From assembly GCA_964449285.1 (NCBI GenBank), contig CAYUZX010000004.1:1070-65069 (forward strand): a stretch of DNA of 64,000 nt, read 5' to 3'. This DNA comes from an uncultured Prolixibacteraceae bacterium. Lineage in GTDB: Bacteria > Bacteroidota > Bacteroidia > Bacteroidales > FEN-979. A program made the translations under genes and the position numbers. Within the stretch, counting starts at the first letter, position 1. The number at the start of each line of letters is the position of its first letter. Shown piece after piece: positions 1 to 64,000 of the stretch. The notes beneath the pieces are model-generated. The model ran no database searches, was not told the origin of the DNA, and was given only the letters and a program-made list of their open reading frames with translations.

Positions 1-1
1 T

Positions 2-892
2 GAGGAACTGGAGAAGCTGAAAGACCCTGCGATTAAAATCGCTTATCTTGTGAACCCGAGTAACCCTCCTTCTGTGGCCCTGAGCCCCCGCGAGAGGAAA
101 AAGATCATCAACATCATCAAAATAGATAATCCCAACCTGATGTTCATCACGGATGATGTCTACGGAACTTTCGTGAAAGGGTTCCGCTCCCTGATGGCTG
201 AAATCCCGCACAACACACTGGGAGTTTATTCCTTTTCGAAGTATTTCGGATGCACCGGATGGCGTCTTGGGGTGATCGCCCTGCATGAAAAGAATATCTA
301 TGACAGGATGATCAAGGAACTTCCCGAGGCCAAAAAGAAGGCTCTGTTCAACCGATACCACTCCATCCATCTTCATCCCGACCAGCTGAAGTTTATCGAC
401 AGGATGGTGGCCGATAGCCGGATGGTGGCGCTTAACCACACAGCAGGCCTCTCCCTGCCCCAGCAGATCCAGATGATGCTCTTTGCCTCCTTTGCCCTTT
501 TCGATAAGAAAAATGCCTACAAACAGCTCACCTGCGACATCATTCACAACCGGTTAACGTTACTTTTTGAAGGAATGGGATTCAAACTGAACCCCAACCC
601 TAACCGGGCCGGGTATTATGCAGAACTGGATATCATGCTCTGGGCAAAGAAGAACCACGGCAAAGCGTTCGCCAATTACCTGAAGACGAACTTCGAACCA
701 GTGGATGTCGTTTTCCGTCTTGCCGAGCTCGAATCGGTTGTTCTGCTGAACGGCGGCGGCTTCGACGGCCCCGAGTGGTCAGTTCGCGTCTCTCTTGCCA
801 ACCTCGACGAGAAGTCCTATACCTCTATCGCCAGAGGAATTAAAGAGATCGTCACCGAATACGTCGACGCCTGGGGAAAAATAAAGAAATGA
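2..892 (+). CDS. PLP-dependent aminotransferase, aspartate 4-decarboxylase-like; 5' end cut by window edge
   Basis: Frame is open from nt 2 (ELEKLKDPAIKIAYLVNPSNP...), so the GTG at 50 in the ORF track is not the true start. PLP-lysine motif YSFSKYFGCTGWRLGV and DDVYGTF are typical of class I/II aminotransferases of the AsdA type. Confidence 0.8.
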   Translation, partial: EELEKLKDPAIKIAYLVNPSNPPSVALSPRERKKIINIIKIDNPNLMFITDDVYGTFVKGFRSLMAEIPHNTLGVYSFSKYFGCTGWRLGVIALHEKNIYDRMIKELPEAKKKALFNRYHSIHLHPDQLKFIDRMVADSRMVALNHTAGLSLPQQIQMMLFASFALFDKKNAYKQLTCDIIHNRLTLLFEGMGFKLNPNPNRAGYYAELDIMLWAKKNHGKAFANYLKTNFEPVDVVFRLAELESVVLLNGGGFDGPEWSVRVSLANLDEKSYTSIARGIKEIVTEYVDAWGKIKK

Positions 893-896
893 CACT

Positions 897-1919
897 ATGA
901 ACCGACAACCGTTGATTTTGATTTTCCTGTTGCTCCTGGCTGCCGGGTGTGCTGATCGTTCATCACAAACTGAGAATGATTTTATCCCGGTAACCGTGGT
1001 TGAGGTCACTAACCAGGAGGTGCCGGAAATTCTGGAATACAGCGGGAACATCATACCGCTTAAGGTGATCAAATTTGGTTTCATGGTAGCAGGCAAGATC
1101 AAGGAGGTGCCCGTTGTGGAAGGCCAGTATGTTCACGAAGGGGATCTCATCGCGGTGATGGAACCTACCGATTACGATTTTGCCCTTGATGCCGCCCGTG
1201 CCCAGTATGAGGATGCCAATAAAGAGTACGACCGACTGAAAACCATGTATGATAAAGGAAGTCTTACCCAAAGTGATTTCGACAAGGTCACGGCGTTGAA
1301 ACAGGAGGCAACAGCAAATTACGATTACAAACGGAAGCAGGTTCACGATACACGTCTTTATGCCCCTGCCTCAGGCTGGCTGGCTGTAGAGGGGATCGAG
1401 CCGGGCGAAATCATTCCCCAGGGATATCCCGTATTTGCTATCATTCAAACCCATAAGGTCTTCGCCGAAGCTTCCATTCCCGAAAACGAGATCAACCAGA
1501 TCAGGCTAGGGAAAGCGGTTCAGGTTCGCATTCCCGCTTTGAATGATACGATACTAAAGGGTACGGTTAGCCGGCTCGGTCAGGTTGCCGATGCCTACTC
1601 CCGGTCGTTTCCCGTGAAAGCCACTCTTGATAATACGAATTACCTGCTCAAAGCCGGCATGATCGCCTTTGTGGACGTTCCAACGGGAAAAACCCAACGG
1701 ATCTGTGCCATCCCGGCCAATGCTGTGGTCACTGATGCATCCGGTCATACGTTTCTCTATGTTGTAACAGATGACCATGTGTCCAAACATCCTGTTGCAA
1801 CCGGAACCACCCTGAAGAACCAGGTCGTGGTAACATCAGGTATAAAGGAAGGAGATGTGATCGTCACAGAAGGACTGACCCGGCTGTATGAGGGCGCCCG
1901 TGTTGCCATCCAAAAATAA
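897..1919 (+). CDS. RND efflux periplasmic adaptor subunit (HlyD/AcrA family), lipoprotein
   Basis: 340 aa; lipobox LLLLAAGC; adaptor-type coiled-coil/barrel-sandwich sequence; directly precedes the RND permease. Confidence 0.9.
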   Translation: MNRQPLILIFLLLLAAGCADRSSQTENDFIPVTVVEVTNQEVPEILEYSGNIIPLKVIKFGFMVAGKIKEVPVVEGQYVHEGDLIAVMEPTDYDFALDAARAQYEDANKEYDRLKTMYDKGSLTQSDFDKVTALKQEATANYDYKRKQVHDTRLYAPASGWLAVEGIEPGEIIPQGYPVFAIIQTHKVFAEASIPENEINQIRLGKAVQVRIPALNDTILKGTVSRLGQVADAYSRSFPVKATLDNTNYLLKAGMIAFVDVPTGKTQRICAIPANAVVTDASGHTFLYVVTDDHVSKHPVATGTTLKNQVVVTSGIKEGDVIVTEGLTRLYEGARVAIQK

Positions 1920-1936
1920 CCCGTAACGGATCATTC

Positions 1937-4900
1937 ATGAATATCATCCGCTCTTCACTGAAGTACAATCAGGTTTCTCTCGTCACCATCTTTCTCATTT
2001 TCGCCGTGGGGATCTATTCCCTGCTAACGATGTCCCGCCGGTCCGATCCTGAGATCACCATCAGACAAGCGATGGTCATTGCTGTTTATCCTGGCGCCAC
2101 GGCTCAACAGGTAGAAGAACAGGTAACCAAAGCCATTGAAGATAAACTCTTTACATACTCAGAGGTCAAGAAAGATGAGACCTATTCGACCACGTATGAA
2201 GGCTTGGTAACCATTGTGGTGACTCTTGAGGACTGGGTTGAGACTCCCGATCTTTTCTGGGAAAAGCTCAGCCAGGGTCTCTTTCAGCTCTCCAAGATGA
2301 CTCTTCCCCAGGGGGTGCTCGGGCCTCTGGTGGATTCAGATTTCGGAGATGTAGTGGCGTTATTGATTGCTGTAGAAACAGACCAATACTCCTACAACGA
2401 GCTGAAAAATTATATTGAAGTACTCGAGAGTAACCTGCAACAGATCAAATCAGTCTCCAAGATTGATCTTTTAGGCTACCAGGCAGAAGAGATCGAAGTT
2501 GCGTTCAACTCGGCGAAACTGGCCCAGTTTCAAATGGATAAAGCCAACCTGGTAGAAGTGCTGCAAACCCAGAATGTCATCAAGTACTCAGGATTTATTG
2601 AAACCGAGTATGCTAAAGTAAGCTTGTACACCACCGGTTTGTTTTCTCAGGTTGATCAGATCAGGGAATTGATTGTAGGGGTTTCGCCCGGAGGATCTGT
2701 TGTCAGAATAAAGGATGTAGCAGAGGTAATCCGCAAACAGTGTGATCCTACCCAGGTGATCCGGATCAACGGGCATGATCAGCGTGCCATGCTGATCTCC
2801 CTCGAGATGCAGGATGGATACAACATCGTGGAGTTCGGGAAGGAGGTTGACAAGGTCATGGCCGAAACCAAATTGATTCTTCCCTCCGGCCTGAAATTCA
2901 CCACCATTAATAACCAACCCGCGATTGTTCAAAGCGCCGTCAATGATTTCATGCGTGAGTTCCTCATTGCCGTGATAGCAGTGATTCTCACCATCATGCT
3001 GATGTTGCCGTTTAATATCGCCATCATTGCCGCCATTTCGATCCCTGTTTCTATCGGAATGACCTTTACCTTTCTCAACCTGTTCGGGTATGAACTTCAA
3101 CAAGTCTCTCTTGCTTCACTCATCGTTGTGCTCGGGATGGTGGTTGACAATGCGGTAGTAGTGATTGACTCCTACGTGGATAAGCTGGATAAGGGAATCT
3201 CCCGCTTCGACGCAGCGTGGCAAAGCGCTACAGAATTTTCTATTCCGTTGATCTCTTCCACGCTTGCAATCATCATGGCTTTCCTTCCCCTCGTCTTCCT
3301 GCTCACCGGAGCCACCGGCGAATTCCTCATCACACTGCCTATCACAGTGGCAATCTCCATGACCTGCTCCCTGATAGTTGCATTCTTCCTCACACCATTC
3401 CTTGCTTACCTCTTCATCAGAAAAGGATTAGCCAGCAAAGAGCCAGTTGCTAAAGAAGGGGAAATTTCCGGGAAAAAGAAAAAGTTCTCTTTGCTCGGAG
3501 GGATCCAGCATATTTTTAACGGCATGATCGAGTGGACCATGAAACGAAAGATCCTGACCATCGGATTGGGAGCCGCTACCCTGGTTATGGGAGTATTGAT
3601 CATGAGCCTTCCCAAACAACAATTTTTCCCGCCGGCCGAACGGAGCCAGTTTGTGATCCAACTCTTCGAACCACTGGGCACCAGATTTGACGTTACCGCT
3701 TCCCATGTCAAACTGATTGAGAAGATCCTTGCCAAAGATCAGGAGATTACAGGGTTTGCCTCTTTTACCGGCACCTCATCCCCCCGGGTCTATTACAGTT
3801 TTGCCCCGGTATTCCCGATGGAAAGTTATGCCATGTTGCTCGTCAACACGCCCAGTGTGAAAGAGACTGAAAAACTAGCTGCCAAATACGAACAATTGCT
3901 TTGCGATTTTATCCCCAATGCCCAGGTGGATGTGATGCAGTTTGCCCAGGGAGTTCCTGTGATATCTCCTGTAGAGGTCCGTCTCTGTGGCACCAACCTC
4001 ACGGGCCTGAAAACCCTGGGCGGGCAGGTGAAAGAGATCTTCCGGGAAGCAGATGGAAGTAAGCTGGTCAGGCAGGATTTTGAAGACGATTACTGCCTCA
4101 ATATTGTGGTCAATGAAGAGGTGGCAAACCAGATGGGATTTACCACTGAAGTGATTGCCGGTTTTATGGGTGCCGGTCTTCACGGTGCTCCTGTATCCAC
4201 GCTTTGGGAGGAAGATGACCCCCTTGCCATCAACTTCAGGCTGCAAAAAGGTCTGCGAAGCAACTTTGACGACATCCGTAATACCTATATTTTATCCCCG
4301 GTTACCGGAAAAAGCATTCCTTTAAGGCAAATTGCAAGCTTGAAGCCTACCTGGCAAACAGGCCAGATCACCCGCCGGAATGGAATTCCAACCCTCACCA
4401 CAGGATGTAAATCTGAGCCCGGCATGCTCGCCTCAGAGGTACTTGACCAGATCAAACCCCGGATAGATACACTGTCGCTGCCACCAGGATTTTCCATGGC
4501 ATACGGAGGGGATATCAAAAACCAGGATGAAACATTTGGCAACATGATAATCGCACTGATTGTTAGCGTGGTAAGTATCTTCCTTATTTTGCTTTTCGAG
4601 TTCAAAGATGCCGCCCGGCCACTCATCATCATGGTTTCTATTCCCCTGACACTCTTCGGGTCAATGCTTGGGCTGGTTGTTACCGGGAATGTCTTTAGTT
4701 TTACTGCTTTTGTTGGCTTGATTGCACTGGTTGGCATCGTTATCCGTAATGCCCTGATCATCGTCGATCATGCCGATCATCTTGTGGCCGAAGAGAAGAT
4801 TTCGTATGCGCAAGCGGCCTTGGAGTCGGCTAAACGCAGGTTACGGCCGATCTTCCTCACCACAATGGCCGCCGCCATCGGAGTAGTTCCGATGATTGTG

Positions 4901-5035
4901 ATGAAAGATCCTTTGTGGGCTCCGCTTGCCAGCGTGTTTGCTTTCGGAATCGTGGTTTCGATGGTACTAACCCTGTTGGTGATCCCGGCCTTGTACGGAT
5001 TGGTGATCAAAGAAAAGAAATTCATTGGCGATTAA
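1937..5035 (+). CDS. RND efflux permease (AcrB-type)
   Basis: 1032 aa; 12-TM layout with two large periplasmic loops; conserved TM4/TM10-like motifs LGMVVDNAVVVID and VGIVIRNALIIVD. Confidence 0.95.
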   Translation: MNIIRSSLKYNQVSLVTIFLIFAVGIYSLLTMSRRSDPEITIRQAMVIAVYPGATAQQVEEQVTKAIEDKLFTYSEVKKDETYSTTYEGLVTIVVTLEDWVETPDLFWEKLSQGLFQLSKMTLPQGVLGPLVDSDFGDVVALLIAVETDQYSYNELKNYIEVLESNLQQIKSVSKIDLLGYQAEEIEVAFNSAKLAQFQMDKANLVEVLQTQNVIKYSGFIETEYAKVSLYTTGLFSQVDQIRELIVGVSPGGSVVRIKDVAEVIRKQCDPTQVIRINGHDQRAMLISLEMQDGYNIVEFGKEVDKVMAETKLILPSGLKFTTINNQPAIVQSAVNDFMREFLIAVIAVILTIMLMLPFNIAIIAAISIPVSIGMTFTFLNLFGYELQQVSLASLIVVLGMVVDNAVVVIDSYVDKLDKGISRFDAAWQSATEFSIPLISSTLAIIMAFLPLVFLLTGATGEFLITLPITVAISMTCSLIVAFFLTPFLAYLFIRKGLASKEPVAKEGEISGKKKKFSLLGGIQHIFNGMIEWTMKRKILTIGLGAATLVMGVLIMSLPKQQFFPPAERSQFVIQLFEPLGTRFDVTASHVKLIEKILAKDQEITGFASFTGTSSPRVYYSFAPVFPMESYAMLLVNTPSVKETEKLAAKYEQLLCDFIPNAQVDVMQFAQGVPVISPVEVRLCGTNLTGLKTLGGQVKEIFREADGSKLVRQDFEDDYCLNIVVNEEVANQMGFTTEVIAGFMGAGLHGAPVSTLWEEDDPLAINFRLQKGLRSNFDDIRNTYILSPVTGKSIPLRQIASLKPTWQTGQITRRNGIPTLTTGCKSEPGMLASEVLDQIKPRIDTLSLPPGFSMAYGGDIKNQDETFGNMIIALIVSVVSIFLILLFEFKDAARPLIIMVSIPLTLFGSMLGLVVTGNVFSFTAFVGLIALVGIVIRNALIIVDHADHLVAEEKISYAQAALESAKRRLRPIFLTTMAAAIGVVPMIVMKDPLWAPLASVFAFGIVVSMVLTLLVIPALYGLVIKEKKFIGD

Positions 5036-5047
5036 ACCATTAAAAAG

Positions 5048-6415
5048 ATGTTTCGCAGCTATATTCTATTATCCCTTCTTCTCGTTACAGGAACTGCCAT
5101 CCATGCCCAGGACACCCTGTATATGAACCTCAGCCAGGCTATAGATTCGGCTCAGAACAACAACCGACTCATCCGGATCTTTCAATACCGTATCAAAAAC
5201 GCCCAGGGCAAGTTAACTGAAATGAAGAGCCACTACTATCCAAGAGTGATCCTCGACGGGTCGTTCGCCTATAACTCTGATCCGAACATCCGTCTGAAAA
5301 AGGGGGAGTTAAACAGGGCAGTCGAAGAGCTCATCAACATCGAATGGATCGATGAGCTCATCACCGACTATTTCCCCATTCCACCCAAGGATATGATCAT
5401 TCTCTATGGCCAGGATTTCTTTATAAAATCAAACCTCGGACTCTATCAACCTCTGAGTCAATTAACTACAATTAACACTGGCAGGAAGGTGGCGGAAACC
5501 GACCTGCTCATCAGCGAGATCGAGAAGGAGAATATCATCTCTCAGATCCGGCTGGGGATTACCGAACTCTTCTATGGGATCCTGATCGAATCCAAAAACG
5601 AAGCGTACGCCCTTTACGACGTTGACTATGCTAAATCTGAATACCGTGATGCCGTGAATGCCAGTGAAGCCGGAGAGGTTCTTCCCATTGATGTGCTTGG
5701 GCTGGAGGCGGAGATCCATGAAAAAGAGGGGGAACTCTTGCAGATCCGGAATAAAAAAGAGCAGTATCTGCTAACCTTCGGACAGATGGTGGGATTGGAT
5801 GATCCCCTGGTTCCTGTCCCGCGACTAGACTCTGTTTCCCTCTCCGTCCCTGCACCACTTCCCGATTACGAGAGGCTGGCTTCTAAAAACAACTTCGAAC
5901 TCGGGATTGCCGGCCTCACGATGCACAAAGCAGATCTTGGTATCACGGCAGCAAAGAAAGGATACATCCCTGAATTGACGGCATTTGCCCAATACAATTA
6001 CAATTATGGGATCCCTCTTTTCCCCGAATCCTACCTGTTGGCCGGACTGAATCTCACCTGGACACTTGTGGCTGCCGGAGAGCGTAAAGCGCTGGTTAAT
6101 CAGCGAAATGCATTGTTTATGGAGGCTTCTGAGGATTTTCAATACAAGACCCGCCAGATCCGGAATGAGGTACGTTCCAGCTATCTGAACATCATCTATG
6201 CACAGAAATTAATTGTCACCGCACAAAAAGCCTTAGTTGCCAGACAGGCGGAGTATCAGCTGGCAAAGGATGCTGTAGAAGAGGGAGAGGCGCTTCCAGG
6301 CGTATTCCTCCAGGCACGTGCCGACCTGGCTAAAGCCGAAGCAGATATGCTGGGAGCCCAGCTCAACTACCAGATCATTATCGCCAAAATGAAGCGGCTG
6401 ACAGGAGAGGAGTAA
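5048..6415 (+). CDS. TolC-family outer membrane efflux protein
   Basis: 455 aa; signal peptide; two-repeat coiled-coil/beta-barrel TolC pattern; third gene of the RND operon. Confidence 0.9.
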   Translation: MFRSYILLSLLLVTGTAIHAQDTLYMNLSQAIDSAQNNNRLIRIFQYRIKNAQGKLTEMKSHYYPRVILDGSFAYNSDPNIRLKKGELNRAVEELINIEWIDELITDYFPIPPKDMIILYGQDFFIKSNLGLYQPLSQLTTINTGRKVAETDLLISEIEKENIISQIRLGITELFYGILIESKNEAYALYDVDYAKSEYRDAVNASEAGEVLPIDVLGLEAEIHEKEGELLQIRNKKEQYLLTFGQMVGLDDPLVPVPRLDSVSLSVPAPLPDYERLASKNNFELGIAGLTMHKADLGITAAKKGYIPELTAFAQYNYNYGIPLFPESYLLAGLNLTWTLVAAGERKALVNQRNALFMEASEDFQYKTRQIRNEVRSSYLNIIYAQKLIVTAQKALVARQAEYQLAKDAVEEGEALPGVFLQARADLAKAEADMLGAQLNYQIIIAKMKRLTGEE

Positions 6416-6472
6416 GAAAAAAATATTTCATACCTTTAACTCCATGTTTACAATGTAATTTGGATCCCGTTA

Positions 6473-9400
6473 ATGGAAAAAGCCAAAAAATTCGGTGCGT
6501 TCGCAGGTGTCTTCACCCCGTCGTTACTGACGATCCTGGGGGTGATCATGTACATGCGGCTGGGCTGGGTTGTTGGACAGGCCGGATTGATCAGCGCCCT
6601 GGTAATCATCGTGCTGGCACATGTGATCTCCATCTCCACCGGCCTGAGTATCTCCTCTATTGCTACGGATAAAAAGATACAAGCTGGAGGGATCTATTAC
6701 ATTCTCTCCCGTAGCCTGGGCCTGCCAATCGGTGGAGCAATCGGGATTACCCTATTTATCGGTACAGCCCTCAGTATCTCTCTCTACCTCGTGGGTTTCG
6801 CTGAAAGCTTCCTCGCCATCGATGCAATACGAAATTTCACCGGCCTGGAGCAGAATGTCACGGGGTTTCGGATTGTGGGAACTGCTGCCATTATTTTTCT
6901 GGTTATCCTCGCCTTTATCAGCACCTCGGTTGCTATCAAGACCCAGTTCTACATCATGGGTGCGATTGGGTTGTCCCTGATCTCCATTGTCGTCGGTTTT
7001 TTTATCAATGATGGGTTTTCTGCAACTACAATAAGCCTCTCCTATCTCCGGGATGGGGTCTCCCCGGAGCTCGTCTTCGCTATTTTCTTCCCGGCTGTCA
7101 CCGGTTTCACTGCCGGCGTTGCCATGTCGGGCGATCTGAAAGACCCAAAAAAGACCATTCCACGAGGGACACTTGCAGCCATCGCCTGCGGGTTTATCAT
7201 CTACGTTGCGCTGGCGGTTAGCTTTGCTCTGTTTGTTGACCGGGATCTCCTGATCAACGACTACAACTTCCTGATGAAGATAGCCTGGTTTGCTCCCTTT
7301 GTGATTGCCGGCATCTGGGGAGCCACCCTCTCCTCTGCCCTGGGAGGCATCCTGGGAGGACCCAGGATTCTGCAGGCGACTTCCGCCGACCGGATCACCC
7401 CGAAGATCTTTGCCCGCGGGTACGGAGCCTCCAATGAACCCCGCAATGCGCTACTGCTTATTTTTCTGATCGCTGAAGCCGGTATCCTCATCGGAGAGCT
7501 GGATGTGATCGCCGGTATCGTGACGATGTTCTACCTTGCCTCCTATGGCTTCATCAACATTGCATTCTTCCTGGAGAACTGGGCCAGTACTGATTTCCGC
7601 CCCTCTTTCCGCGTGAACCGTTACTTCGGGCTGATCGGCTTCATTGCTGCTTTCGGTGTGATGTTCAAGCTGGATATGGTTTCGATGTTTGCTGCTTTCA
7701 TCATCATGGGGCTTCTCTATTCCTATCTTAAACGGCAACAGCGGAATACTGACTCAGGTGATGTATGGCAAAGTGTCTACTCTTCCCTGGTACGGAGCGC
7801 TCTGCACCGGATGCGGAAACGCCCCCTGGAGCAACGTAACTGGCAGCCCAATATCATCCTCTTCAGTGGTGGAACCGAGAAACGTCCGCACCTGATCGAG
7901 TTTGGCAAGTCATTGGTTGGAAGGCATGGCGTGCTCTCCAATTTCGACCTGAAAGAGAATAAAGATGCGCAGATTCTTGTCACCCGAACAGAAGGGGAGA
8001 CGACATCTGTAGAGGAGATGCCTGGCATATTTACCCAGCGGAAAACGGTGAGGGACCTCTACGACGGAATCGAATCCATTGCAGGCGTTTATGGATTTTC
8101 GGGATTTGAGCCCAACACTGTGATGATGGGTTGGGCCAGGGAGACGCAACAACCGGAACGGTTCGCCGACATGCTAACGACACTCTATGAACTCGATCTC
8201 AATGTACTACTTCTCGATTGGGACAAACGGACCGGCTTCGGGAAATACAGCACAATCGATATTTGGTGGAAGGATATCAGCAACCAGGGGAACCTGGCAC
8301 TTGCCCTGTGTAAGCTACTCCTGCTATCTGATCAGTGGAATGGAGCCACGATCCGGCTGATGATCGTCAACTCATTTGCTGAGCAACAGGACCATATAAT
8401 TACCGAAGCAGAAAGGCTGCTCGAAACTCTCCGGATCAACGCTTCCGTAAAGGTGATCGACAACCATATCAAACTTTTGCCCTTCTATGAGATCATGCAG
8501 GTCGAATCCCATACAACCGATCTGGTCATCGCCGGGATCCCCAAGATCGAAAAGGGAAAAGAGGCCGAATATGTTGAAACCACCAGCATTCTTCTGCGTC
8601 AGATAGGCACCGTTCTCCTGATTAAGGCTTCATCAGCATTTAAGAAACTTAGCCTTGAAATTGACAAACACCAGTACAAGTATATCCCCGATCAGGCTGT
8701 TCAACACACCCCATCTGAGAAGTCAAAAGAGACCTCTCAACAGCTTCTGCCAGAGGGGATTCCGGAAGAGCTGAAAAAACTCTATACATCATCTTTACAC
8801 CTGATCTCCCAATTCCACCAGGAGTTCGTTCAGCCAGCTTTCCGGTATAATGTCAATAAAGTCCTGGCTTTGGAAAAAAATATCCAGGATTCGGTACAGC
8901 TGATTGAATCAGAGTCTTTCAGAAGCTTGCCTGCTACAAAGCAAGCCAGACAGTTGGCCTATTTCAAAACGAATCAACTTGTTCTTACGGAGAAAATTAT
9001 CGATGAGCTCCAGAAAACCATCAGCACGGAACAACGCGAGGGCCTCGACAAGGGGATACAATTTCTGATCTCAGGCATCCAGGAATCGGTGGATAAATCC
9101 CCAGCCACCATTAAAATAAGACTCTTTCCCCGTCATCTTGAGATACAAAATAACGATTCGCTTCCCGCCAGAAACTTTAAACGGTTCATCCGCTTCGTAT
9201 ATACTAAAAAGAAAATCAGTGAAGGAATATCCTATACTGTCAGGTTTCAACGGCTGATCCGTAACGTTCTACCAGAAGGCTTCTATCAAAAGCTCGATGC
9301 TTCCCTGATTAATCTCGGACAGCTTAATTTAGATACCATCATCGAAATCCGAAAACTACTGTCGGCTAACCAACTATTTTTTGATCTGTTAGCGTTCCAG

Positions 9401-11674
9401 GAAGTGTCTACCCAGCGTTTGGATGCCGCAAAAAAAGAGATCCAGGAAGCGATTCACACGTTGAAAATGATCAGCGAAAGTACTGACAAAGTATTTGCTG
9501 AAAGGTTAGTTGAGCATTTGTCGCTCCTTTTTGTCGACTTGAGTAATCTCATTGATTCAGGCGCCCCAAATCAAAATACTCCTGAAGACCATAGTATAGC
9601 TACAAAACAACTTCTTCAAAAGTTCACACTGATCCCCGGGCTGTGGGCCGGAAACAGGATTATGCTTTACAATGGGGTCAAACTAGAAATCAGGCTTAGA
9701 CTCTTTTCCTTCCGCCTCAGGAAGCTCCTCGAACGGGCCCTGGATGAAATTGGGCAAGTGACCGATAACTGCATCATTCATCACGCAGGGATATTAAATA
9801 CCCGGGTAAAACAATATCTCGAAGAGCTCAACCATGATCCTTCTTCCCAGTTTAATCTGGATGAATCGGAAATCCAGTGGGACGATAAAACAGATTTTCA
9901 GCTAACCCTGGACAAAATCATTGACAAATCGTTGATTGGGATTAAAGCCCTGGTAAATAAACTGCCTGAAACATCAGAACTTCTTGTCCCGGCCAGTGTG
10001 AAAGAACCAGCCGAATTTATCAGTGAAGAACTAAAACCTGTTGTTCTTCCTACTTATCAGTTGGTGAATTATCATGTTCAGCGCAACCTATTTGAAGCTT
10101 TGCACCGGATCAAGGGAACATTTCCCAAATCTGTTTATATCTCTGCCGGAAGGATTAAAAACGCCCTCCGTCTGGTTAGCATCGGGAACATGAACCCTGA
10201 GGCAAAAAGCACTCTTGAGATGGTGCTCCGTGAAAATGATGCTCCAGAAGGATTCCATGGTGGAGGTGAAGGTTTCACTGATTTTGTCACAGAACAGCTG
10301 AAGGTTGTTGAAGAGGAGTTGAAAAAGATCCAATACGTCCTGGACCACCTCTATTCCGATCTTGAACAGCAGATTAGCACAACCACCGGCGAACTCACAG
10401 TTGCACGTCTTCTCAACACGCCTGACACATACAAAAAGTATATTAAAAAACGAGATGCCCGGCACCGGTTCAATCTGATGAAGAGCTCTCTTCAGTCTGT
10501 CATGCAGCGGCTCTACAGGATGAGTGCGACAATCTGGTACCGGCAAAGTGATGCACTACTCCTTGCTAAAAAGATTAGCGCAGGGGATGTAAAACAAAGG
10601 TCTGTGGTTGACTTATTATTGACCCTCTACGAACGGGTGACTCCACAGGAGGAATTATTGAACAAATTGCCTTTTTACTACCGGCAGCTTTTTCTCCAGA
10701 AGTACAACTTTAAATCTGAGTTCTGGGTAAACCGACAGAAGGAGATTTCCCAGGTACAGCAGGCAATATCCCGTTACATGAAGGGATTCCATGGTGGTAT
10801 CATGATTCGTGGCGACCGGAATACAGGAAAGACCTTCTTCTTAAACTATATCTCTTCAACCTTTTACCAGGGGCATCAGGTTTATGCACTCAGCGCTCCC
10901 CCGGCCGGCTCTTGCAATCCGGAAGTTTTCCTTAAAATGCTTCAGGAGAGTACAGGGATTGATGGGAGTATCGACCAGGTTTTTAACAGCCTGGAGGAAG
11001 ATTCCCTGATCGTAATCGATGACCTTGAGCTGTGGTGGGAGAAATCCGATTCAGGAACAGCAGTTGTGGAGGTGATAGGAGATCTAATCAGGAGATATGG
11101 CCATAAGTGCCTGTTTCTTCTTACAGTCTCTGAAGCCAGTTACCGTGTGATCAGCCAGGTTTCTGAGATCGAATCCTGTATGCTCTCTGTGGTCGACCTC
11201 CAGCCCTTCAACACCCTCGCAATCCAGGAGGTGATTATGTTTCGGCATCAGTCGAGCGGTCTTGATATCCGGAGATCTGATAAAGGAAATGTACGACTGA
11301 CCCGTACTGCCCAGGCAAAACTATTCGCCAGATACTTCAGCTACACCCGTGGAAACATCGGCGCTGCCCTGCTTGCCTGGGTCTCAAATATCACCGATTT
11401 CCAGGACGACACGCTCTACATCAGACAGCCACAGTCTGCCGGCCATGCAATCCTTGAACGGTTAAGCCCTACTGTCAGGCTCTATCTTGTTCAATTTCTG
11501 CTTCATAAACGCCTTGATCTGCCCAAACTTCAGCGATTGACATTGGATCCTGCGAATGAAGTGGAAAAACAGCTTCTCTTCCTGAAACGGGCAGGGTTAA
11601 TCAATGAACGCGCTGGCCATATTTTTGAACTTGACAGGTATCTCTATATTCACCTCAAACATGTCATTCAGTAA
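6473..11674 (+). CDS. Cation-chloride cotransporter (SLC12/APC superfamily) fused to a ~1000-aa cytoplasmic extension ending in a P-loop ATPase and a winged-helix-like tail
   Basis: Single uninterrupted 1733-aa ORF. The first ~735 aa are SLC12-like (FGAFAGVFTPSLLTILGVIMYMRLGWVVGQAG, 12 TM, then NWQPNIILFSGG / VMMGWA / IDIWW cytoplasmic domain). Walker A GDRNTGKT is at 10811-10834 and Walker B LIVIDDLE at 11006-11029. Confidence 0.85.
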   Translation: MEKAKKFGAFAGVFTPSLLTILGVIMYMRLGWVVGQAGLISALVIIVLAHVISISTGLSISSIATDKKIQAGGIYYILSRSLGLPIGGAIGITLFIGTALSISLYLVGFAESFLAIDAIRNFTGLEQNVTGFRIVGTAAIIFLVILAFISTSVAIKTQFYIMGAIGLSLISIVVGFFINDGFSATTISLSYLRDGVSPELVFAIFFPAVTGFTAGVAMSGDLKDPKKTIPRGTLAAIACGFIIYVALAVSFALFVDRDLLINDYNFLMKIAWFAPFVIAGIWGATLSSALGGILGGPRILQATSADRITPKIFARGYGASNEPRNALLLIFLIAEAGILIGELDVIAGIVTMFYLASYGFINIAFFLENWASTDFRPSFRVNRYFGLIGFIAAFGVMFKLDMVSMFAAFIIMGLLYSYLKRQQRNTDSGDVWQSVYSSLVRSALHRMRKRPLEQRNWQPNIILFSGGTEKRPHLIEFGKSLVGRHGVLSNFDLKENKDAQILVTRTEGETTSVEEMPGIFTQRKTVRDLYDGIESIAGVYGFSGFEPNTVMMGWARETQQPERFADMLTTLYELDLNVLLLDWDKRTGFGKYSTIDIWWKDISNQGNLALALCKLLLLSDQWNGATIRLMIVNSFAEQQDHIITEAERLLETLRINASVKVIDNHIKLLPFYEIMQVESHTTDLVIAGIPKIEKGKEAEYVETTSILLRQIGTVLLIKASSAFKKLSLEIDKHQYKYIPDQAVQHTPSEKSKETSQQLLPEGIPEELKKLYTSSLHLISQFHQEFVQPAFRYNVNKVLALEKNIQDSVQLIESESFRSLPATKQARQLAYFKTNQLVLTEKIIDELQKTISTEQREGLDKGIQFLISGIQESVDKSPATIKIRLFPRHLEIQNNDSLPARNFKRFIRFVYTKKKISEGISYTVRFQRLIRNVLPEGFYQKLDASLINLGQLNLDTIIEIRKLLSANQLFFDLLAFQEVSTQRLDAAKKEIQEAIHTLKMISESTDKVFAERLVEHLSLLFVDLSNLIDSGAPNQNTPEDHSIATKQLLQKFTLIPGLWAGNRIMLYNGVKLEIRLRLFSFRLRKLLERALDEIGQVTDNCIIHHAGILNTRVKQYLEELNHDPSSQFNLDESEIQWDDKTDFQLTLDKIIDKSLIGIKALVNKLPETSELLVPASVKEPAEFISEELKPVVLPTYQLVNYHVQRNLFEALHRIKGTFPKSVYISAGRIKNALRLVSIGNMNPEAKSTLEMVLRENDAPEGFHGGGEGFTDFVTEQLKVVEEELKKIQYVLDHLYSDLEQQISTTTGELTVARLLNTPDTYKKYIKKRDARHRFNLMKSSLQSVMQRLYRMSATIWYRQSDALLLAKKISAGDVKQRSVVDLLLTLYERVTPQEELLNKLPFYYRQLFLQKYNFKSEFWVNRQKEISQVQQAISRYMKGFHGGIMIRGDRNTGKTFFLNYISSTFYQGHQVYALSAPPAGSCNPEVFLKMLQESTGIDGSIDQVFNSLEEDSLIVIDDLELWWEKSDSGTAVVEVIGDLIRRYGHKCLFLLTVSEASYRVISQVSEIESCMLSVVDLQPFNTLAIQEVIMFRHQSSGLDIRRSDKGNVRLTRTAQAKLFARYFSYTRGNIGAALLAWVSNITDFQDDTLYIRQPQSAGHAILERLSPTVRLYLVQFLLHKRLDLPKLQRLTLDPANEVEKQLLFLKRAGLINERAGHIFELDRYLYIHLKHVIQ

Positions 11675-11698
11675 TTATATAAATAAGGAGACACACCT

Positions 11699-12439
11699 AT
11701 GGAAATAACCGGCCCCGATCCTGCTCATCTCTTCCTTCGGTTTGTTGGATGGGGGATGGCGATTTTCCTGGTAATCCGCCTGCTCCGGTTCTTACTGCCA
11801 ATCCTCCTTTACAAAGAGAAGCCCAGGAATTTTTTCATAAAAATATTTCCTTTGGCCGAACTGGTCTTCTGGATGGTATACCTTTCCTGGTTCGTATTTC
11901 TCTTTTACGAAGCCGATGAGATCTATGTATTTGTGGTTCTGGCTATTTTACTGATGTTACTTTTCTGGATATCCCGCTTCTGGATGAAAGATATTATAGC
12001 CGGTGTGTTTTTCCGAAGTTCCACTCGACTGAAAGCAGAGGATCAGCTTCATTTCGGGGAGCTCAAAGGGACGATCAAGAAGTTCGGAAGCTCCTCCCTC
12101 GAACTTGAGACACAGGATAACCAAACCATTTTTATCCCATATGCAAAACTTGTTGATGCTGTAAACATCAAGAGTGAACGGACCGGCCAAAGCAAAGGGT
12201 ATACGTTTATCCTGGATTGTCCCAGAAAAGAGGAGATCAGTGCGCTTACACAGCAAATAAAGTCGACCATCCTCTCCACACCCTGGGTGTCGGTAAACCG
12301 AATGTCAGTAATCACTTTGGCCACCCAGACAGAGGAGAACTATTCTTTTGAAATCACAGTGTTTCCGATCGACAAGAGCTTTGCAGGAAAAATCGAAACA
12401 CTGGTAACGGAGAAATATTCGGGTAAGAAAGACCGGTAA
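11699..12439 (+). CDS. MscS-like small-conductance mechanosensitive channel family protein
   Basis: 246 aa; three N-terminal TM helices, then an MscS beta-domain pattern (IIAGVFF...GELKGTIKKFGSSSLELETQDNQTIFIPYAKLVDAVNIKS). Starts 24 nt after the transporter stop with AGGAG upstream. Confidence 0.75.
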   Translation: MEITGPDPAHLFLRFVGWGMAIFLVIRLLRFLLPILLYKEKPRNFFIKIFPLAELVFWMVYLSWFVFLFYEADEIYVFVVLAILLMLLFWISRFWMKDIIAGVFFRSSTRLKAEDQLHFGELKGTIKKFGSSSLELETQDNQTIFIPYAKLVDAVNIKSERTGQSKGYTFILDCPRKEEISALTQQIKSTILSTPWVSVNRMSVITLATQTEENYSFEITVFPIDKSFAGKIETLVTEKYSGKKDR

Positions 12440-12515
12440 AGGGGAGTGATACGAAGACTCGACCTGGTAGATTCTATAATTGAAATGTCAAAAGAATTAG
12501 ATAATAAAGAAACTG

Positions 12516-13061
12516 CTATCGCAGCCCTGTATGCATCCACTCCAGGAAAAAGAAGAGTGCAAATCCATCGATCGAACAGTTAATCTTGTTTGTGTTTATC
12601 ATGGGAACAATCTCCTCCATCGCGGTAAAATGAAGGCCAAGGATTCCTTCATTCCGGTCAAACGCATTAACCGGGATTTCATCTTTAATCTCTGCAGCGA
12701 AGATAAAGACTTTCTCATCGGTCAGGCTTGGAGCTGGAAAAACTTCTTTCAGCAGATGCCATGTTTCCGACATGAGCCCGGTCTCTTCCAGCAGTTCTCG
12801 CCTTGCAGCCACAATCGGCTCTTCTCCGGCATCAATTCTTCCGCCTGGAAGCTCATAAGTCAACGCACCTATCAGATATCTGTTCAGGGAGATCAATCCG
12901 ATGGAATTTCTCGTGTATGGAATTATACTCACCGAGCCGGGTTTCTTTAGGTAATAGAAATCCCGATGGCCAATTTTACCAATCTCCACATCATCGTGAA
13001 TAACATCGAAACGGGGAGTGGAACAGAGAAAATTTCGTTGGTTCAGGGTATATTTGATCAT
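12516..13061 (-). CDS. NUDIX hydrolase (ADP-ribose pyrophosphatase-like)
   Basis: 181 aa; Nudix box GGRIDAGEEPIVAARRELLEETG. Confidence 0.9.
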   Translation of the reverse strand: MIKYTLNQRNFLCSTPRFDVIHDDVEIGKIGHRDFYYLKKPGSVSIIPYTRNSIGLISLNRYLIGALTYELPGGRIDAGEEPIVAARRELLEETGLMSETWHLLKEVFPAPSLTDEKVFIFAAEIKDEIPVNAFDRNEGILGLHFTAMEEIVPMINTNKINCSIDGFALFFFLEWMHTGLR

Positions 13062-13196
13062 ATGGAGATTAGACTATGACCATTGAGAGTACATAAAGGC
13101 AAAACAATACCACAATCACAATGACGGGTATAACAGCAATCCAGTTTCCTTTTGATTCCTTATCCATGGCATGAAGCTATTGCTTCCACAAATATA

Positions 13197-14030
13197 CTAA
13201 AATTCGTCCGGCAGTTTACTCAACTCCTCATAAGTGAATACCGGACCATCTTTGCATACGTAGGTACTTCCGATGTTGCATCGACCACATTTACCCAGTC
13301 CGCACTGCATCTTCATCTCCAACGTTGTGATCACATCTTTGGGATTAAAACCGAGCTTATCGAGTGACATGAGCGTATACTTGATCATGATTGGCGGGCC
13401 GCAGGTGATGACCTTCGTGTTCTCAATGGTTGGTTTCACCACCTCTTCCAGAATTTTTGGGACAACACCTACATTTTCTTTCCAGGTATCTTCAGGCTTA
13501 TCAATCGTCAGAACCACCCTGAGCGATTTATTGTTCACCCACTCTTCGATCTCCTCTTTGTAACAGATATCAGCCGAGGTACGAGCTCCATAGAGAATAG
13601 TAAAATCATTATAATCGTTGCGATTATCTATGGCGTACTGGATAAGTGACCGTAACGGGGCTAACCCGATACCACCTCCGACAAAGAGCAGGTTCTTCCC
13701 TTTTAGGTCTTCAATTGGGAACCAATTTCCATAGGGTCCTCTGATTCCAACTTCATCCCCTTCATCCACATCACGGTGTATATCAGCAGTTACAATCCCG
13801 GCACGTTTTATAGAACAGTCGAACGTGCCTTTCCGTGTTGCCGAGGAAGCGATGCAAAAGGTGCATTCCCCACTGCCAAGCAGGGAGAACTCTACAAATT
13901 GACCTGGAAGCCAGTCAAATTTCTCTGTCAATGATTCATCCCTGAATTTCAACCGGTAAGTCCTTACATCCGGAGTCTCCTGGATGATCTTATCGACCGT
14001 ACAGATCATGGGGACTAGAAGTTGTTCCAT
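13197..14030 (-). CDS. FAD/NAD(P)-binding oxidoreductase with C-terminal 2Fe-2S site (FlxA / AsrB / hydrogenase-gamma-like)
   Basis: 277 aa; ferredoxin-reductase-type fold motifs (GQFVEF, LLFVGGGIGLAPL) and C-terminal CGLGKCGRCNIG cluster motif. Last gene of the hdr-flx-type cluster. Confidence 0.85.
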   Translation of the reverse strand: MEQLLVPMICTVDKIIQETPDVRTYRLKFRDESLTEKFDWLPGQFVEFSLLGSGECTFCIASSATRKGTFDCSIKRAGIVTADIHRDVDEGDEVGIRGPYGNWFPIEDLKGKNLLFVGGGIGLAPLRSLIQYAIDNRNDYNDFTILYGARTSADICYKEEIEEWVNNKSLRVVLTIDKPEDTWKENVGVVPKILEEVVKPTIENTKVITCGPPIMIKYTLMSLDKLGFNPKDVITTLEMKMQCGLGKCGRCNIGSTYVCKDGPVFTYEELSKLPDEF

Positions 14031-14040
14031 ATTCTCAAAT

Positions 14041-14064
14041 GGTGAAATGGTGAAAAAGCGAAAT
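14041..14064. repeat. Octamer tandem array GGTGAAAT x3
   Basis: ggtgaaat ggtgaaaa agcgaaat, in the flxA-like/flxB-like spacer. Confidence 0.85.
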
Positions 14065-14084
14065 TAAGTTTCATATTCTTCTAT

Positions 14085-14120
14085 ATTCCTGCATTGTTGC
14101 ATTGTTTCATTCCTGCATTG
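14085..14120. repeat. Octamer tandem array ATTCCTGC (complement GCAGGAAT) x4.5
   Basis: attcctgc attgttgc attgtttc attcctgc attg; contains the stop and the last 3 codons of the flxB-like gene. Confidence 0.9.
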
Positions 14121-15156
14121 AACCAGCAACCTTGTTAACGACTTCGAATATGCTGATGTTCACCGGGCAGGAGGTGGTGCACTTCCCGCAGCCGACACAG
14201 AGGTTCATCCCAAACCGCTCCTTGTAATAGACAAACTTGTGCATGGCGCGCTGACGCCAGCGCCGGTATTTTACCTGCCTTGGATTATGACCGCCTGCCA
14301 TCAGGGTAAAGTAGACATTATTACAGGAGTCGTAACTCTTGTATCTGACTCCTTCATCCCGTAGTTTCTCGTCGGAAATTTTAAAACAGTGACAGGTGGG
14401 GCACACAAACGCGCATGTATTGCAACTGACACAGGTGGCCGGAATATCTTCAAACGCTGGTGAATCAAACTTGCCCTGCATCTTTTCATTGATCTCATTG
14501 TAGTCCATCTTCAGGCGGAAAGAACTTGCAAACTTCACAAACTGCTTCTTCATCTCCTCCTGGGCAGAACCATTGGCAACCGATATGCCTTTTGCATTCT
14601 CTTTCAAAAATAGCTCCCCCTTTTCGGTGCGGGCCTGCAGATAAATCGTTCCGTTCAATCCGTTGATAACGGCTACGTCAAAGGCGTCCAGTTTCTCCAC
14701 ATCGTAGTCGAGAGAGGTACAAAAACAATGGGTGGAAGCCTCATTGCAACGGGTTGAAATCAGAATCGTATTCTCCCTGCGTTTTTCGTAATCGGTATCC
14801 ACGTAGTCCCACTTGTAGACGGCATCCAATACCTGAAGGCCACGTGCATCACAATGCTTGACACCCAAAATAACCCGTTTCCCTGCCAATGGATCTTCGT
14901 CGGTATCCATGAGTTCAGTCCCTTCACTAGTGGCCTTGTATTTCATCACCTTTGCTGATTTAGGGAAGAAGAGCGGTTTTATGCTCATCGTCGAAGGGAT
15001 GGGTGAATCAGTGTTGCATCTGGAAAGGGAATCAACCTTGATGAAATCAAATTTGCCAAATTTTTCCACCGGTGCGTAGGTATCATGAGCGCTGATGATT
15101 GCCTCATAAAACGCCTGAAGTCCGGCAGGATCAGTACTATATGTTGTCAGGTTCAT
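14107..15156 (-). CDS. 4Fe-4S dicluster protein (FlxB / AsrA-like)
   Basis: 349 aa; CVSCNTCAFVCPTCHC and CVGCGKCTTSCP ferredoxin motifs. The last three codons and the stop lie inside an octamer repeat array. Confidence 0.8.
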   Translation of the reverse strand: MNLTTYSTDPAGLQAFYEAIISAHDTYAPVEKFGKFDFIKVDSLSRCNTDSPIPSTMSIKPLFFPKSAKVMKYKATSEGTELMDTDEDPLAGKRVILGVKHCDARGLQVLDAVYKWDYVDTDYEKRRENTILISTRCNEASTHCFCTSLDYDVEKLDAFDVAVINGLNGTIYLQARTEKGELFLKENAKGISVANGSAQEEMKKQFVKFASSFRLKMDYNEINEKMQGKFDSPAFEDIPATCVSCNTCAFVCPTCHCFKISDEKLRDEGVRYKSYDSCNNVYFTLMAGGHNPRQVKYRRWRQRAMHKFVYYKERFGMNLCVGCGKCTTSCPVNISIFEVVNKVAGSMQE

Positions 15157-15168
15157 CGTTTAGAAAGG

Positions 15169-16020
15169 TTACATGATAAAATCGTCAGGATCACTCAAGC
15201 TGTATTTGTAGAAAGCTCCCCGGTCATCCTGGATCATTCCGGCCAGGTGTTCCTGGAAGTTCTCGTAAATCACCTTTTCGTTTTGCTTATGCAAGAGGTG
15301 TAGCGGGAGATGGCTTGGACAAGCTTTTTCACAGTTACGGCAATCCACACACCGTCCGGCCAGGTGTAGCGACCATGTCATGAGGGCATGAAACGCACTT
15401 GAGGTAGTATTAGCTCCCTGGAAGAGGGTAGCAGTTTCCTGGTCGATACAGCACTTGGCGCAATAGCAAAGGGGACAGGAGTGGCGGCATGCATTACAGC
15501 GGATGCAGCTCTCAAACACCTCTTCGAAATATTCCTGCCGTTCGGTCAGACTTTTTCCGTCCAGTTCACGGATGTCGGCATTCACCTGATAGTCACGTTT
15601 TCCGGATGGTGTGCCAAGGATCTCATCATAGATCACGGCATCAGGCATCACACATTCAACGCAGTTCTGAGCCTTCTCCCCCGTTTCATCCACAACGCCT
15701 TCACAGGCGATCCCGACGATATAGAGATTTTCGCGCTTTACCTGGTTTTCGGTCAGCATCAGGTTCAGAGCCCGGCTGTCGCACCCTTTTACAACCAATC
15801 CCACCCGTTTATTCCTGGTATGCTCGTACTTCAGGTAGTTTGCGAGGTTGAAAACCGATTTATCAGTGAAGAGTAGCTGATCCACATCTTTGTAGTGCTT
15901 GATCAGCACCGGCACCTGGTTCTCATCAAAGCCCGTATTGCGGTAACCGATGAAGAGATCAATCTTCTCTTCAGAGAATAGTCTTCCCGCAATGTCCTGG
16001 ATTTGCTTTGTATAGTCCAT
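15169..16020 (-). CDS. 4Fe-4S cluster protein (FlxC-like)
   Basis: 283 aa; CIRCNACRHSCPLCYC and CVDCRNCEKACP motifs; sits between the MvhD-like and FlxB-like genes. Confidence 0.7.
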   Translation of the reverse strand: MDYTKQIQDIAGRLFSEEKIDLFIGYRNTGFDENQVPVLIKHYKDVDQLLFTDKSVFNLANYLKYEHTRNKRVGLVVKGCDSRALNLMLTENQVKRENLYIVGIACEGVVDETGEKAQNCVECVMPDAVIYDEILGTPSGKRDYQVNADIRELDGKSLTERQEYFEEVFESCIRCNACRHSCPLCYCAKCCIDQETATLFQGANTTSSAFHALMTWSLHLAGRCVDCRNCEKACPSHLPLHLLHKQNEKVIYENFQEHLAGMIQDDRGAFYKYSLSDPDDFIM

Positions 16021-16025
16021 GTTTA

Positions 16026-16505
16026 TTAAATATTTTCCTTTTTATACAGATGAAGCGGTCCCAGCTTTTTAATATCCTCCGTAACCTTTGTCACCACTTT
16101 GGCAAACTTCGGTCCCTCCGCAGCCGATACCCAGGAAAACTGGACCCGGTCTTCATGGAATCCGACTAAGTTCAGCAGTTTCTTTGTCACCAGGAATCTT
16201 CTTCTGGCATAATAATTTCCAGAGATGTAATGACAATCACCAGGATGGCATCCCGAAATAAGCACGCCATCGGCCGAGGTTTGGAGTGACTTGATAATAA
16301 ACCACGGATCCACACGGCTGGAACAGGGCACCCGTATGATCCGGATGTTCGGCGGGTACTGAAGCCGGCTTGTTCCGGTAAGGTCGGAACCTGCATAGGA
16401 ACACCAGTTGCACAGGATCCCCATGATCACTGGCTGCCAGTCGGGAGGCGCTTCCAGGTGGGGTTTCTCGATGCTGACAATTTTCTCTTTTACTTCTGTT
16501 TCCAT
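16026..16505 (-). CDS. MvhD/FlxD-like hydrogenase iron-sulfur subunit
   Basis: 159 aa; CNWCSYAGSD ... GVLISGCHPGDCHY signature of the methyl-viologen-reducing hydrogenase delta subunit family. Start shares nt 16505 with the hdrA stop. Confidence 0.9.
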   Translation of the reverse strand: METEVKEKIVSIEKPHLEAPPDWQPVIMGILCNWCSYAGSDLTGTSRLQYPPNIRIIRVPCSSRVDPWFIIKSLQTSADGVLISGCHPGDCHYISGNYYARRRFLVTKKLLNLVGFHEDRVQFSWVSAAEGPKFAKVVTKVTEDIKKLGPLHLYKKENI

Positions 16506-18478
16506 CAGATAGATACTATCTCGTTAATGATTTGCATATCGGTGAATCCGGCCAGATCGATGGCCATGCTACGGCAGATTGCCACACAGGAGCCGCAACC
16601 CTGGCAAACTCCTTCGTTGATCTTTGCCACTATCCTGATCTCTTTTGATCCGTGGCCCATCGGAATCTCTTCGGTTACGATTGCCTGGTAAGGACAAACT
16701 GTGACACAGTTCTGGCAACCGGTACAATACTCGGTATTGACTTTGGAGACCATGGGATCCTTCAGGAGGGTATCCCCTGCAAAGAGTCCGCATACCTTGG
16801 CAGCGGTTGCCGATGCCTGTGCAACGGTATCGGGGATGTCTTTGGGAGCCTGAGTACAGCCAGCCAGGAAGATGCCAGCTTTGGCAGTCTCCACCGGGCG
16901 TAATTTTGGATGAGCTTCCGAAAGGAATCCGTACTTGTCGTACGAGATGCCCAGCAGTCGGGCCAGCTCGGGGTTATCTTTGTATGGATAGATTGCTGTA
17001 GCCAGCACCACCAGGTCGGCCTCCACCTCAACCACCTGCCCAATCTGGGCATCTTCCCCGCGTACCATCAGCTTTTCTCCCTTCTGGTAAATCTTCGAGA
17101 CCCTTCCGCGAAGGTAGGTAGCACCAGTTTCAACCTGGGACCGTTTCACAAACTCTTCATACCCTTTTCCTGCCGCTCGGATATCCATGTAGAAGACATA
17201 AGCATGCGAGTCATGTACTTTGTGATGCAGCAAGAGGGTATGCTTGGCAGTATACATGCAACAGATCTTGGAACAGTATTCAATTCCTTTGGCCTCGTCG
17301 CGGGAGCCCACACATTGGATGAAGACGACAGATTTAGGGATTTTGCCATCAGATGGCCGAACCGGAACTCCGCCGGTTGGGCCACTAGCTGAGACCATCC
17401 GCTCAAACTCCAGGGAGTTGATGATGTCCTTGTAACGTCCCACACCATATTCTTCGTACGGTTTCGGATCCCAGAGATCATAGCCGGTAGCAACAACAAC
17501 AGCTCCGATCTCTCGTTCAATGATCTCATCCTGCATGGTATAGTCAATGGATCCCTTTTCACACACCTTGGCACAGATTCCGCATTTGCCTTTTAACAGC
17601 ATGGTGCAGTGTTCTGCATCGATGACCGGTTTGTTGGGAACCGCTTGTGGAAATGGGCTATAGATCGCTTTCCGTTTATCAATGCCCATGTTGAATTCAT
17701 TTGGAACTTTTACGGGGCACTTCTGCACACAGGCGCCACAACCCGTGCAGGTATCGAAATTCACATAGGATGCTTTCCGTTTGATCTTCACCTTGTAATT
17801 TCCCACATAGCCATCCAACTCTATTACTTCGGAGTAAGGAAGCAGTTCAATGTAGGGATGGCTGGCCACATCCACCATCTTGGGGGTAAGGATGCACTGG
17901 GAGCAATCAAGCGTAGGAAAAGTCTCATCCAGCTGAGCCATTTTGCCCCCGATTGATGGGCTCTTCTCGACCAGCACCACCGGGATTCTGGCATCAGCGA
18001 TATCCAGCGCTGCCTGGATGCCAGCAATCCCGCCTCCGATAACAAGTGCCCGTTTGGTCACCGGAACCGAGATCTCATGCAACTGTTCGTTGGCGATGGA
18101 CTTAGCCACTGCCATCCTCACCAGGTCACTTGATTTTTCAGTAGCAGCTTTTTTGTCTTTCTGATGAACCCAGGAGGAGTGCTCCCTAATGTTGGCCACT
18201 TCGAGTAGATAGGGATTCATCCCGGCATCAGAGAGAGCTTTCCTGAAAGTCTTTTCGTGCATCCGCGGGGAGCAAGCTGCAACGACAATTGAGGTGAGCC
18301 GGTGCGCCACAATGGCATCCCGTATCATCCCCTGTCCGGGGTCAGAGCACATATATTTGTAGTCGATGGCATATTTGACCCCTTTGATCTTTTTTGCCTC
18401 TTCCACCACTGCCGGAACATCCACAAAATCGGCGATGTTCGCGCCACAAAAACAAACAAAAACACCTACGCGAGCCAT
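16505..18478 (-). CDS. hdrA: Heterodisulfide reductase subunit A-like FAD/Fe-S protein
   Basis: 657 aa; FAD-binding VIGGGIAGIQAAL plus several CxxCxxCxxxCP ferredoxin motifs (CTGCGACVQKCP, CTGCQNCVTVCP, CQGCGSCVAIC). Confidence 0.9.
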   Translation of the reverse strand: MARVGVFVCFCGANIADFVDVPAVVEEAKKIKGVKYAIDYKYMCSDPGQGMIRDAIVAHRLTSIVVAACSPRMHEKTFRKALSDAGMNPYLLEVANIREHSSWVHQKDKKAATEKSSDLVRMAVAKSIANEQLHEISVPVTKRALVIGGGIAGIQAALDIADARIPVVLVEKSPSIGGKMAQLDETFPTLDCSQCILTPKMVDVASHPYIELLPYSEVIELDGYVGNYKVKIKRKASYVNFDTCTGCGACVQKCPVKVPNEFNMGIDKRKAIYSPFPQAVPNKPVIDAEHCTMLLKGKCGICAKVCEKGSIDYTMQDEIIEREIGAVVVATGYDLWDPKPYEEYGVGRYKDIINSLEFERMVSASGPTGGVPVRPSDGKIPKSVVFIQCVGSRDEAKGIEYCSKICCMYTAKHTLLLHHKVHDSHAYVFYMDIRAAGKGYEEFVKRSQVETGATYLRGRVSKIYQKGEKLMVRGEDAQIGQVVEVEADLVVLATAIYPYKDNPELARLLGISYDKYGFLSEAHPKLRPVETAKAGIFLAGCTQAPKDIPDTVAQASATAAKVCGLFAGDTLLKDPMVSKVNTEYCTGCQNCVTVCPYQAIVTEEIPMGHGSKEIRIVAKINEGVCQGCGSCVAICRSMAIDLAGFTDMQIINEIVSI

Positions 18479-19422
18479 TATTCTACCTCCCTTTCTGCTT
18501 CAACAGCCTTTTTGGGGTTTTTCTTTCGTTCAGGAGTTTCTACCTCTTCTCCGATATGGGAGAGAGCCTGTTCAATCGGCACAATGTGCTTGGATGGTCT
18601 CAGCTCTTTCAACGGGTAACCAAAAGCCAATGCCATCAACTGTGTGATATAAAGCACCGGAAGATCATATTTCTTTCCTGTCTTCTTTTCGATATCCGGC
18701 TGACGCATGTCGAGGTTCGACTGGCAGAGCGGACAGGCAACTGCAATTAAATGGGCTCCACTCTCTTTGGCCATCTCCAGAATCGTCCCACTGAGGGAGA
18801 GAACGACTTCTGTATCGCTTATGGAAAAGGAAGCTCCGCAACATTCGGTTTTGAAGTCGAAGGGAGTGGCGGTAGCGCCCAGCGCTTCAACGATATAGTC
18901 CATCGACATGGGATATTCCGGCGAGTCAAATTGAGTAATATTCTTTGGACGTGTCAGGAGACATCCATAGTAGCAGGCAATTTTCAGCCCTTTCAACGGG
19001 TATGTGACCTTTTCGGCAATGGCTTCTATTCCGATATCCTCGTAGAAAAACTGAAGCATCGATTTCACGTCGACACTCCCCTGGTATTCGCCCTCTTCTA
19101 TAATAGTAGAGTTGATTCGTTTAGCCAGTTCCGGATGATTATCCATCTCAACTTTGGTGCTTTTCATCCGTGAGTAGCAGGAGGCACAAGCGATTCCCAT
19201 GGTTTTATTAGATAGCTTCTCAGCCAGAACCAGGTTCCTAAGGGGAAGTGCCAGGGCCAGGTTCTCGGTCATCACATGGGCGGAGGTTGCCCCACAACAG
19301 TTCCAGTCGGGCAACTCCTCCATCTCCACATCCAGGGACTTCATTACCAGCTTCAGGGTACTGTCGAACTCTTCGCTGGTCCCGTGTGCGGAACAACCCG
19401 GAAAATAGGTCAGTTTTGTCAT
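18478..19422 (-). CDS. hdrB: Heterodisulfide reductase subunit B-like (two CCG domains)
   Basis: 314 aa; CCG motifs WNCCGAT... and ECCGASF..., plus PLCQSNLD. Confidence 0.9.
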   Translation of the reverse strand: MTKLTYFPGCSAHGTSEEFDSTLKLVMKSLDVEMEELPDWNCCGATSAHVMTENLALALPLRNLVLAEKLSNKTMGIACASCYSRMKSTKVEMDNHPELAKRINSTIIEEGEYQGSVDVKSMLQFFYEDIGIEAIAEKVTYPLKGLKIACYYGCLLTRPKNITQFDSPEYPMSMDYIVEALGATATPFDFKTECCGASFSISDTEVVLSLSGTILEMAKESGAHLIAVACPLCQSNLDMRQPDIEKKTGKKYDLPVLYITQLMALAFGYPLKELRPSKHIVPIEQALSHIGEEVETPERKKNPKKAVEAEREVE

Positions 19423-19430
19423 GATTCAGA

Positions 19431-20000
19431 TTATTTAGTCTTTTCCAGTTTTTCAGCCATCTTGAACATACGCTTGATGGCCTTCGCACTCTTCACCTTC
19501 TCATGCCCGATGGGAATTTTGCCTTTGAGCAGGGCCTTGGGAGCCAGGTGCATATCTTTGAACAGGTTGCGGGTCCTGATATTGAACTCGGCCATCATGC
19601 GAAGTTCGTAATTACGACCGTAGCGTTTTACCATATCCAGGAAGATCTCGTGGAATTTTCGGATATTTTTCACCCTTGGATCATCGGGGTTGACATTCTC
19701 TTCGATTGCCAGATGTCGGATCGATTCCATCACTCGGGGAATGTCTATTTCGCGCGGACATCTTCCTGAACAGGCGGCGCATGTCAGGCAAAACCACATG
19801 GAGTTGGCCATATAGGTCTCTTCTTTCAATCCCAGCTTGATCATCTGCATGATCTCCCTTGGAGGGAAATCCATAAAGCTGCTGACCGGGCATGTGGAGA
19901 CACATTTCCCGCACTGGTAACAGTCGAGGATGTTATTGCCACTTTTCTCATTTACATCCTCCAGGAATTTATTTTCGATTTGATGTCCAAGTGCAATCAT
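19431..20000 (-). CDS. hdrC: Heterodisulfide reductase subunit C-like 4Fe-4S protein
   Basis: 189 aa; CYQCGKCVSTCP and CLTCAACSGRCP motifs; first gene of the cluster. Confidence 0.9.
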   Translation of the reverse strand: MIALGHQIENKFLEDVNEKSGNNILDCYQCGKCVSTCPVSSFMDFPPREIMQMIKLGLKEETYMANSMWFCLTCAACSGRCPREIDIPRVMESIRHLAIEENVNPDDPRVKNIRKFHEIFLDMVKRYGRNYELRMMAEFNIRTRNLFKDMHLAPKALLKGKIPIGHEKVKSAKAIKRMFKMAEKLEKTK

Positions 20001-20037
20001 AAATTGGCCTCTTACAATTGTTAATAAAATAACAGAA

Positions 20038-20045
20038 CAAAGTTA
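20038..20045 (-). promoter_or_regulatory. Bacteroidota-type -7 box TAACTTTG upstream of hdrC
   Basis: Matches TAnnTTTG on the minus strand, 38 nt upstream of the start at 20000. Confidence 0.4.
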
Positions 20046-20057
20046 GTGAAAAATATC

Positions 20058-20074
20058 TTTGGAATATTTCCAAA
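20058..20074. promoter_or_regulatory. Perfect 7-3-7 palindrome TTTGGAA-TAT-TTCCAAA upstream of hdrC (candidate operator)
   Basis: Read directly from the sequence. It lies 58-74 nt upstream of the hdrC start and just upstream of a TAACTTTG -7-like box. Confidence 0.35.
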
Positions 20075-20173
20075 TAAAGAGAGGGGGAAACACATTGAAA
20101 AGGTCGTGGTTTACGGGTTAAAATAAGGACAGCGGGATGAAAACACGAAGGGGCAATCGCATGAAAACAGGCA

Positions 20174-20204
20174 GGTAGGGGCTACCTGGCAGGTCACCCC
20201 TACC
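20174..20204 (-). terminator. Candidate intrinsic terminator downstream of tonB paralog 1
   Basis: Stem ggtagggg (20174-20181) / cccctacc (20197-20204) with further inner pairing. The minus-strand hairpin is followed by tgcctgttttcat, a weak U-tract. Confidence 0.5.
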
Positions 20205-20216
20205 GATGTTGGAAAA

Positions 20217-20999
20217 TCAATCTGTGCGAAGCGTAAATTTGATCGGAAGGTTGAAAGATACGCGTACAGGAATTCCGCGTTGTTTTCCGGGGGTCCATTT
20301 GGGCATACCTTGCACAACCCTGATTGCCTCTTCGTCGCATCCTCCTCCGATTCCGCGGAGAACTTTCACGTTACTTACCGAGCCGTTTGTCTCTACCACA
20401 AAGGTCACAAATACCCTACCCTGGATGCCAAGTTCCTTGGCCTCTTCCGGATAGTTGATTGCATCTCCGAGGTATTTGTTCAGTTCAGAATATCCACCAG
20501 GAAATTGTGGATTTTCCTCTACAACAGTGAAGATCGCTGCCTCTTTTGGTTGCTCGATCACCGGAGGTTTTTCCTCGATCACTGTGATCATCGGGTATTC
20601 ATCAGGAATCTCAGTGTTTTTTCTTTCAGCCAACAGGTCTTGTTTCCCGAATTCCGGATCACCTGCAGAATCAACTAAAACCGGGGCGACAAACCTTACC
20701 TTTGCGACTTCAGGCTCCGGGGCTTCCGGGACTTCCGGCTTCGGTTTCTCTTCCGCAGGTGGGTTCAAGATATTTACGCCTACCACCTTTTCCTCATCTT
20801 TAGGTGGAGTAGGTTTATAATATATTGCTGTCACCAGCGGGTAGCTGACCACGGCACTGGTGATAAAGAGTGCGAAGACCATTGCTATGATCACAAATTT
20901 TCTATAATCACGGCGCAGCTGATAAGCTCCGTAACTTTTGTTTCTGTGACGGAATACGATCTCTTCGAGAGATTCCGTCCGGTGTTCTTCCGTTTTCAT
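20217..20999 (-). CDS. tonB: Energy transducer TonB (paralog 1)
   Basis: 260 aa; N-terminal TM anchor, Pro/Glu/Lys-rich linker, TonB C-terminal domain GIQGRVFVTFVVETNGSVSNVKVLRGIGGGCDEEAIRVV. Confidence 0.9.
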   Translation of the reverse strand: MKTEEHRTESLEEIVFRHRNKSYGAYQLRRDYRKFVIIAMVFALFITSAVVSYPLVTAIYYKPTPPKDEEKVVGVNILNPPAEEKPKPEVPEAPEPEVAKVRFVAPVLVDSAGDPEFGKQDLLAERKNTEIPDEYPMITVIEEKPPVIEQPKEAAIFTVVEENPQFPGGYSELNKYLGDAINYPEEAKELGIQGRVFVTFVVETNGSVSNVKVLRGIGGGCDEEAIRVVQGMPKWTPGKQRGIPVRVSFNLPIKFTLRTD

Positions 21000-21014
21000 G
21001 GCTGCAGGGTTTTG

Positions 21015-21151
21015 GTAGAGACAAGAGATGCCTCGGCTTTACAATGATTTTCATCTTGACACCATGCTTCGGAATAATCCATAAAAAAATGGCACCGCCC
21101 GAGGGGGTGCCATTTTTGATATTATAGAGCCGAGGCATCTCTCGTCTCTAC
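21015..21151. repeat. 24-bp inverted repeat (1 mismatch) enclosing the inter-tonB terminator
   Basis: The left arm gtagagacaagagatgcctcggct (21015-21038) pairs with the right arm agccgaggcatctctcgtctctac (21128-21151). Confidence 0.9.
21089..21113. terminator. Bidirectional intrinsic terminator downstream of tonB paralog 2
   Basis: 8-bp stem atggcacc/ggtgccat around a GC-rich loop, flanked by A7 (21083-21089) and T5 (21113-21117). On the minus strand the hairpin is followed by a U7 run. Confidence 0.8.
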
Positions 21152-21171
21152 AAATGGTCGGCAAATGCCTG

Positions 21172-21951
21172 TTATTGCAATGTAAATTTAATCGGCAGGT
21201 TGTACGATACCCTGACAGGGATTCCGCGTTGTTTTCCGGGGGTCCATCTGGGCATGCTTTTCACAACCCTGATGGCCTCTTCGTCACATCCGCCTCCGAT
21301 TCCGCGGAGAACCTTCACATTACTTACCGAGCCGTTGGTCTCTACCACAAAGTTCACAAATACCCTTCCCTGGATGCCAAGTTCCTTGGCCTCCTCCGGA
21401 TATTTGATCGACTCACTGAGAAATTTATAGAGTTCTACATCTCCGCCTGGAAATTGCGGATTCTCTTCCACAACCGTGAAAATCTCCGCCTCTTTAGGTT
21501 GCTCGATAACCTGCGGTTTCTCTTCCACGAACTCGATCTCGGGCTCTTCGGAAGGAACCTCAGTGTTCCCTTTTTCAGCCAGCATATCCTGCTTTCCAAA
21601 ATCTGATTCCACCGTTGTGTCTTCAACAACTACCGGAGCTGTAAACTTCACCTTTTCCTGAAGTGCTTCAGGAGGAGGAGGAGGAGGAGGAGGAGGAGGA
21701 GGTTCATTCTGAGGCAAATCCAGCAACTCAGCGCCAACGCTCATCTCTTCTTTCAAAATCCGTCCTTTGTTAACAACCGCAGTGATGATCGGATAAGCCA
21801 CTACGCCAGCCATAACCAAGATGGCAATGATCGTAGAGACAATAATATACTTCTTATACTTCTTTCGAAGCATATATGCTCCATAGGTCTTGTTCCGGTT
21901 CTTAAAGACCATTTCCTCTAAGGATTCTACACGTTCGTGTTTTGCTGTCAT
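21172..21951 (-). CDS. tonB: Energy transducer TonB (paralog 2, poly-proline linker)
   Basis: 259 aa; same architecture as paralog 1. The C-terminal domain is nearly identical at protein level, and the linker holds 12 consecutive prolines. Confidence 0.9.
   Translation of the reverse strand: MTAKHERVESLEEMVFKNRNKTYGAYMLRKKYKKYIIVSTIIAILVMAGVVAYPIITAVVNKGRILKEEMSVGAELLDLPQNEPPPPPPPPPPPEALQEKVKFTAPVVVEDTTVESDFGKQDMLAEKGNTEVPSEEPEIEFVEEKPQVIEQPKEAEIFTVVEENPQFPGGDVELYKFLSESIKYPEEAKELGIQGRVFVNFVVETNGSVSNVKVLRGIGGGCDEEAIRVVKSMPRWTPGKQRGIPVRVSYNLPIKFTLQ
21671..21702 (-). repeat. (GGA)n / (CCT)n trinucleotide microsatellite, ~10.7 units, encoding the TonB poly-proline linker
   Basis: ggaggaggaggaggaggaggaggaggaggagg on the + strand; together with adjacent codons it encodes the 12-proline run in TonB paralog 2. 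Confidence 0.95.
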
Positions 21952-21979
21952 AGTCCTCTGGTTTTTAATAAAACGAAAC

Positions 21980-22660
21980 CTATTTAACTTTAATTACAGG
22001 ATATTCGGTAAGAGGTGTCCCGGCTTTTGTAGCCTCGATCATCATCACCTCAACCTGACCAATGTCGACAATTGCATAGCTTGCTATATTGCATATCGCC
22101 ATCTCATCAATGATGTTCACGATATCCTTGTATCTAGCCGTTGTATCAGCCTTGATCAGAACGATGGGCCCCTTTTTGTCATCCATTTTCATCTGCTTGA
22201 TCGTATTCTCAAACGTCGAATCAGCCACGATGATCTCGCCTGTCAACCGTTTTTCCCGATACTCTATAATTTTGGTGAAAAGATCCCGGTTCCAGTTGAG
22301 CAACATTTTCCGTACACCGTCTTTACTGAAATCACTTTTAACGACAATCGGCATGGCCTTCTTGGGAGCAGGCTGTCCTTTGTAGTAAAAGACCTCGTCA
22401 TTACCAGAGAGCAGGATGTTCAGGGTACGAGCCTCAGAAATTTTCGGCTGGTCTTTTTGCTCCTGGTTCTTGTCCTTTTCGGGCATGGTGATCACCATAA
22501 CCTTAGGCTTGGCAAAGGCAGTGGTAAGCATAAAGAAGGTGATAAGCAAACACATGAGGTCGACCATCGGAGTCATGTCAATCTCGGTTGGGTGCTTCTT
22601 CGCCCTTTTCTTCTTGCTTCCCTTCTTCCCGCCGGAATCTTGGGTTTGTATCTGAGCCAT
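21980..22660 (-). CDS. exbD: ExbD/TolR biopolymer transport protein
   Basis: 226 aa; basic N-terminus then TM motif IDMTPMVDLMCLLITFFML, typical of ExbD. Confidence 0.9.
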   Translation of the reverse strand: MAQIQTQDSGGKKGSKKKRAKKHPTEIDMTPMVDLMCLLITFFMLTTAFAKPKVMVITMPEKDKNQEQKDQPKISEARTLNILLSGNDEVFYYKGQPAPKKAMPIVVKSDFSKDGVRKMLLNWNRDLFTKIIEYREKRLTGEIIVADSTFENTIKQMKMDDKKGPIVLIKADTTARYKDIVNIIDEMAICNIASYAIVDIGQVEVMMIEATKAGTPLTEYPVIKVK

Positions 22661-22696
22661 ATCAGTTGCTTTTATCTATGAAATCCAATTATCCAA

Positions 22697-23338
22697 TTAT
22701 TTTTCCGGAGGAAGGTCTTTTAATCCGACCTCCTCTGTAACAAAATTGGTAATAAGATTAAACTTATTAACTTTATTATCCTGCAGCATGTCCATGATCT
22801 CCTTCACCACCATGTAGTTGGCATCGGCATCCCCTTTGATGGCCGCTTCAGCCCGGGGATTCACGATTCGGGAATAGAGGATCCAATAACCAAGTTGGTT
22901 ATCGGTTGAATCATAAGGCATCCCAACTTGAAATTCCTCCCGTTTTTCCAAATTCTCCGCATGGATCCATTTCTTCAGGTCTTTCAATGGCATTCCGAAT
23001 CCTGAAAGGCGCCCGAACAGATCATATTCTTCATCGGTGAACGTTAATTCATAACGTTCCGCCATCTTTCTCAGGATCTGTTCGCGGAACTTGGTGGTTG
23101 AGTCTATCCCGTTATCAATGTTGAAAAACACCTTCCCTTCCTTATCGATGAAGATTGTCATAAGGTTAAAGTCGGGAGCTTGTTTCTCGGAAATGGAAGC
23201 AGGGCTATCGATCATGGCAGCTTCCTGTGGACGGAATGAGGCGGTTAATACGAAGAAGATCAGCAGCAGTGAAAAGAGGTCCACCATAGGCGTCATGTCT
23301 ATGCGTGGGGTACTGACTGGGCGTTTTATCTTAGGCAT
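22697..23338 (-). CDS. exbD: ExbD/TolR biopolymer transport protein
   Basis: 213 aa; IDMTPMVDLFSLLLIFFVL motif. Confidence 0.9.
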   Translation of the reverse strand: MPKIKRPVSTPRIDMTPMVDLFSLLLIFFVLTASFRPQEAAMIDSPASISEKQAPDFNLMTIFIDKEGKVFFNIDNGIDSTTKFREQILRKMAERYELTFTDEEYDLFGRLSGFGMPLKDLKKWIHAENLEKREEFQVGMPYDSTDNQLGYWILYSRIVNPRAEAAIKGDADANYMVVKEIMDMLQDNKVNKFNLITNFVTEEVGLKDLPPEK

Positions 23339-23408
23339 TTACTTCAGTTTTAATTGATGAATAACAGATCAAAACGTACAAACACGTCTGATGTCAACCA
23401 GCAGAATA

Positions 23409-24233
23409 CTACTTCGTTGTAGCAGCAAAGGTCTGAACCAGGCTGAATCCGGCTTCATCAATTTTATAGGTGAAGTTGTCGATCTTCGTGGAAAAATAGT
23501 TATAGAAGACCACAGCCAGCAGTGAACCTAAAATACCAAAAGCGGTATTGATCAGGGCCTCAGAAATACCCGTAGCAAGTGCAAGAGCATCGGGGGCGCC
23601 GGCAGTTGCCAGAGCGGCAAAAGCCCGGATCATCCCGAGTACAGTGCCGAATAAACCGGTTAATACGGAAATGGTAGCGATGGTTGAAAGAATGACGAGA
23701 TTGCGGGAAAGGATTGGCAACTCAAGTGCGGTAGCCTCTTCAAACTCTTTCTGAAGGGCGACAAGTTTCTGGTCTTTTTCCAGTGTTTGGTCTTCTTTCA
23801 GTGATTTGTATCGCAACAACCCAGCTCTCATTACATTGGCTAAAGAGCCTCTTTGTTTATCACACGCATCGATGGCTTCATCAATCTGATTGTCATTCAG
23901 GTAGGACTGCAATTTTTTAACAAAGACATTGATGCGACCTTTCCCTTTGGCACGGCTGAGTGTAATCCAACGTTCAACAGCGAAAATCAACAATACCAGG
24001 TTGATGGTTATAAGCACAGGAACAACCCATCCGCCTTTAAAAACCATACCAAGGTAGTTTCCTGGTAACGGAGCGCCTTCCGGGTTTCCGCCTTCAAAGT
24101 TGATGGGGTTACCCATGATGAACAGGTAAATCAATACCGCCATAACAAATGCAAAGATGATGGCACCTGTTGTGAAAATAGACCTTAAAGCGTCACCTAA
24201 TCCTGCTCCGCTTTGTTTATTCTTCTTGCTCAT
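23409..24233 (-). CDS. exbB: MotA/TolQ/ExbB proton channel protein
   Basis: 274 aa; 3 TM; conserved C-terminal GLFGTVLGMIRAF...ISEALINTAFGI motif. Confidence 0.9.
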   Translation of the reverse strand: MSKKNKQSGAGLGDALRSIFTTGAIIFAFVMAVLIYLFIMGNPINFEGGNPEGAPLPGNYLGMVFKGGWVVPVLITINLVLLIFAVERWITLSRAKGKGRINVFVKKLQSYLNDNQIDEAIDACDKQRGSLANVMRAGLLRYKSLKEDQTLEKDQKLVALQKEFEEATALELPILSRNLVILSTIATISVLTGLFGTVLGMIRAFAALATAGAPDALALATGISEALINTAFGILGSLLAVVFYNYFSTKIDNFTYKIDEAGFSLVQTFAATTK

Positions 24234-24297
24234 TTTAGAAACTTTTAAGTTGATAAATTATTGATTACTTGATTTTTTTCCATTATTTAAGGAACGG

Positions 24298-24305
24298 CAA
24301 ATTTA
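24298..24305 (-). promoter_or_regulatory. -7 box TAAATTTG upstream of exbB
   Basis: Matches TAnnTTTG on the minus strand, 65 nt upstream of the start at 24233, in an AT-rich spacer. Confidence 0.3.
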
Positions 24306-24330
24306 TAAAAAAATTTAGAATACAACCAGA

Positions 24331-26058
24331 TTATTTGACCACCCGCTTAAGTGCTTCGACCATTTGCCTGGCTTTCTCGTTTTCCGGATCAATCGCAAGC
24401 ACATCGTTGTTGAATTTCAATGATTCCCGTGCGAGATCAAGATCCTTCTTATGAAGGACATACTGGTGATAAAAATAATAAGCCAGGTAATAGTAAGACT
24501 CCAAACGCTGTTTCTGGTATTTTACTGTGTCTTCCAACGTAATCTCCAGGATCTGTTCATAGACCGGCTTGGCAAGTCCAAGATCACTCTCCGGATCAAG
24601 GTTGAAAAGGGTTCTTGCCCACCAGGTAAATCCCGGCACATAGGTAGGTTGTGCCTTACAGAAACGTTCAAACATGATAGCAGCATTGATATAGTCCTGT
24701 ATGTTGTAATAAGCCTTTGCCCAGTTATAGACATCTAATACGTTGGCTTCACTTAGGGAATCTTTCAGGCCGTACACCTGGATAGCATTGTTGTAGTCCT
24801 TATATTTGATGTAACTCATTGCCACTTCCGAAAGAAGTTCAATTTTTGACGTATCCATTTCCCAGGCTTTGTATAAAACGATAGCAGCCATCGAGTCCAG
24901 GTCATTTTTCGAGAGTAGCCGTCCGTAGTATGTGAAATCCGATGTGCGGATCTTATCTGTAGGTGAGCGCTCAAAGAATTTTTTGATCGCCTTCAGTCCT
25001 TTTTCGAACTCCTCATTTTCATACAGGGCGTATGCACGGGCACGATATAGATCGATAATGGTGGTATCCATTGACATGACTTCACTGATCTCTGTAAGGG
25101 CCTCCGGATAGTCCTGAAGTTCCATCAGGGTATTGATGAACTGAAGCCGGGCCGGGATATTGCCGGCAGAGAGCTCAAGAAACTTTCTGAACATCTTTTT
25201 TGCTTCAGCATATCTCCCAGCTTTGTAAAGCAAGAAGCCAAGCTCCCGGTAGGCCGGCGCAAATGTTGAATCAATTTGCACCCCTTGTTCGTAATAGTTA
25301 AGTGCCATCTGGTATTGCTTGGCCCGCATCCACAGTTGTCCGATTCGTAAATTGGCCATCGATGAGTTGGTGTTCAGGGATTGAGCGATATTATAATTGG
25401 CAATGGCATTGGAGCCATCATTCAGTAAGTAGATGTAAGCATCACCTCTTACAAGATAGATATCAACATCTTTAGAATTTATTTTTTCTGCCTCACGCAG
25501 GTACGTCAATATCTGGGCTGTATCTTTTACCTTTGCCATCACAAATGCATCCGCCATTTTAACGAGTGCATGGGCATGTTTCTCGGGGGTCATCACAATT
25601 TTATTCTTCCTGGTAGGCAGAAGAGAATATGCTTTATCGAGATACTGCTGTGCTTCTATGGTTTCGTTCCTCTGCAAAGCTATCTCTGCCAGTCCGGCAT
25701 AGTTGATAGGATTTGTTGGCTCCTGCTGAATCCCTTTTGTGAACAGGGTCTGGGCCTGATTTGTCATCTCCTGTAGCGATGTATTAAGCGTGTCGGCAAA
25801 ATAGCGTTTCAGATAATTATCGCCATAATAGAAATAAATATCCCCGTCAGTAGGATTTGCAGCAAGGATGGTGCTGAAAAGTTTCTCTGCAGCATTAAAC
25901 TGCTCACTCCGGGTGAGCTTGATGGCATCATCAAGATTCTGGGATTGGGTCGTCCGTATGAATGGAGTAAAAACCAGGAAGAGAGCCAAAGTGCCATACC
26001 TCAAAGCAACACGTGTCATATATATACCTCCTAATCGTTTAGTGTTTGATTTCCACAA
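24331..26058 (-). CDS. Tetratricopeptide-repeat (TPR) protein
   Basis: 575 aa; signal/TM region followed by many A/Y/L-patterned 34-aa repeats. An alternative start at 26019 (MTRVALRYG) would avoid overlapping the upstream gene. Confidence 0.8.
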   Translation of the reverse strand: MWKSNTKRLGGIYMTRVALRYGTLALFLVFTPFIRTTQSQNLDDAIKLTRSEQFNAAEKLFSTILAANPTDGDIYFYYGDNYLKRYFADTLNTSLQEMTNQAQTLFTKGIQQEPTNPINYAGLAEIALQRNETIEAQQYLDKAYSLLPTRKNKIVMTPEKHAHALVKMADAFVMAKVKDTAQILTYLREAEKINSKDVDIYLVRGDAYIYLLNDGSNAIANYNIAQSLNTNSSMANLRIGQLWMRAKQYQMALNYYEQGVQIDSTFAPAYRELGFLLYKAGRYAEAKKMFRKFLELSAGNIPARLQFINTLMELQDYPEALTEISEVMSMDTTIIDLYRARAYALYENEEFEKGLKAIKKFFERSPTDKIRTSDFTYYGRLLSKNDLDSMAAIVLYKAWEMDTSKIELLSEVAMSYIKYKDYNNAIQVYGLKDSLSEANVLDVYNWAKAYYNIQDYINAAIMFERFCKAQPTYVPGFTWWARTLFNLDPESDLGLAKPVYEQILEITLEDTVKYQKQRLESYYYLAYYFYHQYVLHKKDLDLARESLKFNNDVLAIDPENEKARQMVEALKRVVK

Positions 26059-26992
26059 TTCTTATGGGCTGTGTAGCAGGTACAAGTCCTGAATGCAAGA
26101 TGATAAGTTGCCCCTTTTCTCCGGCGACGAAAGCTGAAAGCCCGTAAGCCAGTCCGGCGTAAGTTTGGCGGTTTATACAATAGACTTCACGTATAAACGG
26201 GTAAAGCCCCTGTGCAATGTAAGCCTGATAGGGTTGGTAATAGTTGGCAGAAGGATCATTGTCTCCCGGGGAGCTGATGCCAACCACATTGATCCGGTTG
26301 AGAAAGTCGTTTGAAACCGAATCCCTTTTATCACTTATCCAGTTTACACTAATCACTCCCAATGCACTCTTATTCTTCTCCACGTAGTTGATAACCTCGC
26401 TGTTGGATTGCACGGCATAACAATTTGCCGGGAGAGAGTCGAGGTCAAACTTTTCCTTGAAATATCTTGGGTTTCCCGATTTGTAGTGGTCGAAGACAAC
26501 GCTGATATCTCCAAGTTGCGAGGATGGATTGATCTTATTCCATCGGTTGATTTTGCCTGAAAAAATATCCCTGATCCGATCGTAGGGAATCTTCAAATCG
26601 GGATTGTCTCTGTTCACAATCAGTGCAACAGCATCATATGCTATACGGGTTGTTTTGGGGACGATCTGCTGGGAGGTCAGAATCTCATTCTCCCGATCAG
26701 TCAGCTTCCGGTTCACTACAATCAGGGGAACACTATCGTTCATGAAGCTCTCAAAAACTTCCCCCTCTGTACCGTAAATGGTGTCAATCTTTGAATACTT
26801 GTAGATGGATTCGAAGGTATATATCTCTGAATCCATAAACAACCTATACGAGTCATCAATAGCTACTTTCATGTTTCCCCGCGTGGGAGTGTCCCGTTGT
26901 GTCAAGGGATCTCCTCCACAGCCCGCCAGGAAGAAAACGAAAACGCTTCCCGTTAAGAAGAGCATTTTCAATCTGATAATAGAACTTTTCAT
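26039..26992 (-). CDS. PstS-family phosphate-binding-like periplasmic lipoprotein
   Basis: 317 aa; lipobox FFLAGCGG; type-2 periplasmic-binding fold pattern. This PstS-like/TPR/ExbB/ExbD/TonB arrangement is, as I recall, a recurrent Bacteroidota cluster. Confidence 0.7.
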   Translation of the reverse strand: MKSSIIRLKMLFLTGSVFVFFLAGCGGDPLTQRDTPTRGNMKVAIDDSYRLFMDSEIYTFESIYKYSKIDTIYGTEGEVFESFMNDSVPLIVVNRKLTDRENEILTSQQIVPKTTRIAYDAVALIVNRDNPDLKIPYDRIRDIFSGKINRWNKINPSSQLGDISVVFDHYKSGNPRYFKEKFDLDSLPANCYAVQSNSEVINYVEKNKSALGVISVNWISDKRDSVSNDFLNRINVVGISSPGDNDPSANYYQPYQAYIAQGLYPFIREVYCINRQTYAGLAYGLSAFVAGEKGQLIILHSGLVPATQPIRIVEIKH

Positions 26993-27036
26993 ATGGCCAA
27001 TGTTGCTTAAAGCCCGGCATTCTTAATTAAGGAGGA

Positions 27037-27044
27037 CAAAGGTA
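27037..27044 (-). promoter_or_regulatory. -7 box TACCTTTG upstream of the PstS-like gene
   Basis: Matches TAnnTTTG on the minus strand, 45 nt upstream of the start at 26992. Confidence 0.35.
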
Positions 27045-27058
27045 CTAATTTTCTTGTA

Positions 27059-27262
27059 TTATTCATTTTCATTATCCCGTCTTTTGCGCTTAGTTAACAC
27101 CCGAAGGATCCGAAAGGCGCCATAGAGGTATAGAAACACGGAAAAAATTACGCGAATCTCGATGCTAAGGTAAGAAAATGAGGGACTTACAAGTAAGTAT
27201 GTGGCCAGAATAAAGAATCCAAGTGCAATCAGTATAGAGAAATAGAGGTTAAACTTTTCCAT
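27059..27262 (-). CDS. Small two-TM membrane protein, unknown function
   Basis: 67 aa; two hydrophobic helices and a basic tail KRKRRDNENE. Confidence 0.5.
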   Translation of the reverse strand: MEKFNLYFSILIALGFFILATYLLVSPSFSYLSIEIRVIFSVFLYLYGAFRILRVLTKRKRRDNENE

Positions 27263-27268
27263 GCAAGA

Positions 27269-27595
27269 TTAACTCAAAACCTGCCAGTAAGGTATCTCAG
27301 TATCAGCTTTTTTTTGTTCCCAGTAGGCGGCGGTTACTACTTCGCCATCTCTCCTGAAAAGCTTTTGCTGGTAAACAACAATGGTTGCATTGAAGAGGAT
27401 ATCTGTTACTCCAATAATAAACGTATCGAGAACATTCCCCTCCTTATCCTTTTCCTGCTCACTTTTTACTTCCAGCCCATTATACGAGAGGAGGTCTGCA
27501 AGAAAGTCCAATCGCTCCTTGCCGATACCGTTCTCTACCACTGTACACCTAACGCCATCGATCTCTGATATATTATGTTTTCCTTTTAATGCCAT
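27269..27595 (-). CDS. Hypothetical protein
   Basis: I trimmed the ORF-track ORF 27269-27685 to the internal ATG at 27595 (MALKGKHNISEIDG...). The longer form overlaps the 3' end of nuoN. Confidence 0.5.
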   Translation of the reverse strand: MALKGKHNISEIDGVRCTVVENGIGKERLDFLADLLSYNGLEVKSEQEKDKEGNVLDTFIIGVTDILFNATIVVYQQKLFRRDGEVVTAAYWEQKKADTEIPYWQVLS

Positions 27596-27617
27596 TGTAA
27601 GAGGTGTTTTCCGGCTC

Positions 27618-29033
27618 CTAATAGATGCCGAAGGTGAACTGATTGATGAATTCATAAACAGGGCTGTAAAGGCCAATGATGACAAGGCCGGCTATGCAGA
27701 TCGCTAAACCAAGGCGGGAATAACTATCGCTTTTAAAATAGGCGATCGGCCGGTCGCTCCGGTTCAGAAACATCGCTTTAACCACCAACAGATAGTAATA
27801 CAGCGAAATAATCGTGTTTAATACGGCGATCAAAACCAGGATGTAAAGCCCTTGTTGCGCAGCGGCGGCGAATAGAAAGAATTTTCCAAAGAAGCCAGCC
27901 ACAGGAGGGATGCCAGCCAGCGAAAAAAGCGCCAGCATCATGGTTAGGCTCAGCTTGGGATTGGTCCTGTAGAGTCCGTCATAATCATCGATGGTCTCTT
28001 TCCCGGTGCGGTTGGAAATTATGGATACTACGCCGAAAGCTCCAAGGTTCGAAAAGATATAGACCAGTACAAAGTAAATTACCGTGGTCATCCCAAGCTG
28101 GCTCTGCCCTATAATCCCAAGGAAGATAAACCCAGCCTGAGCAATGGAGGAGAATGCCAGGAATCGTTTGAGGTTGCGCTGGCGCATGGCAAAGAGATTA
28201 CCGATGGTCATAGTAAGGATAGAAGTAATATAAATCACATCCTTCCACATGATGGTGATTTTAGAGAAGACGGTATATAATAATATGGTGAAAACCATGA
28301 CAGCTGCACCTTTTGAGATTACCGAAAGGTATGAAGTGATGTTAATGGGTGCCCCTTCATAAACATCGGCAGTCCAAAGATGAAATGGAACGATGGAGAT
28401 TTTAAAAGCCATCCCGGCAAAGAAGAAGATGAATGCCAGGATCTGAAGTGGAGCGCCGTTCATGCCGTTCAACACTTCATCAAAATAGAGTGTGCCCACC
28501 GTACCATAGATCATGGAAAGGCCGTAAAGAAGAATCCCTGATGAGAGGGCAGAAGTGAAGATCAGCTTTACCCCTGCTTCAGCCGATTTCTCCTTTAACC
28601 GTTCAAAAGCTGCCAGTGCAGCGAGAGGGATTGTGGCAAGTTCCAGCCCGATGTAGAACATCAGGAAATCACCCGAAGAGAGCATGTACTCCATCCCGAT
28701 CAGGGTAGATAGCAGTAAAATGAAATATTCACTGATTTTTTCCCGGTTCTCCTCCTTTTTCAACCAATCCACCGACTGCAGGAAAACGATAAACACCCCA
28801 ATGGTCAGGATGTTTTTCATCAACAGGGTCAGGGGTGTAGTGATATACATTCCGCCAAAAAGGCTTCCGGTTGGCCCGGGGATGAATCCCATGATCATCA
28901 CTGCACCAAAAAGGATGAGGGCGGGCAGAATGATCTTCTGCTTCCGATTGGCCGGCAAGAATATCTCAATCACCAATAGAATCACTGTGATCAGCACCAG
29001 CAGCAATTCATGTCTCATGATCAGCATCAGCAT
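27618..29033 (-). CDS. nuoN: NADH-quinone oxidoreductase subunit N
   Basis: 471 aa antiporter-like polytopic protein; last gene of the nuo operon. Confidence 0.9.
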   Translation of the reverse strand: MLMLIMRHELLLVLITVILLVIEIFLPANRKQKIILPALILFGAVMIMGFIPGPTGSLFGGMYITTPLTLLMKNILTIGVFIVFLQSVDWLKKEENREKISEYFILLLSTLIGMEYMLSSGDFLMFYIGLELATIPLAALAAFERLKEKSAEAGVKLIFTSALSSGILLYGLSMIYGTVGTLYFDEVLNGMNGAPLQILAFIFFFAGMAFKISIVPFHLWTADVYEGAPINITSYLSVISKGAAVMVFTILLYTVFSKITIMWKDVIYITSILTMTIGNLFAMRQRNLKRFLAFSSIAQAGFIFLGIIGQSQLGMTTVIYFVLVYIFSNLGAFGVVSIISNRTGKETIDDYDGLYRTNPKLSLTMMLALFSLAGIPPVAGFFGKFFLFAAAAQQGLYILVLIAVLNTIISLYYYLLVVKAMFLNRSDRPIAYFKSDSYSRLGLAICIAGLVIIGLYSPVYEFINQFTFGIY

Positions 29034-29079
29034 GTCGTCTGAATTTTATATAGTCTTCTACTCTTATTTTCTTAGTCGT

Positions 29080-30582
29080 TTAATTCATGGCCAAAAACAG
29101 CTTCTGGATAATGGGTCCCAGGCCGCCGTTGATCATCGTTGCCAGCCATAATGGTGCAATACCGATGGCCGTAATCCCAAAAATCAGGGTTCCGGTACTC
29201 AATCGTTCATACCATTTGGCATCCGTAATCAATTCATATTCCGGATTCGTAATTTTTCCATAAAGCATCATACCCACAACTCTCAGGATATATACAGCCG
29301 TAGCTACAATGGATGAGGCAGCAATGATGGTAGCTACCCTGTGGAATGTATCGGAATGCTGAAACGCACCAACAAAGATGGTCATCTCTGCTACGAAACC
29401 ACTAAATCCCGGAAGGCCGAGAGAGGCCAAACCGGCAATGACATACGCCACAGCCAGGAAAGGCATCACTTTCATCAGTCCGCTCATCTCGTTGATATAC
29501 CGGGTATGGGTTCGTCCGTATATCATCCCGATTAAGGCAAAGAAGAGGGCTGTCATAATCCCGTGGGAGATCATCTGCATGATGGCTCCATTCATTGCGG
29601 TCTCATTGAACATCAGGATAGCGAAGAGAACAAGTGCGCAATGACTCACTGAGGAGTAAGCATTGATATATTTCAGGTCTTTCTGCCAGACAGCTCCAAG
29701 CGCCCCGTAAATGACGCCAATGGTGGTCAGGATCAGAAATATCCAGGCCAACTCGTGGGCGGCTGCCGGGAGGAGAAAAACCGCTACGCGATAGCATCCA
29801 TATCCTCCAAGTTTCATCAACACACCGGCATGCAGCATAGATACTGCTGTTGGCGCCGAGGCATGACCGTCGGGCGACCATGTGTGGAATGGAAAGAGTG
29901 CACCCAGAACCCCGAACCCTACAAAGAGGAAGGGGAAGAAGAAGATCTGTGTATTCAAAGGGATCTGAACCTTGGCAATCTCCAGAATATCAAATGTTAG
30001 TGGTCCGCCGGCTGGATTGGAATTAAAATAGAGCCCCAACAACCCGACCAGAATCAGAGCAGAACCTCCCATCAGCATCAGCGTCAGTTTCATTGCACTG
30101 TACTGTCGCGGGCCGCTTCCCCAAATGCCGATCAGCAGGTACATCGGAATTACCGCGATCTCGTAAAAGAGAAACATGGTAAAAAGGTCGAGGGAGATGA
30201 AAAAGCCAAATACTCCTCCTGATAAAAGGATTAACGAAGTGAAAAACTCCCGGGGAAGGTCCTCAACGTCCCATGAAGCAAAGATGCCGGCAAAGATTAC
30301 AATAGAGGTCAGGCCGAGCATAGCCACAGAAACCCCATCAACACCAATGTAAAAGTGGATGTTGAGGGTTTCATACCAGACATAATTGCTGGTAAAGAGA
30401 ACTTCTGCCGTGTTTCCGGCATTCCGTTCGGCCAGGAACCATAGGATGATAATGGCTGAAGTGATCAGCTGGAATGTCATCCCAATAGCAGACACAACCC
30501 GTACCTGTTTATTGTCCCTTGTAAACAAAATCCCAATGATCGTCAGGATCGGAATAATGATCAGTAACAGTAGTATATTCAT
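29080..30582 (-). CDS. nuoM: NADH-quinone oxidoreductase subunit M
   Basis: 500 aa antiporter-like subunit; motif HTWSPDGHASAPTAVSMLHAGVLMKLGGYG. Confidence 0.93.
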   Translation of the reverse strand: MNILLLLIIIPILTIIGILFTRDNKQVRVVSAIGMTFQLITSAIIILWFLAERNAGNTAEVLFTSNYVWYETLNIHFYIGVDGVSVAMLGLTSIVIFAGIFASWDVEDLPREFFTSLILLSGGVFGFFISLDLFTMFLFYEIAVIPMYLLIGIWGSGPRQYSAMKLTLMLMGGSALILVGLLGLYFNSNPAGGPLTFDILEIAKVQIPLNTQIFFFPFLFVGFGVLGALFPFHTWSPDGHASAPTAVSMLHAGVLMKLGGYGCYRVAVFLLPAAAHELAWIFLILTTIGVIYGALGAVWQKDLKYINAYSSVSHCALVLFAILMFNETAMNGAIMQMISHGIMTALFFALIGMIYGRTHTRYINEMSGLMKVMPFLAVAYVIAGLASLGLPGFSGFVAEMTIFVGAFQHSDTFHRVATIIAASSIVATAVYILRVVGMMLYGKITNPEYELITDAKWYERLSTGTLIFGITAIGIAPLWLATMINGGLGPIIQKLFLAMN

Positions 30583-30596
30583 TCGTCAGCTGTTTA

Positions 30597-32513
30597 TTAG
30601 GTCCATAAATAGATGAATACCAGGGCAAGGAGTACCACTCCGGAGACAAACACCATCGCGTACTGCTGCAGTTGTCCGGATTGGAATCCTTTGATCTTAT
30701 CAGATGCCTGGTTAGTAACAAACGAGATCCCGTTCATAGATCCGTCAACGATGTGACGGTCGAACCATGCAATCGGTCTGGATATATTGTTGAAGATGAT
30801 CTTATGTGTTATGAACAGGTATAGCTCATCGATGTAAAATTTATGATATGCTGCCGTGTAAAATCCACGCAGGGAATGAGCAATCTTCGTCGGAATCTCG
30901 GTTGGCTTGAGATACATTACATAAGCTACGCCAATACCGACTATCGCGATCACAATAGAGGGGATTGCGATGATCCATTCGGTATGGATATCAAACAGAG
31001 CCCTGTCGGAAGTCACCAAGTGTGAGAATGGAATAAATCCAGCGAACATGGCTCCGAGAGCAAGGAACATTAGCGGGATTGTCATGGACCATGGCGCTTC
31101 ATGAGGAGTATGGTGGTAATCCTGCTTCTTTCCCCAGAAGATGCCGAAATAGAGCCTGAACATATAGAATGCGGTAAGGCCAGCTACGATATACTCAATA
31201 GCGAAGAGAGCAGTATCGTGATGGTATGCTGCTACCAGGATCTCATCCTTGCTGAAGAATCCTGCAAACGGTGGAATACCGGATATAGCAAGACATGCAG
31301 TCAGAAAGGTGATGTGCGTAATTGGCAGGAATTTCCGGAGTCCGCCCATTTCATGCAGATAGTTACTATGCACGGCATGAATAATAGCTCCGGCACAAAG
31401 GAAGAGCAAGGCTTTGAAAAAGGCGTGTGTAAAGAGGTGGAACATGGAAGCCATATATCCAAGACCCTCATGGCCGCCCATTCCTGATACTCCCAGCGCG
31501 CACATCATGTATCCGATCTGCGACATCGTGGAGTAAGCAAGTACCCGTTTGATATCGTGTTGGGTACAGGCAATAATGGCAGCAAACAGGGAGGAGAATG
31601 CACCCACCCAGGCTACAACCTGCAAGGCAATTGGTACTGTTATATAAATTGGGAACATCCTGGCAACCAGGTACACACCGGCAACAACCATGGTGGCGGC
31701 ATGGATCAGCGCTGACACTGGGGTTGGCCCCTCCATGGCATCCGGTAGCCAGATATGGAGTGGGAACATGGCTGATTTTCCAGCGCCGCCCATGAAGATC
31801 AGAATCATTGCCCATGTCAGTACCGACATACCAATAAATGTAGCAGCCGGCGGTGTGCCGATAGCCGGTCCCGTTGGGCTGGTCAGCGTCAGAAAGTCAA
31901 ATGTTCCTGTATAGTAGGAGAGCAGCAAAATCCCGACCAGGAATCCAAGGTCGGCAAAACGGGTAACGATAAATGCTTTTTTGGATGCGGCCACTGCCGA
32001 AGGTCTCTCGTAATAAAATCCAATCAATAGGTAAGATGAAACACCAACAAGTTCCCAGAAGATATACATCTGGAAAATGTTTGTGGCAACCACCAGTCCC
32101 AGCATGGCAAAAGTAAACAGGGAGAGGAAGGAATAGAAACGCATAAAGCCCTTTTGGCCTTTCAGATACCCGGTAGAGTAGATATGAGCCATCAGGGATA
32201 CGGTGGTGACAACAATCAGCATCATTACCGAGATTGGATCAATCAACACGCCCATGTCGATATGCAGCGTGTCAGAAAACCTTAACCACAAAGTATTATA
32301 CCCTATGATCTGCTGGTATACATCATCCACCTTCCCAACAACAAAGAAATATTTGTATGCGGTAAAAATGGAAAGAACCCAGGAGGTTAAAAGACCAGCT
32401 GACCCCACAATCCCGGAGACAATGGGCTTGAACTTATTACCCCAGAAACCGATGAGGATGAAGAGAAAAAACGGTATCAGGAGGATCCAGATGGTGTAAG
32501 AGAAGTCAAACAT
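30597..32513 (-). CDS. nuoL: NADH-quinone oxidoreductase subunit L
   Basis: 638 aa; motif HIWLPDAMEGPTPVSALIHAATMVVAGVYL and a long C-terminal lateral-helix region. Confidence 0.95.
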   Translation of the reverse strand: MFDFSYTIWILLIPFFLFILIGFWGNKFKPIVSGIVGSAGLLTSWVLSIFTAYKYFFVVGKVDDVYQQIIGYNTLWLRFSDTLHIDMGVLIDPISVMMLIVVTTVSLMAHIYSTGYLKGQKGFMRFYSFLSLFTFAMLGLVVATNIFQMYIFWELVGVSSYLLIGFYYERPSAVAASKKAFIVTRFADLGFLVGILLLSYYTGTFDFLTLTSPTGPAIGTPPAATFIGMSVLTWAMILIFMGGAGKSAMFPLHIWLPDAMEGPTPVSALIHAATMVVAGVYLVARMFPIYITVPIALQVVAWVGAFSSLFAAIIACTQHDIKRVLAYSTMSQIGYMMCALGVSGMGGHEGLGYMASMFHLFTHAFFKALLFLCAGAIIHAVHSNYLHEMGGLRKFLPITHITFLTACLAISGIPPFAGFFSKDEILVAAYHHDTALFAIEYIVAGLTAFYMFRLYFGIFWGKKQDYHHTPHEAPWSMTIPLMFLALGAMFAGFIPFSHLVTSDRALFDIHTEWIIAIPSIVIAIVGIGVAYVMYLKPTEIPTKIAHSLRGFYTAAYHKFYIDELYLFITHKIIFNNISRPIAWFDRHIVDGSMNGISFVTNQASDKIKGFQSGQLQQYAMVFVSGVVLLALVFIYLWT

Positions 32514-32522
32514 ACCTTATAT

Positions 32523-32557
32523 CAATTACGAATTATGAATTACGAATTACGAATTAT
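32523..32557. repeat. Heptamer tandem array GAATTAC x5
   Basis: caattac gaattat gaattac gaattac gaattat, in the nuoK-nuoL spacer. Confidence 0.95.
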
Positions 32558-32560
32558 ATA

Positions 32561-32590
32561 CGTCTTACGTCTCACGTCTTACGTCTTACA
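32561..32590. repeat. Heptamer tandem array CGTCTTA/CGTCTCA x4.3
   Basis: cgtctta cgtctca cgtctta cgtctta ca; abuts the nuoK stop codon at 32591. Confidence 0.95.
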
Positions 32591-32908
32591 TTAGTACTTC
32601 ATCTCATTCATCTTCTCTACATCGATGTTGGTAATACGTCGGTAGATATTGATGATGATGGCTATCGCCACGGAAGCTTCGGCAGCTGCCACGGCAATGA
32701 TGAAGATGGTGAAAAACATCCCTTCCATGTGGTCCGGATAAAGGATCTTGTTGAACGCCACGAAGTTGATACAGACTGAATTGAGGATCAACTCGATCGA
32801 CATGAGCATGGTAATCAGATTTTTTCTCACCAGAAATCCGTATACCCCCACGAAAAACATGGTGGTGCTCAGGACTAAAAACCAGGATAATGGAACTCCT
32901 TCAAACAT
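32591..32908 (-). CDS. nuoK: NADH-quinone oxidoreductase subunit K
   Basis: 105 aa; 3 TM; motif AVAAAEASVAIAIII. Confidence 0.93.
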   Translation of the reverse strand: MFEGVPLSWFLVLSTTMFFVGVYGFLVRKNLITMLMSIELILNSVCINFVAFNKILYPDHMEGMFFTIFIIAVAAAEASVAIAIIINIYRRITNIDVEKMNEMKY

Positions 32909-32926
32909 ATGATCGTTCTTTAGCTG

Positions 32927-33436
32927 TTAATCTTTACGTTTTTTAGCCAGTACAATGGCGCCAATCATCGCTGCAAGCAGCAGCACACTGATCACCTCAA
33001 AGGGCAATGCATACCCATACCTTCCATAATTGATCAGGCTGTTCCCCACATCTGTCACGTTCACCAGTTCGGTATTCCCGACAGATCCCGGGAAATTATA
33101 CTGCAGAATTACAGTGATACAGAGAGCGGCCCCAACCAACGCTACCAGGGCTGCAGGCCATTTTTTCAGGAGTCCGGCTGTAGGTAGTTTTTCAGCAATA
33201 TGGCTGGTAAGCAATATCGAGAAGATAATCAGCACAACAATCCCGCCTGCATAGACAATCAGCTGGATGGCTGCAAGAAAATTGTATTTCAGCAGAAAAT
33301 AGAGGCCGGCAGTGGAGACCAGTACGAACAGTAGAAATGTAGCTGCCCGCAGGATCCGCCTGCTGGTCACTGTGAGGATGGAGAAAATCACAATGACCGC
33401 CGAAAAGAGTAGAAACATGAATTGATTGCTCGTCAT
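32927..33436 (-). CDS. nuoJ: NADH-quinone oxidoreductase subunit J
   Basis: 169 aa polytopic protein in the conserved operon position. Confidence 0.88.
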   Translation of the reverse strand: MTSNQFMFLLFSAVIVIFSILTVTSRRILRAATFLLFVLVSTAGLYFLLKYNFLAAIQLIVYAGGIVVLIIFSILLTSHIAEKLPTAGLLKKWPAALVALVGAALCITVILQYNFPGSVGNTELVNVTDVGNSLINYGRYGYALPFEVISVLLLAAMIGAIVLAKKRKD

Positions 33437-33915
33437 TATTCTATATCTTTAATAATGGATGATCCGGGTTTATTCAAAATTTTCGTCAGTTTGGAGCGAT
33501 CGAACACGGCATGCTCAAAGGTCTGGTCCCACGCCAGAGCATTGGAAGGGCAGGTCTTGACACAGAGGCCGCAAAAGGTGCACATCGAGAGGTGGTAGAT
33601 GTGCTTATCGATGATGCGTTTCTTTTTGCCGTCGGGTAGTTCGATCCGGTTGGAGATCACCTCAATGGAGCCATTCGGACAGTTGGTTTCACATATGCCG
33701 CAGCCTGTGCAACGATGCTGGTTGTTTGCGTCGTGAGGCATGATCAGGTCTCCCTTGAAACGGTCAAACATTTTCAGTGTCTTCCGGTTTTCAGGATATT
33801 GCTGCGTGACAATTTGCCCGGGACTGAAAAAGTATCTTCCGGTCACCGACATGCCGATGAGCAGGGATTTGATTCCCCGGAAGATATCTGCAAAGTATGT
33901 ATAGATACTGTTCAT
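33436..33915 (-). CDS. nuoI: NADH-quinone oxidoreductase subunit I
   Basis: 159 aa; two 4Fe-4S motifs, CTGCGICETNCP and CTFCGLCVKTCP. Confidence 0.93.
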   Translation of the reverse strand: MNSIYTYFADIFRGIKSLLIGMSVTGRYFFSPGQIVTQQYPENRKTLKMFDRFKGDLIMPHDANNQHRCTGCGICETNCPNGSIEVISNRIELPDGKKKRIIDKHIYHLSMCTFCGLCVKTCPSNALAWDQTFEHAVFDRSKLTKILNKPGSSIIKDIE

Positions 33916-33919
33916 AATC

Positions 33920-35008
33920 TTAGAAATGCCAACCCATTAATACGATAAAAGCCATGATGAGGATATTGACCAGGTTGATCGGGAGGAGGTATTTCCACTC
34001 CAGATTCAGGAGCTGATCGATCCGTAACCGGGGAAATGTCCATTTGAACAACATCATCAGCCAGATAATGAAGGCCGTTTTGCCAATGTACCAGATTAGC
34101 GGGGGAATAAAGTCCATCACATGGTTGAATCCTTCCCATCCGAACATGTGGAAGGGCATCCATCCGCCGAGGAAAACTGTTGCTGCAATTGAAGCCACGA
34201 TGAACATGTTCATATACTCGGCCAAAAAGAAGAAGGCAAACTTAATCCCCGAATATTCGGTGTGGAAGCCGGCAGTAAGTTCAGATTCGGCTTCCGCCAG
34301 GTCAAAAGGACCGCGGTTTGTTTCAGCTGTACTGGCAATCAGAAAAATAATAAATGCAATGACCGCCGGGATATGACCTTTAAAGATAAACCATCCGGTC
34401 GACTGCATCTCAACAACCTGGGAGAACTGCATGGTTCCTGCCAGGACAATGATGGTAAGCAGTGAGAGCCCTACCGAAAGTTCGTAGCTGATAATCTGGG
34501 CTCCGCTACGCATCGCTCCGATGAGTGAATACTTGTTGTTGCTAGACCATCCGGCCAGCAATACCCCAACCACTCCCAGGGAGGAGACCGCAACAACATA
34601 CATGATCCCGATATCAAAGTCGATAGCCTGCAACCCCTTGGCAAACGGAATGGCGGCAATAGCCATGAAGGAGGCGATGATCACGATGAACGGGGCAATG
34701 TTGAAGAGGAGCTTGTCAGAATCTTTGATGTAAACCAACTCTTTCATCAACAGTTTGATGAAGTCGGCGATGGTCTGAAAAATCCCATACGGACCCACCC
34801 GGTTAGGGCCAACCCGGTTCTGCATGAATGCACAAACCTTTCGTTCCGCATACACCAGAAGCAGGCCAACGATTGCATAGGCGAGCAGGAAAACCAGTCC
34901 GATGATGGTCATTTCCACAATAAGCGCCCAAACAGGTGGCAACCACTCATAGAGTAATTGGTCGATCGACTGGGTGAATGACGTGAAGTCGTAAATGTTG
35001 AAAGCCAT
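33920..35008 (-). CDS. nuoH: NADH-quinone oxidoreductase subunit H
   Basis: 362 aa; motifs [18 protein letters not shown] and [14 protein letters not shown]. Confidence 0.95.
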
Positions 35009-35019
35009 GTTGAATGGTA

Positions 35020-36147
35020 TTATCTGTCAATATCCGGAATTACTAAGTCAAGGGAAGCGCCGATAGCAACAAGGTCGGCAATCTTCATCTCGCGGCTGAT
35101 CTTATCCAGCACGCCAAGGTTTACAAAACTCGGGGTACGGAATTTCATCCGCAGTGGAGTCTTATTCCCATCGGAGATGCAATAGATACCCAGCTCGCCG
35201 CGGGCCGATTCCACGCGCTGGTAGTACTCCCCGGCAGGTAGCTTGATGATTGGTTTCATTTTTGCAGTGTAATCTCCTTCAGGGATGTTGTCGATAAGCT
35301 GTTCGATGATCTTCATCGATTCCCGCATCTCGTCAAGTCTCACCATATACCGTGCATAAGTATCGCCTTCATTGCGAAGAACCTCCCTGAAATCCACCTT
35401 GTCGTACATGGCGTATGGATATTTCTTGCGGATGTCGCAAACCCACCCGGAGGCACGTCCCGACGGACCACTTACGCCATAGTTGATCGCTACCTCTTTC
35501 GACATCATGCCAATGCCTTTGCTCCTGTTCTCGAAAATGATGTTCCCGCTGAGGATTTTATCATAATCCTTGATCTTCTTGCGGAAATATTTGATAAAGT
35601 CTTTGGTTCGTTGCTGGAAATTGGGATGGATGTCCTGCATTAACCCTCCGGGAGTATAGTAACTATGTAGTAAACGGGAACCAAACGACTCTTCAAAGAT
35701 GTCGAGGATGTGTTCCCTATCACGAAGTCCGTAAAAGAAGCAGGTAAGTCCGCCCAGATCCATCCCGAAACTGCACCACCAAAGCTGGTGGGAGGCGATC
35801 CGGTTCAACTCATCCACAATCGTACGGATGTATTTGACACGTTCGGGAACTTCCACTTCCAATGCCCCTTCAACCAGCAAGCAAACAGCGTGGTTATTGA
35901 TGTGTGCAGAAAGGTAATCCATCCGGTCGGTGAGGTGGATAATCTGCTGGAAGGTATCCTTTTCGCACATCTTCTCAATACCGCGGTGGATGTATCCGCA
36001 ATGGGGCTGAACTTTCTTAACGGTTTCCCCCTGCAGGGTGACGACCAACCGGAGTACACCATGGGTAGAGGGGTGTTGAGGCCCCATATTAATATGGTAC
36101 TCCTCCTCCTCGATACTTTGTACTGGCAGGTTAATGATCTCTTTCAT
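35020..36147 (-). CDS. nuoD: NADH-quinone oxidoreductase subunit D
   Basis: 375 aa; motifs [15 protein letters not shown] and GYIHRGIEK. Confidence 0.95.
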
Positions 36148-36149
36148 AC

Positions 36150-36608
36150 TTACAATTCTACGATGTTAACTTCGTCTGTGTAATCTTTCCGCATCGGATA
36201 TCCAACCCAATCCTCTTCCAGAAAAATCCGGCGCATATCAGGATGGCCCGTGAATCGTATCCCATAGAGATCCCATACCTCCCGCTCAAAAAACTCGGCA
36301 CTTTTCCACAAGTCTGCTACAGTGTCAAATTCTGGTGTTTCCCGGTTTTCGGTCTTGACTTTCAGCTCAACACTATGCTTGAGTGTTGTAGAGGTAAGGT
36401 GGTACACAACTCCAAGTTCCGTTCCCCAATCGACACCGCTCAGGCAGAAGAGGTAATCGAAATCCAGCTCTTTATCCTCTTTCAGATGGGTAGCCAGGAC
36501 TTTAAGGTTCCCGGCAGGAATCAGAAATGTGGGGAACTGCTTGTTCTCTTCCTGCTGGGCATCGGGAACAAGTTCCAGAATTTTTTCTTTTAGTTTTTCA
36601 GCATCCAT
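36150..36608 (-). CDS. nuoC: NADH-quinone oxidoreductase subunit C
   Basis: 152 aa; motif ERE(V)WDLYGIRFTGHPDMRRI. Confidence 0.93.
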   Translation of the reverse strand: MDAEKLKEKILELVPDAQQEENKQFPTFLIPAGNLKVLATHLKEDKELDFDYLFCLSGVDWGTELGVVYHLTSTTLKHSVELKVKTENRETPEFDTVADLWKSAEFFEREVWDLYGIRFTGHPDMRRIFLEEDWVGYPMRKDYTDEVNIVEL

Positions 36609-36667
36609 GAGAGTGCTTTGTTTTAAATGAACGACTTCGGCATGATAAAAAACGAGGTAGCGAGTTA

Positions 36668-36691
36668 GGAAAATAGCGAAATAGTGAAATT
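36668..36691. repeat. Octamer tandem array GNGAAATA x3
   Basis: ggaaaata gcgaaata gtgaaatt, in the nuoB-nuoC spacer. Confidence 0.8.
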
Positions 36692-36730
36692 TTTAGTTGA
36701 ACGTTTTTCTGCGAATTCATATCTTTTCTC

Positions 36731-36790
36731 TCTTACGTCTTACGTCTCACGTCTTACGTCTTACGTCTCACGTCTTACGTCTTACGTCTT
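36731..36790. repeat. Heptamer tandem array TCTTACG/TCTCACG x8.6 with 21-nt higher-order period
   Basis: (tcttacg tcttacg tctcacg) x2 followed by tcttacg tcttacg tctt; overlaps the 3' end of nuoB. Confidence 0.97.
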
Positions 36791-37322
36791 TTTTGGCGAT
36801 AGTCTCCAACTTGATTTTACGCTGAAGCTGCATCACGCCATACAGGAGCGCTTCAGGGCGGGGCGGGCAGCCAGGAATATAAACATCTACCGGGATGACA
36901 TGGTCAACTCCACGTATCACATGATAAGTGTTGTAGAAGAAGGGACCTCCAGAAACAGCGCAGGCTCCCATGGCGATGACATACTTGGGTTCCGACATCT
37001 GGTCGTAGAGACGCTTCAAAACAGGGGCCATTTTGTTAACGATTGTTCCTGCTACCACAATCACATCAGCCTGACGAGGTGATGCGCGATAGACCTCAAT
37101 GCCAAAACGGGCAAAATCGTGCCGCGAAGCTCCTGTTGCCATCATCTCGATCCCGCAACAACTCGTGGCAAAGGTCAGCGGCCAAATGGAGTTGGACCGC
37201 CCCCAGTCGATGATGCCATCAATGGTGGTGAGCATCACATTTCCTCCGGTTTTCTCGAACAACTCAAGAGTTTCGTTGTCCTGAAAATCGGAATACTTCA
37301 TGTTTTTAATCTTTACTCCCAT
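36768..37322 (-). CDS. nuoB: NADH-quinone oxidoreductase subunit B
   Basis: I trimmed the start to the ATG at 37322 ([11 protein letters not shown]...). Motifs [17 protein letters not shown] and GCPPRP. The final codons (DVRRKT) and the stop lie in the TCTTACG heptamer array. Confidence 0.9.
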
Positions 37323-37663
37323 TTCAGCGCTCCTTTCTTCCAGGCGTACAACAGGCCCAAACCTAATACAAAGAAAAAGATGACAATCTCGATGAAACCA
37401 GTTATTCCTGCCGATTTCATCACCACCGCCCAGGGGTAGATGAAGACCGTTTCCACATCGAAGATCAGGAAGATGATTGCAAATAGATAATACCCCACGT
37501 TGAACTGAAGCCATGTCAGTCCCTCGGTGGGAATCCCGCATTCATAGGCTTCTGCTTTCTGAGGATTGGTTGAGGTGGGAGGGACAATGCTTGAGAATAG
37601 CACGGCTATACCTACAAGAAAAGCTCCCACGATGAAGAAGAGAATCAGACTTTCAGCACTCAT
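37313..37663 (-). CDS. nuoA: NADH-quinone oxidoreductase subunit A
   Basis: 116 aa; 3 TM; motif YECGI...FLIFDVE. Confidence 0.93.
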
Positions 37664-37689
37664 ATCGTTAATCGATTAACAAACAGGCG

Positions 37690-37697
37690 CAAATATA
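37690..37697 (-). promoter_or_regulatory. -7 box TATATTTG upstream of nuoA
   Basis: Matches TAnnTTTG on the minus strand, 27 nt upstream of the start at 37663. Confidence 0.45.
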
Positions 37698-37821
37698 AAA
37701 ATATTCTGATTTACGAAAGAGCATGATATCCAATATTATATATGTAATATCATTAATCAATTGAAAGAGTGACAAGTAATCCTATGGGCTTGATAAATAT
37801 CAGGGAGGGGGGTGATAAATG

Positions 37822-37861
37822 TCAATGCATCAATGCAGGAATGAAGGAATGCAGGAATATA
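37822..37861. repeat. Octamer tandem array TCAATGCA/GGAATGCA x5
   Basis: tcaatgca tcaatgca ggaatgaa ggaatgca ggaatata; ends 3 nt before the SNF2 helicase stop codon. Confidence 0.9.
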
Positions 37862-37864
37862 TTA

Positions 37865-40800
37865 TTACCCCAACCTGAAAATCTCTTTCAACTCATGGTT
37901 CGAGAGTTCCCCGATCCACTTTTCTCCGGAAGTCACGGTGAGGCTGGCCAGCTCTTTTTTAGATTTTAACATGTCGTCTATCTTTTCCTCAAAAGTGCCC
38001 ATGGTCAGCAGACGGTTGACCATTACGTTTTTGGTTTGGCCAATGCGGTAAGCGCGGTCGGTGGCCTGAGCTTCCACGGCCGGATTCCACCATAGGTCGT
38101 GATGGATCACATGACTGGCAGCCGTGAGGTTCAATCCTGTTCCTCCGGCTTTGAGCGATAGGATGAAAATCCAGCGGTTGCGATGGGTTTGAAACTCCTC
38201 TACCAGGCTGTCACGTTGTTTCCTCAGGATGCCTCCATGCAGAAACAGCGGTGCTGTTCCAAACCGGTCGCCAATCATCTTCACAAGGATATCGCCCATC
38301 TCTTTGTACTGGGTAAATATCAGGGTCTTCTCCCCCGAATCATGAATCTGTGCCAGGAGTTCTATCAGCAATTTCGACTTTCCGGAAAGGGAAGGGTCGG
38401 CTTTCCCTTTTTTCAAGTAATTATCGGGATGATTGCAGATCTGCTTCAGGGCTGTGATCATCTTGAGTACCAATCCCCTTCGTTGAATGCCCTCTACCTG
38501 CTCAATATCCTCCATCACACGATCCAGCACATTCTGGTACAGGGCCGCCTGTTCATTGATTAATGAACAGTAGTGATTATTCTCGATCTTATCCGGAAGG
38601 TCTGAGATGATAGTCTTATCGGTTTTCAGCCTTCTCAGGATAAACGGCGCAGTGATCTTGCGGAATAATTCAGCTTTTTCCTTATTGTGATACAATCCTA
38701 TGGGCGTGGCAAATTCCTGTTCAAACGTCTTTGCCGGACCCAGGTATCCGGGATTGACGAAATCCATTATGCTCCAGTATTCCGACAACCGGTTTTCGAC
38801 TGGCGTGCCACTCATGGCGATACGAACGGCTGCTTTGAGACTCTTAACCGATTTGGTTTGGTCGGTTCCCGCATTTTTAATGTTCTGGGCCTCATCAATC
38901 ACGACGGCATGCCACCTCTTTTTCTTGAATTTTTCCCGGTCACTCCGGATCATGCCATAGGTAGTGATTACAAGGTCCAGGTTCTTCGTCTCCAGAGTTC
39001 TTCCTGCGCCATGATAGATGACGGCTTTCAGCGAAGGGGCAAATTTTTCGATCTCTTTCATCCAGTTGGTCAACAGGGTGGTGGGTACAATGACAAGATT
39101 ACAAGATTTCTTCAACAGACCTTCTTTCTTAAATTTCAGTAGCGCGGCAATTACCTGCACGGTTTTGCCGAGACCCATATCATCGGCAATCAGGCTTCCA
39201 AAACCAATGGAGGAGTTTTGGGCCATCCACCGGTAACCGTTAAGCTGATAAGGCCTCAGTGAAGCTGTCAGCTCTTCGGGTAAAGCGATCCTGTTTGAAG
39301 GAGTCAAACGAGAGATCAGTTTTCGAACATCGGGTGTCAACGCCACTTTGGCGCCACGATACTCTTCCGACAGAGCTGATTTCAGCAACTCCTGCGAAGT
39401 CAGTTTCGCTGGATTTTCCAGGTCGTTAAACAATTTCTGAAGTCCGTTTTCGGTAATCAGGACATACTGATCCTTGATTTTAACGATGCCGGACAGGCGG
39501 CGAACCAGTTCCCTGAACTCCTCTGCCGGCATCAGTGTATCTCCCAACGCCACCTGATATTCAAATCCGAGCATCTGTTCCAAGTTGAGGAACGAGACCG
39601 ATTTCCCTCTGGAAGTAAGCGACAACCGGAGGCTTGGTTTCGGAGAGATCAGCTTTTCCAGCGATTTTGGCATCATAACCTCAATGCCCAATAACCGTAG
39701 CATTGGAATGATACGAACAAACACATCAGTAAATTCAATGCTGTTGAATTGGATGGGCTGTTTTCCTTTTGTCTGGATATACAAACTGATATCCGCTAAA
39801 ATATCTGTGAGTCCGCTTATATCCCGTAACAGGTCGAACCGGATCTCTTTGTAATCATCGTTGGTTAGCAACTTGTTCAGAGAAATAGGAGGTTCAAGCC
39901 TGGCCTCCTGGTTAACGACAAGAAAATCAAGGTAGAACCAGTTATCGCGATCCTCTATCCGGAGAACAGGAATCCATTGTTTCCTGGCTAAATGCAATCG
40001 TTTTAACCAAAGTTGGATGGTATTGGGAATCTCTTTGTCAGAAAGTCCGTCGAAGAGAGCTGGTTTTTTCCGAAAAAAGAGTTCGACGATCCGGTTCCCT
40101 TGCCGGTCCATAAACCGGTCAGCACAAGCAAAGGCATCCATGTAAAAGGTGATGAACAGGGAGGTAAGCATCATGGAATTTTCCCCTTCCTTGACCGGAT
40201 AATATTGCTCCTTCTTCTTCTCCTTTTGCCAGATCCAGATGGTACCCGGATTGGCGAATGGTTGAATGGCAGAGGTGAGTTCCCGGAGCAAACCATCGTT
40301 CATAGCAGGGATCCACCGAACAATCATCTCGCCTTTTTCGTTTGTCATTAGCTGGGGTATGATAGCTCCCCTGGCTGCCAGTGCCACGGCAAACTGCCGG
40401 TGAAGAGCAATTCCCTGCAAGGCATCGTTGCATAGGTATAATCTGGCTGGTTCTATGTGTTCAAGTAACAGAACCAAATCGCTGAATGTGATTCGTTCTT
40501 CCTTTTCTTCATCTCCGTCCTCCGTGGTGAACACCACATCTTCCACCTTCAAATCAACATCCAACAGGATCATGGTATCCTCAAAAAAATCGGCATGTTC
40601 CAGAAATGATTCAACTCTCCCGGGCACCACTTCCGGTGCGGGATTTCGCATGGAGCCAGACAAACTTTTATACGCCGAATGAAGGATGGCACGAAAGTCT
40701 CTTGGAAAAAACAGGGGTTTTGGGGTGAGAAGAGCAAGGATGGAATCTGCTTGTTCGGTTATTTCAGAGAAATCCGGGAGATTGGATATCCCGAAACCAG

Positions 40801-41473
40801 ATGTCAAATCAGTCTCCGGAACCTCCTCAACAATCATCTCCTTCACTCCGGGTATCTCTTCCCGGGCATATTGTTCCACTTTGAATCCTGTGTTTTTCAG
40901 TTCTTCAATCAGGTTTAACCCATGTAACTGAAAAATCAGGAAGGGATTGGCATCAATTTCATTTGCCAGCAAATAGATTACGGCAGCAAGGTGTTTGCAG
41001 GGGACGGCCCAGTCAGGACAGGAGCACTCCATCTTCAGATCTTTCCAGGTGGATGGAAACAAACTGATTTCCTGATCTTTGGCGATCCGGTGTAATTCCT
41101 GGGGTAACTGCCTGTTCAACAGCTGAGAGATCAAAAACGCGTTATTTTGTATTTCACCAAGAAGCTTATCTTTTTGAGCCTTTGTGAAAGGAGGGACTTC
41201 AACAGAGATATCGTATGGATATCTCCTGCTCCCTTGGACCTCGGCTTCAACCCGGTTTTTCCGGATCCGGATATCTTTCACTGAACCATTCCCGGCATAG
41301 GCCCGGCCGCGGGGCAGGCGGTTGTCAAAATCGATGTGGGTCAGGGCATTTAACCATTGCTCTCCCCACCAGGTTTGTCCGTACTTCATCCGTTGCCCAG
41401 GTTTCCGTTCGGCTTTCTTTCCGGCCTTCTTTTTCGGTTTTCTCCCTCTGGGATAACTGTATTCGTAATACAT
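37865..41473 (-). CDS. SNF2-family helicase with N-terminal SWIM zinc finger
   Basis: 1202 aa; SWIM motif CSCPDWAVPCKHLAAV; SNF2 motifs I LADDMGLGKT, II VVIDEAQNIKN, III SGTPVENR; helicase-C motifs LSLKAGGTGLNL and QATDRAYRIGQ. Confidence 0.92.
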   Translation of the reverse strand: MYYEYSYPRGRKPKKKAGKKAERKPGQRMKYGQTWWGEQWLNALTHIDFDNRLPRGRAYAGNGSVKDIRIRKNRVEAEVQGSRRYPYDISVEVPPFTKAQKDKLLGEIQNNAFLISQLLNRQLPQELHRIAKDQEISLFPSTWKDLKMECSCPDWAVPCKHLAAVIYLLANEIDANPFLIFQLHGLNLIEELKNTGFKVEQYAREEIPGVKEMIVEEVPETDLTSGFGISNLPDFSEITEQADSILALLTPKPLFFPRDFRAILHSAYKSLSGSMRNPAPEVVPGRVESFLEHADFFEDTMILLDVDLKVEDVVFTTEDGDEEKEERITFSDLVLLLEHIEPARLYLCNDALQGIALHRQFAVALAARGAIIPQLMTNEKGEMIVRWIPAMNDGLLRELTSAIQPFANPGTIWIWQKEKKKEQYYPVKEGENSMMLTSLFITFYMDAFACADRFMDRQGNRIVELFFRKKPALFDGLSDKEIPNTIQLWLKRLHLARKQWIPVLRIEDRDNWFYLDFLVVNQEARLEPPISLNKLLTNDDYKEIRFDLLRDISGLTDILADISLYIQTKGKQPIQFNSIEFTDVFVRIIPMLRLLGIEVMMPKSLEKLISPKPSLRLSLTSRGKSVSFLNLEQMLGFEYQVALGDTLMPAEEFRELVRRLSGIVKIKDQYVLITENGLQKLFNDLENPAKLTSQELLKSALSEEYRGAKVALTPDVRKLISRLTPSNRIALPEELTASLRPYQLNGYRWMAQNSSIGFGSLIADDMGLGKTVQVIAALLKFKKEGLLKKSCNLVIVPTTLLTNWMKEIEKFAPSLKAVIYHGAGRTLETKNLDLVITTYGMIRSDREKFKKKRWHAVVIDEAQNIKNAGTDQTKSVKSLKAAVRIAMSGTPVENRLSEYWSIMDFVNPGYLGPAKTFEQEFATPIGLYHNKEKAELFRKITAPFILRRLKTDKTIISDLPDKIENNHYCSLINEQAALYQNVLDRVMEDIEQVEGIQRRGLVLKMITALKQICNHPDNYLKKGKADPSLSGKSKLLIELLAQIHDSGEKTLIFTQYKEMGDILVKMIGDRFGTAPLFLHGGILRKQRDSLVEEFQTHRNRWIFILSLKAGGTGLNLTAASHVIHHDLWWNPAVEAQATDRAYRIGQTKNVMVNRLLTMGTFEEKIDDMLKSKKELASLTVTSGEKWIGELSNHELKEIFRLG

Positions 41474-41547
41474 GTTTACCCGATATTAGATGGCAAGTTT
41501 AATGAAAAACAAATTGATCCCTACAACTTGTTTGTAACCAGGTAAAA

Positions 41548-42091
41548 ATGGTGATATCTTTGAGTCGAAGAATAAACGCATCTTCCATGCACGATCCCCG
41601 CATCGATACGTACATCTCCTCTTCATCACTCTTTGCCAAACCTATTCTGGCCCACCTCCGGCAACTGATTCACAAAGCCTGTCCCGACATTGAAGAGACC
41701 ATAAAATGGGGTTTTTCCCATTTCGTTTATAAGGGTGTGTTTGTAAGCATGGCCGCCTTTAAAGAACATTGTGCTTTCAGTTTCTGGAAGGCGAAATTGT
41801 TGACCGATCCGCACAAATTGTTTCAGGAAAGGGAGGAAAAGGCGATGGGCCATTTCGGCAAGATCCGTTCTTTATCAGATTTGCCTGCTGCAGATCCCCG
41901 CACACCTTGCAAAGGTTTTATCTATTAACTCAAAAGCATCGGAGACATTTGAAAAATTCAGTTATTCTCACCGGAAAGAGTATGTGATGTGGATAACCAA
42001 AGCCAAAACCGAGGCAACCAGGAATAAACGAATTAAAACGGCAAACGAATGGATGTCAGAGGGGAAACTCCGAAACTGGAAATACGCTTGA
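41548..42091 (+). pseudogene. DUF1801 / YdeI-family gene disrupted by a frameshifting internal deletion
   Basis: The N-terminal DUF1801-like part (41548 frame) stops at 41926-41928. The conserved YdeI C-terminus (IPAHLAKVLSINSKASETFEKFSYSHRKEYVMWITKAKTEATRNKRIKTANEWMSEGKLRNWKYA) continues in another frame to the TGA at 42089-42091. Confidence 0.6.
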
Positions 42092-42093
42092 AG

Positions 42094-42157
42094 TCAATGC
42101 AGGAATGTAGGAATGCAGGAATGTAGGAATGCAGGAATGTAGGAATGCAGGAATTAT
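42094..42157. repeat. Octamer tandem array GGAATGTA/GGAATGCA x8 with 16-nt higher-order period
   Basis: tcaatgca followed by (ggaatgta ggaatgca) x3 and ggaattat; lies between the YdeI-frame stop (42091) and the four-helix-bundle gene stop (42154). Confidence 0.97.
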
Positions 42158-42507
42158 TTTGTTTGGGAGGAGGTCTTTAGGATTGTGAATAATATTCGTA
42201 TGACTTCATCGCAGACACTTATTGCGGTATCAGCCTTTTCTTTAGAAAGATAACCGGTCTCACATAGCAGGGTAAGCCAGAAATCTGTTTCCCTGGCCTC
42301 TTTATAGGCGATAGACATCCGGTGCTGAAAGTCCCTTTTTGATTGTCCCGCTACCCCTTCATAGATATTTGCACCCACTGATGTTCCAGCCCTAAGTAAT
42401 TGTTTAGAAAGGATGTATTCTTTTTTTCCCCGGCTTAGATACTGATACAAAAAGACAATTTCCTTAGCTAAGATCAGACTTTTCGTTCTGATAACATTTT
42501 CTTTCAT
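42154..42507 (-). CDS. Four-helix-bundle protein (23S rRNA intervening-sequence protein / Avd-like family)
   Basis: 117 aa; family-typical pattern LRAGTSVGANIYEG...SKRDFQHRMSIAYKEARETDFWL. Confidence 0.85.
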   Translation of the reverse strand: MKENVIRTKSLILAKEIVFLYQYLSRGKKEYILSKQLLRAGTSVGANIYEGVAGQSKRDFQHRMSIAYKEARETDFWLTLLCETGYLSKEKADTAISVCDEVIRILFTILKTSSQTK

Positions 42508-42559
42508 GGTCGATTGATGTTAAAATTTTCCCATTAATCCGAAAAAAAGGGAAAAGTAA

Positions 42560-42567
42560 TACCTTTG
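42560..42567 (+). promoter_or_regulatory. -7 box TACCTTTG upstream of the DUF3109 gene
   Basis: Matches TAnnTTTG, 42 nt upstream of the start at 42609. The inverted octamer array lies between the box and the ATG. Confidence 0.35.
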
Positions 42568-42581
42568 TTTAAAACTTTTTA

Positions 42582-42602
42582 AATTCCTACATTCCTGCAT
42601 TA
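42582..42602. repeat. Inverted copy of the GGAATGYA octamer array (~2.6 units)
   Basis: aattcctacattcctgcatta is the reverse complement of taatgcaggaatgtaggaatt; lies on the other side of the four-helix-bundle gene. Confidence 0.9.
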
Positions 42603-42608
42603 AAAACC

Positions 42609-43172
42609 ATGATTCTCCTCGACAACACCTTGATCTCCGACGACCTGAAAGATGTGTTCTTCTGTTGTGATATGGAAAAATGCAAAGGGTCCTGTTGCGT
42701 GGAAGGTGATGCCGGGGCCCCACTTGAGGAGGAGGAGATCTCACTTCTCGATGACTACCTGGATGAGATCAAGCCATTTATGACCCTGGAAGGAATCGAT
42801 GAGATAGAGCGGGGAGGTGTATTTGACTATGATGCTGAGGGTAAATTTGTGACGCCACTTATCGAAGGAATGGAGTGTGCCTATATATTTTTTAATAACG
42901 GCATTGCCCGGTGTGCTATTGAAGAGGCCTTTCAGCAGAAAAAAATTCCTTTCCCAAAACCACTTTCCTGTCACTTATATCCACTCCGGATCTCCTCTAT
43001 TGGCAATGAGGATGCTATCAATTACCACAAATGGTACATCTGCGATAAAGCCCTGGAAAAGGGCCATCGCAACAAAATACCCCTCTATCTCTTTTTACAG
43101 GATGCCCTGATAAGGAAATATGGCCTAAACTGGTATGAGCAGTTGGTCAGGTTGCTGAGCCGCTCGGTGTAG
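42609..43172 (+). CDS. DUF3109-family Cys-rich protein
   Basis: 187 aa; N-terminal FFCCDMEKCKGSCCVEGDAGAPL motif. Confidence 0.75.
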   Translation: MILLDNTLISDDLKDVFFCCDMEKCKGSCCVEGDAGAPLEEEEISLLDDYLDEIKPFMTLEGIDEIERGGVFDYDAEGKFVTPLIEGMECAYIFFNNGIARCAIEEAFQQKKIPFPKPLSCHLYPLRISSIGNEDAINYHKWYICDKALEKGHRNKIPLYLFLQDALIRKYGLNWYEQLVRLLSRSV

Positions 43173-43680
43173 TCAGCGACAGAGCCTTGGCTTTGGCAGC
43201 AGCAGCCAGCTCTTTGTCGATATGAAACAGACCGCCTTTTTCGGTGCCGGCAAGGTGGATCTGGTCAAGGATGCTTCGGGCTGTTTTCTCCTCCTCAATT
43301 TGCTCATTGATATACCACTGAAGATAGTTGGCGCTCGTAAAATCCTTCTCCTTCAAACAACTTGCATAAAGGTCGTTGATTGATGCCGAAATGAATTCCT
43401 CATGCTTCAGCACCTGTTGGAACACATCCAGCAAAGATTTGAACTTGGCGGGTGGCGCTTCAAGCGAGGCAACCATGGTGTCTCCGCCCCTATCGTTGAG
43501 GTAATGGACGAGCTTGAGCATATGAAGCCTCTCTTCCTCTGTTTGTTTGTATAACCAATCCGATGCACCGGGATATCCGTTCCGTTCGCACCAGGAGGCC
43601 ATGGAAAGGTAGATTCGGGAAGAGTGCTCTTCCTTTTTGATCTGCTCGTTCAGTGCTTTTTCAACGTTCTTATTGATCAT
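43147..43680 (-). CDS. ftnA: Non-heme ferritin
   Basis: 177 aa; ferroxidase-centre pattern EEHSSRIYLSMASW ... EEERLHMLKL ... QWYINEQIEEE. Confidence 0.9.
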   Translation of the reverse strand: MINKNVEKALNEQIKKEEHSSRIYLSMASWCERNGYPGASDWLYKQTEEERLHMLKLVHYLNDRGGDTMVASLEAPPAKFKSLLDVFQQVLKHEEFISASINDLYASCLKEKDFTSANYLQWYINEQIEEEKTARSILDQIHLAGTEKGGLFHIDKELAAAAKAKALSLTTPSGSAT

Positions 43681-43721
43681 GATATGCCATTTTTAAAATT
43701 TATTACAAAGATCGTAAAAAA

Positions 43722-43756
43722 ACGTAAGAAGTAAGACGTGAGATGTGAGACGTAAG
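43722..43756. repeat. Heptamer tandem array ACGTAAG/ACGTGAG x5
   Basis: acgtaag aagtaag acgtgag atgtgag acgtaag, in the ferritin-atpG spacer; complement of the TCTTACG family. Confidence 0.9.
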
Positions 43757-43780
43757 AAAAGAAATGTCTTCCGCCTAAAA

Positions 43781-43817
43781 TCGTAATTCGTAATTCGTAA
43801 TTCGTAATTCGTAATTG
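43781..43817. repeat. Heptamer tandem array TCGTAAT x5.3 (perfect)
   Basis: Five perfect tcgtaat units, ending 8 nt before the atpG stop. Confidence 0.97.
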
Positions 43818-43825
43818 AAAAGGGG

Positions 43826-44716
43826 TTACCCTTTCAGCGCTTCCGCACCTGAAACAATCTCTATGATTTCCCGTGTGATCTGGTTCTGGCGGGCTTTGTT
43901 GTAAGAGATCCTGAGATCCTTCAGCAATTGCCGGGCGTTTTCTGTCGCCTGGTGCATAGCCGTCATTCTGGCGCCCATTTCAGCAGCATAGGAATCCAGC
44001 ATCGCTTTGAAAAGCTGGATCCTGAGGGTTTTAGGAATCAGTTCGTGTAAGATAGTCTCTTTGTCAGGCTCAAAGATATAGTCGGCCTCTACCTTCTTCA
44101 GGTTGGCTTTAACCTGAGTCTCATCCGGAACCAGTGGCAGGTACTGCTCAACCATTTGGCGTTGAACAGCTGCATTTTTAAACTGATTATATATCAATTC
44201 AATCCGGTCGAACTTTTTGTCGGTAAAAAGCTGCATCAATAACCGGGCTTTTCGGGCAACTGTTTCAAAGGTGAGGGCATCATAGATTTCATCCCAAAAT
44301 TCAATCACCTGGTAGTTCCGCTTCCTGAAGAAATCGGTCGCCTTTTTCCCGACGGTTATCAGGTCCACTTCATGATTTCTGTCTTGGGCTCCATAGGTGT
44401 TGTGGATCCTGTCGGCTGCCAGTTTGATGATGTTGGAGTTGAAAGCGCCACACAGTCCACGGTTGGAGGTGAATACAACCAGCAGAATCCGTTTGGGTTT
44501 TCGAACCTCCGTAAAACTACTTTCATTCGAATCTTCCGCGCTGGCACTCAGGTTTTGCATAATCTTCCGCAATTTGGCAGCATACGGTCTGAGCTTCAGG
44601 ATGGCGTTTTGAGCCCTTCTGAGCTTGGAAGCCGCCACCATCTTCATGGCACTGGTTATCTGTTCGGTCGATTTAACCGATGCAATCCTGATTCGTACTT
44701 CCTTTAATCCAGCCAT
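43826..44716 (-). CDS. atpG: F1 ATP synthase gamma subunit
   Basis: 296 aa; MAGLKEVRIRIASVKSTEQITSAMKMVAASKLRRAQ N-terminus and ITREIIEIVSGAEAL C-terminus. Confidence 0.95.
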   Translation of the reverse strand: MAGLKEVRIRIASVKSTEQITSAMKMVAASKLRRAQNAILKLRPYAAKLRKIMQNLSASAEDSNESSFTEVRKPKRILLVVFTSNRGLCGAFNSNIIKLAADRIHNTYGAQDRNHEVDLITVGKKATDFFRKRNYQVIEFWDEIYDALTFETVARKARLLMQLFTDKKFDRIELIYNQFKNAAVQRQMVEQYLPLVPDETQVKANLKKVEADYIFEPDKETILHELIPKTLRIQLFKAMLDSYAAEMGARMTAMHQATENARQLLKDLRISYNKARQNQITREIIEIVSGAEALKG

Positions 44717-44721
44717 CTTTT

Positions 44722-44756
44722 CGAATTACGAACTACGAATGATGAATTACGAATTG
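44722..44756. repeat. Heptamer tandem array CGAATTA x5 (degenerate)
   Basis: cgaatta cgaacta cgaatga tgaatta cgaattg; begins 5 nt upstream of the atpG start codon. Confidence 0.9.
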
Positions 44757-44764
44757 AATATTCA

Positions 44765-44820
44765 CTTTTCTTCCTTCTTCCTTTTTCCTTCATCTTTCTT
44801 TCCTCTTCCTTCGTCTTTTT
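44765..44820. repeat. Pyrimidine-only degenerate heptamer tract TCCTTCT x8
   Basis: cttttct tccttct tcctttt tccttca tctttct ttcctct tccttcg tcttttt; only two purines in 56 nt. Confidence 0.85.
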
Positions 44821-44850
44821 CAAGCGCCTAAGCTTTGGCGTAAGCAATCA

Positions 44851-44920
44851 TCCTACGTCTTACCTCTTACCTCTCACGTCTTACGTCTCACGTCTTACGT
44901 CTCACGTTCTACGTCTCACA
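44851..44920. repeat. Heptamer tandem array TCTTACG/TCTCACG x10
   Basis: tcctacg tcttacc tcttacc tctcacg tcttacg tctcacg tcttacg tctcacg ttctacg tctcaca; ends 2 nt before the atpA stop. Confidence 0.95.
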
Positions 44921-44922
44921 TT

Positions 44923-46512
44923 TTACCTCTGCCCCTCATACTTCCTGGAAATATCAGCAGCCGCTTTCTCCATTGCCTTCTCATCCTCTTCGAGCAATTT
45001 TCCCTCACGGAGATGCTCCAGAACTGCTTTATGATGAGATACCATATAATGAAGGTACTCCACTTCAAAATCCATTACGCTCCTAACCGGTACATTCTTC
45101 AACAAACCCCTGGTGCCGCAATAGATGATGGCGATCTGTTGTTCCACAGACATCGGAGAGTATTGTGCCTGTTTCAGGATCTGCACGTTTCTGGCACCTT
45201 TATCCAGCACAGCTTTGGTAGCTGCATCCAAATCGGATCCGAATTTGGAGAAGGCCTCCAGTTCGCGGTATTCGGCCTGAGCCAGTTTCAAGGTGCCGGC
45301 AACCTTTTTCATGGATTTTATCTGGGCATTCCCTCCAACACGGGATACAGAGATCCCTACGTTGATAGCCGGGCGAATCCCCGAATTGAAGAGTCCTGTC
45401 TCCAGGAAGATCTGTCCGTCGGTGATCGAGATGACATTGGTTGGAATATAGGCCGTGACATCACCAGCTTGAGTTTCGATGATAGGGAGCGCCGTGAGAG
45501 AACCACCCCCTTTCACCAAATGCCGGATCGATTCAGGAAGGTCATTCATTTTCTTTGCCACGGCATCGGAAGAGATGATCCTGGCCGCCCGTTCCAGCAA
45601 GCGGGAGTGGAGGTAAAAGACATCTCCCGGATAGGCTTCCCGCCCGGGAGGACGACGAAGCAGGAGGGATACTTCACGGTAAGCAACAGCCTGTTTCGAC
45701 AGATCATCATAGATCACCAGGGCCGGACGCCCCGTATCCCTGAAGAACTCGCCGATAGCAGCTCCGGCAAAGGGTGCATAAAACTGCATGGCAGCGGGAT
45801 CGGATGCGGTAGCCGTAACGATCACGGTATAGGCCATCGCCCCTTTCTCCTCAAGGGTCTTCAAAATATTTGCCACAGTGGAGCCCTTCTGTCCGATAGC
45901 TACATAGATGCAGTAGACCGGTTCTCCCTTTGTATAAAACTCCCGCTGGTTGATGATTGTATCAATCACGATGGCAGTTTTTCCAGTCTGCCTGTCGCCG
46001 ATAATCAACTCACGCTGTCCTCTGCCAATCGGGATCATGGCATCAATTGCCTTTATCCCGGATTGCAGCGGCTGATTTACCGGTTGTCGGTAAATTACAC
46101 CAGGTGCTTTCCGTTCCAGCGGCATTTCATAACGTTCGCCTCCGATTTTTCCCTTTCCGTCGATCGGTTCTCCCAGCGTGTTGATGACCCTGCCAAGAAG
46201 TCCGTCGCCAACCTCAATTGAGGCAATCCTGCGGGTTCTCTTTACAGTGTCGCCCTCTTTGATATCATAAGCCTCCCCCAGTAAGACAACTCCCACATTA
46301 TCCTCTTCCAGGTTAAGTACGATGGCCCTGATGCCATTTTTCTCAAACTCAACCAACTCGCCCGATTCGGCGTTGGTCAGACCATAGATACGGGCAATGC
46401 CGTCACCCACCTGCAAAACGATGCCAATCTCTTCAAGTTCGGCAACATTATGATAGCCTGCCAACTCTTTCCGTAAAATTGCAGATACTTCAGCTGGTTT
46501 TATTTCTGCCAT
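44923..46512 (-). CDS. atpA: F1 ATP synthase alpha subunit
   Basis: 529 aa; Walker A GDRQTGKT and the [27 protein letters not shown] motif. Confidence 0.97.
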
Positions 46513-46513
46513 A

Positions 46514-47074
46514 TTAAAAACCTTTTTTATACAAATTAATTCTGGCGGTGCTTTTTCGCATCCGCTCTATCTGATAATAGATACTGGCATCATACTGCAT
46601 GTCGCTCCAGTTCAAGATAAATCCTCCGATAATTTCCGGATCGATCTTCTGAATCAGCTCAATCTGCCATTTCGTATAATCCTTCATGATGGTAGTAACC
46701 CGGTTCCGGATCGCTTCGGTGACCGGAATAGCAGTCGTGAGAACGACCGGTAAAATCTCTTTATACTCCTTGTATAACGTGATCAGCTTACGGGCGATCT
46801 CCGGGATATAAACCTCTCTGTTCTTACGAACCAGGATAAGAAGGAACTTCATGGTCATCACGTTAAACCGGCTTTCAAACAGATCCTTCAGGATTTTCTC
46901 CTTTTTCTTTTCACTAATCACCGGGCTCTTCAGAACCAGCACAAAGATCTTGTTTTCCTGACAAACGGAAACCAGTTCGCGTGCATCCGAATAGATGGCC
47001 TCCTCCTGTTTCTTTTCAACAGCAAGTTCAAAAAGCGCCTTCGCATACCGTTCCGATACCAGGGATATCCTCAT
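46514..47074 (-). CDS. atpH: F1 ATP synthase delta subunit
   Basis: 186 aa; N-terminus [10 protein letters not shown]; operon position between atpF and atpA. Confidence 0.85.
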
Positions 47075-47086
47075 CAGGAATCTCTT

Positions 47087-47581
47087 TTAATTAAAATGGA
47101 TCTTGTCCATTTGCTGTTTTACATATACTTCCTGCTGTTTGGCATCAGCAAGTTCATGTTCCAGAATTTTGGTTGCGATCTCAAGCGACAGTTCCGCAAG
47201 TTGATTTTTAAGATCGGTCATTGCAGCCATCTTTTCATTCTCAATGCTCTCCTTGGCGCTGGCAATGATTCGTGATGCCTCTTCTTTGGCTTTCTCCTTC
47301 GATTCTTCGATGATGACATCCCTCACCTTCCGTGCATCGCTTAAAATGGCATCCCGTTCATCTTTAGCCTGGTGTAACAGCTCTTCGTTGCTGAACTGAA
47401 GCTGCTTCATCTCTTCCTTTGCCCTGTCGGCCGCATGCAATGCATCATCGATGGATGTTTCACGGTCTTTCAGAGACTGGAGGATAGGCTTCCAGGCAAA
47501 CTTCCGGAGAATCAGGAGAAGGATCAGAAATGGCAATGCCATCCAGAAAATCAGACCCAATCCGGGGGTTATCAGTTCCAT
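47087..47581 (-). CDS. atpF: F0 ATP synthase subunit b
   Basis: 164 aa; single N-terminal TM followed by a long charged helix. Confidence 0.88.
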   Translation of the reverse strand: MELITPGLGLIFWMALPFLILLLILRKFAWKPILQSLKDRETSIDDALHAADRAKEEMKQLQFSNEELLHQAKDERDAILSDARKVRDVIIEESKEKAKEEASRIIASAKESIENEKMAAMTDLKNQLAELSLEIATKILEHELADAKQQEVYVKQQMDKIHFN

Positions 47582-47657
47582 ATCTTATTGTAATTTACAT
47601 TCATTAAAATTCTTCATGACTCAACCAACCGTTAAGCCATGAAGAACCGGTTGCCTG

Positions 47658-47927
<270 letters not shown>

Positions 47928-47960
47928 TTATTTAAATGTAACATGCAAAATGTAAATCCT

Positions 47961-47990
47961 CGTCATTCGTAATTCGTAATTCGTAATTCA
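47961..47990. repeat. Heptamer tandem array CGTAATT x4.3
   Basis: cgtcatt cgtaatt cgtaatt cgtaatt ca; ends 1 nt before the atpB stop, in the atpB-atpE spacer. Confidence 0.95.
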
Positions 47991-47991
47991 T

Positions 47992-49179
47992 TTAATGGTG
48001 TTCCGTTTCAATTGTCGCCAACCCGAAATAGAGAGCTGATAACAAGGTAAATACATATGCCTGGATAAATGCAACAAGGATCTCCAGCAAGTCCATAAAT
48101 ACAATAAATGCCACTGAAACAATCGAAACTCCGAGTCCCAATGCCACGTTGATCGATCCGAAGATGAAAATCAGGCTGACGAAACCAAGCACGATGATGT
48201 GGCCTGCTGCCATGTTGGCAAAAAGTCGCACCATTAATACAAACGGCTTGGTAATGATCCCAATGATTTCCACCACAGGCATCAGGGGAACAGGAAGTTT
48301 CAACCACCAGGGGACGCCCGGTGTGTTGATGATATCAACCCAGTAATGCTTGTTGCCGCTTATGGTAGTCAGAACCAGCGTAAACACAGCCAACACCATG
48401 GTTATGGCAATGTTGCCTGTTACGTTTGCCCCACCCGGGAAGATTGGGATAATTCCAAGGAGGTTATTCAGTAAAATAAAAAAGAATATCGTCAAAAGGA
48501 AAGGCATGAACTTTTCATATTTCTTCTCTCCGATTGAACTTTTTGCGATGTCGTCACGGATGAAGATAATAACGGGTTCCAGAAGGGATTGCATCCCTTT
48601 TGGCGCTGATTTGGGATTCCGTTTGTACCGGTTAGCCACAGAGATGAAAATCCACAACAGCAGAAAACAACTGATGAGCAATGCAAACACTGTTTTTGTA
48701 ATTGAGAAATCAAAAACGGTTTTACCCGATACAACTTCAGCATGAATTTTCCCATGCTCCAACACAAATCCCTTGTATGCGTGAGTAGGGTTATGAAATT
48801 TGGATGATAAGAAGGCGTAAATCTCTCCGTCATATAGCAAAATAACAGGCAACGGGATGGTGATATGCGCATGTCCCAATGTGGCAATATGCCATTCGTG
48901 ATTGTCCACTACATGCTCCATGATCATCTTGCCGGCATCGAATTCCTGCTCAACGATCAAATCCTCATCGTACTGAAAGGTAGTATCTGTTAAAGATTCA
49001 GTTAAAGCATGTGATTTTTCAGAGGCATTGGCCACCGATCCCGGAGAAACAATTAGTGCCAGGAAAAGAAAGAGAATAAAAGTGAAGAACCTGAAGTGCT
49101 GCGTTCGAACCATAGCTGCTGTTACATGCTGATTTTCGGGCTGCAAGTTTACGAACAATTCACGAAACATGAAAATCAA
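47992..49179 (-). CDS. atpB: F0 ATP synthase subunit a
   Basis: 395-aa ORF; C-terminal conserved region LMVRLFANMAAGHII. The true start may be the internal ATG at 49113 (MVRTQHFRFFTFILF...). Confidence 0.9.
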   Translation of the reverse strand: MIFMFRELFVNLQPENQHVTAAMVRTQHFRFFTFILFLFLALIVSPGSVANASEKSHALTESLTDTTFQYDEDLIVEQEFDAGKMIMEHVVDNHEWHIATLGHAHITIPLPVILLYDGEIYAFLSSKFHNPTHAYKGFVLEHGKIHAEVVSGKTVFDFSITKTVFALLISCFLLLWIFISVANRYKRNPKSAPKGMQSLLEPVIIFIRDDIAKSSIGEKKYEKFMPFLLTIFFFILLNNLLGIIPIFPGGANVTGNIAITMVLAVFTLVLTTISGNKHYWVDIINTPGVPWWLKLPVPLMPVVEIIGIITKPFVLMVRLFANMAAGHIIVLGFVSLIFIFGSINVALGLGVSIVSVAFIVFMDLLEILVAFIQAYVFTLLSALYFGLATIETEHH

Positions 49180-49218
49180 ATTTCATGGATATATGAACAT
49201 ATGTAATATTGGTGGGGG

Positions 49219-49575
49219 CTACGGCTGGGGGGTATTCACCCAAAGGATGACAAAATGCTCAATTCCAGCATAGACCTGCACCGCACCGTAATCTTCCCAG
49301 TTCTCGGTATCATACCAGAAGAATGCCGGTGGGAGATCCATGAAAAGCACTTCACCATCCTGATCGGTCCATAGGTTGCCAATATAGTTGCCTGCTTTCA
49401 GATTCTGGTAGCTGGTGGCGAGATACACTTGCTCTCCCACAATTACGTCCCCATTGGTATCCATGACCTTTATCACGAGGATTCCAACTGTAGCCTCATC
49501 GGTACTGCAGGAAGGAAGCATTACGATGGAGGCAAAGAAAAGAAGGCCGGACATTAATATAAACCACTTTTTCAT
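49219..49575 (-). CDS. Small lipoprotein, unknown function
   Basis: 118 aa; lipobox VMLPSCS; immediately upstream of atpB on the same strand. Confidence 0.6.
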   Translation of the reverse strand: MKKWFILMSGLLFFASIVMLPSCSTDEATVGILVIKVMDTNGDVIVGEQVYLATSYQNLKAGNYIGNLWTDQDGEVLFMDLPPAFFWYDTENWEDYGAVQVYAGIEHFVILWVNTPQP

Positions 49576-49600
49576 GCTTTCGGTTCTTTTAATTTTACTA

Positions 49601-49608
49601 CAAACTTA
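49601..49608 (-). promoter_or_regulatory. -7 box TAAGTTTG upstream of the lipoprotein/atp operon
   Basis: Matches TAnnTTTG on the minus strand, 26 nt upstream of the start at 49575. Confidence 0.4.
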
Positions 49609-49719
49609 CATAATAATATTCTGCCAGAGGGAAAATAAAATCGGTGATTTTCAGTTTGTAACATTTGAGTGTGCCAGACGTCTAAGTTTTTCAGTCCTTG
49701 CGTATTTATTAAAATTACG

Positions 49720-49727
49720 TAAATTTG
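49720..49727 (+). promoter_or_regulatory. -7 box TAAATTTG upstream of the second TolC-family gene
   Basis: Matches TAnnTTTG, 21 nt upstream of the ATG at 49748. Confidence 0.4.
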
Positions 49728-49747
49728 AACCCTTAAATGAAGATGTT

Positions 49748-51205
49748 ATGTTTCGATTAAACACACTCCTGATGGGCAAGCTTCATCTGGTCATCAGTCT
49801 CTCATTGATTTTAACTTTCTCCTCTTTTTCTCAGACTGTCTGGACGCTTGAAGATTGCGTTGAGTATGCGCTCGATAATAACCTCGATATTCAGAAGCAG
49901 ATTCAATCGGTAGAGTCGAACCGGGTTTCATTGCTGCAGAGTGGCTTGAGCATGTTGCCTAACCTTAATTTCAACGCATCCAATATCTGGAACACTGGAC
50001 AAACCATTGATCAGTACACGAATACCTTTGCCACCAACACCGTCAGGTCTAACAACTTCAGTCTATCAACCAATGTAACCATCTTTAACGGATTACAGAA
50101 GTTCAATACGTTGAAGCGAAACCAGATTGAATTGATGGCTAGCCGGTACGATCTGGATGTCCTCAAAAACGATATCTCCCTTGCCGTTGCCGGATATTAC
50201 CTGGATATTCTCTTCAACAAAGAGATTCTCGATGTAGCCGAAGGCCAGTTGGCAATTACCGCCCAACAAGTTGAACGTGTAAGAAAGATGGTAGAAGCCG
50301 GAGCTGCTGCTCAGGGGGACCTGCTGAATATTCAGGCACAGGCATCCACTGAAGAGCTCAATACAATAGAAGCCAGAAACCGTCTGAACATATCTTACCT
50401 CTCTCTGCAGCAGTTGATTGATCTTACCGTTTCCAGTGATTTTGATATCGAAAAGCCGGTCCTGAAAGCTGTAGCTGCCCCGGCCGATCTTGTAACTGCC
50501 GACGTCATTTACGGCCATGCCCTGAGTACCCGGCCTGAGATTAAAGGTGCAGAACTCCGGGTAGAGAGTGCCAATAAGGGGTTGTCCGTTGCCCGCGGAG
50601 GACAATCACCCAGCCTCACCTTTGGCGGCTCTTATGCCACAGGTTATTCAGGCGCTGCCAGGCAGGTAGACCCTTCCATCCTTCCGGTCATCAATGAATA
50701 TCCCATCGGGATTACCCAGCTTACACGTGATACTGTCCTTGGTTATCAGTCTACCTATTCATATAAAACAAAGTCATTTTCCGATCAGTGGAACGATAAT
50801 GATAATGTCTCTCTCGGATTCAATCTCTATATTCCAATTTTCAATGGCTGGCAAGTACGGTCGTCGATCACACAAGCGAAAATCCAACGGAATATAGCCG
50901 AACTCGATCTGGAACAGAAAAAACGGAATTTGCAGAAGACAATTGAACAAGCCTATGCCGATGCGATAGCCGCACTCCAGAAATACACTTCGGCCAACCA
51001 GAAAGTGCAGGCCCAGGAGGAGTCGTTCAAGTACACGGAGCAAAAGTTCGACGTTGGTATGGTAACATCCTACGATTACAATAACAGTAAAAAAGATCTG
51101 ACAAGCGCCCAGTCTGAATTATTGCAGGCGAAGTACGATTTTATATTTAAAACCACCATACTTGACTTCTACATGGGAAACCCCATACGTATCAGTCAGA
51201 ATTAA
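49748..51205 (+). CDS. TolC-family outer membrane efflux protein
   Basis: I trimmed the start to the ATG at 49748 (MFRLNTLLMGKLHLVISLSLILTFSSFSQ signal peptide). The ORF-track start at 49415 overlaps the opposite-strand lipoprotein gene. Confidence 0.88.
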   Translation: MFRLNTLLMGKLHLVISLSLILTFSSFSQTVWTLEDCVEYALDNNLDIQKQIQSVESNRVSLLQSGLSMLPNLNFNASNIWNTGQTIDQYTNTFATNTVRSNNFSLSTNVTIFNGLQKFNTLKRNQIELMASRYDLDVLKNDISLAVAGYYLDILFNKEILDVAEGQLAITAQQVERVRKMVEAGAAAQGDLLNIQAQASTEELNTIEARNRLNISYLSLQQLIDLTVSSDFDIEKPVLKAVAAPADLVTADVIYGHALSTRPEIKGAELRVESANKGLSVARGGQSPSLTFGGSYATGYSGAARQVDPSILPVINEYPIGITQLTRDTVLGYQSTYSYKTKSFSDQWNDNDNVSLGFNLYIPIFNGWQVRSSITQAKIQRNIAELDLEQKKRNLQKTIEQAYADAIAALQKYTSANQKVQAQEESFKYTEQKFDVGMVTSYDYNNSKKDLTSAQSELLQAKYDFIFKTTILDFYMGNPIRISQN

Positions 51206-51216
51206 ACATCCATTCC

Positions 51217-52593
51217 ATGACTCTTAAAAAATCAAAAAAGAAACTTCTGATCATCATTGCGGCAGTCATCGTTCTTGCCATTATCATTGTACTGGCTGTT
51301 ATCAAAGGCGGTAAGAATGAGGGGATCAAAGTCTCTGTAGAAATGGTAGCCAAACGGACCATTGTCCAGACTGTCTCTTCCAACGGTAAAATCCAGCCTG
51401 AAAGAGATGTTAAAATATCACCTTACATCTCCGGTGAAGTGGTTGAACTCTATGTGAAAGAGGGCAACCAGGTTAAGAAGGGGGATCTGCTGGCCAAGAT
51501 CGACCCGGAGATTTACATCTCACAGTACGATCAGAGTGTGGCTTCCCTGAATACCCAGAAAGCCAATGAGTCTAATTCCAACGCACGTCAGGTACAGATG
51601 GAGGCACAATTCGAGAATGCCCGCCTGAACTTTGAACGCCAGAAAAAACTTTTTGAACAGAACGTGATTTCCAAGGCTGATTTTGATCAGGCCAAAGCCA
51701 ATTTCGAAGTGGCTCAGGCACAAGTTACCTCAGCAAAACAAGATGTAAAGGCTTCGGAGTTCATGGTGAAGAGCTCGGAAGCAGCGTTGAAGCGCTCCAA
51801 AGAGGATCTCACAAGAACAGCAATTTTTGCCCCTAACGAAGGGACCGTTTCCAAGTTGAATGTATTGAAAGGGGAGCGTGTTACCGGGGCATCCCAGTTT
51901 TCCAGTGGTACAGAGATCATGCGGCTGGCTAACCTCAATGAGATGGAAGCCCAGGTTGAAGTGAATGAAAATGATATCATCAGGGTTACCCTCAACGATA
52001 CGGCTCTCATTGAAGTGGATGCTTACCTGAACCGGAAATTCAAAGGGGTTGTAACTGAGATCGCCACGTCGGCCAATACTACCGGCGTAAGCGTTGATCA
52101 GGTAACCAATTTTAACGTCAAAATTCATCTACTGAAGGAGTCGTATGAAGATCTGCTTGATCCTGATAAACCCTTTTATAGCCCCTTTCGTCCGGGAATG
52201 TCCTGTACGGTGGAGATCCAAACCGAGACTGCTTACAATGTGCTAACCGTGCCTATCCAGGCTGTAACAACACGTGTGTCGCAAGATACATTGGATAAGC
52301 TGAATGCTCAAAACAGAGAAACTGAGCAACGTGGTGACCGTGAAATTGAACGAGTCACTACTAAAAAGACCGAGGAGATCCAGGAGTGTGTATTCATATT
52401 TGAAGATGGGATTGCCAAAAAACAGGATGTCAAAACAGGCATCCAGGATAATACCTATATCCAGATCGAATCGGGTTTATCCGATAGCCTGGAGGTGATT
52501 ACTTCACCCTATTCGGTAGTATCCAAAACCCTGAAAGATGGTGACAAAGTCAAGAAAGTTGACCGCAAAGATCTTTTTAGCGTAAGCAAATAA
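51217..52593 (+). CDS. HlyD/MacA-type efflux periplasmic adaptor subunit
   Basis: 458 aa; N-terminal TM anchor, long coiled-coil hairpin, barrel-sandwich motifs. Confidence 0.85.
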   Translation: MTLKKSKKKLLIIIAAVIVLAIIIVLAVIKGGKNEGIKVSVEMVAKRTIVQTVSSNGKIQPERDVKISPYISGEVVELYVKEGNQVKKGDLLAKIDPEIYISQYDQSVASLNTQKANESNSNARQVQMEAQFENARLNFERQKKLFEQNVISKADFDQAKANFEVAQAQVTSAKQDVKASEFMVKSSEAALKRSKEDLTRTAIFAPNEGTVSKLNVLKGERVTGASQFSSGTEIMRLANLNEMEAQVEVNENDIIRVTLNDTALIEVDAYLNRKFKGVVTEIATSANTTGVSVDQVTNFNVKIHLLKESYEDLLDPDKPFYSPFRPGMSCTVEIQTETAYNVLTVPIQAVTTRVSQDTLDKLNAQNRETEQRGDREIERVTTKKTEEIQECVFIFEDGIAKKQDVKTGIQDNTYIQIESGLSDSLEVITSPYSVVSKTLKDGDKVKKVDRKDLFSVSK

Positions 52594-53354
52594 TGTCGCT
52601 GATTCTGGCCCTTGAAACGGCTACACCTGTATGTTCTGCTACCCTTGCACGTGATGGAGAGATCCTCTCCCTCCTCGAGTCGAATGCCCCCAACGCTCAC
52701 TCTTCCGTGTTAACAGTCTTTATTGAAGAGCTCTTCCGTGAAGCCTCTTTGCGCTATGCTGACCTCGATGCTATATCGGTTAGTATGGGCCCAGGGTCCT
52801 ATACCGGTCTTCGTATCGGGGTAGCGGCAGCGAAAGGTCTCTGCTTTGCGCTCGACAAACCTTTAATTGCTATTCCTACGCTGGAGGCGATGGCAGCAGG
52901 GATGATTTACGAATTAGGCATTACGAATTACGAATTCAGTAACCTTCTTGAAAATCCGGTATCAGGTATCAGACATCAGGCATCGAAACCCGAAACTCTC
53001 TTCTGTCCCATGATCGATGCCCGCCGGATGGAAGTCTATTGTGCTGTGTATGATAAGAATCTAAAGGAGATACGTTCCACAGAAGCTCTGCTAGTTGAAA
53101 AACATTCGTTTGACGATCTGCTGGCAGCGCACGCGATTCTGTTCGCCGGAACAGGAGCCGAAAAATGCCGGGAGCTCCTTTCGCACAAATCGAACGCTTT
53201 GTTTCTGGAGAACTTTCAAGCATCAGCAAGATTCATGATCGCTCTTTCAGAAACACGATTTGTTAAAAACCAGCTTGAGAACCTGGCTTATTTTGAACCC
53301 TTTTATCTGAAGAATTTCATCGCCGGGAAGCCCAAAGTCAAAGGATTGAACTGA
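52593..53354 (+). CDS. tsaB: tRNA t6A37 threonylcarbamoyltransferase complex subunit TsaB, carrying a repeat-derived insertion
   Basis: 253 aa; motifs ILALETAT and VSMGPGSYTGLRIGVAAAKG. An internal segment is encoded by two heptamer arrays (52905-52983). Confidence 0.88.
   Translation: MSLILALETATPVCSATLARDGEILSLLESNAPNAHSSVLTVFIEELFREASLRYADLDAISVSMGPGSYTGLRIGVAAAKGLCFALDKPLIAIPTLEAMAAGMIYELGITNYEFSNLLENPVSGIRHQASKPETLFCPMIDARRMEVYCAVYDKNLKEIRSTEALLVEKHSFDDLLAAHAILFAGTGAEKCRELLSHKSNALFLENFQASARFMIALSETRFVKNQLENLAYFEPFYLKNFIAGKPKVKGLN
52905..52939 (+). repeat. Heptamer array AATTACG x5 inside the tsaB coding sequence
   Basis: atttacg aattagg cattacg aattacg aattcag; translated in frame as (I)YELGITNYEFS. 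Confidence 0.9.
52956..52983 (+). repeat. Heptamer array CCGGTAT/CAGGTAT x4 inside the tsaB coding sequence
   Basis: ccggtat caggtat cagacat caggcat; translated as PVSGIRHQA. Confidence 0.85.
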
Positions 53355-53370
53355 AGCACAAAGCACAGGG

Positions 53371-53434
53371 CACTTTTTCACTACCTCACTACTTCACTGC
53401 CTCGCCATTTCACCATTTCACAAAATCTCCATTT
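53371..53434. repeat. Octamer-periodic tract CACTNNNT grading into CACCATTT, x8
   Basis: cacttttt cactacct cactactt cactgcct cgccattt caccattt cacaaaat ctccattt. The second half is the complement of the GGTGAAAT family. It fills the convergent tsaB/T9SS-gene spacer. Confidence 0.85.
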
Positions 53435-54894
53435 CAGCGAAGAAGCACACATCGTTTTGTAAACGTTACTTCATCTGTTTTTAGCCTGTAGAGATAGATC
53501 CCACCTGGCAGGTATTGCCCTGTATCATCTGTTCCGTTCCAGAGTATGTTGAATTCTCCGGCCTGGTGAGGTGAATCCACCAGTGTTTTCACCTTCATCC
53601 CCTTCACATTGAAAACGTCCATCTGAACCGTTGTTGGCTTAGCGATGGAATACTCAAATGTAGTGGATGTGTTGAAGGGATTGGGGTAGTTCATCCTGAG
53701 TGTACTCTTTCTGGTCGAAGCCAGATCCCCGATCCCCATGTAGAGTCCTTCATTTACGGCAATTGTCACATGCTGTGTATCTATTTCGCTGACCAGCATC
53801 AGGTCATCATACAGAAACTCTATCCTAGCGTCAATGGGTAGCGGAATCACCACATTCAGGTCAACCGATTCACCAGGAGCAAGGGTGTGCGGGAATGTTG
53901 TAAATGGCCATGGAACCACCAGCCAGGTAAAAGGAGCCGTTACGGATGACTCTTGTTGAACAAATAGGAGGTCCAGATCCACTGATGTGGTATTGGAGAT
54001 GGTGACGATCTGCCCTTCGAGGCACTGCTGCTCATTTTCATAAAAAAGGGTGTCGGCAGTGAGGGCGAGATCCGGTGTTATGTAGGAAGTATCACCTGCA
54101 TGGCATCCGATACCGGTAATTATCTCTTCGGAGGTATTGTCGAGAACAAAGGCTAACAATTCACAGTTCTCCATGATGTAATCGGTGGCGGAATAGTCGT
54201 AGGTAAAGGTTCTTCTGTAAAAGGTTCCGGCCATTGCATCGGCGACAATCGGATCGCCCCACTGTCCGACAAAAGCTTCACGAAAAGTATGCTTATGTGT
54301 ATATGGGTACGAGCCACCCGATTGATGTGAGATAAGGTTATTTTCGGCCAGAGTAACCATCAAATTGTGTTCGCCCGGGAAATCTTCCGTATAATAAATA
54401 TCTACCACGACGGTGAGAATACTATTTCCGGGATCATAACTGGTAGCCATTCCTACATTCATCGGTGAAGGTTCGGCCATTATGGTGTTGGCATAAGAGG
54501 GCCATACGGAACGGCTCATGAGCCGCTCTGGGGGTGACCATAGCCGGCGCTGAACAAAGGAACTTGGCATGAATCTGGTGGTGCCGCAATAAGGCGTCAT
54601 GTAGAGGTTGTCAGCATAGTGGCGACGAAAATCCGGATCTCCCGTGGTGGGCGTTGTATAATTCGAGTTGAACGGATGATAGGCGACACAGAATGCCCGG
54701 TCAGGATGGTTAGCGAGGATCTGCGCCATCACCAGGTGGCCGGCAGGACAGTTCGGGCAATTAACGCCAGTGAATTCTTCCAGAATAGCATTTTTATCCA
54801 GGGGTTCAATGGGAACAAAGTGCTGTGCCATTATCAGACATGGGATAAGGACCGCAACAAATCCCAGGCTTACAGATTGTAAAAAAGTTTTCAT
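53434..54894 (-). CDS. T9SS-sorted surface protein with N-terminal thioredoxin-like/Omp28-related region
   Basis: 486 aa; signal peptide; EEFTGVNCPNCPAGH motif; C-terminal T9SS sorting domain (NYPNPFNTSTTFEYSI...GIYLYRLKTD). Confidence 0.8.
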   Translation of the reverse strand: MKTFLQSVSLGFVAVLIPCLIMAQHFVPIEPLDKNAILEEFTGVNCPNCPAGHLVMAQILANHPDRAFCVAYHPFNSNYTTPTTGDPDFRRHYADNLYMTPYCGTTRFMPSSFVQRRLWSPPERLMSRSVWPSYANTIMAEPSPMNVGMATSYDPGNSILTVVVDIYYTEDFPGEHNLMVTLAENNLISHQSGGSYPYTHKHTFREAFVGQWGDPIVADAMAGTFYRRTFTYDYSATDYIMENCELLAFVLDNTSEEIITGIGCHAGDTSYITPDLALTADTLFYENEQQCLEGQIVTISNTTSVDLDLLFVQQESSVTAPFTWLVVPWPFTTFPHTLAPGESVDLNVVIPLPIDARIEFLYDDLMLVSEIDTQHVTIAVNEGLYMGIGDLASTRKSTLRMNYPNPFNTSTTFEYSIAKPTTVQMDVFNVKGMKVKTLVDSPHQAGEFNILWNGTDDTGQYLPGGIYLYRLKTDEVTFTKRCVLLR

Positions 54895-55032
54895 TTCGGT
54901 AAGATTTTGTTTCTGATTTGATTTGAAAAAGTAAAAATACTCATTCTTTTCTTATAATGCATCTGTTTTCAATATACATGCTTTTTTCTTGATGAATTCA
55001 CTACTTTTACCATCTACTTTAACCCTCTGGTA

Positions 55033-56214
55033 ATGGCAGAAACAATTCAATTTACGGCTCCTGATCACTACTTGGTAGATGATCTGCTTGCCGATGAACA
55101 CAAGATTGTCCGCAATGCTGTTCGTGCCTGGGTGAACCGGTATGTGAAACCAATTATTGAAGAGAATTTTGAGAAAGCCCAGTTTCCAATACAGCTGGTG
55201 AAAGAGATGGGACGGATAGGCGCCTTCGGTCCATTTATTCCGGAAGAGTATGGTGGGCCGGGTCTCGACTACATTTCATACGGATTGATCATGCAGGAGC
55301 TTGAGCGGGGCGACTCTGGTGTACGTTCCATGGCTTCGGTGCAATCCTCCCTGGTCATGTTCCCTATCTATTCTTATGGAACTGAAGAGCAGAAAAAAAA
55401 GTACCTGCCTCGCCTGGCTACTGGCGAACTCATCGGTTGTTTCGGTCTCACGGAGCCCAATCACGGCTCCGATCCAGGTGGCATGAAGACCCACGTACAG
55501 GATAAGGGTGACCATTACCTCCTGAATGGCTCTAAGATGTGGATTACCAACTCCAGCATTGCCGATGTGGCAGTCGTTTGGGCCAAAGATGAAGAGGGTG
55601 TGATCCGGGGATTCATCGTAAAGAAGGGATGGGAAGGTTTTACCGCCCTGGAAACACACGGAAAATGGTCGTTACGGGCATCCGTAACCGGAGAACTTGT
55701 ATTCGACAATGTGAAGGTTCCGAAAGATCATATCCTGCCAAACGTAAAAGGGTTGAAAGGGCCTCTCAGCTGCCTCAATTCAGCCCGGTTCGGGATTGCC
55801 TGGGGAGCTATCGGAGCCGCCATGGATTGTTATGATGCCGCGTTGCGGTATTCTCTCGAACGGATTCAGTTCGACAGGCCCATTGCTGGATTTCAGCTTC
55901 AGCAGAAAAAACTGGCAGAAGCCCTCACCGAAATCACCAAGGCGCAATTGCTTGCATGGCGGATGGGAACGCTGCGAAATGAAGGCCGGGTTACAGCTGC
56001 CCAGATCTCTATGGCCAAGAGGAACAATGTTGCCATGGCGCTCAACATTGCCAGGGAAACACGCCAGATCCTGGGAGCGATGGGGATCACCAACGACTTC
56101 CCGATGATGCGTCATATGATGAATCTCGAATCTGTGATCACCTACGAAGGGACACATGATATCCATCTGCTGATTACGGGAGCGGAGATTACAGGACTAC
56201 AGGCTTATAAGTAG
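55033..56214 (+). CDS. gcdH: Acyl-CoA dehydrogenase, glutaryl-CoA dehydrogenase-like
   Basis: 393 aa; GCFGLTEPNHGSDPGGMKT and YEGTHDIHLLI motifs. Confidence 0.85.
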   Translation: MAETIQFTAPDHYLVDDLLADEHKIVRNAVRAWVNRYVKPIIEENFEKAQFPIQLVKEMGRIGAFGPFIPEEYGGPGLDYISYGLIMQELERGDSGVRSMASVQSSLVMFPIYSYGTEEQKKKYLPRLATGELIGCFGLTEPNHGSDPGGMKTHVQDKGDHYLLNGSKMWITNSSIADVAVVWAKDEEGVIRGFIVKKGWEGFTALETHGKWSLRASVTGELVFDNVKVPKDHILPNVKGLKGPLSCLNSARFGIAWGAIGAAMDCYDAALRYSLERIQFDRPIAGFQLQQKKLAEALTEITKAQLLAWRMGTLRNEGRVTAAQISMAKRNNVAMALNIARETRQILGAMGITNDFPMMRHMMNLESVITYEGTHDIHLLITGAEITGLQAYK

Positions 56215-56247
56215 GGAGGTAGCGAAATAAAATCCAAAGCAATATAT

Positions 56248-56255
56248 TATCTTTG
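56248..56255 (+). promoter_or_regulatory. -7 box TATCTTTG upstream of ispG
   Basis: Matches TAnnTTTG, 21 nt upstream of the ATG at 56276. Confidence 0.4.
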
Positions 56256-56275
56256 TCCTGAACGAGATAAATCCG

Positions 56276-57631
56276 ATGTCCGAAAATCCTTTCAAACGAT
56301 TTCCTACGCGTGTGATCCAAATAGGCGACCTGCCAATGGGTGGTTCTTATCCTATCCGCGTTCAGTCGATGACCAATACCGACACCCAGAACACGGAGGG
56401 AACGGTGGCCCAGGCGATCCGTATGATCGAAGCAGGTTGTGAATATGTCCGAATCGCTGTGCCCGGGATGAAAGATGTAGAGAACCTCCGGGAGATCAAG
56501 AAGCGAATCCGTGCAGCCGGATTTACCACTCCACTGATTGCCGATGTTCATCTCAACCCTAAGATCGCGGAATTTGCTGCTACCATCGTGGAAAAGGTGA
56601 GGATCAACCCGGGGAACTATCTGCCAGGGTCGAGGGTAGAGGGTAGAGGGTCGAAAGACGAAGGTCGAAAGACGAAGGACGAGGGACGAGGGACGAGGGA
56701 CGAGGGACAGGGTTCAAGGGTCAAGGGTCAAGGGTCAAAGATCCAGGAGCCAGAACCGATGCGAAGCGGAGTTCGGCGAAGCCAATCCAGCTCTCCAATC
56801 ATCATAAATCCGGTATCCGGTATCCGGCATCCGGTATCAGATCAGCAGTATTTCGATGAACTATCGTTCCGTCTGGCACCTCTGTTAAAGATTTGCCGGG
56901 ATCATGGAACGGCTGTCCGTATCGGGGTGAACCACGGATCGCTTTCTGATCGGATCATGGAACAATATGGAGATACGCCGAAAGGGATGGTTGAATCGGC
57001 GCTGGAGTTTGCCCGGATCTGTGAAGTTCACAACTTCCGAAACCTTGTATTATCGCTTAAAGCCTCCAACACCCGTGCGATGATTCAGGCAAACCGGCTG
57101 CTGGTTAAGCGGATGAAAGCAGAGGGAATGGATTATCCCTTACACCTTGGTGTTACCGAAGCCGGAGCCGGAGAGGATGGCCGGTTGAAGTCGGCCGTGG
57201 GGATCGGTAGCCTGCTGGCCGACGGGATTGGCGATACGATCAGGGTATCAATCACCGAAGATCCGGAACAAGAGATCCCGGTAGCTTACGGTATCCTCCA
57301 GGCAACAGGCGTTCGTATCACCCGTACCGAATACATCTCCTGCCCAACCTGTGCCCGTACACTTTTCGATATGCAGGTGTCAGTACAAAAAATCAAAGAG
57401 CTGACCCGTCACCTCTCCGGATTGAAAATCGCCGTGATGGGATGCATCGTGAACGGTCCGGGCGAAATGGCCGATGCCCACTACGGATATGTTGGAGCCG
57501 GCAAAGGGAAAGTGAACCTCTACAAAGGCCAGAATCTGGTGAAAAAGAATATCGATGAATCGGTGGCGGTAGAAGAGCTGATTGAGTTGATTAAAGAGGG
57601 CGGAGACTGGAAAGACAATGAGCAAGAATGA
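56276..57631 (+). CDS. ispG: 4-hydroxy-3-methylbut-2-enyl diphosphate synthase (IspG/GcpE), carrying a repeat-derived insertion
   Basis: 451 aa; motifs IRVQSMTNT, RINPGN, RIGVNHGSL, GVTEAG, ISCPTCAR, GCIVNGPGE. The loop after RINPGN is encoded by heptamer arrays (56627-56844). Confidence 0.93.
   Translation: MSENPFKRFPTRVIQIGDLPMGGSYPIRVQSMTNTDTQNTEGTVAQAIRMIEAGCEYVRIAVPGMKDVENLREIKKRIRAAGFTTPLIADVHLNPKIAEFAATIVEKVRINPGNYLPGSRVEGRGSKDEGRKTKDEGRGTRDEGQGSRVKGQGSKIQEPEPMRSGVRRSQSSSPIIINPVSGIRHPVSDQQYFDELSFRLAPLLKICRDHGTAVRIGVNHGSLSDRIMEQYGDTPKGMVESALEFARICEVHNFRNLVLSLKASNTRAMIQANRLLVKRMKAEGMDYPLHLGVTEAGAGEDGRLKSAVGIGSLLADGIGDTIRVSITEDPEQEIPVAYGILQATGVRITRTEYISCPTCARTLFDMQVSVQKIKELTRHLSGLKIAVMGCIVNGPGEMADAHYGYVGAGKGKVNLYKGQNLVKKNIDESVAVEELIELIKEGGDWKDNEQE
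56627..56738 (+). repeat. 16-unit heptamer array (GGGTCGA/GGGTAGA/AAGACGA/GGGACGA/GGGTCAA) inside the ispG coding sequence
   Basis: Units read directly from the sequence. They translate with 7-aa periodicity as GSRVEGR GSKDEGR KTKDEGR GTRDEGQ GSRVKGQ GS. Confidence 0.95.
56810..56844 (+). repeat. Heptamer array CCGGTAT x5 inside the ispG coding sequence
   Basis: ccggtat ccggtat ccggcat ccggtat cagatca; translated as PVSGIRHPVSDQ. Confidence 0.92.
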
Positions 57632-57634
57632 GCA

Positions 57635-58588
57635 TTAAAACTCACCAACCACCACCCTCAACGCCTTAGGCAGAATTTCAAAGGTAAAAGGGGTATGTCC
57701 TAGCGATTCTCCGTCAGTTTCGAGGTAGATTTTGCTGGTGGATCGAATGCGGATGGCTTTCCCCTGGAAAGTTTTGACGATCGGGAGATCGACCAAGGTG
57801 CCATCATACAACTTATTGGTGTAGCGGATGACCATCCATTTGGGCGCTTTTTTGATGAGGGTGACATCCATCAGGCCATCGTCGGGAATGGCAAAAGGCA
57901 GTTGCTTCATACCTCCTCCATTATATTTGCAGATGCCAACATTCATCGAGAAGATTTCTCCTTTGAATAAGGATTCTCCATCCACTTCGATCACGGCATC
58001 CAGAAATTTGTACTGAAACAGGCTAGCGAATATAAACCAGAAGTAAGTGAGCGGACCTCCATGCCCTTTCTCCTTGAAGAGATTGGTCTTTTTGGCAACC
58101 AGGGCATCATACCCCATGCCGGCAACATTCATGAAATAGCGTTCCAGGGATTCGTTCTTATGATAGTAGATTACCTTACCTATATCCTGAACAAACGTTC
58201 GCCTCTCTTTGAGTAGCTGAACTGCCCCTGCGAAATCAAACGGCACGTTGAACATCCTGCACCAGTCGTTGCCTGTACCTACTGGAATCATCCCTATGGT
58301 AATCTCTGAAACCGGGCAGGCCTGTTGGAGGAAGATGCCGTTGAGCACTTCGTTCAGGGTTCCGTCACCACCCACAACCGCGATAGAACGGTATCCCTCT
58401 TCTATCGCTTCCCGGGTTAAATGAATTGCGTGATCCCTGTGCTTTGTGAGTTCAAATGCGTAATCAATCGCTTCACGCTTAATAATATCAAGGATCTTCG
58501 GCCACTCTTTGGCTCCTTTTTTAACACCCGCGTTGGGATTTACAATGACCATCCAGCGGTTGGCAGGAATTTGGAGAGACTCTTCCAT
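57635..58588 (-). CDS. Diacylglycerol-kinase-family lipid kinase (YegS/BmrU type)
   Basis: 317 aa; DAGK catalytic motif VVGGDGTLNEVLNG and GTGNDW. Confidence 0.88.
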   Translation of the reverse strand: MEESLQIPANRWMVIVNPNAGVKKGAKEWPKILDIIKREAIDYAFELTKHRDHAIHLTREAIEEGYRSIAVVGGDGTLNEVLNGIFLQQACPVSEITIGMIPVGTGNDWCRMFNVPFDFAGAVQLLKERRTFVQDIGKVIYYHKNESLERYFMNVAGMGYDALVAKKTNLFKEKGHGGPLTYFWFIFASLFQYKFLDAVIEVDGESLFKGEIFSMNVGICKYNGGGMKQLPFAIPDDGLMDVTLIKKAPKWMVIRYTNKLYDGTLVDLPIVKTFQGKAIRIRSTSKIYLETDGESLGHTPFTFEILPKALRVVVGEF

Positions 58589-58692
58589 AAACCAAAATTG
58601 TAAATTTGCGTTGCAAGGTAATTAAATAATTCATGACAATCCATGTGCAATCCATAACAATTAATTTGTATCTTTATCCAAACCTTCCCACC

Positions 58693-59310
58693 ATGAAAAA
58701 GCTATCGATTCTATTGGTATTAATGGCTGTTACTACGTTTGCGACCGCCCAGGAGAAGACCCGGAAATCCAGGACATTCAACTACTTCAACCGAACGGAA
58801 GCTGGCGTTTCGTTCGGTGTGGGTAATTTCAAAACAGATATCCTGAATGGGATACAGAAGAGCAGCAAAAACAACGAGATTGTCGTTGCTTTTCAAACCA
58901 TCAACGGAATTGCATACCATGGCCGCATTGGACTGGGAGTCGGGATCGGAGTGGAAAGTTGGCGGGATGGCCTCTTCTTTCCGGTTTTCGGACAACTGCA
59001 TTACGATCTCAAGCCGAGAGACAAAACCTTTTATGGCCAGTTAAGCCTGGGTTCTGGCATTGGCACCCGTTACAGTACTACATTTTTCCAGAAGGGTACC
59101 GGAGGGCTGATGTTCCAGGCAGGAATCGGTTATAAGATGAAAGTATTCAAACGGTTGCGATTCTATTATGAGGTGTTTTACAAGTACCAGTCGATCGCTT
59201 CGGCTTATGAAGACAAAATTGCCACTTCAGATACAACCATGGTCCGGAATGTCGACTACAAAGTACCCTTAAGTTTTCTTGGCTTCAAAATCGGTATCAG
59301 CTTCTATTAA
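58693..59310 (+). CDS. Outer-membrane beta-barrel (porin-family) protein
   Basis: I trimmed the start to 58693 (MKKLSILLVLMAVTTFATAQ signal peptide). Alternating beta-strand pattern with a terminal aromatic (...GISFY). Confidence 0.7.
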   Translation: MKKLSILLVLMAVTTFATAQEKTRKSRTFNYFNRTEAGVSFGVGNFKTDILNGIQKSSKNNEIVVAFQTINGIAYHGRIGLGVGIGVESWRDGLFFPVFGQLHYDLKPRDKTFYGQLSLGSGIGTRYSTTFFQKGTGGLMFQAGIGYKMKVFKRLRFYYEVFYKYQSIASAYEDKIATSDTTMVRNVDYKVPLSFLGFKIGISFY

Positions 59311-60974
59311 AGCGGATCCTGGTCCCTTCGTCCGAAGAGGAGAAAAGCAAAGAAGAAGTAGAAGAAGCTCACCCCTGCCTGTGATTCCAGTGTGTCCTCC
59401 GTGAGCATAGAGAGCATGGCGATGATGAAGAAGGTGAGAAAGAAATAGTCCCGAAACCCTCTTTTCACTACTGCAGGGTATATCAGGGAAAAAAGAAACC
59501 ATGCCAGGCCGATAAACCCAAAACCAATCAGGATAGATAGATACTGATTATGGGATCGCCACCATTGTGCCGATGCCAGTTTGGTATCCATCTTTTCATA
59601 CTGCTCCACAAACGCATGATTCATATCACCCGTGCCAACACCGGAAAGCCAGTGTTCTGAGATGATTCCTCCGCTGGCTTTCCAGAATTCCAAACGTTGC
59701 ATCAGTGATGAGCCTGTGGGGTCGTCCGTAGCAAGGTATGTTTCATACCCCATCAATAACTCATAGATCCGGCCCCGCAGACTTAGCCGGTTTAAGTTAA
59801 CCACATTAGCGATACCACGTTCGATCGCTTCAATATCTTCATTAGTAAGCTTTTCTATCCCGCCAGCGTCTTTCCGGTAACCTTTTGACGTGAGGTACCG
59901 CATGAGAGTAAATTGCACCTTCTGTCCCTTCAAGTCTGCACTGTCGAATTGGATCTCTGATCGTTTGCTCCACCCCTCACGAAGCTCATCCCACTGGATG
60001 TAGATCCACAAATAATGTCCGTTTTCAGTTTGCTTACTCTGAGGGTTATGTGTGTAAGGATTGCCTAGTGGCGAAATCGTATCAAGGGCGCTGAAATCCA
60101 CTGTCTCAACCGTATAATAGTCCCGAACAATCGACTTTAAATAGAGCCCTCCTCCACCCAGCATAATTACAATTGATAAAATACAACCGGTTTTCAGCCA
60201 GATTCTCCGGCTCCTGAAGGTATAGATTACCAGCAGAATGAGGAGGGTGATCAGAAAAACGCTCAGCCCTGTGAAAGACCTGGAGATTACCAGATAGATA
60301 AGAAACCAGATGATCAGGGTGAAGGCTGATAATTTTATCCAGATCGAAACTCTCTTTTTGCGGATCATGAAATAGCCTGCCATAAAGAGAGCCATGCTGA
60401 TCATCAGGCCAAGGATGATGTGGGAGATATGCCCCGAGATATCGCGGATATCAATGAACTCAAAGTTAAATAGTTTCCAGGTATTGGCCAGGGTGACAAC
60501 TACCAGGTTAACAACGAAGATCATCATAAAGCGGTAAAAATCACTCCTGCCAAATGCTTTGGATGTGGCAAAATAGATTGGCAGGATCAGCATTGGCGCC
60601 TTTGTCCTAAGATCCTTAACCGCATATCCAAAATCGGATGTAAAGAAAAGTCCAAGGATGTGCAGCAGGTAGACTGAAGCGAGGATCATAGCGGGCTTGT
60701 TCCGGAAGAAGACCCTGAATCCTCTTCCCATACTTTCAAACCAAAGCATCAGTGTATAGGGGAATGCAAGAACAATTTTCTTGAAAAGGGAGCCTTTCTG
60801 GAAAAACCCAAGAAATTTCGTTAGGTTTACCCGTTCCAGGATCCAGGCGCCAGTAACAGTCCACATGCCAATACTTAGGATATACTTGGAAAAGGGAAGA
60901 AAGACAATGATAATGGCGATCCCAACGATGTAGGCAGTCCTGACAAAAATCTGATATCCTCTTTCGAATTTCAT
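59307..60974 (-). CDS. O-antigen ligase (Wzy_C)-family polytopic membrane protein
   Basis: 555 aa; ~10 TM with a large external loop; motif SHNQYLSILIGFGFIGLAWFL resembles the O-antigen ligase signature. Confidence 0.7.
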   Translation of the reverse strand: MKFERGYQIFVRTAYIVGIAIIIVFLPFSKYILSIGMWTVTGAWILERVNLTKFLGFFQKGSLFKKIVLAFPYTLMLWFESMGRGFRVFFRNKPAMILASVYLLHILGLFFTSDFGYAVKDLRTKAPMLILPIYFATSKAFGRSDFYRFMMIFVVNLVVVTLANTWKLFNFEFIDIRDISGHISHIILGLMISMALFMAGYFMIRKKRVSIWIKLSAFTLIIWFLIYLVISRSFTGLSVFLITLLILLVIYTFRSRRIWLKTGCILSIVIMLGGGGLYLKSIVRDYYTVETVDFSALDTISPLGNPYTHNPQSKQTENGHYLWIYIQWDELREGWSKRSEIQFDSADLKGQKVQFTLMRYLTSKGYRKDAGGIEKLTNEDIEAIERGIANVVNLNRLSLRGRIYELLMGYETYLATDDPTGSSLMQRLEFWKASGGIISEHWLSGVGTGDMNHAFVEQYEKMDTKLASAQWWRSHNQYLSILIGFGFIGLAWFLFSLIYPAVVKRGFRDYFFLTFFIIAMLSMLTEDTLESQAGVSFFYFFFAFLLFGRRDQDPL

Positions 60975-60976
60975 AA

Positions 60977-61720
60977 TCAGGCAAATGGATTTTTTCTTCC
61001 GCGGGAAAGTTTGATCCTGAAGGTTCGGAATGAGTCTGTTCCTTTGATGTCGATCCGCTTTATTTCATACTTATCTTTCAATGGTACCGGATTAATCCGG
61101 TTGCCAATCCTTACGGCAAACCAGAGTTGCATCTCCGCGAAAAGTTCTTTCATCATCCGTTTCAGCTCAGGGTCCTTTTTGGGATAACCTCCATAGGGAT
61201 AGGCCAGTACTCTACTGGTCCTGATATGATGGTATTCCATTGTATTGAAGCAGTTCTCCAGATCCTCCTTCATATCTTCAGGTGCCAGTTCAGCATAACT
61301 TCGGTGAAGAAATGAATGGATTCCAATCTCAATCGATCCATCGTCCTCAATCCGCTTCAGTTCTTCAGCCGTAAGGATCTTTTCACTTCCATGATCCCAG
61401 AGGTTCGTTTTGCCCAAGAAGGCGACAGGCACGAACAGCGTTGCCTTCAACTGCAACCGTTTCAGGATTGGGAGCGCATGTGTTCGAAAATTTTCATAAG
61501 CATCATCAAAGGTGATGATAACCGGTCGCTGCGGCAGCTTTTTCCCTGTTTCGATCGACTCTTTCAGATCAAGGAACGAGATGGTTTCGTACCCTTTTTC
61601 TAACAGGAACGCCAGTTCAAGCTCAAGCATATCTGCTGTTACCGTCAACCCGTCAGGCTGGGAATCCGAAACCTTATGGTACATCAGGATTGGCAAACCG
61701 CTATGTGAGAAGAGACTCAC
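60977..61720 (-). CDS. Polysaccharide deacetylase (NodB-homology) family protein
   Basis: 247 aa; ITFDDAYENF and HSFLH motifs. Confidence 0.85.
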   Translation of the reverse strand: MSLFSHSGLPILMYHKVSDSQPDGLTVTADMLELELAFLLEKGYETISFLDLKESIETGKKLPQRPVIITFDDAYENFRTHALPILKRLQLKATLFVPVAFLGKTNLWDHGSEKILTAEELKRIEDDGSIEIGIHSFLHRSYAELAPEDMKEDLENCFNTMEYHHIRTSRVLAYPYGGYPKKDPELKRMMKELFAEMQLWFAVRIGNRINPVPLKDKYEIKRIDIKGTDSFRTFRIKLSRGRKNPFA

Positions 61721-62475
61721 CGCTTCTCCTCCCGTAATTCAATGGATTTAGCGATCTTTAGGGAGGCATATAAGGCTGCCAGAAGCGACCATATGAAGCC
61801 GGGATACCCGTCCAGAATTCCCGCTTTGCAGAAGTAAAACTGAAGAAAGCTGATCGGGAACTTCAGGATCATCCAGGTTTTTGAGAAACGTTTTCCCTCA
61901 TGGATATAACCCTCTGCTGCACGGCTGGTATAGTAATTGATCTTCCCGAGGTGGTGTGTCAGATCACGATACGAGTAGTGCAAAACCTCTCCATGCAACC
62001 TCCTGATCTTTCCTGCCACTTCAATTCCTTCGTGAACCTTAACTTTCGTAAATCCGCCGAAGTTCCGGTTAAATAGCCGGAGATGGAAATCGCTTCCGGC
62101 TCCGCCATGCTTCAGCCTTCTCCCCAGGTAGACCAGCGAGAAACAGATCTCAAACCCTACTTCATCAATTGACAGCTGGCTGAAGAGCGACCTGATCTCC
62201 TCCTGCAATTCAGGTGTTGCCACCTCATCGGCGTCGATAGAGAAAATCCAGTCATAGGAGGCCTGATCAACTGCAAACTGTTTCTGGGTGCCATATCCGT
62301 CGAATTCGCGGGGAATCACGCGGCATCCCAAAGAACGGCAAATCTCAGCGGTCCGGTCGGTCGACATCGAGTCAATAACCACAATCTCAGAAGCCAGTTC
62401 TTTTATAGAATCTATGCAGCGGTGAATGTTTTGCTCTTCGTTGAAAGCAATAATGATAACCGAAATATCGGTCAT
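61717..62475 (-). CDS. Family 2 glycosyltransferase
   Basis: I trimmed the start to the ATG at 62475 (MTDISVIIIAFNEE...); DxD-like motif SIDADE. Confidence 0.85.
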   Translation of the reverse strand: MTDISVIIIAFNEEQNIHRCIDSIKELASEIVVIDSMSTDRTAEICRSLGCRVIPREFDGYGTQKQFAVDQASYDWIFSIDADEVATPELQEEIRSLFSQLSIDEVGFEICFSLVYLGRRLKHGGAGSDFHLRLFNRNFGGFTKVKVHEGIEVAGKIRRLHGEVLHYSYRDLTHHLGKINYYTSRAAEGYIHEGKRFSKTWMILKFPISFLQFYFCKAGILDGYPGFIWSLLAALYASLKIAKSIELREEKR

Positions 62476-62486
62476 GGAGATCTCTG

Positions 62487-63278
62487 TTAGTGTATCGTAA
62501 AGGTATCCCAATCCAGTCCAAAGACAAGTGACTCTCTGAATAACCTCATGTCGTCATAATTCAGGGTGATGGTTTTCACGGCCTCCTCGCCAGCAGGCGC
62601 CTGAAACAGGATGTTTCCTTTTGGATTCACCACCATCGAATCGCCCGTATGTTGCATCCCGTTTCCATCTTCTCCAACCCTGTTAACTCCAGCCACAAAG
62701 GCAAGATTTTCGATCGCCCGGGCTAACAGCAATGCCTTCCAGGCATGAGAACGCACGATAGGCCAGTTAGCCAGGTAAAATAGCAGATCATATTCATACC
62801 CCTCCTCTGTCATCCTGTTTTTGCTCCACACCGGAAAACGCAGGTCGTAACAGATCATCGGCATCAGCTTCCATCCTTTTAGCGGAATAACGATTCGTTT
62901 ATCACCTCCCTTTAACATCCGCACTTCATCACTCAAACGAAAAAGATGCCGTTTGTCGTATGTCAGGAAATTTCCGTCTGGATAGAAAAAGAACAGCCTG
63001 TTGACATATTCTCCCTCGTCCATCACCATAAGTGTGGCTGCAACAGCCGCCTTTTTTGACATTGCCATCTCCCGGAGGAAAAGCATAGAGGGCCCATTCA
63101 TGGGTTCGGCACAAAACCCGGGATTGATCGAGAAGCCGGTGTTGAACATCTCAGGAAGCATTATCAGATCTGTCTTTTCATGGATTCCATCAATCACTTG
63201 CCGGAAGTGGTTCAGGTTTTTCTGACGCTCTTCCCAAAATAGGGCAGTCTGGATTAATGTGATGTTCAGGTTCTCCAT
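62487..63278 (-). CDS. Carbon-nitrogen hydrolase (nitrilase superfamily; omega-amidase/YafV-like)
   Basis: 263 aa; E-K-C triad context (LPEMF, YDKRHLF, ICYDLRFP). Confidence 0.88.
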   Translation of the reverse strand: MENLNITLIQTALFWEERQKNLNHFRQVIDGIHEKTDLIMLPEMFNTGFSINPGFCAEPMNGPSMLFLREMAMSKKAAVAATLMVMDEGEYVNRLFFFYPDGNFLTYDKRHLFRLSDEVRMLKGGDKRIVIPLKGWKLMPMICYDLRFPVWSKNRMTEEGYEYDLLFYLANWPIVRSHAWKALLLARAIENLAFVAGVNRVGEDGNGMQHTGDSMVVNPKGNILFQAPAGEEAVKTITLNYDDMRLFRESLVFGLDWDTFTIH

Positions 63279-63338
63279 CCGAATTTTGGTTTTCCGTGTA
63301 AAATTAACAAGAGTATGCTAAAAGCCATGTAAAAATTT

Positions 63339-63346
63339 TAATTTTG
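63339..63346 (+). promoter_or_regulatory. -7 box TAATTTTG upstream of pgk
   Basis: Matches TAnnTTTG, 25 nt upstream of the ATG at 63371. Confidence 0.4.
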
Positions 63347-63370
63347 CTTCAGTCATAAAAGATATGCGTT

Positions 63371-64000
63371 ATGCGAACGATAGATGATTTCAACTTCCGG
63401 GAAAAACGGGCGTTGATCCGTGTTGATTTTAATGTTCCCCTGGATTCCTCCTTCCAGATTACCGATGCCAGCCGGATTGATGCGGCTATCCCTACCATCA
63501 ACAAGATCCTGAACGATGGCGGGTCGGTGATCCTGATGTCACACCTGGGCCGACCAAAGAGCGGGCCGGAGGAGAAGTTCTCCCTGAGACATATCCTTCC
63601 TTATCTTTCGAAAAAGCTGGGCCGTCCTGTTAAATTTGCCGACGACTGCATCGGTCACTCCGCCGTGGAGCTGGCGGCCGGATTGCAGCCGGGAGATGTG
63701 TTGCTCCTTGAAAATCTTCGTTTCTACAAAGAGGAGGAGATGGGCGATGAGGGCTTTGCACATCAGCTTGCCGACCTGGGCGATGTTTATGTCAACGATG
63801 CTTTTGGCACTGCTCACAGGGCGCATGCTTCCACCGCTATCGTTGCGAAATTCTTCCCCAATGACAAGCTGTTTGGATACATCATGAGTAATGAGATCAT
63901 CAACCTAAACAAGATCCTCAAAGATACCCCGCGCCCATTTACTGCCATCCTGGGGGGAGCCAAGGTCTCGGGCAAGATAGAGATCATCAACCACTTGATG
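63371..64000 (+). CDS. pgk: Phosphoglycerate kinase, 3' end beyond window
   Basis: Absent from the ORF track because there is no stop in the window. ATG at 63371 opens [25 protein letters not shown]...MSHLGRPK...[14 protein letters not shown], which is diagnostic of PGK. Confidence 0.95.

Follow-up and report, generated by a model that had tools for sequence, protein, structure and literature searches.

A gene in the 64,000-nucleotide stretch of DNA that we analysed (the window), from an uncultured Prolixibacteraceae bacterium, encodes one polypeptide in which an NKCC-type cation-chloride cotransporter (CCC) is joined through a flexible linker and a helical domain to a module of AAA+ ATPase, lid, and winged helix. 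We give roughly even odds (a probability of about 0.5) to the reading, drawn from sequence comparison and structure models, that this protein is a salt importer switched by ATP and coupled to a partner of the MscS type, the two forming a conserved module for ion and volume homeostasis. An earlier note on this DNA had described the same anatomy (CCC transporter, long helical region, P-loop ATPase, winged helix, and an MscS-family gene next) and had proposed a unit for ion or osmotic homeostasis. Its interpretation is supported in part: the anatomy stands, and the function, which we infer, is favored by the conservation of the MscS-like neighbor and by the recurrence of Na+/H+ exchanger genes nearby.

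An intact and widespread fusion

The fused open reading frame (ORF) extends over positions 6473..11674 of the + strand, on which all features described here lie, and encodes 1,733 aa in a single uninterrupted frame, from an ATG start to a TAA stop at 11672-11674. The extent agrees with that reported before, and all strings quoted at the time (FGAFAGVFTPSLLTILGVIMYMRLGWVVGQAG, NWQPNIILFSGG, VMMGWA, IDIWW, VLLIKASS, GDRNTGKT, LIVIDDLE, and FLKRAGLINERAGHIFELD) are present in the translation. An ORF of 1,733 aa cannot have arisen by chance, and comparison with the closest relative indicates purifying selection in all five regions of the protein (dN/dS 0.04-0.15), including the CCC C-terminal domain (0.07) and the helical domain (0.15).

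An assembly chimera or a lost stop codon can create the appearance of a fusion by merging two genes, and GC content does drop from ~0.52 to ~0.44 near 8.5 kb, at a domain boundary. This explanation is already refuted, however: at least 103 clusters (50% identity) contain the identical fusion, as do 58 independent species genomes, the exact protein is present on nine contigs from four sources, all close relatives keep the junction in frame, and relatives have no stop codon at ~8.7 kb.

When clusters at 50% identity were each represented by one protein, the CCC domain was N-terminal in 103 of the 103 representatives of at least 1,600 aa. Among the best 80 species-level loci, 58 have an intact fused ORF, and most of the remainder are either truncated at contig ends or are frameshift-like splits that have a CCC ORF immediately upstream. 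The motif [DN]D[LIM]EL[WY]WE retrieved 256 species genomes, and hundreds of species, distributed over Bacteroidota, Ignavibacteria, Calditrichia, and Myxococcota, have the architecture. Labilibaculum and Draconibacterium are among the cultured carriers. The gene is real, conserved, and widespread among bacteria, and its architecture is by no means rare. The fused protein is labeled in databases only as "amino acid permease," and a literature search for a paper on the CCC-helical-AAA+-winged-helix architecture found none.

The transporter half

Residues 1-735 constitute a complete SLC12/CCC transporter, as had been proposed. The transmembrane (TM) domain (aa 1-440; 6473..7792) has the APC/LeuT fold with ~12 TM helices and is covered over aa 13-435 by the Pfam family AA_permease (6.8e-48); ~12-13 hydrophobic segments fall within aa 7-420, and none were found beyond aa 420 of the fused protein. 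The cytoplasmic C-terminal domain (aa 441-735; 7793..8677) is defined by matches to SLC12 (Pfam; aa 592-664, at 26.5 bits slightly below the cut-off of 27), to TIGR00930 (K-Cl cotransporter; 411 bits, with the best stretch at aa 266-676), and to KCC3. The last of these is the top sequence match in the PDB (7ngb, E=2e-80); NKCC1 aligns to the TM region from residue 5, and KCC stretches extend to residue 710. A 12-TM APC-fold core followed by a cytoplasmic C-terminal domain is common to the fused protein, NKCC1, NCC, KCC1-4, and plain prokaryotic CCCs, for example, that of Methanosarcina acetivorans.

The ion sites are well preserved. Residues A284, S287, and S288 align to A610, S613, and S614 of the Na+ site of hNKCC1, Y105 aligns to Y383 and P207 and T210 to P496 and T499 of the K+ site, and Y358 aligns to Y686, which we take to be a Cl- site residue. 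The aligned residues are identical in hNKCC1 and the fused protein and at least 98% conserved across 104 fused proteins; judged by sequence, the transporter domain looks functional and NKCC-like. All hNKCC1 ion-site identities but that of Y686 were taken from PMC9713717.

Control of animal CCCs is exerted through the cytoplasmic termini, and ATP or ADP binds to the C-terminal domains; it has been proposed that nucleotide binding by this part of CCCs is an ancient element of osmoregulation (PMC8280820). In contrast to animal CCCs, the fused protein lacks a long regulatory N-terminus and shows no sign of control by kinases. It has instead a C-terminal extension of ~1,000 aa, comprising a new helical domain, AAA+ ATPase, and winged helix, which is not known from any characterized CCC. 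Plain prokaryotic CCCs end at ~750 aa, as does the 752-aa CCC in locus L045.

Linker and helical domain

The CCC and the extension are connected by a probable flexible linker (aa 736-754; 8678..8734), which is weakly conserved (alignments A1 and A6) and modeled at low confidence, with pLDDT <50 over the first 14 residues of the modeled extension (aa 741-754). It leads into an all-alpha domain (aa 755-1385; 8735..10627) consisting, in the AF2 model, of nine helices, each 24-81 residues long, along with two small beta elements (pLDDT 87.2 and pTM 0.79 for aa 756-1385). The earlier note had described ~700 aa of helical sequence without a motif that it recognized; its helical character and lack of recognizable motifs hold, although the size is ~630 aa. 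A fold search of the PDB returned nothing significant (best E=0.45), Pfam, NCBIfam, and PADLOC searches gave no match, and we found neither TM segments in aa 755-1385 nor clear internal repeats. The domain offers no hint of mechanism. The model of the full extension has a pLDDT of 84.5, but its pTM of 0.56 makes the arrangement of the domains uncertain.

The AAA+ module

The extension closes with three domains. The first, an AAA+ alpha/beta ATPase base (aa 1386-1578; 10628..11206) identified by Foldseek and modeled with five strands, comes after two conserved motifs, LPFYYxQLF and EFWVxR. Its Walker A motif, GDRNTGKT (aa 1447-1454; 10811..10834), was read from the sequence, and its Walker B region, LIVIDDLE (aa 1512-1519; 11006..11029), runs on as the family signature DDLELWWE; the coordinates of both match those given previously. 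A helical lid follows (aa 1579-1658; 11207..11446; model helices at extension residues 841-898), and then a winged-helix domain (aa 1659-1733; 11447..11671), modeled as three helices (H1, H2, and H3) and then a beta-hairpin wing over extension residues 926-980. The best Foldseek matches of the module were archaeal Orc2/Cdc6, RuvB, and PABY2304 (2qen, an Arch_ATPase protein, PF01637), with E=1e-7 to 4e-6. At the fold level, then, the earlier guess of an Arch_ATPase/AAA/STAND-like protein with a winged-helix-like tail was sound, with an NTPase fold predicted at 10.8-11.1 kb and winged-helix topology in the model of the tail.

Orc1/Cdc6, RuvB, and Arch_ATPase (PABY2304) have the same three-domain fold in the same order, each ending in a winged helix, and the extension shares with these proteins the Walker A and Walker B motifs, an Asn at sensor 1, and an Arg that is a candidate for sensor 2. 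Sequence likeness, in contrast, is marginal: the window protein falls under the AAA_16 and ATPase_2 cut-offs (AAA_16 E ~1e-3), AAA_16 is above its cut-off in the relative P0010 (37.6 bits), and a single-sequence PDB search found nothing. Further, unlike Orc1/Cdc6 and RuvB, the module is C-terminal on a membrane transporter and lies beside ion-transport genes rather than replication or recombination genes. STAND NTPases (NACHT, NB-ARC, MalT, nSTAND) follow the same logic of effector, nucleotide-binding domain, helical domain, and winged helix, with the ATPase as a regulatory switch, and the hhhhDD-type Walker B plus acidic residue of the extension resembles NB-ARC and NACHT. The fused protein departs from the STAND layout in having a large noncatalytic domain N-terminal of the ATPase, rather than a repeat array, and in ending with the winged helix.

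Across the 104 fused proteins, G1452 of Walker A is invariant (104/104) and K1453 is present in 98, with Arg in five; in the Walker B region, D1517 is retained in 90, E1519 in 97, W1521 in 97, and W1522 in 101, and the residue preceding the Walker B Asp is variable. The sensor-1 position is Asn in 78 of these proteins, and in the lid R1591 (104/104) and H1592 (101/104) form a candidate sensor 2, proposed from AAA+ architecture. Because no arginine finger was identified in the ATPase module, ring-type AAA+ cooperativity is doubtful, and the replacement of the Walker A Lys by Arg in 5/104 proteins, together with the variable residue before Walker B, means that hydrolysis may not be universal.

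Two other roles for the module have to be weighed here. One is a membrane-tethered one-component regulator, or "transceptor," in which the CCC would sense ion flux or occupancy, the ATPase would act as a MalT- or Orc-like ATP switch, and the winged helix would bind DNA, possibly at its own operon. This is suggested by the canonical wHTH topology of the modeled tail, by weak matches of the family profile to DNA-binding ArsR-type wHTH proteins (E=0.013-0.8), and by the nearest folds, Orc/Cdc6 and RuvB, which act on DNA and have a winged helix at the end. We nevertheless regard it as unlikely: the ion-site residues show the conservation of a working transporter, there is no conserved target gene besides the MscS-like neighbor, and soluble stand-alone versions of the extension keep the MscS-like partner, suggesting that they act with a membrane protein and not with DNA. 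Winged helices of STAND-type switches and RuvB, moreover, serve intramolecular or protein contacts, and the one described here may close an ATPase/lid/winged-helix switch rather than bind DNA. The other role is energization, in which the P-loop ATPase, covalently joined to the secondary carrier, would make it an ATP-driven pump, in the way that ArsB is energized by ArsA. We find this highly improbable, given that the ATPase belongs to the Orc/Cdc6/RuvB class of switches and not to the transport ATPases, that ~650 residues separate it from the membrane domain, that the Na+ coupling site is intact, and that some stand-alone copies of the extension have no transporter nearby.

The MscS-family partner

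A 24-nt spacer (11675..11698), with no terminator-like site between the two genes, separates the fused gene from an ATG-initiated gene encoding 246 aa (11699..12439), with three TM helices, a beta domain, and an alpha/beta domain. Both the spacing and the MscS-like assignment on the same strand had been noted before, and the profiles concur: MS_channel_2nd (Pfam) reaches 29.8 bits (cut-off 20.2), and the partner-family profile aligns colinearly to residues 30-241 of Escherichia coli MscS (E=6e-19), from TM1 through the alpha/beta domain. Like MscS, the partner has three TM helices, seen as three hydrophobic segments. The TM3b hinge Gly is invariant in the partner family (G102, equivalent to MscS G121), whereas in the pore helix TM3a bulkier residues replace MscS G101, G104, G108, and G113, and the family consensus has Trp at the position of MscS L109. 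Conduction by the partner may thus differ from that of MscS, and of the "osmotic release valve" postulated earlier, the MscS family is confirmed and the role as a valve is uncertain, since the pore helix is without the MscS glycines.

The MscS-like gene lies directly 3' in 64 of the 74 loci with enough downstream sequence and does not adjoin the fused gene in the other 10. The gap in relatives is typically -4 to +24 nt, a 4-nt overlap being common. It is the sole neighbor conserved across lineages (67 loci). Unlike MscS, the partner is obligatorily paired with a helical-ATPase protein; in literature searches, no MscS under the control of an AAA+ partner is known.

A possible switch for salt uptake

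In the homeostasis module that we favor, the transporter would use the sodium gradient to import Na+ (and K+) together with Cl-. The AAA+/lid/winged-helix module would be a nucleotide-dependent switch, like the three-part unit of Orc/Cdc6 and STAND proteins, and its ATP or ADP state would be relayed through the helical arm to the dimer of transporter C-terminal domains and so start or stop the uptake of salt. The same scaffold may touch the MscS-like partner at its cytoplasmic vestibule. Uptake of salt and release of solutes could then be under reciprocal control, or the partner could sense membrane tension and pass this signal to the switch. The concept of a cytoplasmic nucleotide-binding module that tunes an osmoregulatory transporter is shared with the RCK domains of TrkA/KtrA and with TeaD, the USP subunit of the osmolyte transporter TeaABC (PMC8280820), although the folds are unrelated (RCK or USP vs. 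AAA+) and the size and helical arm of the extension have no counterpart there.

Stand-alone extensions and genomic context

The transporter is not part of the conserved core, which consists of the extension and the MscS-like gene. Extensions encoded on their own retain this neighbor, an MscS-family gene adjoining P0012, P0161, P0105, and P0141, with the neighbor missing for four of nine stand-alone relatives. A Na+/H+ exchanger gene adjoins the stand-alone extensions P0011, P0105, and P0141 and comes after the MscS-like gene in nine fused loci. The helical-ATPase protein and the MscS-like protein would then make up the working core, and the transporter they control would be either fused (the CCC) or separately encoded (the Na+/H+ exchanger).

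This pairing of the module with different cation transporters, as fits regulation of ion flux, argues against a role confined to scaffolding or assembly, in which the helical arm and ATPase would cluster, localize, or assemble the transporter and the MscS-like protein in the manner of a cytoskeleton or chaperone, without direct gating. The strong conservation of both Walker motifs and of the sensor positions likewise suggests that nucleotide state matters. We consider scaffolding unlikely, even though the ~630 aa of long helices form one compact, confidently modeled unit (pTM 0.79), AAA+ modules often power assembly or disassembly, no arginine finger was identified, and the catalytic residues are partly variable.

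The genomic context also bears on an anti-phage or abortive infection system, in which a STAND-like NTPase would sense infection and open the CCC and MscS-like ion pathways, collapsing the gradients. In defense, STAND NTPases are commonly found with membrane effectors, and there are weak sequence matches to NACHT, nSTAND3, nSTAND_NTPase5, and BrxC/D. Such a role is nonetheless very unlikely: the neighbors are housekeeping genes that vary by lineage, with no defense-island pattern, the gene is conserved over whole orders with low dN/dS, and the ion-binding residues are kept as in housekeeping cotransporters. Further, PADLOC gave no match for the extension or the partner, all NACHT, nSTAND, and Brx Pfam matches are under their cut-offs, and no sensor repeats follow the winged helix.

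As for the individual stand-alone loci, the gene downstream of P0011 encodes 243 aa.

A conserved fusion of a cation-chloride cotransporter and a cytoplasmic extension

Gene calling returned a single ORF of 1,733 aa at 6473..11674 (+), in which a cation-chloride cotransporter (CCC; aa 1-735) continues into an extension (aa 736-1733), followed after 24 nt by an ORF of 246 aa for an MscS-like protein at 11699..12439 (+), an arrangement that the earlier note had read in the same way. No terminator-like site was found in the 24-nt gap. Near 8.5 kb, inside the long ORF, GC content falls from ~0.52 in the CCC part to ~0.44 in the extension; the drop coincides with the switch from the membrane domain to a Lys/Glu/Leu-rich helical region, the frame is undisrupted, and amino-acid composition is probably the explanation, but the drop could also be the trace of an ancestral fusion.

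The earlier note had asked whether a lost stop codon or an assembly chimera had created the fusion, and both are ruled out by its conservation across relatives. Among the 80 best loci the fused ORF is intact in 58, cut by a contig end in 13, and split, with the CCC ORF directly upstream, in the other 9, and among the top matches of a profile search each of the 103 proteins that reach 1,600 aa or more carries a CCC N-terminus, many shorter top matches being fragments ended by contig ends. Because the fusion is conserved in this way and the identical protein was seen on 9 contigs that come from four sources, we exclude an assembly artefact, whose probability is negligible. Relative to the closest relative, dN/dS is 0.04 for the transmembrane domain, 0.07 for the C-terminal domain, 0.15 for the helical domain, 0.07 for the AAA+ domain, and 0.08 for the winged helix.

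In the nine split loci (L042, L052, L054, L066, L074, L078, L079, L021, and L009) the fused ORF is divided into two or more ORFs. Several belong to a single series of sampled MAGs, with isolate names in "MFD", which we take to be long-read assemblies, and for this reason we regard frameshift errors as the likely cause in that series; real gene splits are possible in the deltaproteobacterial MAGs L042 and L079.

An exhaustive profile search of 1.84 billion representatives yielded 3,728 matches at E 1e-3, 2,929 at 1e-10, and 1,456 at 1e-30, whereas word-index homology searches found merely 12-13 relatives, misleadingly implying rarity. When each species was represented by one genome, a motif scan placed relatives in at least 256 species, a lower bound because the scan demanded the motif [DN]D[LIM]EL[WY]WE, with a Prolixibacteraceae MAG (85% identity) as the nearest relative. 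Related loci were found with an alignment of the ATPase module, and the best 80 of the 256 are mostly from Bacteroidota (Bacteroidales, Prolixibacteraceae, Marinilabiliales, Cytophagales), together with Ignavibacteria, Calditrichia, and Myxococcota-type MAGs. Public records give the family no name beyond "amino acid permease," "ATP-binding protein," or "hypothetical protein," and the present assignment corrects the annotation of hundreds of genomes in which the fusion protein is just an "amino acid permease."

The earlier note knew of no characterized transporter of this kind. The architecture has proved not to be rare. Searches of full-text literature yielded no description of it or of an MscS protein or CCC partnered by an AAA+ protein, although an uncurated catalogue entry may exist. 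We regard the system as a combination of parts that are each known, a combination that is undescribed, widespread, and clearly under selection, plus one domain of unknown fold. In the parts of the literature that the search reached, the only prokaryotic CCC work cited is a crystal structure, that of a C-terminal domain from an archaeon. Bacterial CCCs have barely been studied, and this large and conserved family offers a tractable entry point, the more so as the regulator is encoded in the same polypeptide as the transporter and the MscS-type partner is adjacent.

The transporter part resembles NKCC-type carriers

The first ~735 aa bear out the earlier description of a complete CCC. The APC-fold permease core of the SLC12 family is recognized by Pfam AA_permease (6.8e-48), the hydrophobicity of the protein indicates ~12-13 hydrophobic segments, and KCC3, KCC4, and NKCC1 are found by sequence in the PDB with E down to 2e-80. 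TIGR00930 (K-Cl cotransporter) scores 411 bits, with its best stretch at aa 266-676, and Pfam SLC12 falls narrowly below its cut-off (26.5 bits against 27). The NKCC1 alignments begin at residue 5, and the KCC stretches, including that of KCC3, extend to residue 710 and thus include the SLC12-type cytoplasmic C-terminal domain, to which the TIGR00930 stretch also points. By every feature that sequence can test, the gene belongs to the SLC12/CCC family (TC 2.A.30).

Aligning the protein to human NKCC1 allowed comparison with published ion sites: Y105 corresponds to hNKCC1 Y383 of the K+ site, where K+-independent NCC has His, P207 and T210 to P496 and T499 of the same site, and A284, S287, and S288 to A610, S613, and S614 of the Na+ site (PMC9713717). 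Each of these residues, as well as Y358, is at least 98% conserved among the 104 fused proteins of the family alignment, and the transporter therefore looks functional and NKCC-like. Y358 aligns with hNKCC1 Y686, which we take to be a Cl- site residue. From these correspondences we infer that the transporter part is Na+-coupled and K+-competent.

The extension combines a helical domain of unknown fold with an AAA+ unit

Past aa 420 we found no hydrophobic segment in the fusion protein; the extension is therefore cytoplasmic, and a membrane-embedded extension is ruled out. AlphaFold2, run on aa 741-1733 with an alignment of 44 sequences, gave a model (mean pLDDT 84.5) that shows a disordered linker (aa 741-754) and then a helical domain of nine long helices, each of 24-81 residues, and two small beta elements. 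Modelled alone (aa 756-1385), the helical domain reached a pLDDT of 87.2 and a pTM of 0.79, and Foldseek found no significant neighbor for it in the PDB (best E = 0.45). It has no match in Pfam, NCBIfam, or PADLOC, and a comparison of four of its helical segments with each other revealed no convincing internal repeat (best pair, 63% probability).

In the same model the tail consists of a five-stranded P-loop alpha/beta domain, a helical lid, and a terminal winged helix, so that structure prediction does yield the NTPase fold on which the earlier note had made its reading depend. Foldseek against the PDB matches this tail to archaeal Orc2/Cdc6 (1w5t, E = 1.1e-7; 2qby, 1.7e-6; also 1fnn), RuvB (1in4, 6e-7; also 8efy), and the Pyrococcus Walker-type ATPase PABY2304 (2qen, an Arch_ATPase protein, 4.2e-6), all of them AAA+ proteins with base, lid, and winged helix, as in the modelled fold. 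Sequence profiles remain below their curated cut-offs: AAA_16 scores 19.8-20.2 bits against 32.6 (E ~1e-3), although a divergent relative, P0010, exceeds that cut-off at 37.6 bits; ATPase_2 reaches just 15.9 against 33.2 and NACHT 13-15 against 26.7 (E 0.02-0.09), and nSTAND3 appears in P0010 only, at 25.1 against 27.2. A PDB search with the ATPase tail as a single sequence gave nothing meaningful, and a family profile matched ClpC D1 and ArsR-type winged helices weakly; fold comparison and the family profile were the only informative methods here. As modelled, the tail is an AAA+ fold of Orc/Cdc6-RuvB-Arch_ATPase type. The fold thus sustains the likeness first proposed, to the layout of Arch_ATPase or STAND/AAA proteins. 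Classing the extension among the STAND NTPases themselves would nevertheless be wrong, since no NOD model passed its cut-off and no sensor repeat array follows the winged helix, at which the protein ends.

Every motif that the earlier note quoted was recovered where it had been placed, the nucleotide motifs among them. Walker A, GDRNTGKT (aa 1447-1454; nt 10811-10834, +), fits GxxxxGK[ST], and LIVIDDLE (aa 1512-1519; nt 11006-11029, +) contains the Walker B motif VIDDLE with its acidic residues. In the 104 fused proteins the Walker A Lys (K1453) is kept in 98, D1517 in 90, and E1519 in 97. An Asn at the end of beta4 (position N1553) is a sensor-1 candidate present in 78 and replaced by Ser in the window protein, and in the lid the sensor-2 candidate R1591 is invariant (104/104) and H1592 nearly so (101/104). 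Between sensor 1 and lid, no conserved Arg was found in these proteins, and no arginine finger could be identified. With a P-loop ATPase covalently attached to a carrier, one might propose that ATP energizes the transporter, a reading we consider highly improbable; a scaffold or assembly role for the extension is unlikely, to a lesser degree. At the position of K1453, 5 of the 104 (including P0042 and P0061) carry Arg, in NSGRT, and 1 carries Asn; the members with Arg may bind ATP without hydrolyzing it.

The winged helix that the earlier note suspected at the C terminus has, in the model, the H1-H2-H3-wing topology of ArsR-like wHTH domains (helices at extension residues 926-938, 943-950, and 954-966; wing strands at 970-973 and 977-980). 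Such a domain might make the protein a membrane-tethered regulator, and the topology is consistent with this; the matches of the family profile to ArsR-type proteins are weak, with best E = 0.013-0.8. We consider this regulator role unlikely, if marginally less so than the scaffold role. If the AAA+ unit works as a nucleotide switch, closing that switch is a likelier role for the winged helix than DNA binding, which is nevertheless possible.

The MscS-family partner and the conserved core

The downstream gene, first described as an MscS-like channel, scores 29.8 bits with Pfam MS_channel_2nd (cut-off 20.2), a profile built from 37 partner proteins aligns colinearly with residues 30-241 of E. 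coli MscS (2vv5; E = 6e-19), and the protein has three hydrophobic helices; it is therefore a true MscS-family protein (PF00924) of minimal layout, with TM3, beta domain, and alpha/beta domain in the order of MscS. The description needs amending for the pore helix, which departs from the Gly/Ala-rich TM3a with Leu constriction of MscS: the family consensus has a, l, v, and f at MscS G101, G104, G108, and G113, i in place of L105, and w (Trp) in place of the constriction residue L109. The hinge Gly is invariant (G102, equivalent to MscS G121). We accordingly describe the partner as an MscS-family member with an atypical pore helix, which may not conduct as MscS does.

When neighbors within 5 kb of the module were clustered into families across loci, the MscS-like gene was the sole family conserved across lineages (67 loci). 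Of the 74 loci with enough sequence, 64 have it as the next gene downstream, on the same strand, typically at a distance of -4 to +24 nt from the fusion gene, and the two genes overlap by 4 nt in 16 loci; such overlaps and short gaps suggest translational coupling. A Na+/H+ exchanger gene (PF00999, 67.9 bits) follows the MscS-like gene in 9 loci.

Neither fusion nor MscS adjacency is universal, a point the earlier note had raised: both are usual, but stand-alone extensions exist. MscS genes flank the stand-alone P0012 on both sides, P0161 overlaps an upstream MscS gene, P0105 and P0141 each have a partner-type MscS-like gene and a Na+/H+ exchanger, and P0011 is accompanied by a 243-aa gene and then a Na+/H+ exchanger; P0024, P0083, P0130, and P0137 have neither gene adjacent. 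Since the stand-alone extensions repeat the MscS pattern, the conserved core is the helical-ATPase protein plus the MscS-family protein, and a monovalent-cation transporter is either fused to this core or encoded nearby. The first reading, of an osmotic or ion-homeostasis unit, was largely right in its anatomy and is plausible in function. It is amended in four respects: the architecture is not rare, its conserved core lies in the extension and MscS-like gene, the pore of the partner is atypical, and the winged helix may belong to the switch.

Several loci depart from the usual order, and some genomes have additional copies nearby. L045 (9013-12005 and 13856-17039) has a plain CCC of 752 aa between its fusion gene and its MscS-like gene, and the opposite strand encodes a second extension, which stands alone and is accompanied by an MscS-like gene of its own. 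A second stand-alone extension is also present in L058 (11502-16039); it measures 1,057 aa, and an MscS-like gene for 394 aa comes after it. Both P0024 (L086, 9171-10997) and P0137 (L092, 7113-8915), which have no MscS-like neighbor, adjoin a gene for a BipA/TypA-type translational GTPase. In L016 (9354-10745), where the MscS-like gene is missing, the fusion is followed by a gene for a 463-aa protein that has a P-loop of its own (LSGLRGTGKT) and is apparently another AAA-type ATPase.

A proposed nucleotide switch on salt uptake

What is established for the module is an NKCC-type carrier covalently joined to a cytoplasmic helical/AAA+/lid/winged-helix unit with conserved nucleotide motifs, its tight linkage to an MscS-family gene, and its recurrence beside Na+/H+ exchangers. 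We propose, with a probability of roughly 0.5, that the AAA+ nucleotide switch gates salt uptake by the CCC and that the scaffold also engages the MscS-like partner. By analogy with Orc/Cdc6 and STAND proteins, the AAA+/lid/winged-helix unit would act as a nucleotide-dependent switch, its state would be passed through the helical arm to the dimer of CCC C-terminal domains and so gate uptake, and the same cytoplasmic scaffold would engage the partner, either for reciprocal control of release or as a readout of membrane tension. A defense system was also considered and turned down as very improbable: no defense-protein model of PADLOC is matched by the extension or the partner, the surroundings are of housekeeping type, and the ion sites are conserved.

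If the proposed gating holds, it would show how bacteria turn salt uptake on and off, be the first case of a secondary transporter controlled by an AAA+ module and of an MscS protein with an AAA+ partner, and give a function to the ~630-residue helical domain, which lacks structural relatives. The system also bears on a question of the CCC field, the effect of nucleotide binding on the cytoplasmic side upon transport (PMC8280820). A bolder version, which we advance only tentatively and as a whole, is that the module represents an unrecognized class of prokaryotic cell-volume regulators, in which an AAA+ switch, borne by a helical domain whose fold is unseen in the PDB, would form a physical bridge from a Na-K-Cl cotransporter to a subunit derived from MscS. 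That subunit would have changed from a release valve into a sensor of tension or a gate under regulation. In function the complex would parallel the control of CCCs by WNK-SPAK in animals, though made of wholly different parts, and in other lineages the AAA+ switch would act on Na+/H+ exchangers as well.

Surroundings of the module

No Rfam family reached its gathering score anywhere in the window (1-64000). Upstream of the fusion gene, on the same strand and with 57 nt in between, lies a complete RND-type efflux operon (897-6415, +). It comprises a membrane-fusion protein (897-1919, +; HlyD_D23) and, as read from the translations, a putative RND pump of 1,032 aa (1937-5035, +) and a putative outer-membrane factor of 455 aa (5048-6415, +). 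Efflux modules (OEP, MFP, MacB/FtsX ABC) also occur near relatives in L001, L004, and L091, and because such operons are abundant in Bacteroidota, this proximity may be coincidence. Downstream of the module lie a NUDIX hydrolase gene (12516-13061, -) and, by the appearance of their translations, genes for a putative redox subunit (13197-14030, -) and for putative Cys-rich, Fe-S-like redox subunits (14107-15156 and 15169-16020, -). The first two of these adjoin the module in 8 and 6 loci, respectively, and because they are kept beside it in close relatives only, we read the neighbors at 12516-16020 as ordinary synteny.

Follow-up and report, generated by a model that had tools for sequence, protein, structure and literature searches.

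The window analysed here, a 64,000-nt stretch of DNA from an uncultured Bacteroidales lineage, carries nuo and atp genes, tsaB, ispG and a PF05635 gene, and in and between these genes lie short tandem arrays (Table 1). A preliminary description had reported arrays of 7- and 8-nt units, and Tandem Repeats Finder detected a period-7 or period-8 array at every position reported, namely 21 distinct arrays of 2.4 to 12.6 copies each and 833 nt in total. This is far above chance: our own scan counted 11 strong heptamer arrays, whereas second-order Markov shuffles lead one to expect 0.1.

Table 1. Tandem arrays and associated features of the window.
Position	Strand	Period	Feature	Context
14037..14055		8	Period-8 array
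14090..14120		8	CCTGCATT-type octamer array	Overlaps stop codon of Fer4_22 gene
32524..32556		7	AATTACG array, 4.7 copies, five AATT cores	Ends 10 nt before nuoL start codon; TTCGTAA half of module 1 in mRNA sense
32559..32589		7	GTCTTAC array, 4.4 copies	Begins 1 nt past nuoK stop codon; GTAAGAC half of module 1 in mRNA sense
36671..36690		8	AAATAGYG array, 2.5 copies	nuoB-nuoC spacer
36731..36790		7	GTCTTAC/GTCTCAC array, 8.6 copies	Encodes final 6 codons and stop of nuoB
37822..37858		8	AATGCAGG octamer array	Distal portion of IVP downstream arm, cut off by 4.2-kb insertion
37865..41928			Inserted segment	SNF2-family helicase 37865-41473(-), DUF1801 gene 41548-41928(+)
42096..42154		8	AATGCAGG/AATGTAGG octamer array, 7.4 copies	Downstream IVP arm, abuts IVP stop codon
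42154..42507	-		PF05635 gene, 117 aa	23S rRNA intervening-sequence protein (IVP, S23p, 'four helix bundle protein')
42583..42601		8	Complementary octamer array, 2.4 copies	Upstream IVP arm
43722..43758		7	GTAAGAC-type array, ~5 copies	Downstream of atpG; outer part of inverted module 1 copy
43781..43816		7	TCGTAAT array, 5.1 copies, five AATT cores	9 nt past atpG stop codon
44722..44755		7	AATTACG-type array, 4.9 copies, five cores	Ends 5 nt before atpG start codon
44768..44818		7	TTCTTCC-type (GGAAGAA) array, ~6 copies	Mid atpA-atpG spacer
44851..44930		7	GTCTYAC array, ~11 copies	Encodes final 4 codons and stop of atpA
47960..47989		7	TCGTAAT array, 4.3 copies	2 nt past atpB stop codon
52907..52984	+	7	AATTACG array (4.3 copies) and CAGGTAT/CCGGTAT array (3.4 copies; starts at 52961)	In frame in tsaB
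53378..53436		8	CACTACCT and CCATTTCA octamer arrays (second starts at 53405)	Fill convergent tsaB/Omp28-like spacer; second array overlaps Omp28-like stop codon
56626..56838	+	7	Module 2 (array starts 56626-56738 and 56808)	In frame in ispG, linker after INPGNY

Array units and their position relative to genes

Two units differ from those first given: the array near 36668 consists of AAATAGYG and not of GGTGAAAT, and that near 44765, described as the complement of a purine-rich GArGGAC-type set, is of the GGAAGAA type. When a heptamer family was defined as units with one mismatch or fewer in any rotation or strand, the 14 heptamer units yielded two families of five, the probability of even one family of five or more with random units being P = 0.009. 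Since GTRAGAC and GARGGAC intergrade inside single arrays, they constitute one superfamily. Each of the window's five AATTACG arrays contains five AATT cores, and a block of about five units (~32 nt) is the typical building block.

The proximity of arrays to stop codons held for nine genes, nuoK, nuoB, atpA, atpB, atpG and the SNF2, IVP, Omp28-like and Fer4_22 genes, whose stops are overlapped by an array or lie 0-9 nt from one. Likewise, the nuoK-nuoL spacer, said to consist almost wholly of arrays, is 77 nt long, of which arrays take up 64 nt. By contrast, 52905-52984 and 56626-56838, which had been counted among the spacers, are in frame inside the essential genes tsaB and ispG. The tsaB arrays translate to ...IYELGITNYEF...NPVSGIRHQAS..., whereas the order in ispG is AGGGTMG/GACGARG/GAGGGAC arrays, an AGGGTCA array, a 69-nt spacer and an ATCCGGY array of 4.4 copies; the peptide NPVSGIRH, derived from the ATCCGGY arrays, is common to both proteins. 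The same composites recur past the window in three further ORFs of the species just outside it, and 7-aa-periodic inserts are present at the same linker in IspG homologues from many Bacteroidales MAGs. The reading frame is preserved in every ORF that contains arrays, and no array was located in a promoter or 5' coding region. The in-frame coding arrays had been overlooked before, as had the link to the PF05635 gene.

Composite modules, stability and turnover

The pairing of different arrays and their order were as first noted, with GTRAGAC followed by TTCGTAA three times (32524-32589, 43722-43816 and 44722-44930). At least two composite modules can be discerned: M1, GTRAGAC(n)-x-TTCGTAA(n), and M2, GAGGGAC(n)-GGGTCAA(n)-x-ATCCGGY(n). 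Within the species, M1 is found at four places, namely nuoK-nuoL, atpA-atpG, atpG-ferritin (inverted) and a DUF218 ORF (open orientation), and M2 is found inside ispG, a 621-aa ORF and a GT9 ORF, with a part of it in tsaB. Composites of equal order and boundaries thus occupy unrelated gene junctions and five different ORFs, and the ATCCGGY arrays terminate in CCGGYATCAG at three loci. The M1 strands with TAA in all three frames occur only outside ORFs or where they supply the stop codon; within ORFs, only the open strand is found. The shared order and boundaries at unrelated loci argue for copying of defined elements and not for local slippage alone. Of the dispersing element or templated mechanism proposed earlier, the first part is supported, as module recurrence is real and copying accounts better than independent slippage for the shared composites, the phase-specific ends and the portable cassette, while nothing supports templated synthesis. 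Neither a copying enzyme or mechanism nor target-site duplications were found for these modules.

The arrays are identical in independent assemblies of the species and are therefore not an assembly artefact. Two such assemblies, L372 and L373, agree with the window at 99.99% and without a gap, the array-bearing IspG (451 aa) has equal length in at least six contigs from NCBI, JGI and ENA, and no array shows an indel at 0.01-0.3% divergence within the species. Sister species retain orthologous arrays that differ in copy number, unit and unit length, and sites have been gained or lost, some being empty in one sister species. In L205, arrays are kept at nuoK-nuoL and nuoB-nuoC with other units (9-mers, GACGARG), the site orthologous to 36671..36690 being occupied by CACGCTATT 9-mers, and decayed arrays are seen at the site orthologous to 47960..47989 in L001, L003, L205 and L207. 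The window, L207 and L205 have atpA-atpG spacers of 206, 102 and 0 nt, respectively; since the three sister species stand at about equal distances, this difference cannot be polarised into gain or loss. Arrays are often orthologous and stable over ~15-25% protein divergence, so that any mobility must be rare. Vertical inheritance combined with local change in copy number, unit sequence and unit length implies that slippage and gene conversion matter too, and ectopic gene conversion alone might account for the shared units.

Beyond this lineage, AATTACG arrays were present in more than 120 genomic stretches from many phyla, a breadth that is not unique to this unit, since ATCAGTA x3, a control heptamer of matched composition, was likewise found 42 times in viral contigs. 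In 149 AATTACG instances, also from many phyla, the ends are phase-specific, AATT(CGTAATT)n. The lengths of AATTACG arrays peak at 25, 32 and 39 nt. Between co-directional genes these arrays showed no orientation bias relative to transcription (39 vs 33).

The PF05635 cassette

The IVP cassette, with a DUF3109 gene on one side and the nuo operon on the other, has inverted arms formed by the octamer arrays of 42096 and 42583; these arms pair in the predicted RNA fold, in its minimum-energy as well as its centroid form (z = -2.6). The 37865..41928 insertion sits within the arm array, has array at both junctions and is missing from the corresponding site of L205 and L207. At 14090..14120 the arm unit is present as a solo copy with the same boundaries as in the IVP arm (TATATTCCTGCATT...CCTGCATTGA).

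Bracketing by complementary arrays is the rule for the PF05635 gene family. Arrays were found on both sides in 57 of 66 metagenomic IVP genes, compared with 4-13% for other ORFs, and the arms are complementary and typically have five AATT cores (~32 nt), with period 7 in 111 of 114 arms and a median of 4.6 copies. The median complementarity score was 17.5 for a gene's own two arms and 8 for arms from different loci, and a score of 15 was reached by 44 of 66 IVP genes but by only 1-4% of other ORFs. The arms accompany the gene into another genomic context and diverge along with the protein; arrays more than 200 nt away share the local IVP arm unit in 17 of 25 cases (4.9 expected). In the ~84 kb of this species that were read, no IVP gene has GTRAGAC, AATTACG or CCGGYAT arms, and the resident arms are octamers; by analogy only, these three families may also be tied to IVP cassettes.

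The 23S rRNA intervening sequences of Leptospira and Coxiella similarly contain a PF05635 ORF within terminal inverted repeats forming a long stem (PMC4990558). In Coxiella, the 28-bp terminal stem around the S23p ORF is cut by RNase III, and the 5' arm comprises 3-4 tandem heptamers that stand shortly before the ATG (PMC4990558). Contrarily, the window cassette lies outside rRNA and has octamer arms. The rule that free-standing genes are bracketed by complementary heptamer arrays, with a mode of five cores, is absent from that paper.

Relation to known repeats and possible origin

The statement that such arrays lacked a description in Bacteroidota was inaccurate, since TAACTGA and 'other heptamer direct repeats' were reported in five Bacteroidetes (MacGregor 2015; PMC4679880). 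The arrays belong to the known heptanucleotide STRR / 'long SSR' class, already noted in a few Bacteroidetes; new are the in-frame copies in tsaB and ispG, the composite modules, the turnover between sister species, the link to PF05635 arms and the presence of AATTACG in many phyla. With the STRR heptamers of heterocystous cyanobacteria and the 'long SSR' of 5-11 nt (Mrazek 2007) they share tandem heptamers, few unit families per genome, a mostly intergenic location and adjoining different arrays, and AATTACG arrays identical to those of the window occur in many Nostocales genomes beside STRR1-3 units. However, the host here is an uncultured Bacteroidales, the units other than AATTACG differ, composite modules are fixed, several copies are in frame in essential genes and the population also includes octamers and 9-mers. 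The TAACTGA repeats of Beggiatoaceae, Cyanobacteria and five Bacteroidetes are likewise heptamer arrays (2-40 copies) at gene junctions with a patchy distribution across phyla, and, similarly to M1, ORFs end in the array because the forward strand has stops in all three frames, while the reverse strand is tolerated in ORFs (PMC4679880). They differ in unit and in their preferred orientation upstream of start codons, which is not seen here, and neither modules nor a gene link are described for them (PMC4679880). In REPIN-RAYT systems (PMC3116915, PMC3337134), as in the window, inverted copies of a short repeat flank a vertically inherited gene present once per genome, the repeat is dispersed through the intergenic DNA of that genome, and the repeat populations are long-lived. 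Here, however, a four-helix-bundle protein takes the place of the HUH tyrosine transposase and tandem arrays that of palindromic hairpins, and the tie between gene product and repeat is hypothetical. Rickettsia palindromic elements (Ogata et al. 2000) are reportedly short repeated DNA standing in frame in protein-coding genes at tolerant surface positions; they are palindromic, in contrast to the tandem arrays here. In-frame insertion adding low-complexity peptide segments is shared by those elements, the arrays described here and the Borg tandem repeats (PMC9879509), although the latter are of local origin and reported to evolve rapidly, whereas the window arrays are stable within the species and recur as modules.

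With moderate confidence, we regard the arrays as a dispersed population of small elements, built from tandem arrays of short period and of the STRR / 'long SSR' kind, which are copied as modules in this uncultured Bacteroidales lineage. A trans-acting partner might be sought in the pentameric S23p/IVP protein which, with one subunit per heptamer core, would maintain or spread the arrays alone or together with a polymerase, reverse transcriptase or recombinase, comparable to RAYT and REPINs. This tentative and rather unlikely hypothesis would agree with a gene bracketed by inverted copies of a repeat also dispersed elsewhere, with a modal arm of five AATT cores, with the homopentameric S23p of Xanthomonas (PMC4990558) and the five chains each of PDB entries 2RLD and 2GSC, with AATT in 117 of 170 arrays of IVP loci, with the joint divergence of arm unit and protein, with vertical inheritance in synteny as for RAYT genes and with the homology of the family to Avd, a reverse transcriptase accessory protein (PMC10053308). 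However, an RNA stem explains the arm complementarity equally well, the arm copy numbers in the lineage are 2.4, 7 and 11 instead of 5, an IVP gene is missing from the surroundings of most arrays (~200 across 1.4 Mb of viral and 149 across 0.9 Mb of genomic loci), the protein is devoid of a catalytic domain and the Coxiella authors believe that S23p is unexpressed there (PMC4990558).

We consider it improbable that the arrays are cis-acting mRNA sites tuning translation or stability of neighbouring cistrons, be it by S1, Csp or CsrA-like binding, as proposed for TAACTGA repeats (PMC4679880), or as unstructured leaders for Shine-Dalgarno-independent initiation in Bacteroidota. Although M1 precedes the start codons of both nuoL and atpG by 5-13 nt and has the same sense orientation at both, five species retain the array behind atpB and some spacers fold worse than shuffles (z = +1.7 and +1.9), other spacers fold equally well or better, modules are also antisense (43722-43816, 47960) and inside ORFs, AATTACG arrays lack an orientation bias and a sister species has no atpA-atpG spacer at all. 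Independent growth of each array by replication slippage from a chance duplication, with shared units reflecting a mutational or compositional heptamer bias, is very improbable in view of the two families of five among 14 arrays, the composites at unrelated loci and inside five ORFs, the phase-specific ends and quantised lengths, and the solo copy at 14090 with both flanks as in the IVP arm; nevertheless, copy number and unit do drift at orthologous sites, and in many bacteria the long SSR are most often heptamers, with slippage as the accepted growth mechanism (Mrazek 2007, from the summary in PMC4679880). Hypermutable phase-variation contingency loci or assembly artefacts are scarcely credible: short tandem repeats are the classic substrate for phase variation and several short contigs terminate at arrays, but no array differs in copy number between independent assemblies at 0.01-0.3% divergence, NCBI, JGI and ENA assemblies contain identical arrays, and the arrays preserve the frame of ORFs and are located in neither promoters nor 5' coding regions.

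If the arrays are dispersed modules, new copies would arise by rare whole-module copying, either by a transposition-like step or by ectopic recombination or gene conversion between arrays, after which slippage would alter the copy number and conversion would homogenise units within the genome. Copies would persist only where they are harmless, i.e., directly past stop codons, before start codons and in surface linkers. Within one transcript, copies that are complementary may form long stems like the RNase III-cut stems of 23S rRNA intervening sequences, and arms pairing in this manner would make the IVP cassette an intervening-sequence-type element outside rRNA.

Array families and composite modules in the window

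Short-period arrays were recovered by Tandem Repeats Finder at every location reported in the preliminary description; in all, 21 separate arrays with a period of 7 or 8 and 2.4-12.6 copies lie from 14037 to 56838 and add up to 833 nt. In our own scan, 11 strong heptamer arrays were observed as compared to 0.1 expected from second-order Markov shuffles of the window, and two families of five were present among the 14 heptamer units in 64 kb, the probability of one family of at least five being P = 0.009 with random units. Further copies were seen outside the window, in the 20 kb that flank it in this species. As in STRRs and long simple sequence repeats, head-to-tail units of 5-11 nt (typically 7 nt) occur far above chance, and a few unit families occupy many loci of one genome, as judged from the 64 kb and its 20 kb flanks. 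Arrays make up 43% of the bases across the ten array-bearing spacers of the window, and the nuoK-nuoL spacer is, as had been described, nearly all array (64 of 77 nt). No Rfam family, rRNA included, was detected anywhere in the window at gathering thresholds. A perfect (AGG)11 trinucleotide run within a minus-strand ORF has a period unrelated to the heptamer families.

The reported proximity to stop codons was likewise seen, nine stops being overlapped by an array or lying 0-9 nt away from one; moreover, array DNA provides the last 6 codons and the stop of nuoB and the last 4 codons and the stop of atpA. By contrast, the array blocks at 52907-52984 and 56626-56838, previously read as spacer pairs, are both in-frame coding, inside tsaB and ispG, respectively, and the block in ispG is located in the linker after the INPGNY motif.

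Two composite modules were recognized. The module M1, GTRAGAC(n)-x-TTCGTAA(n), as written on the strand with TAA in all three frames, is found in mRNA sense at nuoK-nuoL and atpA-atpG, where it ends 5-13 nt before the start codon, as an inverted copy between atpG and the ferritin gene, and in open orientation, in frame, within a DUF218 ORF 10 kb beyond the window in the same species. The module M2, GAGGGAC(n)-GGGTCAA(n)-x-ATCCGGY(n), is in frame in ispG and in a 621-aa ORF and is shortened in a glycosyltransferase-9 (GT9) ORF, and its final array (ATCCGGY) is also found inside tsaB. ATCCGGY arrays at three loci share the end CCGGYATCAG, and their frame of translation is identical in tsaB and ispG, where they yield NPVSGIRH. 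In the GT9 ORF the closely resembling peptide HPASGIRHPAS was observed, so that the same low-complexity motif appears in unrelated enzymes. We take the recurring order and boundaries as the strongest evidence that defined elements were copied, rather than each array having grown on the spot. Inspection by eye around modules and cassettes revealed no target-site duplications, and no copying enzyme was found.

Features of the window and of the comparison loci
Feature	Locus	Position	Strand	Basis
Solo octamer array	window	14090
ORF containing the (AGG)11 run	window	21172-21951	minus
(AGG)11 run	window	21670-21702
nuo operon	window	27618-37663	minus	Pfam
Detached distal part of IVP arm	window	37822-37858
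SNF2-family helicase (SWIM and DUF3670 domains)	window	37865-41473		Pfam
DUF1801 gene	window	41548-41928		Pfam
Octamer array next to IVP gene	window	42096-42154
PF05635 gene (IVP/S23p)	window	42154-42507		Pfam
Octamer array next to IVP gene	window	42583-42601
DUF3109 and ferritin genes	window	between PF05635 gene and atp operon		Pfam
M1 duplicate bracketing atpG	window	43722-43816 and 44722-44930
atp operon	window	43826-49179		Pfam
tsaB	window	52593-53354		Pfam
ATCCGGY array in tsaB	window	52956-52984
ispG	window	56276-57631		Pfam
ATCCGGY array in ispG	window	56808-56838
REP-like hairpin	L001	1515-1705
REP-like hairpin	L003	2822-2933
REP-like hairpin	L205	568-722
REP-like hairpin	L207	573-685 and 3665-3780
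rpsQ between inverted AATTACG arrays	L014	4035-4310
Higher-order repeat with TCGTAAT/TCCTAAT arrays	L018	540-1030
HPASGIRHPAS in GT9 ORF	L373	8165-8196

Stability and turnover of the arrays

Two independent assemblies of the species (L372 and L373) match the window at 99.99% with zero gaps, and IspG with its arrays is 451 aa long in at least six contigs (NCBI, JGI, ENA), point changes inside the arrays being the sole differences. Two further species pairs at 99.7% identity showed no indel in any array, and no within-species copy-number polymorphism was found among the assemblies and species pairs at 0.01-0.3% divergence. A role as phase-variable contingency SSRs was therefore rejected, as no array indel was seen at this divergence and arrays inside ORFs keep the frame. 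Two further readings were discarded as well. A shared 4-nt palindromic core (AATT, ACGT, CCGG, TCGA or TGCA), as in restriction-site-like arrays, is present in 32% of units as compared to 35% in the null, and AATT alone stands out, in the loci of IVP genes only (PF05635, '23S rRNA intervening sequence protein', also S23p). The notion that arrays make unstructured spacers was met by z-scores of +1.9 to -3.1 without a consistent trend.

The closest named proteins derive from 'Bacteroidales bacterium' MAGs, and syntenic loci of sister species were available for comparison, namely L001 (GCA_016926765.1), L002 and L207 (both GCA_014860625.1), L003, L004, L205 and L206. IspG homologues (63-80% identity) differ mostly at the linker, which carries 7-residue-periodic peptides such as RGTKDEG or SGIRHPA, i.e., translated heptamer arrays. 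In four species the ispG linker has identical families in identical order with differing copy numbers (ACGAGGG x21 in L002), while the internal site of tsaB carries arrays of unrelated units in 4/4 species. The site after atpB has an orthologous, partly decayed array in five species. The atpA-atpG spacer comprises 206 nt in the window, 102 nt with the same composite in L207 and 0 nt (TAAATG) in L205, and L205 retains arrays at nuoK-nuoL and nuoB-nuoC, in which the units and even the periods differ (ACGTGAATA 9-mers; GACGARG). Since GTRAGAC grades into GARGGAC within single arrays, the two form one superfamily. Overall, the arrays are old, vertically inherited and evolving in concert, with sites occasionally gained or lost.

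Spacers of the sister species repeatedly contain a REP-like, GC-rich hairpin (..GGACGAGGCATGCCTCGTCC.., flanked by the conserved AAAGGTTCAAATCACGTA), at times between two arrays; the matching spacers of the window lack it.

An intervening-sequence-type cassette with array arms

The IVP protein of the window matched PF05635 with E = 2e-25 and PDB 2RLD with E = 1e-28. Its gene, located between the DUF3109 gene and the nuo operon, is bracketed by two octamer arrays that are mutual reverse complements, the downstream array abutting the stop codon, and these arms are predicted to pair around the ORF in the minimum-energy as well as the centroid RNA fold (z = -2.6). L205 and L207 have orthologous cassettes, in which the same octamer unit is repeated upstream about 11 and 7 times and a conserved promoter-like stretch comes next, and an IVP homologue of 73% identity in another gene context (L208) has kept the same arms. 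In L205 and L207 the nuoA upstream region directly follows the IVP gene; in the window, a 4.2-kb segment with the SNF2 helicase and DUF1801 genes (37865-41928) sits inside the downstream arm, and the array (..ATTCCTGCATTGA..) is found at either junction, as would result from recombination at this array. The array at 37822-37858 is hence the detached distal part of the arm, and the position of the insertion inside the arm indicates that recombination does take place at arrays. A further octamer array, at 14090, stands alone as a solo copy and has both flanks in common with the IVP arm. A search of about 20 kb on the flanks of the window revealed no second IVP paralogue in this species, and the roughly 84 kb available from it contained no IVP gene with arms of GTRAGAC, AATTACG or CCGGYAT.

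The lead for a wider occurrence of bracketing was provided by L018 and the Nostoc locus L092, in which an IVP gene lies between inverted AATTACG arrays. Metagenome contigs were scanned with an alignment of three IVP proteins, the sample being the 80 best matches to one subfamily. Among 66 homologues whose gene had 200 nt or more of sequence on either side, 57 were flanked by short-period arrays at both ends, as compared to 4-13% of other ORFs. The arms have period 7 in 111 of 114 cases and a median of 4.6 copies; the median distance from upstream arm to ATG is 12.5 nt, and that from stop codon to downstream arm 2 nt. The median complementarity score was 17.5 for the two arms of one gene and 8 for arms taken from different loci, and a score of 15 was reached by 44 of the 66 IVP genes as compared to 1-4% of other ORFs. 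Arm units vary among IVP loci, yet the two arms of a locus co-vary, and the divergence of the IVP protein is tracked by the arm unit. Of 25 arrays located more than 200 nt from the IVP gene, 17 share their unit with the local arm (4.9 expected). AATT is found inside the unit in 117 of the 170 arrays of IVP loci, and array lengths show a sharp peak at 31-33 nt, i.e., five 4-nt cores and four 3-nt spacers, with side peaks near 25 and 39 nt; the AATTACG arrays of the window have five cores in 5/5 cases. In the window, one array family constitutes the arms of an intervening-sequence-type cassette.

Hairpins without an ORF, AATTACG(n)-loop-CGTAATT(n), occur in Acidobacteria, Chloroflexi and Bacteroidota, and ordinary genes are bracketed now and then. 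In an Acidobacteria MAG (L014), the ribosomal protein S17 gene rpsQ lies between inverted AATTACG arrays inside a ribosomal protein operon and is another essential gene in an intervening-sequence-like bracket. In the window, atpG is bracketed by an inverted M1 duplicate. In the predicted RNA fold of 43700-44940, GTRAGAC pairs with GTCTYAC and TTCGTAA with AATTACG in a two-tier long-range stem enclosing the whole atpG cistron. This bracket is missing in sister species: L205 has no arrays there, and those of L207 are non-complementary. Downstream of the IVP gene in L018, a higher-order repeat of about 100 nt, present in at least five copies, contains TCGTAAT/TCCTAAT arrays, so that arrays can be units of larger tandem structures.

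Relation to known repeats and intervening sequences

In heterocystous cyanobacteria, where they have been described since 1990, heptamer arrays go by the name of STRRs, and in scattered bacteria by that of 'long SSRs'; to our knowledge, heptanucleotide arrays have no accepted origin or function. The STRR1-3 units of heterocystous cyanobacteria are CCCCAGT, TTGGTCA and CAACAGT. All three are absent from the window, the host of which is a Bacteroidales MAG and not a cyanobacterium, although the AATTACG unit is common to the window and Nostocales. In phase TCGTAAT, three tandem copies of this unit were found on at least 120 stretches of GTDB representative genomes as compared to a chance expectation of about 0.3; among the matches listed, about half were from Nostocales and other cyanobacteria and about 28 from several orders of Bacteroidota, the remainder including Ignavibacteria, Acidobacteria, Chloroflexi, Planctomycetes and others. 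Period 7 is dominant in those loci (448 rows vs. 41 for period 6), and classical STRR1-3 units co-occur. A set of 149 AATTACG arrays shows phase-specific ends, AATT(CGTAATT)n; in this set, convergent spacers contain more arrays than divergent ones (32:14), and copies inside ORFs are in open orientation in 6/6 cases.

On IMG/VR viral contigs, AATTACG was found on 65 stretches and AATTAGG on 51, and the three IVP genes on IMG/VR contigs with AATTACG each adjoin such arrays. Composition-matched control heptamers gave 42 viral matches (many copies on few contigs) for one and 2 for the other, so that wide occurrence is not special to AATTACG; the view that this unit is uniquely privileged was accordingly dropped, these counts being suggestive only. 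The control heptamer ATCAGTA x3 is densely dispersed on certain viral contigs (L279-L320, IMG/VR), with as many as 10 arrays in 9 kb, which indicates that some viruses carry their own dense heptamer-array populations.

The forward strand of TAACTGA arrays in Beggiatoaceae, cyanobacteria and five Bacteroidetes carries stops in every frame, reverse copies occur within ORFs, and the arrays are accompanied by other heptamers (MacGregor, PMC4679880). The position typical of such leader repeats, in most cases forward and a few nt before the start codon, was seen for M1 before nuoL and atpG. Other copies are inverted or within ORFs, and the 149 AATTACG arrays lack an orientation bias relative to transcription (39:33 between co-directional genes). 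The 23S rRNA intervening sequence of Coxiella carries an S23p ORF and a 28-bp terminal stem cut by RNase III, with 3-4 tandem GACAGAT heptamers, in strain-variable number, just before the ATG (PMC4990558). Similarly, the cassette of the window encodes a PF05635/S23p protein and has terminal inverted repeats with a predicted stem enclosing the ORF; it is, however, not located in helix 25 or helix 45 of 23S rRNA. Apart from the Coxiella heptamers, searches combining PF05635, TIGR02436 or S23p with repeats, or using the unit itself, found no paper on a general bracketing of free-standing PF05635 genes by complementary heptamer arrays. In a large screen for CRISPR discovery, a figure legend names '23S rRNA IVP' as one of the proteins given a CRISPR-association score (PMC10910872), and this score might stem from repeat finders picking up the flanking heptamer arrays.

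The arrays are real, stable, old and modular, and both gene ends and protein linkers tolerate them. Their modules probably spread by rare copying, either through a transposition-like step or through ectopic recombination at arrays; slippage and gene conversion would later reshape the copies, selection would spare only harmless ones, and complementary copies would pair in RNA like the arms of intervening sequences. As in REPIN-RAYT systems, the IVP gene is flanked by inverted copies of a dispersed repeat (solo copy at 14090; 57/66 homologues; 17/25 distant arrays), whereas its only Pfam match is the four-helix bundle PF05635 and not an HUH (Y1) tyrosine transposase. PF05635 is related to Avd of diversity-generating retroelements (PMC10053308), the S23p of Xanthomonas is a homopentamer (as cited in PMC4990558), and PDB 2RLD and 2GSC each contain five chains. 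By analogy with the RAYT/REPIN partnership (PMC3116915), STRR-type heptamer arrays could conceivably be the cis partner of the widespread, Avd-like S23p/IVP pentamers, each five-core arm being read by one pentamer, and the gene and its inverted arms would then act as the 'master' copy for the repeat population of spacers and protein linkers, a proposal that we consider rather unlikely.

In practical terms, the arrays break short-read assemblies and can pass for CRISPR-like repeats or spacers, and in annotation, stop codons and C-termini made of array sequence are to be expected. The defined composite modules can be tracked as present or absent across sister species, including the in-frame inserts in the essential IspG and TsaB, which show how array DNA makes new protein linkers. 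The bracketing of PF05635/S23p genes by complementary five-core arrays connects STRR-type arrays with rRNA intervening sequences, which are just as unexplained; S23p is a concrete candidate protein. A partnership of S23p and arrays, if true, would account at once for the origin of cyanobacterial STRRs and for that of rRNA intervening sequences.

What the first reader, a model, noticed from the sequence alone, without database searches (positions are those of the whole stretch)
56627..56844. Essential gene ispG carries an in-frame insertion built from two heptamer arrays, giving a 7-residue peptide repeat
Seen in sequence:
- Directly after the conserved RINPGN motif the ORF reads through 16 consecutive 7-nt units (56627-56738).
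- It then reads ~70 nt of unique sequence and 5 CCGGTAT units (56810-56844) before rejoining conserved sequence (...RIGVNHGSL).
- Since 3 x 7 nt = 21 nt, the array translates as a 7-aa repeat: GSRVEGR GSKDEGR KTKDEGR GTRDEGQ GSRVKGQ.
- The protein is 451 aa. The canonical two-domain enzyme (E. coli) is ~370 aa, and its segment between RINPGN and RIGVNAGSL is only ~20 aa.
- The GGGTAGA unit occurs exactly twice in a row. A third consecutive copy would put TAG in frame.
- The units AAGACGA/GGGACGA look like stop-free variants of the intergenic GTAAGAC/GTGAGAC family. The string aaagacgaagga also occurs on the complementary strand of the atpA-atpG spacer tract at 44765-44820.

Inference: a repeat element has invaded a surface loop of the TIM-barrel domain of an essential Fe-S enzyme and is tolerated. 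A change of one unit would frameshift the gene.
Basis: partly seen in the sequence, partly recalled or inferred. Interest (0 to 1): 0.65.

Follow-up and report, generated by a model that had tools for sequence, protein, structure and literature searches.

The report
Translated 7-base repeats inside ispG
An essential isoprenoid-synthesis enzyme of an uncultured lake Bacteroidales bacterium carries a 70-residue floppy loop encoded by runs of 7-base tandem repeats, the same repeat DNA that fills the gaps between its genes; relatives carry different repeats at the same loop, so the loop looks like tolerated filler, not a new functional part.

Summary
ispG (56276-57631, 451 aa) reads in frame through 16 heptamer units (56627-56738), 71 nt of non-periodic sequence, and 4 CCGGYAT units, not 5 (56810-56837).

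The gene is functional IspG. It passes TIGR00612, folds like 3NOY, keeps the Cys/Glu cluster ligands, and has dN/dS 0.04-0.07 outside the loop. Metatranscriptome contigs cover it.

The insert (residues 118-187) lies between strand β4 (RINPGN) and helix α4. AlphaFold2 predicts it disordered.

The right baseline for this segment is 41-44 aa (cyanobacterial and Bacteroidota type), not E. coli's 20. The net gain is about 55-58 aa.

This loop is the only internal indel site among 96 orthologues (24-100 aa), and the window's loop is the longest. Relatives carry other heptamer words there. Two contigs with identical flanks carry completely different loops. Yet at least 11 contigs of the window's own population have the same length, and none of more than 160 loci is frameshifted.

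Best reading: genome-wide STRR-like heptamer simple-sequence DNA living in a sequence-unconstrained loop, filtered only for frame and stop codons. A G-quadruplex role or an active repeat-writing process is not excluded.

The parts
56276..57631 (+). ispG (gcpE), 451 aa. Two-domain (A+B) form that lacks the A* domain.
   Evidence: ORF. Pfam PF04551 at 2e-122. TIGR00612 scores 442.6 bits against a cut-off of 280. AF2 model matches 3NOY with TMt 0.86. C356, C359, C390 and E397 are invariant. A* is absent when compared with L032.
56627..56836 (+). Hypervariable insert, residues 118-187 (210 nt = 70 codons = 30 heptamer lengths). Predicted disordered loop between β4 (RINPGN) and helix α4.
   Evidence: pLDDT is below 50 for residues 122-185, with no secondary structure. 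It is the only internal indel region among 96 orthologues. Composition: 49% G/S/P/T/Q/N, 34% charged, 16% hydrophobic.
56627..56738 (+). Array A: 16 heptamer units in four blocks of four (GGGTMGA, ARGWCGA, GGGACGA, GGKTCAA). It is 79% purine on the sense strand and encodes the 7-aa periodic peptide.
56627..56734 (+). Canonical G-quadruplex motifs (G3N4 x4) at 56627-56650 and 56683-56734 on the sense strand. These are the only such motifs on either strand of the 64-kb window.
   Evidence: Regex scan, plus ViennaRNA with the gquad option, which predicts a G4 in the (GGGACGA)4 run (-48.2 against -40.5 kcal/mol).
56739..56809 (+). 71-nt spacer without significant periodicity (KIQEPEPMRSGVRRSQSSSPIIIN). 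It contains single words seen as arrays in relatives (ATCCAGC, GTTCGG).
   Evidence: Lag-7 identity is 0.33 against 0.25 in shuffles, p = 0.11. Words compared with L001 and L165.
56810..56837 (+). Array B: 4 units of CCGGYAT, encoding PVSGIRHPV. It is orthologous to the ATCCGGC/ATCCAGC arrays of relatives.
   Evidence: A T>C polymorphism at 56814 appears in contigs and as variant P0124.
56837..56917 (+). Conserved 27 aa (SDQQYFDELSFRLAPLLKICRDHGTAV), forming helix α4 that leads into β5 (RIGVNHGSL).
   Evidence: Helix 189-210 in the model. Conserved in alignments A1 and A2.
52907..52984 (+). Second in-ORF case in the window. tsaB (52593-53354) carries TTACGAA x4.3 and CCGGTAT/ATCAGGY x3.4, encoding ...NPVSGIRHQAS, which is the same word and peptide as array B of ispG.
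   Evidence: TRF. ORF overlap. Translation. TIGR03725 TsaB at 1e-47.

Best explanation
The insert is heptanucleotide simple-sequence DNA of the STRR-like kind. It belongs to the same word families that fill this genome's intergenic spacers.

It sits in a segment of ispG whose amino-acid sequence is essentially unconstrained: the start of the β4-α4 connection of the TIM-barrel domain. The segment is translated as a disordered, hydrophilic 70-residue loop.

Arrays there grow, shrink, homogenise and are swapped by replication slippage and homologous recombination. Selection on the essential enzyme removes every variant that breaks the frame or brings a stop codon into phase. Only stop-free words, and net length changes that are multiples of 3 nt, survive.

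The peptide has no function of its own. The enzyme works despite it.

Shown:
- the anatomy of the arrays;
- an intact gene under purifying selection;
- a predicted disordered loop;
- clade-wide turnover at this one site;
- length stability within the window's own population;
- transcription through the insert.

Inferred:
- slippage and recombination as the generating processes;
- neutrality of the peptide;
- essentiality of the gene in this organism.
For: 1. Same repeat families inside and outside genes.
- Seven or more intergenic period-7 arrays lie in the window, and ispG and tsaB are the only genes with internal arrays.
- AAAGACGAAGGA is shared with the spacer at 44807.
- NPVSGIRH, encoded by CCGGTAT, occurs in both TsaB and IspG.

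2. The gene is functional.
- It passes the HMM cut-offs.
- It has the IspG fold.
- The cluster ligands are invariant.
- dN/dS is 0.04-0.07 at dS of about 1-1.5 outside the loop.
- Synteny ACAD-ispG-DAGK is conserved.

3. The loop is structurally free. pLDDT is below 50 for residues 122-185, and the composition is low-complexity and hydrophilic.

4. The site is the only internal indel region in 96 orthologues, with lengths of 24-100 aa.
- Loops are as short as 20 aa in L126.
- A non-repetitive 68-aa loop occurs in a Fimbriimonadaceae genome.

5. Relatives carry different words at the same site, each significant against shuffles.
- (ACGAGGG)x21 in L001.
- AGGGTCA x6 plus ATCCGGC x9 in L002.
- GATGCTG, encoding MLDAGYW.
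- CGCGTCA, encoding RVTRHAS.
- No charge or sequence property is conserved.

6. Turnover is fast. L164 and L165 are identical over 3323 nt on the left and nearly identical on the right, yet their loops are unrelated and differ by 90 nt. Three SNPs cluster just left of the loop, as in a recombination patch.

7. Selection filters the variants.
- All of the more than 160 loci keep both flanking motifs in one frame.
- GGGTAGA is present only in the phases where TAG is out of frame.

8. The array length is real.
- The 451-aa protein is found on at least 11 contigs from several sources.
- The longest perfectly periodic run is only 32 nt.

9. RNA contigs are colinear with the DNA across both flanks, the spacer and array B.
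Against: - Non-triplet repeats are expected to be strongly counter-selected inside essential genes. Mrazek et al. 2007, as summarised in PMC4679880, found that coding repeats mostly have 3n units. A 16-unit array is therefore surprising under pure neutrality.
- Array A is the only G-quadruplex motif in 64 kb, and it lies on the sense strand. This could hint at a function.
- Many arrays in the orthologous loops come in blocks of about four units, which simple slippage does not predict. However, perfect-tract lengths show no clear peak.
- No length polymorphism was seen within the window's own population, so ongoing slippage is inferred rather than observed.
Confidence: 0.8

Rival explanations
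1. An active element or process, not slippage, puts the arrays there. A dedicated repeat-writing or copy-and-replace mechanism, or mobile mini-elements, would deposit modules of about 28-30 nt made of heptamer units, and small hairpins, at permissive sites including this loop.
For: - L164 and L165 have identical flanks but wholly different loop content. L164's loop includes a 22-nt hairpin, CCCCTCCCCAATAAGGGAGGGG, that recurs in intergenic DNA of other clade members.
- The same word, with the same flank AAATCCGGTATC, occurs in tsaB and ispG.
- Array A is built of 4 x 4 units, and many orthologous arrays have about 4 units.
- The word depth of (GGGACGA)n in the lake metagenomes is 20-30 times that of the flanks.
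Against: - Three SNPs next to the replaced tract fit ordinary homologous recombination with a diverged strain.
- Graded unit variants within arrays (GGGTCGA to AGGTCGA to AGGACGA to GGGACGA) fit in-situ mutation plus slippage.
- Perfect-tract lengths decay without a clear peak at 28 nt.
- No candidate enzyme was identified.
Confidence: 0.12
2. The array has a regulatory role at the nucleic-acid level. The sense-strand G3N4 repeats would fold into an RNA or DNA G-quadruplex that tunes translation or transcription of ispG. Alternatively, the array would act as a phase-variable on/off switch.
For: - The only canonical G4 motifs of the window lie in array A, and a G4 is predicted in (GGGACGA)4.
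- G-rich heptamer repeats of Xanthomonas and Nostoc form G4 in vitro (PMC4692102).
- L001 and L002 also have GGG-containing words on the sense strand.
Against: - Orthologous loops built from ATCCGGC, GATGCTG, ACGAAGA, CGCGTCA or GATACCG have no G-tracts, and some loops are only 20-41 aa.
- No length variant or out-of-frame allele was found in at least 11 contigs of the window's population or in more than 160 loci.
- ispG is a housekeeping gene, not a surface or contingency gene.
- Ordinary RNA folding of the insert is no better than shuffles (z = +1.16).
Confidence: 0.05
3. The disordered loop is a selected protein feature, for example a tether or docking site for the electron donor, or a regulatory or solubility tag.
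For: - The expanded state (55-100 aa) is kept in all 10 members of the subclade.
- The insert is next to the catalytic face of the barrel, immediately after the RINPGN motif.
Against: - No conserved sequence, charge or length. Net charge is +6 in the window but about 0 in L001 and L164.
- Sister lineages manage with 20-45 aa.
- The 73-aa insert has no match outside its own 90% cluster among 5.8 billion protein clusters.
Confidence: 0.03
4. The feature is an assembly artefact, or this copy is a decaying pseudogene backed up by another ispG.
For: - Short-read metagenome assemblies can mis-size repeats. Logan k=31 contigs break inside the GGGACGA run.
- A second copy could not be searched for.
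Against: - The length is identical on at least 11 contigs from NCBI, JGI and ENA assemblies, including k141 MEGAHIT contigs of 150-194 kb.
- The ORF is intact.
- dN/dS is about 0.05.
- RNA contigs cover it.
Confidence: 0.02

Closest known systems
Heptanucleotide long simple-sequence repeats. Examples: STRR of heterocystous cyanobacteria (Mazel et al. 1990, from my own knowledge), the survey of Mrazek et al. 2007, TAACTGA repeats of Beggiatoaceae (PMC4679880), and GGGAATC/GGGGAYT repeats of Xanthomonas and Nostoc (PMC4692102).
   Same: - Head-to-tail 7-nt units.
- Many dispersed arrays per genome, mostly intergenic and close to gene ends.
- Several word families.
- Copy number differs between relatives.
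- G-rich words can form G4.
   Different: - The words differ from the cyanobacterial STRR words.
- The host is an uncultured lake Bacteroidales.
- The published arrays are under-represented in ORFs. Here 16 + 4 units are translated in all three phases inside an essential enzyme.
- Cyanobacterial IspG itself keeps a constant 43-aa loop.
Rickettsia palindromic elements (RPE) inserted in frame in protein-coding genes (Ogata et al. 2000, from my own knowledge).
   Same: Repeat DNA is tolerated and translated as an extra surface segment of conserved, including essential, proteins, without evident function for the peptide.
   Different: RPEs are palindromic elements of about 100-150 bp. The insert here is a direct tandem array with no inverted repeat, and its copy number evolves in situ.
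Phase-variable contingency loci (non-3n simple-sequence repeats inside ORFs of Haemophilus, Neisseria and Campylobacter; PMC8262952, PMC2651432).
   Same: A non-triplet tandem repeat lies inside an ORF, so one unit gained or lost shifts the frame.
   Different: - The gene is housekeeping, not a surface or modification gene.
- No on/off length variants were seen.
- The array is in mid-gene and is interrupted by unit variants.
A* insert domain of three-domain IspG (Liu et al. 2012, cited in PMC10663253).
   Same: A lineage-specific insertion into IspG that the enzyme tolerates.
   Different: A* is a folded TIM-barrel-like domain of about 140-270 aa between domains A and B. This protein lacks A* altogether. 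Its insert is a disordered repeat-encoded loop at a different site, after β4.
SDR mini-hairpins nested in cyanobacterial STRR arrays (Elhai et al. 2008, from my own knowledge; cited in PMC3116915).
   Same: The relative L164 has a 22-nt hairpin next to a heptamer array inside the same ispG loop. The hairpin recurs in intergenic DNA of the clade.
   Different: It is not present in the window's own insert. Homology to SDRs was not tested.

Membership tests
IspG/GcpE, (E)-4-hydroxy-3-methylbut-2-enyl-diphosphate synthase | Full-length match to the family models above the curated cut-offs | tested here: met
   PF04551 at 2.1e-122, covering 1-343 of 343 profile positions. TIGR00612 scores 442.6 against 280.25, and NF001540 scores 382.8 against 345.
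IspG/GcpE, (E)-4-hydroxy-3-methylbut-2-enyl-diphosphate synthase | TIM-barrel domain A plus 4Fe-4S domain B fold | tested here: met
   AF2 model has mean pLDDT 80.5. Foldseek to 3NOY gives E = 5e-33 and TMt 0.86.
IspG/GcpE, (E)-4-hydroxy-3-methylbut-2-enyl-diphosphate synthase | Three Cys plus one Glu cluster ligands (CPxC ... GC ... NGPGE) | tested here: met
   C356, C359, C390 and E397 are invariant in 34 and in 96 orthologues. Their role as ligands comes from the published structures (my own knowledge).
IspG/GcpE, (E)-4-hydroxy-3-methylbut-2-enyl-diphosphate synthase | Catalytic activity, and being the only copy in the genome | not testable with these tools
   There is no assay.
Heptanucleotide long simple-sequence repeats (STRR-like) | At least 3 head-to-tail units of 7 nt, above chance | tested here: met
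   TRF finds 12.6 + 5.1 + 4.4 copies. There are 16 + 4 units in register. None of 300 shuffles reaches the score.
Heptanucleotide long simple-sequence repeats (STRR-like) | Many dispersed arrays of a few word families in the same genome, mostly intergenic | tested here: met
   There are at least 11 other period-7 arrays in the 64 kb, 9 of them intergenic. Perfect tracts of 20 nt or more in the clade: 41 for period 7, against 0 for period 6 and 1 for period 9. The whole genome was not searchable.
Heptanucleotide long simple-sequence repeats (STRR-like) | Copy number and word vary between strains or relatives | tested here: met
   Variation is seen between relatives and between near-identical contigs L164 and L165. 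It was not seen within the window's own population.
Cyanobacterial STRR proper | The STRR words and a cyanobacterial host | tested here: not met
   The words here are GGGWCGA, GGGTCAA and CCGGYAT. The host is Bacteroidales (names). Cyanobacterial ispG loops are constant and non-repetitive.
Phase-variable contingency locus | In-frame and out-of-frame length variants coexist in populations | tested here: not met
   At least 11 contigs all give 451 aa. More than 160 loci are all in frame. Only contigs were available, not raw reads, so rare variants would be missed.
RPE-like palindromic in-frame insertion | Palindromic (inverted-arm) element | tested here: not met
   No inverted repeat in 56560-56900. 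RNA fold z = +1.16.
G-quadruplex-forming heptamer repeats | Four or more G3 tracts with loops of 7 nt or less | tested here: met
   Motifs at 56627-56650 and 56683-56734 on the sense strand.
G-quadruplex-forming heptamer repeats | G4 potential conserved at the orthologous site, and G4 formation shown | tested here: not met
   Many orthologous arrays lack G-tracts. Formation in vitro is not testable here.

The most novel reading that the evidence does not exclude
The ispG loop is a recurrent target of an active, still unidentified process that writes or replaces short modules of heptamer units, often about four units (about 28 nt), together with mini-hairpins. The process would act at permissive sites, in spacers and in protein loops alike.

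Three observations would then be its footprints:
- the complete replacement of the loop between contigs with identical flanks (L164 and L165);
- the same CCGGTAT module in tsaB and ispG;
- the 4 x 4 block build of array A.
Probability: 0.12. Interest if true: 0.8.

Novelty: new variant of a known kind. Interest (0 to 1): 0.48.

Why it matters
Non-triplet tandem repeats inside ORFs are textbook phase-variation switches and are thought to be purged from essential genes.

Here a 7-nt repeat family is translated, in all three phases, as a 70-residue disordered loop of an essential Fe-S enzyme. The same loop has been rewritten again and again across a clade while the rest of the protein is frozen.

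This gives three things:
- A natural map of a fully permissive insertion site next to the active face of IspG, which is a drug target and a bottleneck in metabolic engineering.
- A clean system for measuring how selection for frame and against stop codons shapes simple-sequence DNA.
- One more data point that heptamer repeats behave as genome-wide filler that also enters proteins. The papers I could search describe this habit only for spacers.

Tried and rejected

2. Read-level length polymorphism. All 22 runs are kept only as Logan contigs. These contigs break in the GGGACGA run and cannot show rare variants. I used cluster members instead.

The metagenome scan supplied the close relatives.

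4. A search with the insert alone found only the protein's own cluster. It gave no evidence that this exact peptide occurs in other proteins.

5. The spacer as a degenerate array: not significant (p = 0.11).

6. A rule that the purine-rich strand is always the sense strand: intergenic arrays in the window show both orientations, so I dropped it.

7. A preference for four units: perfect-tract lengths show no clear peak, so it is kept only as an observation.

8. A palindromic or structured-RNA reading: no inverted repeats, and z = +1.16.

9. Literature searches for heptamer repeats in Bacteroidales, or translated heptamer arrays, found nothing specific.
Full report
**1. What is in the sequence**

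The + strand ORF 56276-57631 encodes a 451-aa protein. It matches Pfam GcpE over the whole model at 2e-122 and passes the NCBIfam IspG equivalogs: TIGR00612 scores 442.6 bits against a cut-off of 280.

The heptamer arrays start at position 56627, which is the first base of codon 118.
- Sixteen consecutive 7-nt units run to 56738, in register: GGGTCGA, GGGTAGA, GGGTAGA, GGGTCGA, AAGACGA, AGGTCGA, AAGACGA, AGGACGA, GGGACGA x3, GGGACAG, GGTTCAA, GGGTCAA x3.
- Tandem Repeats Finder reports period 7 over 56626-56738 and 56808-56838.
- The second array has four units, not five: CCGGTAT, CCGGTAT, CCGGCAT, CCGGTAT at 56810-56837. The next heptamer, CAGATCA, matches only 3 of 7 positions.
- The 71 nt between the arrays shows no significant 7-nt periodicity (p = 0.11).

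The two copies lie in phases 1 and 2, and a copy in phase 0 would read GGG TAG.
- The 12-mer AAAGACGAAGGA recurs exactly at 44807-44818 on the minus strand. There are 4 hits at up to 1 mismatch, against 0.39 expected.

**2. Is the gene real and working?**

Several lines say yes.
- An AlphaFold2 model built on 96 orthologues has mean pLDDT 80.5 and matches Aquifex IspG (3NOY) with TMt 0.86.
- The cluster ligands C356, C359, C390 and E397 are invariant.
- Outside the loop, dN/dS against three subclade members is 0.04-0.07, with synonymous sites near saturation (dS 1.0-1.5).
- The neighbourhood (acyl-CoA dehydrogenase, ispG, diacylglycerol kinase) is conserved.
- Metatranscriptome contigs from lake-water samples are colinear with the DNA on both flanks of array A, and through the spacer and array B. 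So nothing is spliced out. DNA carry-over in those libraries cannot be excluded.

The array length is not an assembly accident.
- The exact 451-aa protein (P0121), or single-substitution variants of it, sit on at least 11 contigs from NCBI, JGI and ENA assemblies.
- One of these is a 151-kb k141 contig that differs from the window by 2 bases in 7.4 kb. One of the two lies inside array A (56679 A>T).
- Two of the amino-acid polymorphisms among the cluster members read (D136V, V179A) lie in the arrays.
- No length variant was seen.

**3. Where the insert sits and how big it is**

In the model, strand 107-110 (VRIN) is followed by a short turn. Residues 122-185 have pLDDT below 50 and no secondary structure. 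Then come helix 189-210 and strand 213-219 (RIGVNHG). The insert is therefore in the β4-to-α4 connection of the TIM barrel, directly after the RINPGN motif.

Aquifex has 21. That is the wrong yardstick.
- IspG of cyanobacteria, other Bacteroidota, Verrucomicrobiota and others has a conserved, non-repetitive 41-44 aa segment of the type Y-DKKKFExIEYTDxEYxxELERIRxRFxPLVKICKEYGTAM.
- The window has 100 aa between N114 and R215.
- Its last 27 aa (SDQQYFDELSFRLAPLLKICRDHGTAV) are the conserved helix.
- The variable part is residues 118-187 (56627-56836, 210 nt). The net gain is about 55-58 aa.

The insert is 49% G/S/P/T/Q/N, 34% charged and 16% hydrophobic.

**4. Relatives**

A search of 5.8 billion protein clusters returned thousands of IspG. 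The closest (65-80% identity) are from Bacteroidales or Bacteroidota MAGs and are 374-474 aa long.
- In an alignment of 96 of them, the only internal indel region is query residues 122-186. Loop lengths run from 24 to 100 aa with a median of 50, and the window's loop is the longest.
- I fetched DNA for more than 160 loci.

On a tree built without the loop, the window falls in a 10-member subclade with 99% SH-aLRT support.
- Every loop in this subclade is expanded, to 55-100 aa.
- Sister groups have 41-50 aa, and one has 20 aa.

At the DNA level the loops of most clade members contain period-7 arrays that beat shuffles, built from different words.

| Locus | Array in the ispG loop |
|---|---|
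| L001 | (ACGAGGG/ACGAAGG) x21 |
| L002 | AGGGTCA x6 and ATCCGGC x9 |
| L084 | GTTCCGG x4 and GTTCAAG x4 |
| L005 | ACGAAGA x5 |
| L088 | GATACCG x4 |
| several lineages | GATGCTG x4, read as MLDAGYW |
| other lineages | CGCGTCA or CGTTACG, read as RVTRHAS |

- The 5' GGGWCRA array and the 3' ATCCRGY array of the window have positional counterparts in several subclade members. So the arrays are old residents that evolve in place, not a recent invasion.
- Cyanobacterial ispG, from genomes rich in STRR heptamers, has a constant 43-aa loop.
- The 73-aa insert of the window has no match outside its own 90% cluster.

**5. Speed and filter**

Contigs L164 and L165 come from two assemblies and carry completely different loops.
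- Their flanks are identical for the first 3323 nt, and show only a dozen mismatches in the 3.8 kb after the loop.
- L165 has (GGGTCGA)x4, GGTTCAA x2 and about 11 ATCCRGC units.
- L164 is 90 nt shorter. It has a 22-nt hairpin, CCCCTCCCCAATAAGGGAGGGG, followed by (GGCATCA)x4.5.
- Three SNPs lie within 30 nt to the left of the replaced tract. This is what a short recombination patch from a diverged strain would leave.
- The hairpin recurs in intergenic DNA of other clade members.

Despite this turnover, every one of the more than 160 loci keeps the NPGN and RIGxNxGS motifs in the same frame. Every array word seen is free of stop codons in the phases in which it is read.

**6. The genomic background**

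The window holds at least 11 other period-7 arrays and several period-8 arrays, nearly all in spacers.
- Only one other gene has internal arrays: tsaB (52593-53354, TIGR03725 at 1e-47). Its TTACGAA x4.3 and CCGGTAT/ATCAGGY x3.4 encode ...NPVSGIRHQAS, the same word and peptide as array B of ispG (NPVSGIRHPVS).
- Its orthologues in L001 and L002 carry TGCCAAC x4.4 in the orthologous gene instead.
- Across 352 kb of clade DNA, perfect tracts of 20 nt or more number 41 for period 7, 0 for period 6, 14 for period 8 and 1 for period 9.

Earlier notes of this scan describe the same clade-wide heptamer habit in this genome (e1-2157529), and in-frame heptamer arrays in essential genes of several other phyla. 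I used those notes as leads only.

**7. Interpretation**

The simplest account that fits everything is as follows.
- The first part of the β4-α4 connection of this IspG lineage is free of sequence constraint.
- It therefore behaves like a piece of spacer DNA inside a gene. It accumulates whatever the genome's spacers accumulate: heptamer simple-sequence arrays, and occasionally a small hairpin.
- Slippage and recombination change it quickly.
- Selection on the enzyme allows only in-frame, stop-free outcomes.

The lack of any conserved length, charge or motif among orthologous loops argues against a role for the peptide. Loops range from 20 aa to 100 aa, and net charge from about 0 to +6.

Three things keep more interesting readings alive at low probability.
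- Array A contains the only canonical G-quadruplex motifs of the whole window, on the sense strand. ViennaRNA predicts a G4 there, as shown in vitro for G-rich heptamer repeats of Xanthomonas and Nostoc (PMC4692102). But many orthologous arrays have no G-tracts.
- Array A is built of four blocks of four units, and many orthologous arrays have about four units. Tract-length statistics do not confirm a preference.
- The wholesale replacement between L164 and L165, and the shared module in tsaB and ispG, could reflect active planting rather than slippage plus recombination.

**8. Comparison with what is known**

- The nearest known kind is the heptanucleotide long simple-sequence repeat. This covers cyanobacterial STRR, the survey of Mrazek et al. 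2007 as summarised in PMC4679880, the TAACTGA repeats and the G4-forming repeats. Published work describes these as intergenic and under-represented in ORFs, and finds that coding repeats mostly have 3n units.
- The tolerated, translated insertion resembles Rickettsia palindromic elements in effect. However, it has no palindrome.
- It fails the test for a phase-variation locus, because no length variants were seen and the gene is a housekeeping gene.
- It is unrelated to the A* insert domain. This protein lacks A*, although Bacteroidota are described as having three-domain IspG.
- My literature searches found no description of translated heptamer arrays in Bacteroidales or in IspG.

**9. Limits**

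A second ispG copy, a mevalonate pathway and a whole-genome array census remain unchecked.
- Sequencing runs were available only as contigs, so rare length variants would be invisible.
- Neutrality of the loop and the slippage mechanism are inferred, not shown.

Noticed in passing
window 52593-53354 (arrays at 52907-52936 and 52956-52984): tsaB, another core gene, also carries in-frame heptamer arrays. One of them uses the same CCGGTAT/ATCAGGY word and gives the same peptide (NPVSGIRH) as ispG array B. Orthologues in L001 (313-343) and L002 (2678-2707) carry TGCCAAC x4.4 in the same gene instead.
   Followed up: partly
L164:3340-3500 against L165:3340-3590: Two assemblies have flanks identical over 3.3 kb but unrelated ispG loops that differ by 90 nt. 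L164's loop contains a 22-nt hairpin, CCCCTCCCCAATAAGGGAGGGG, translated as PLPNKGG. Hairpins of the same family lie in L005 (935), L100 (4170), L119 (2569) and L122 (7).
   Followed up: partly
window 56276-57631, and L032:3001-4728: This Bacteroidales clade has a two-domain IspG without the A* domain, although it is most similar to three-domain models (NF002534, 566 bits in 3 stretches). The literature describes Bacteroidota as having the three-domain form (PMC10663253). This suggests secondary loss of A*.
   Followed up: partly
window 56627-56734: The only canonical G-quadruplex motifs (G3+ N1-7, four times) on either strand of the 64-kb window lie in ispG array A, on the sense strand.
   Followed up: partly
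window 56664-56711 in runs X1, X10, X13, X15: Contig word depth over the (GGGACGA)n run is 20-30 times that of the flanks (for example 3787 against 125 in X1). So the same heptamer word is abundant at many other loci or in other organisms of the lake community.
   Followed up: no
window 56627-56738: Array A is built of four blocks of four units (GGGTMGA, ARGWCGA, GGGACGA, GGKTCAA), and array B also has four units. Many orthologous arrays have about four units as well. Tract-length statistics did not confirm a preference for four.
   Followed up: partly
L001:7296-7361: A 9-nt tandem array (GACAGGTTG x5.3) straddles the stop codon of the orthologous ispG. The window has no array at its ispG stop.
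   Followed up: no
L017:449-653: A Fimbriimonadaceae IspG has a non-repetitive 68-aa segment at the same β4-α4 site. The site therefore tolerates insertions in an unrelated phylum too.
   Followed up: no
window 37824-37858, 42096-42154, 42583-42601: Octamer arrays (AATGCAGG/AATGTAGG and their complement) lie in spacers alongside the heptamer families. The array at 42096-42154 is a strict 16-nt alternation.
   Followed up: no
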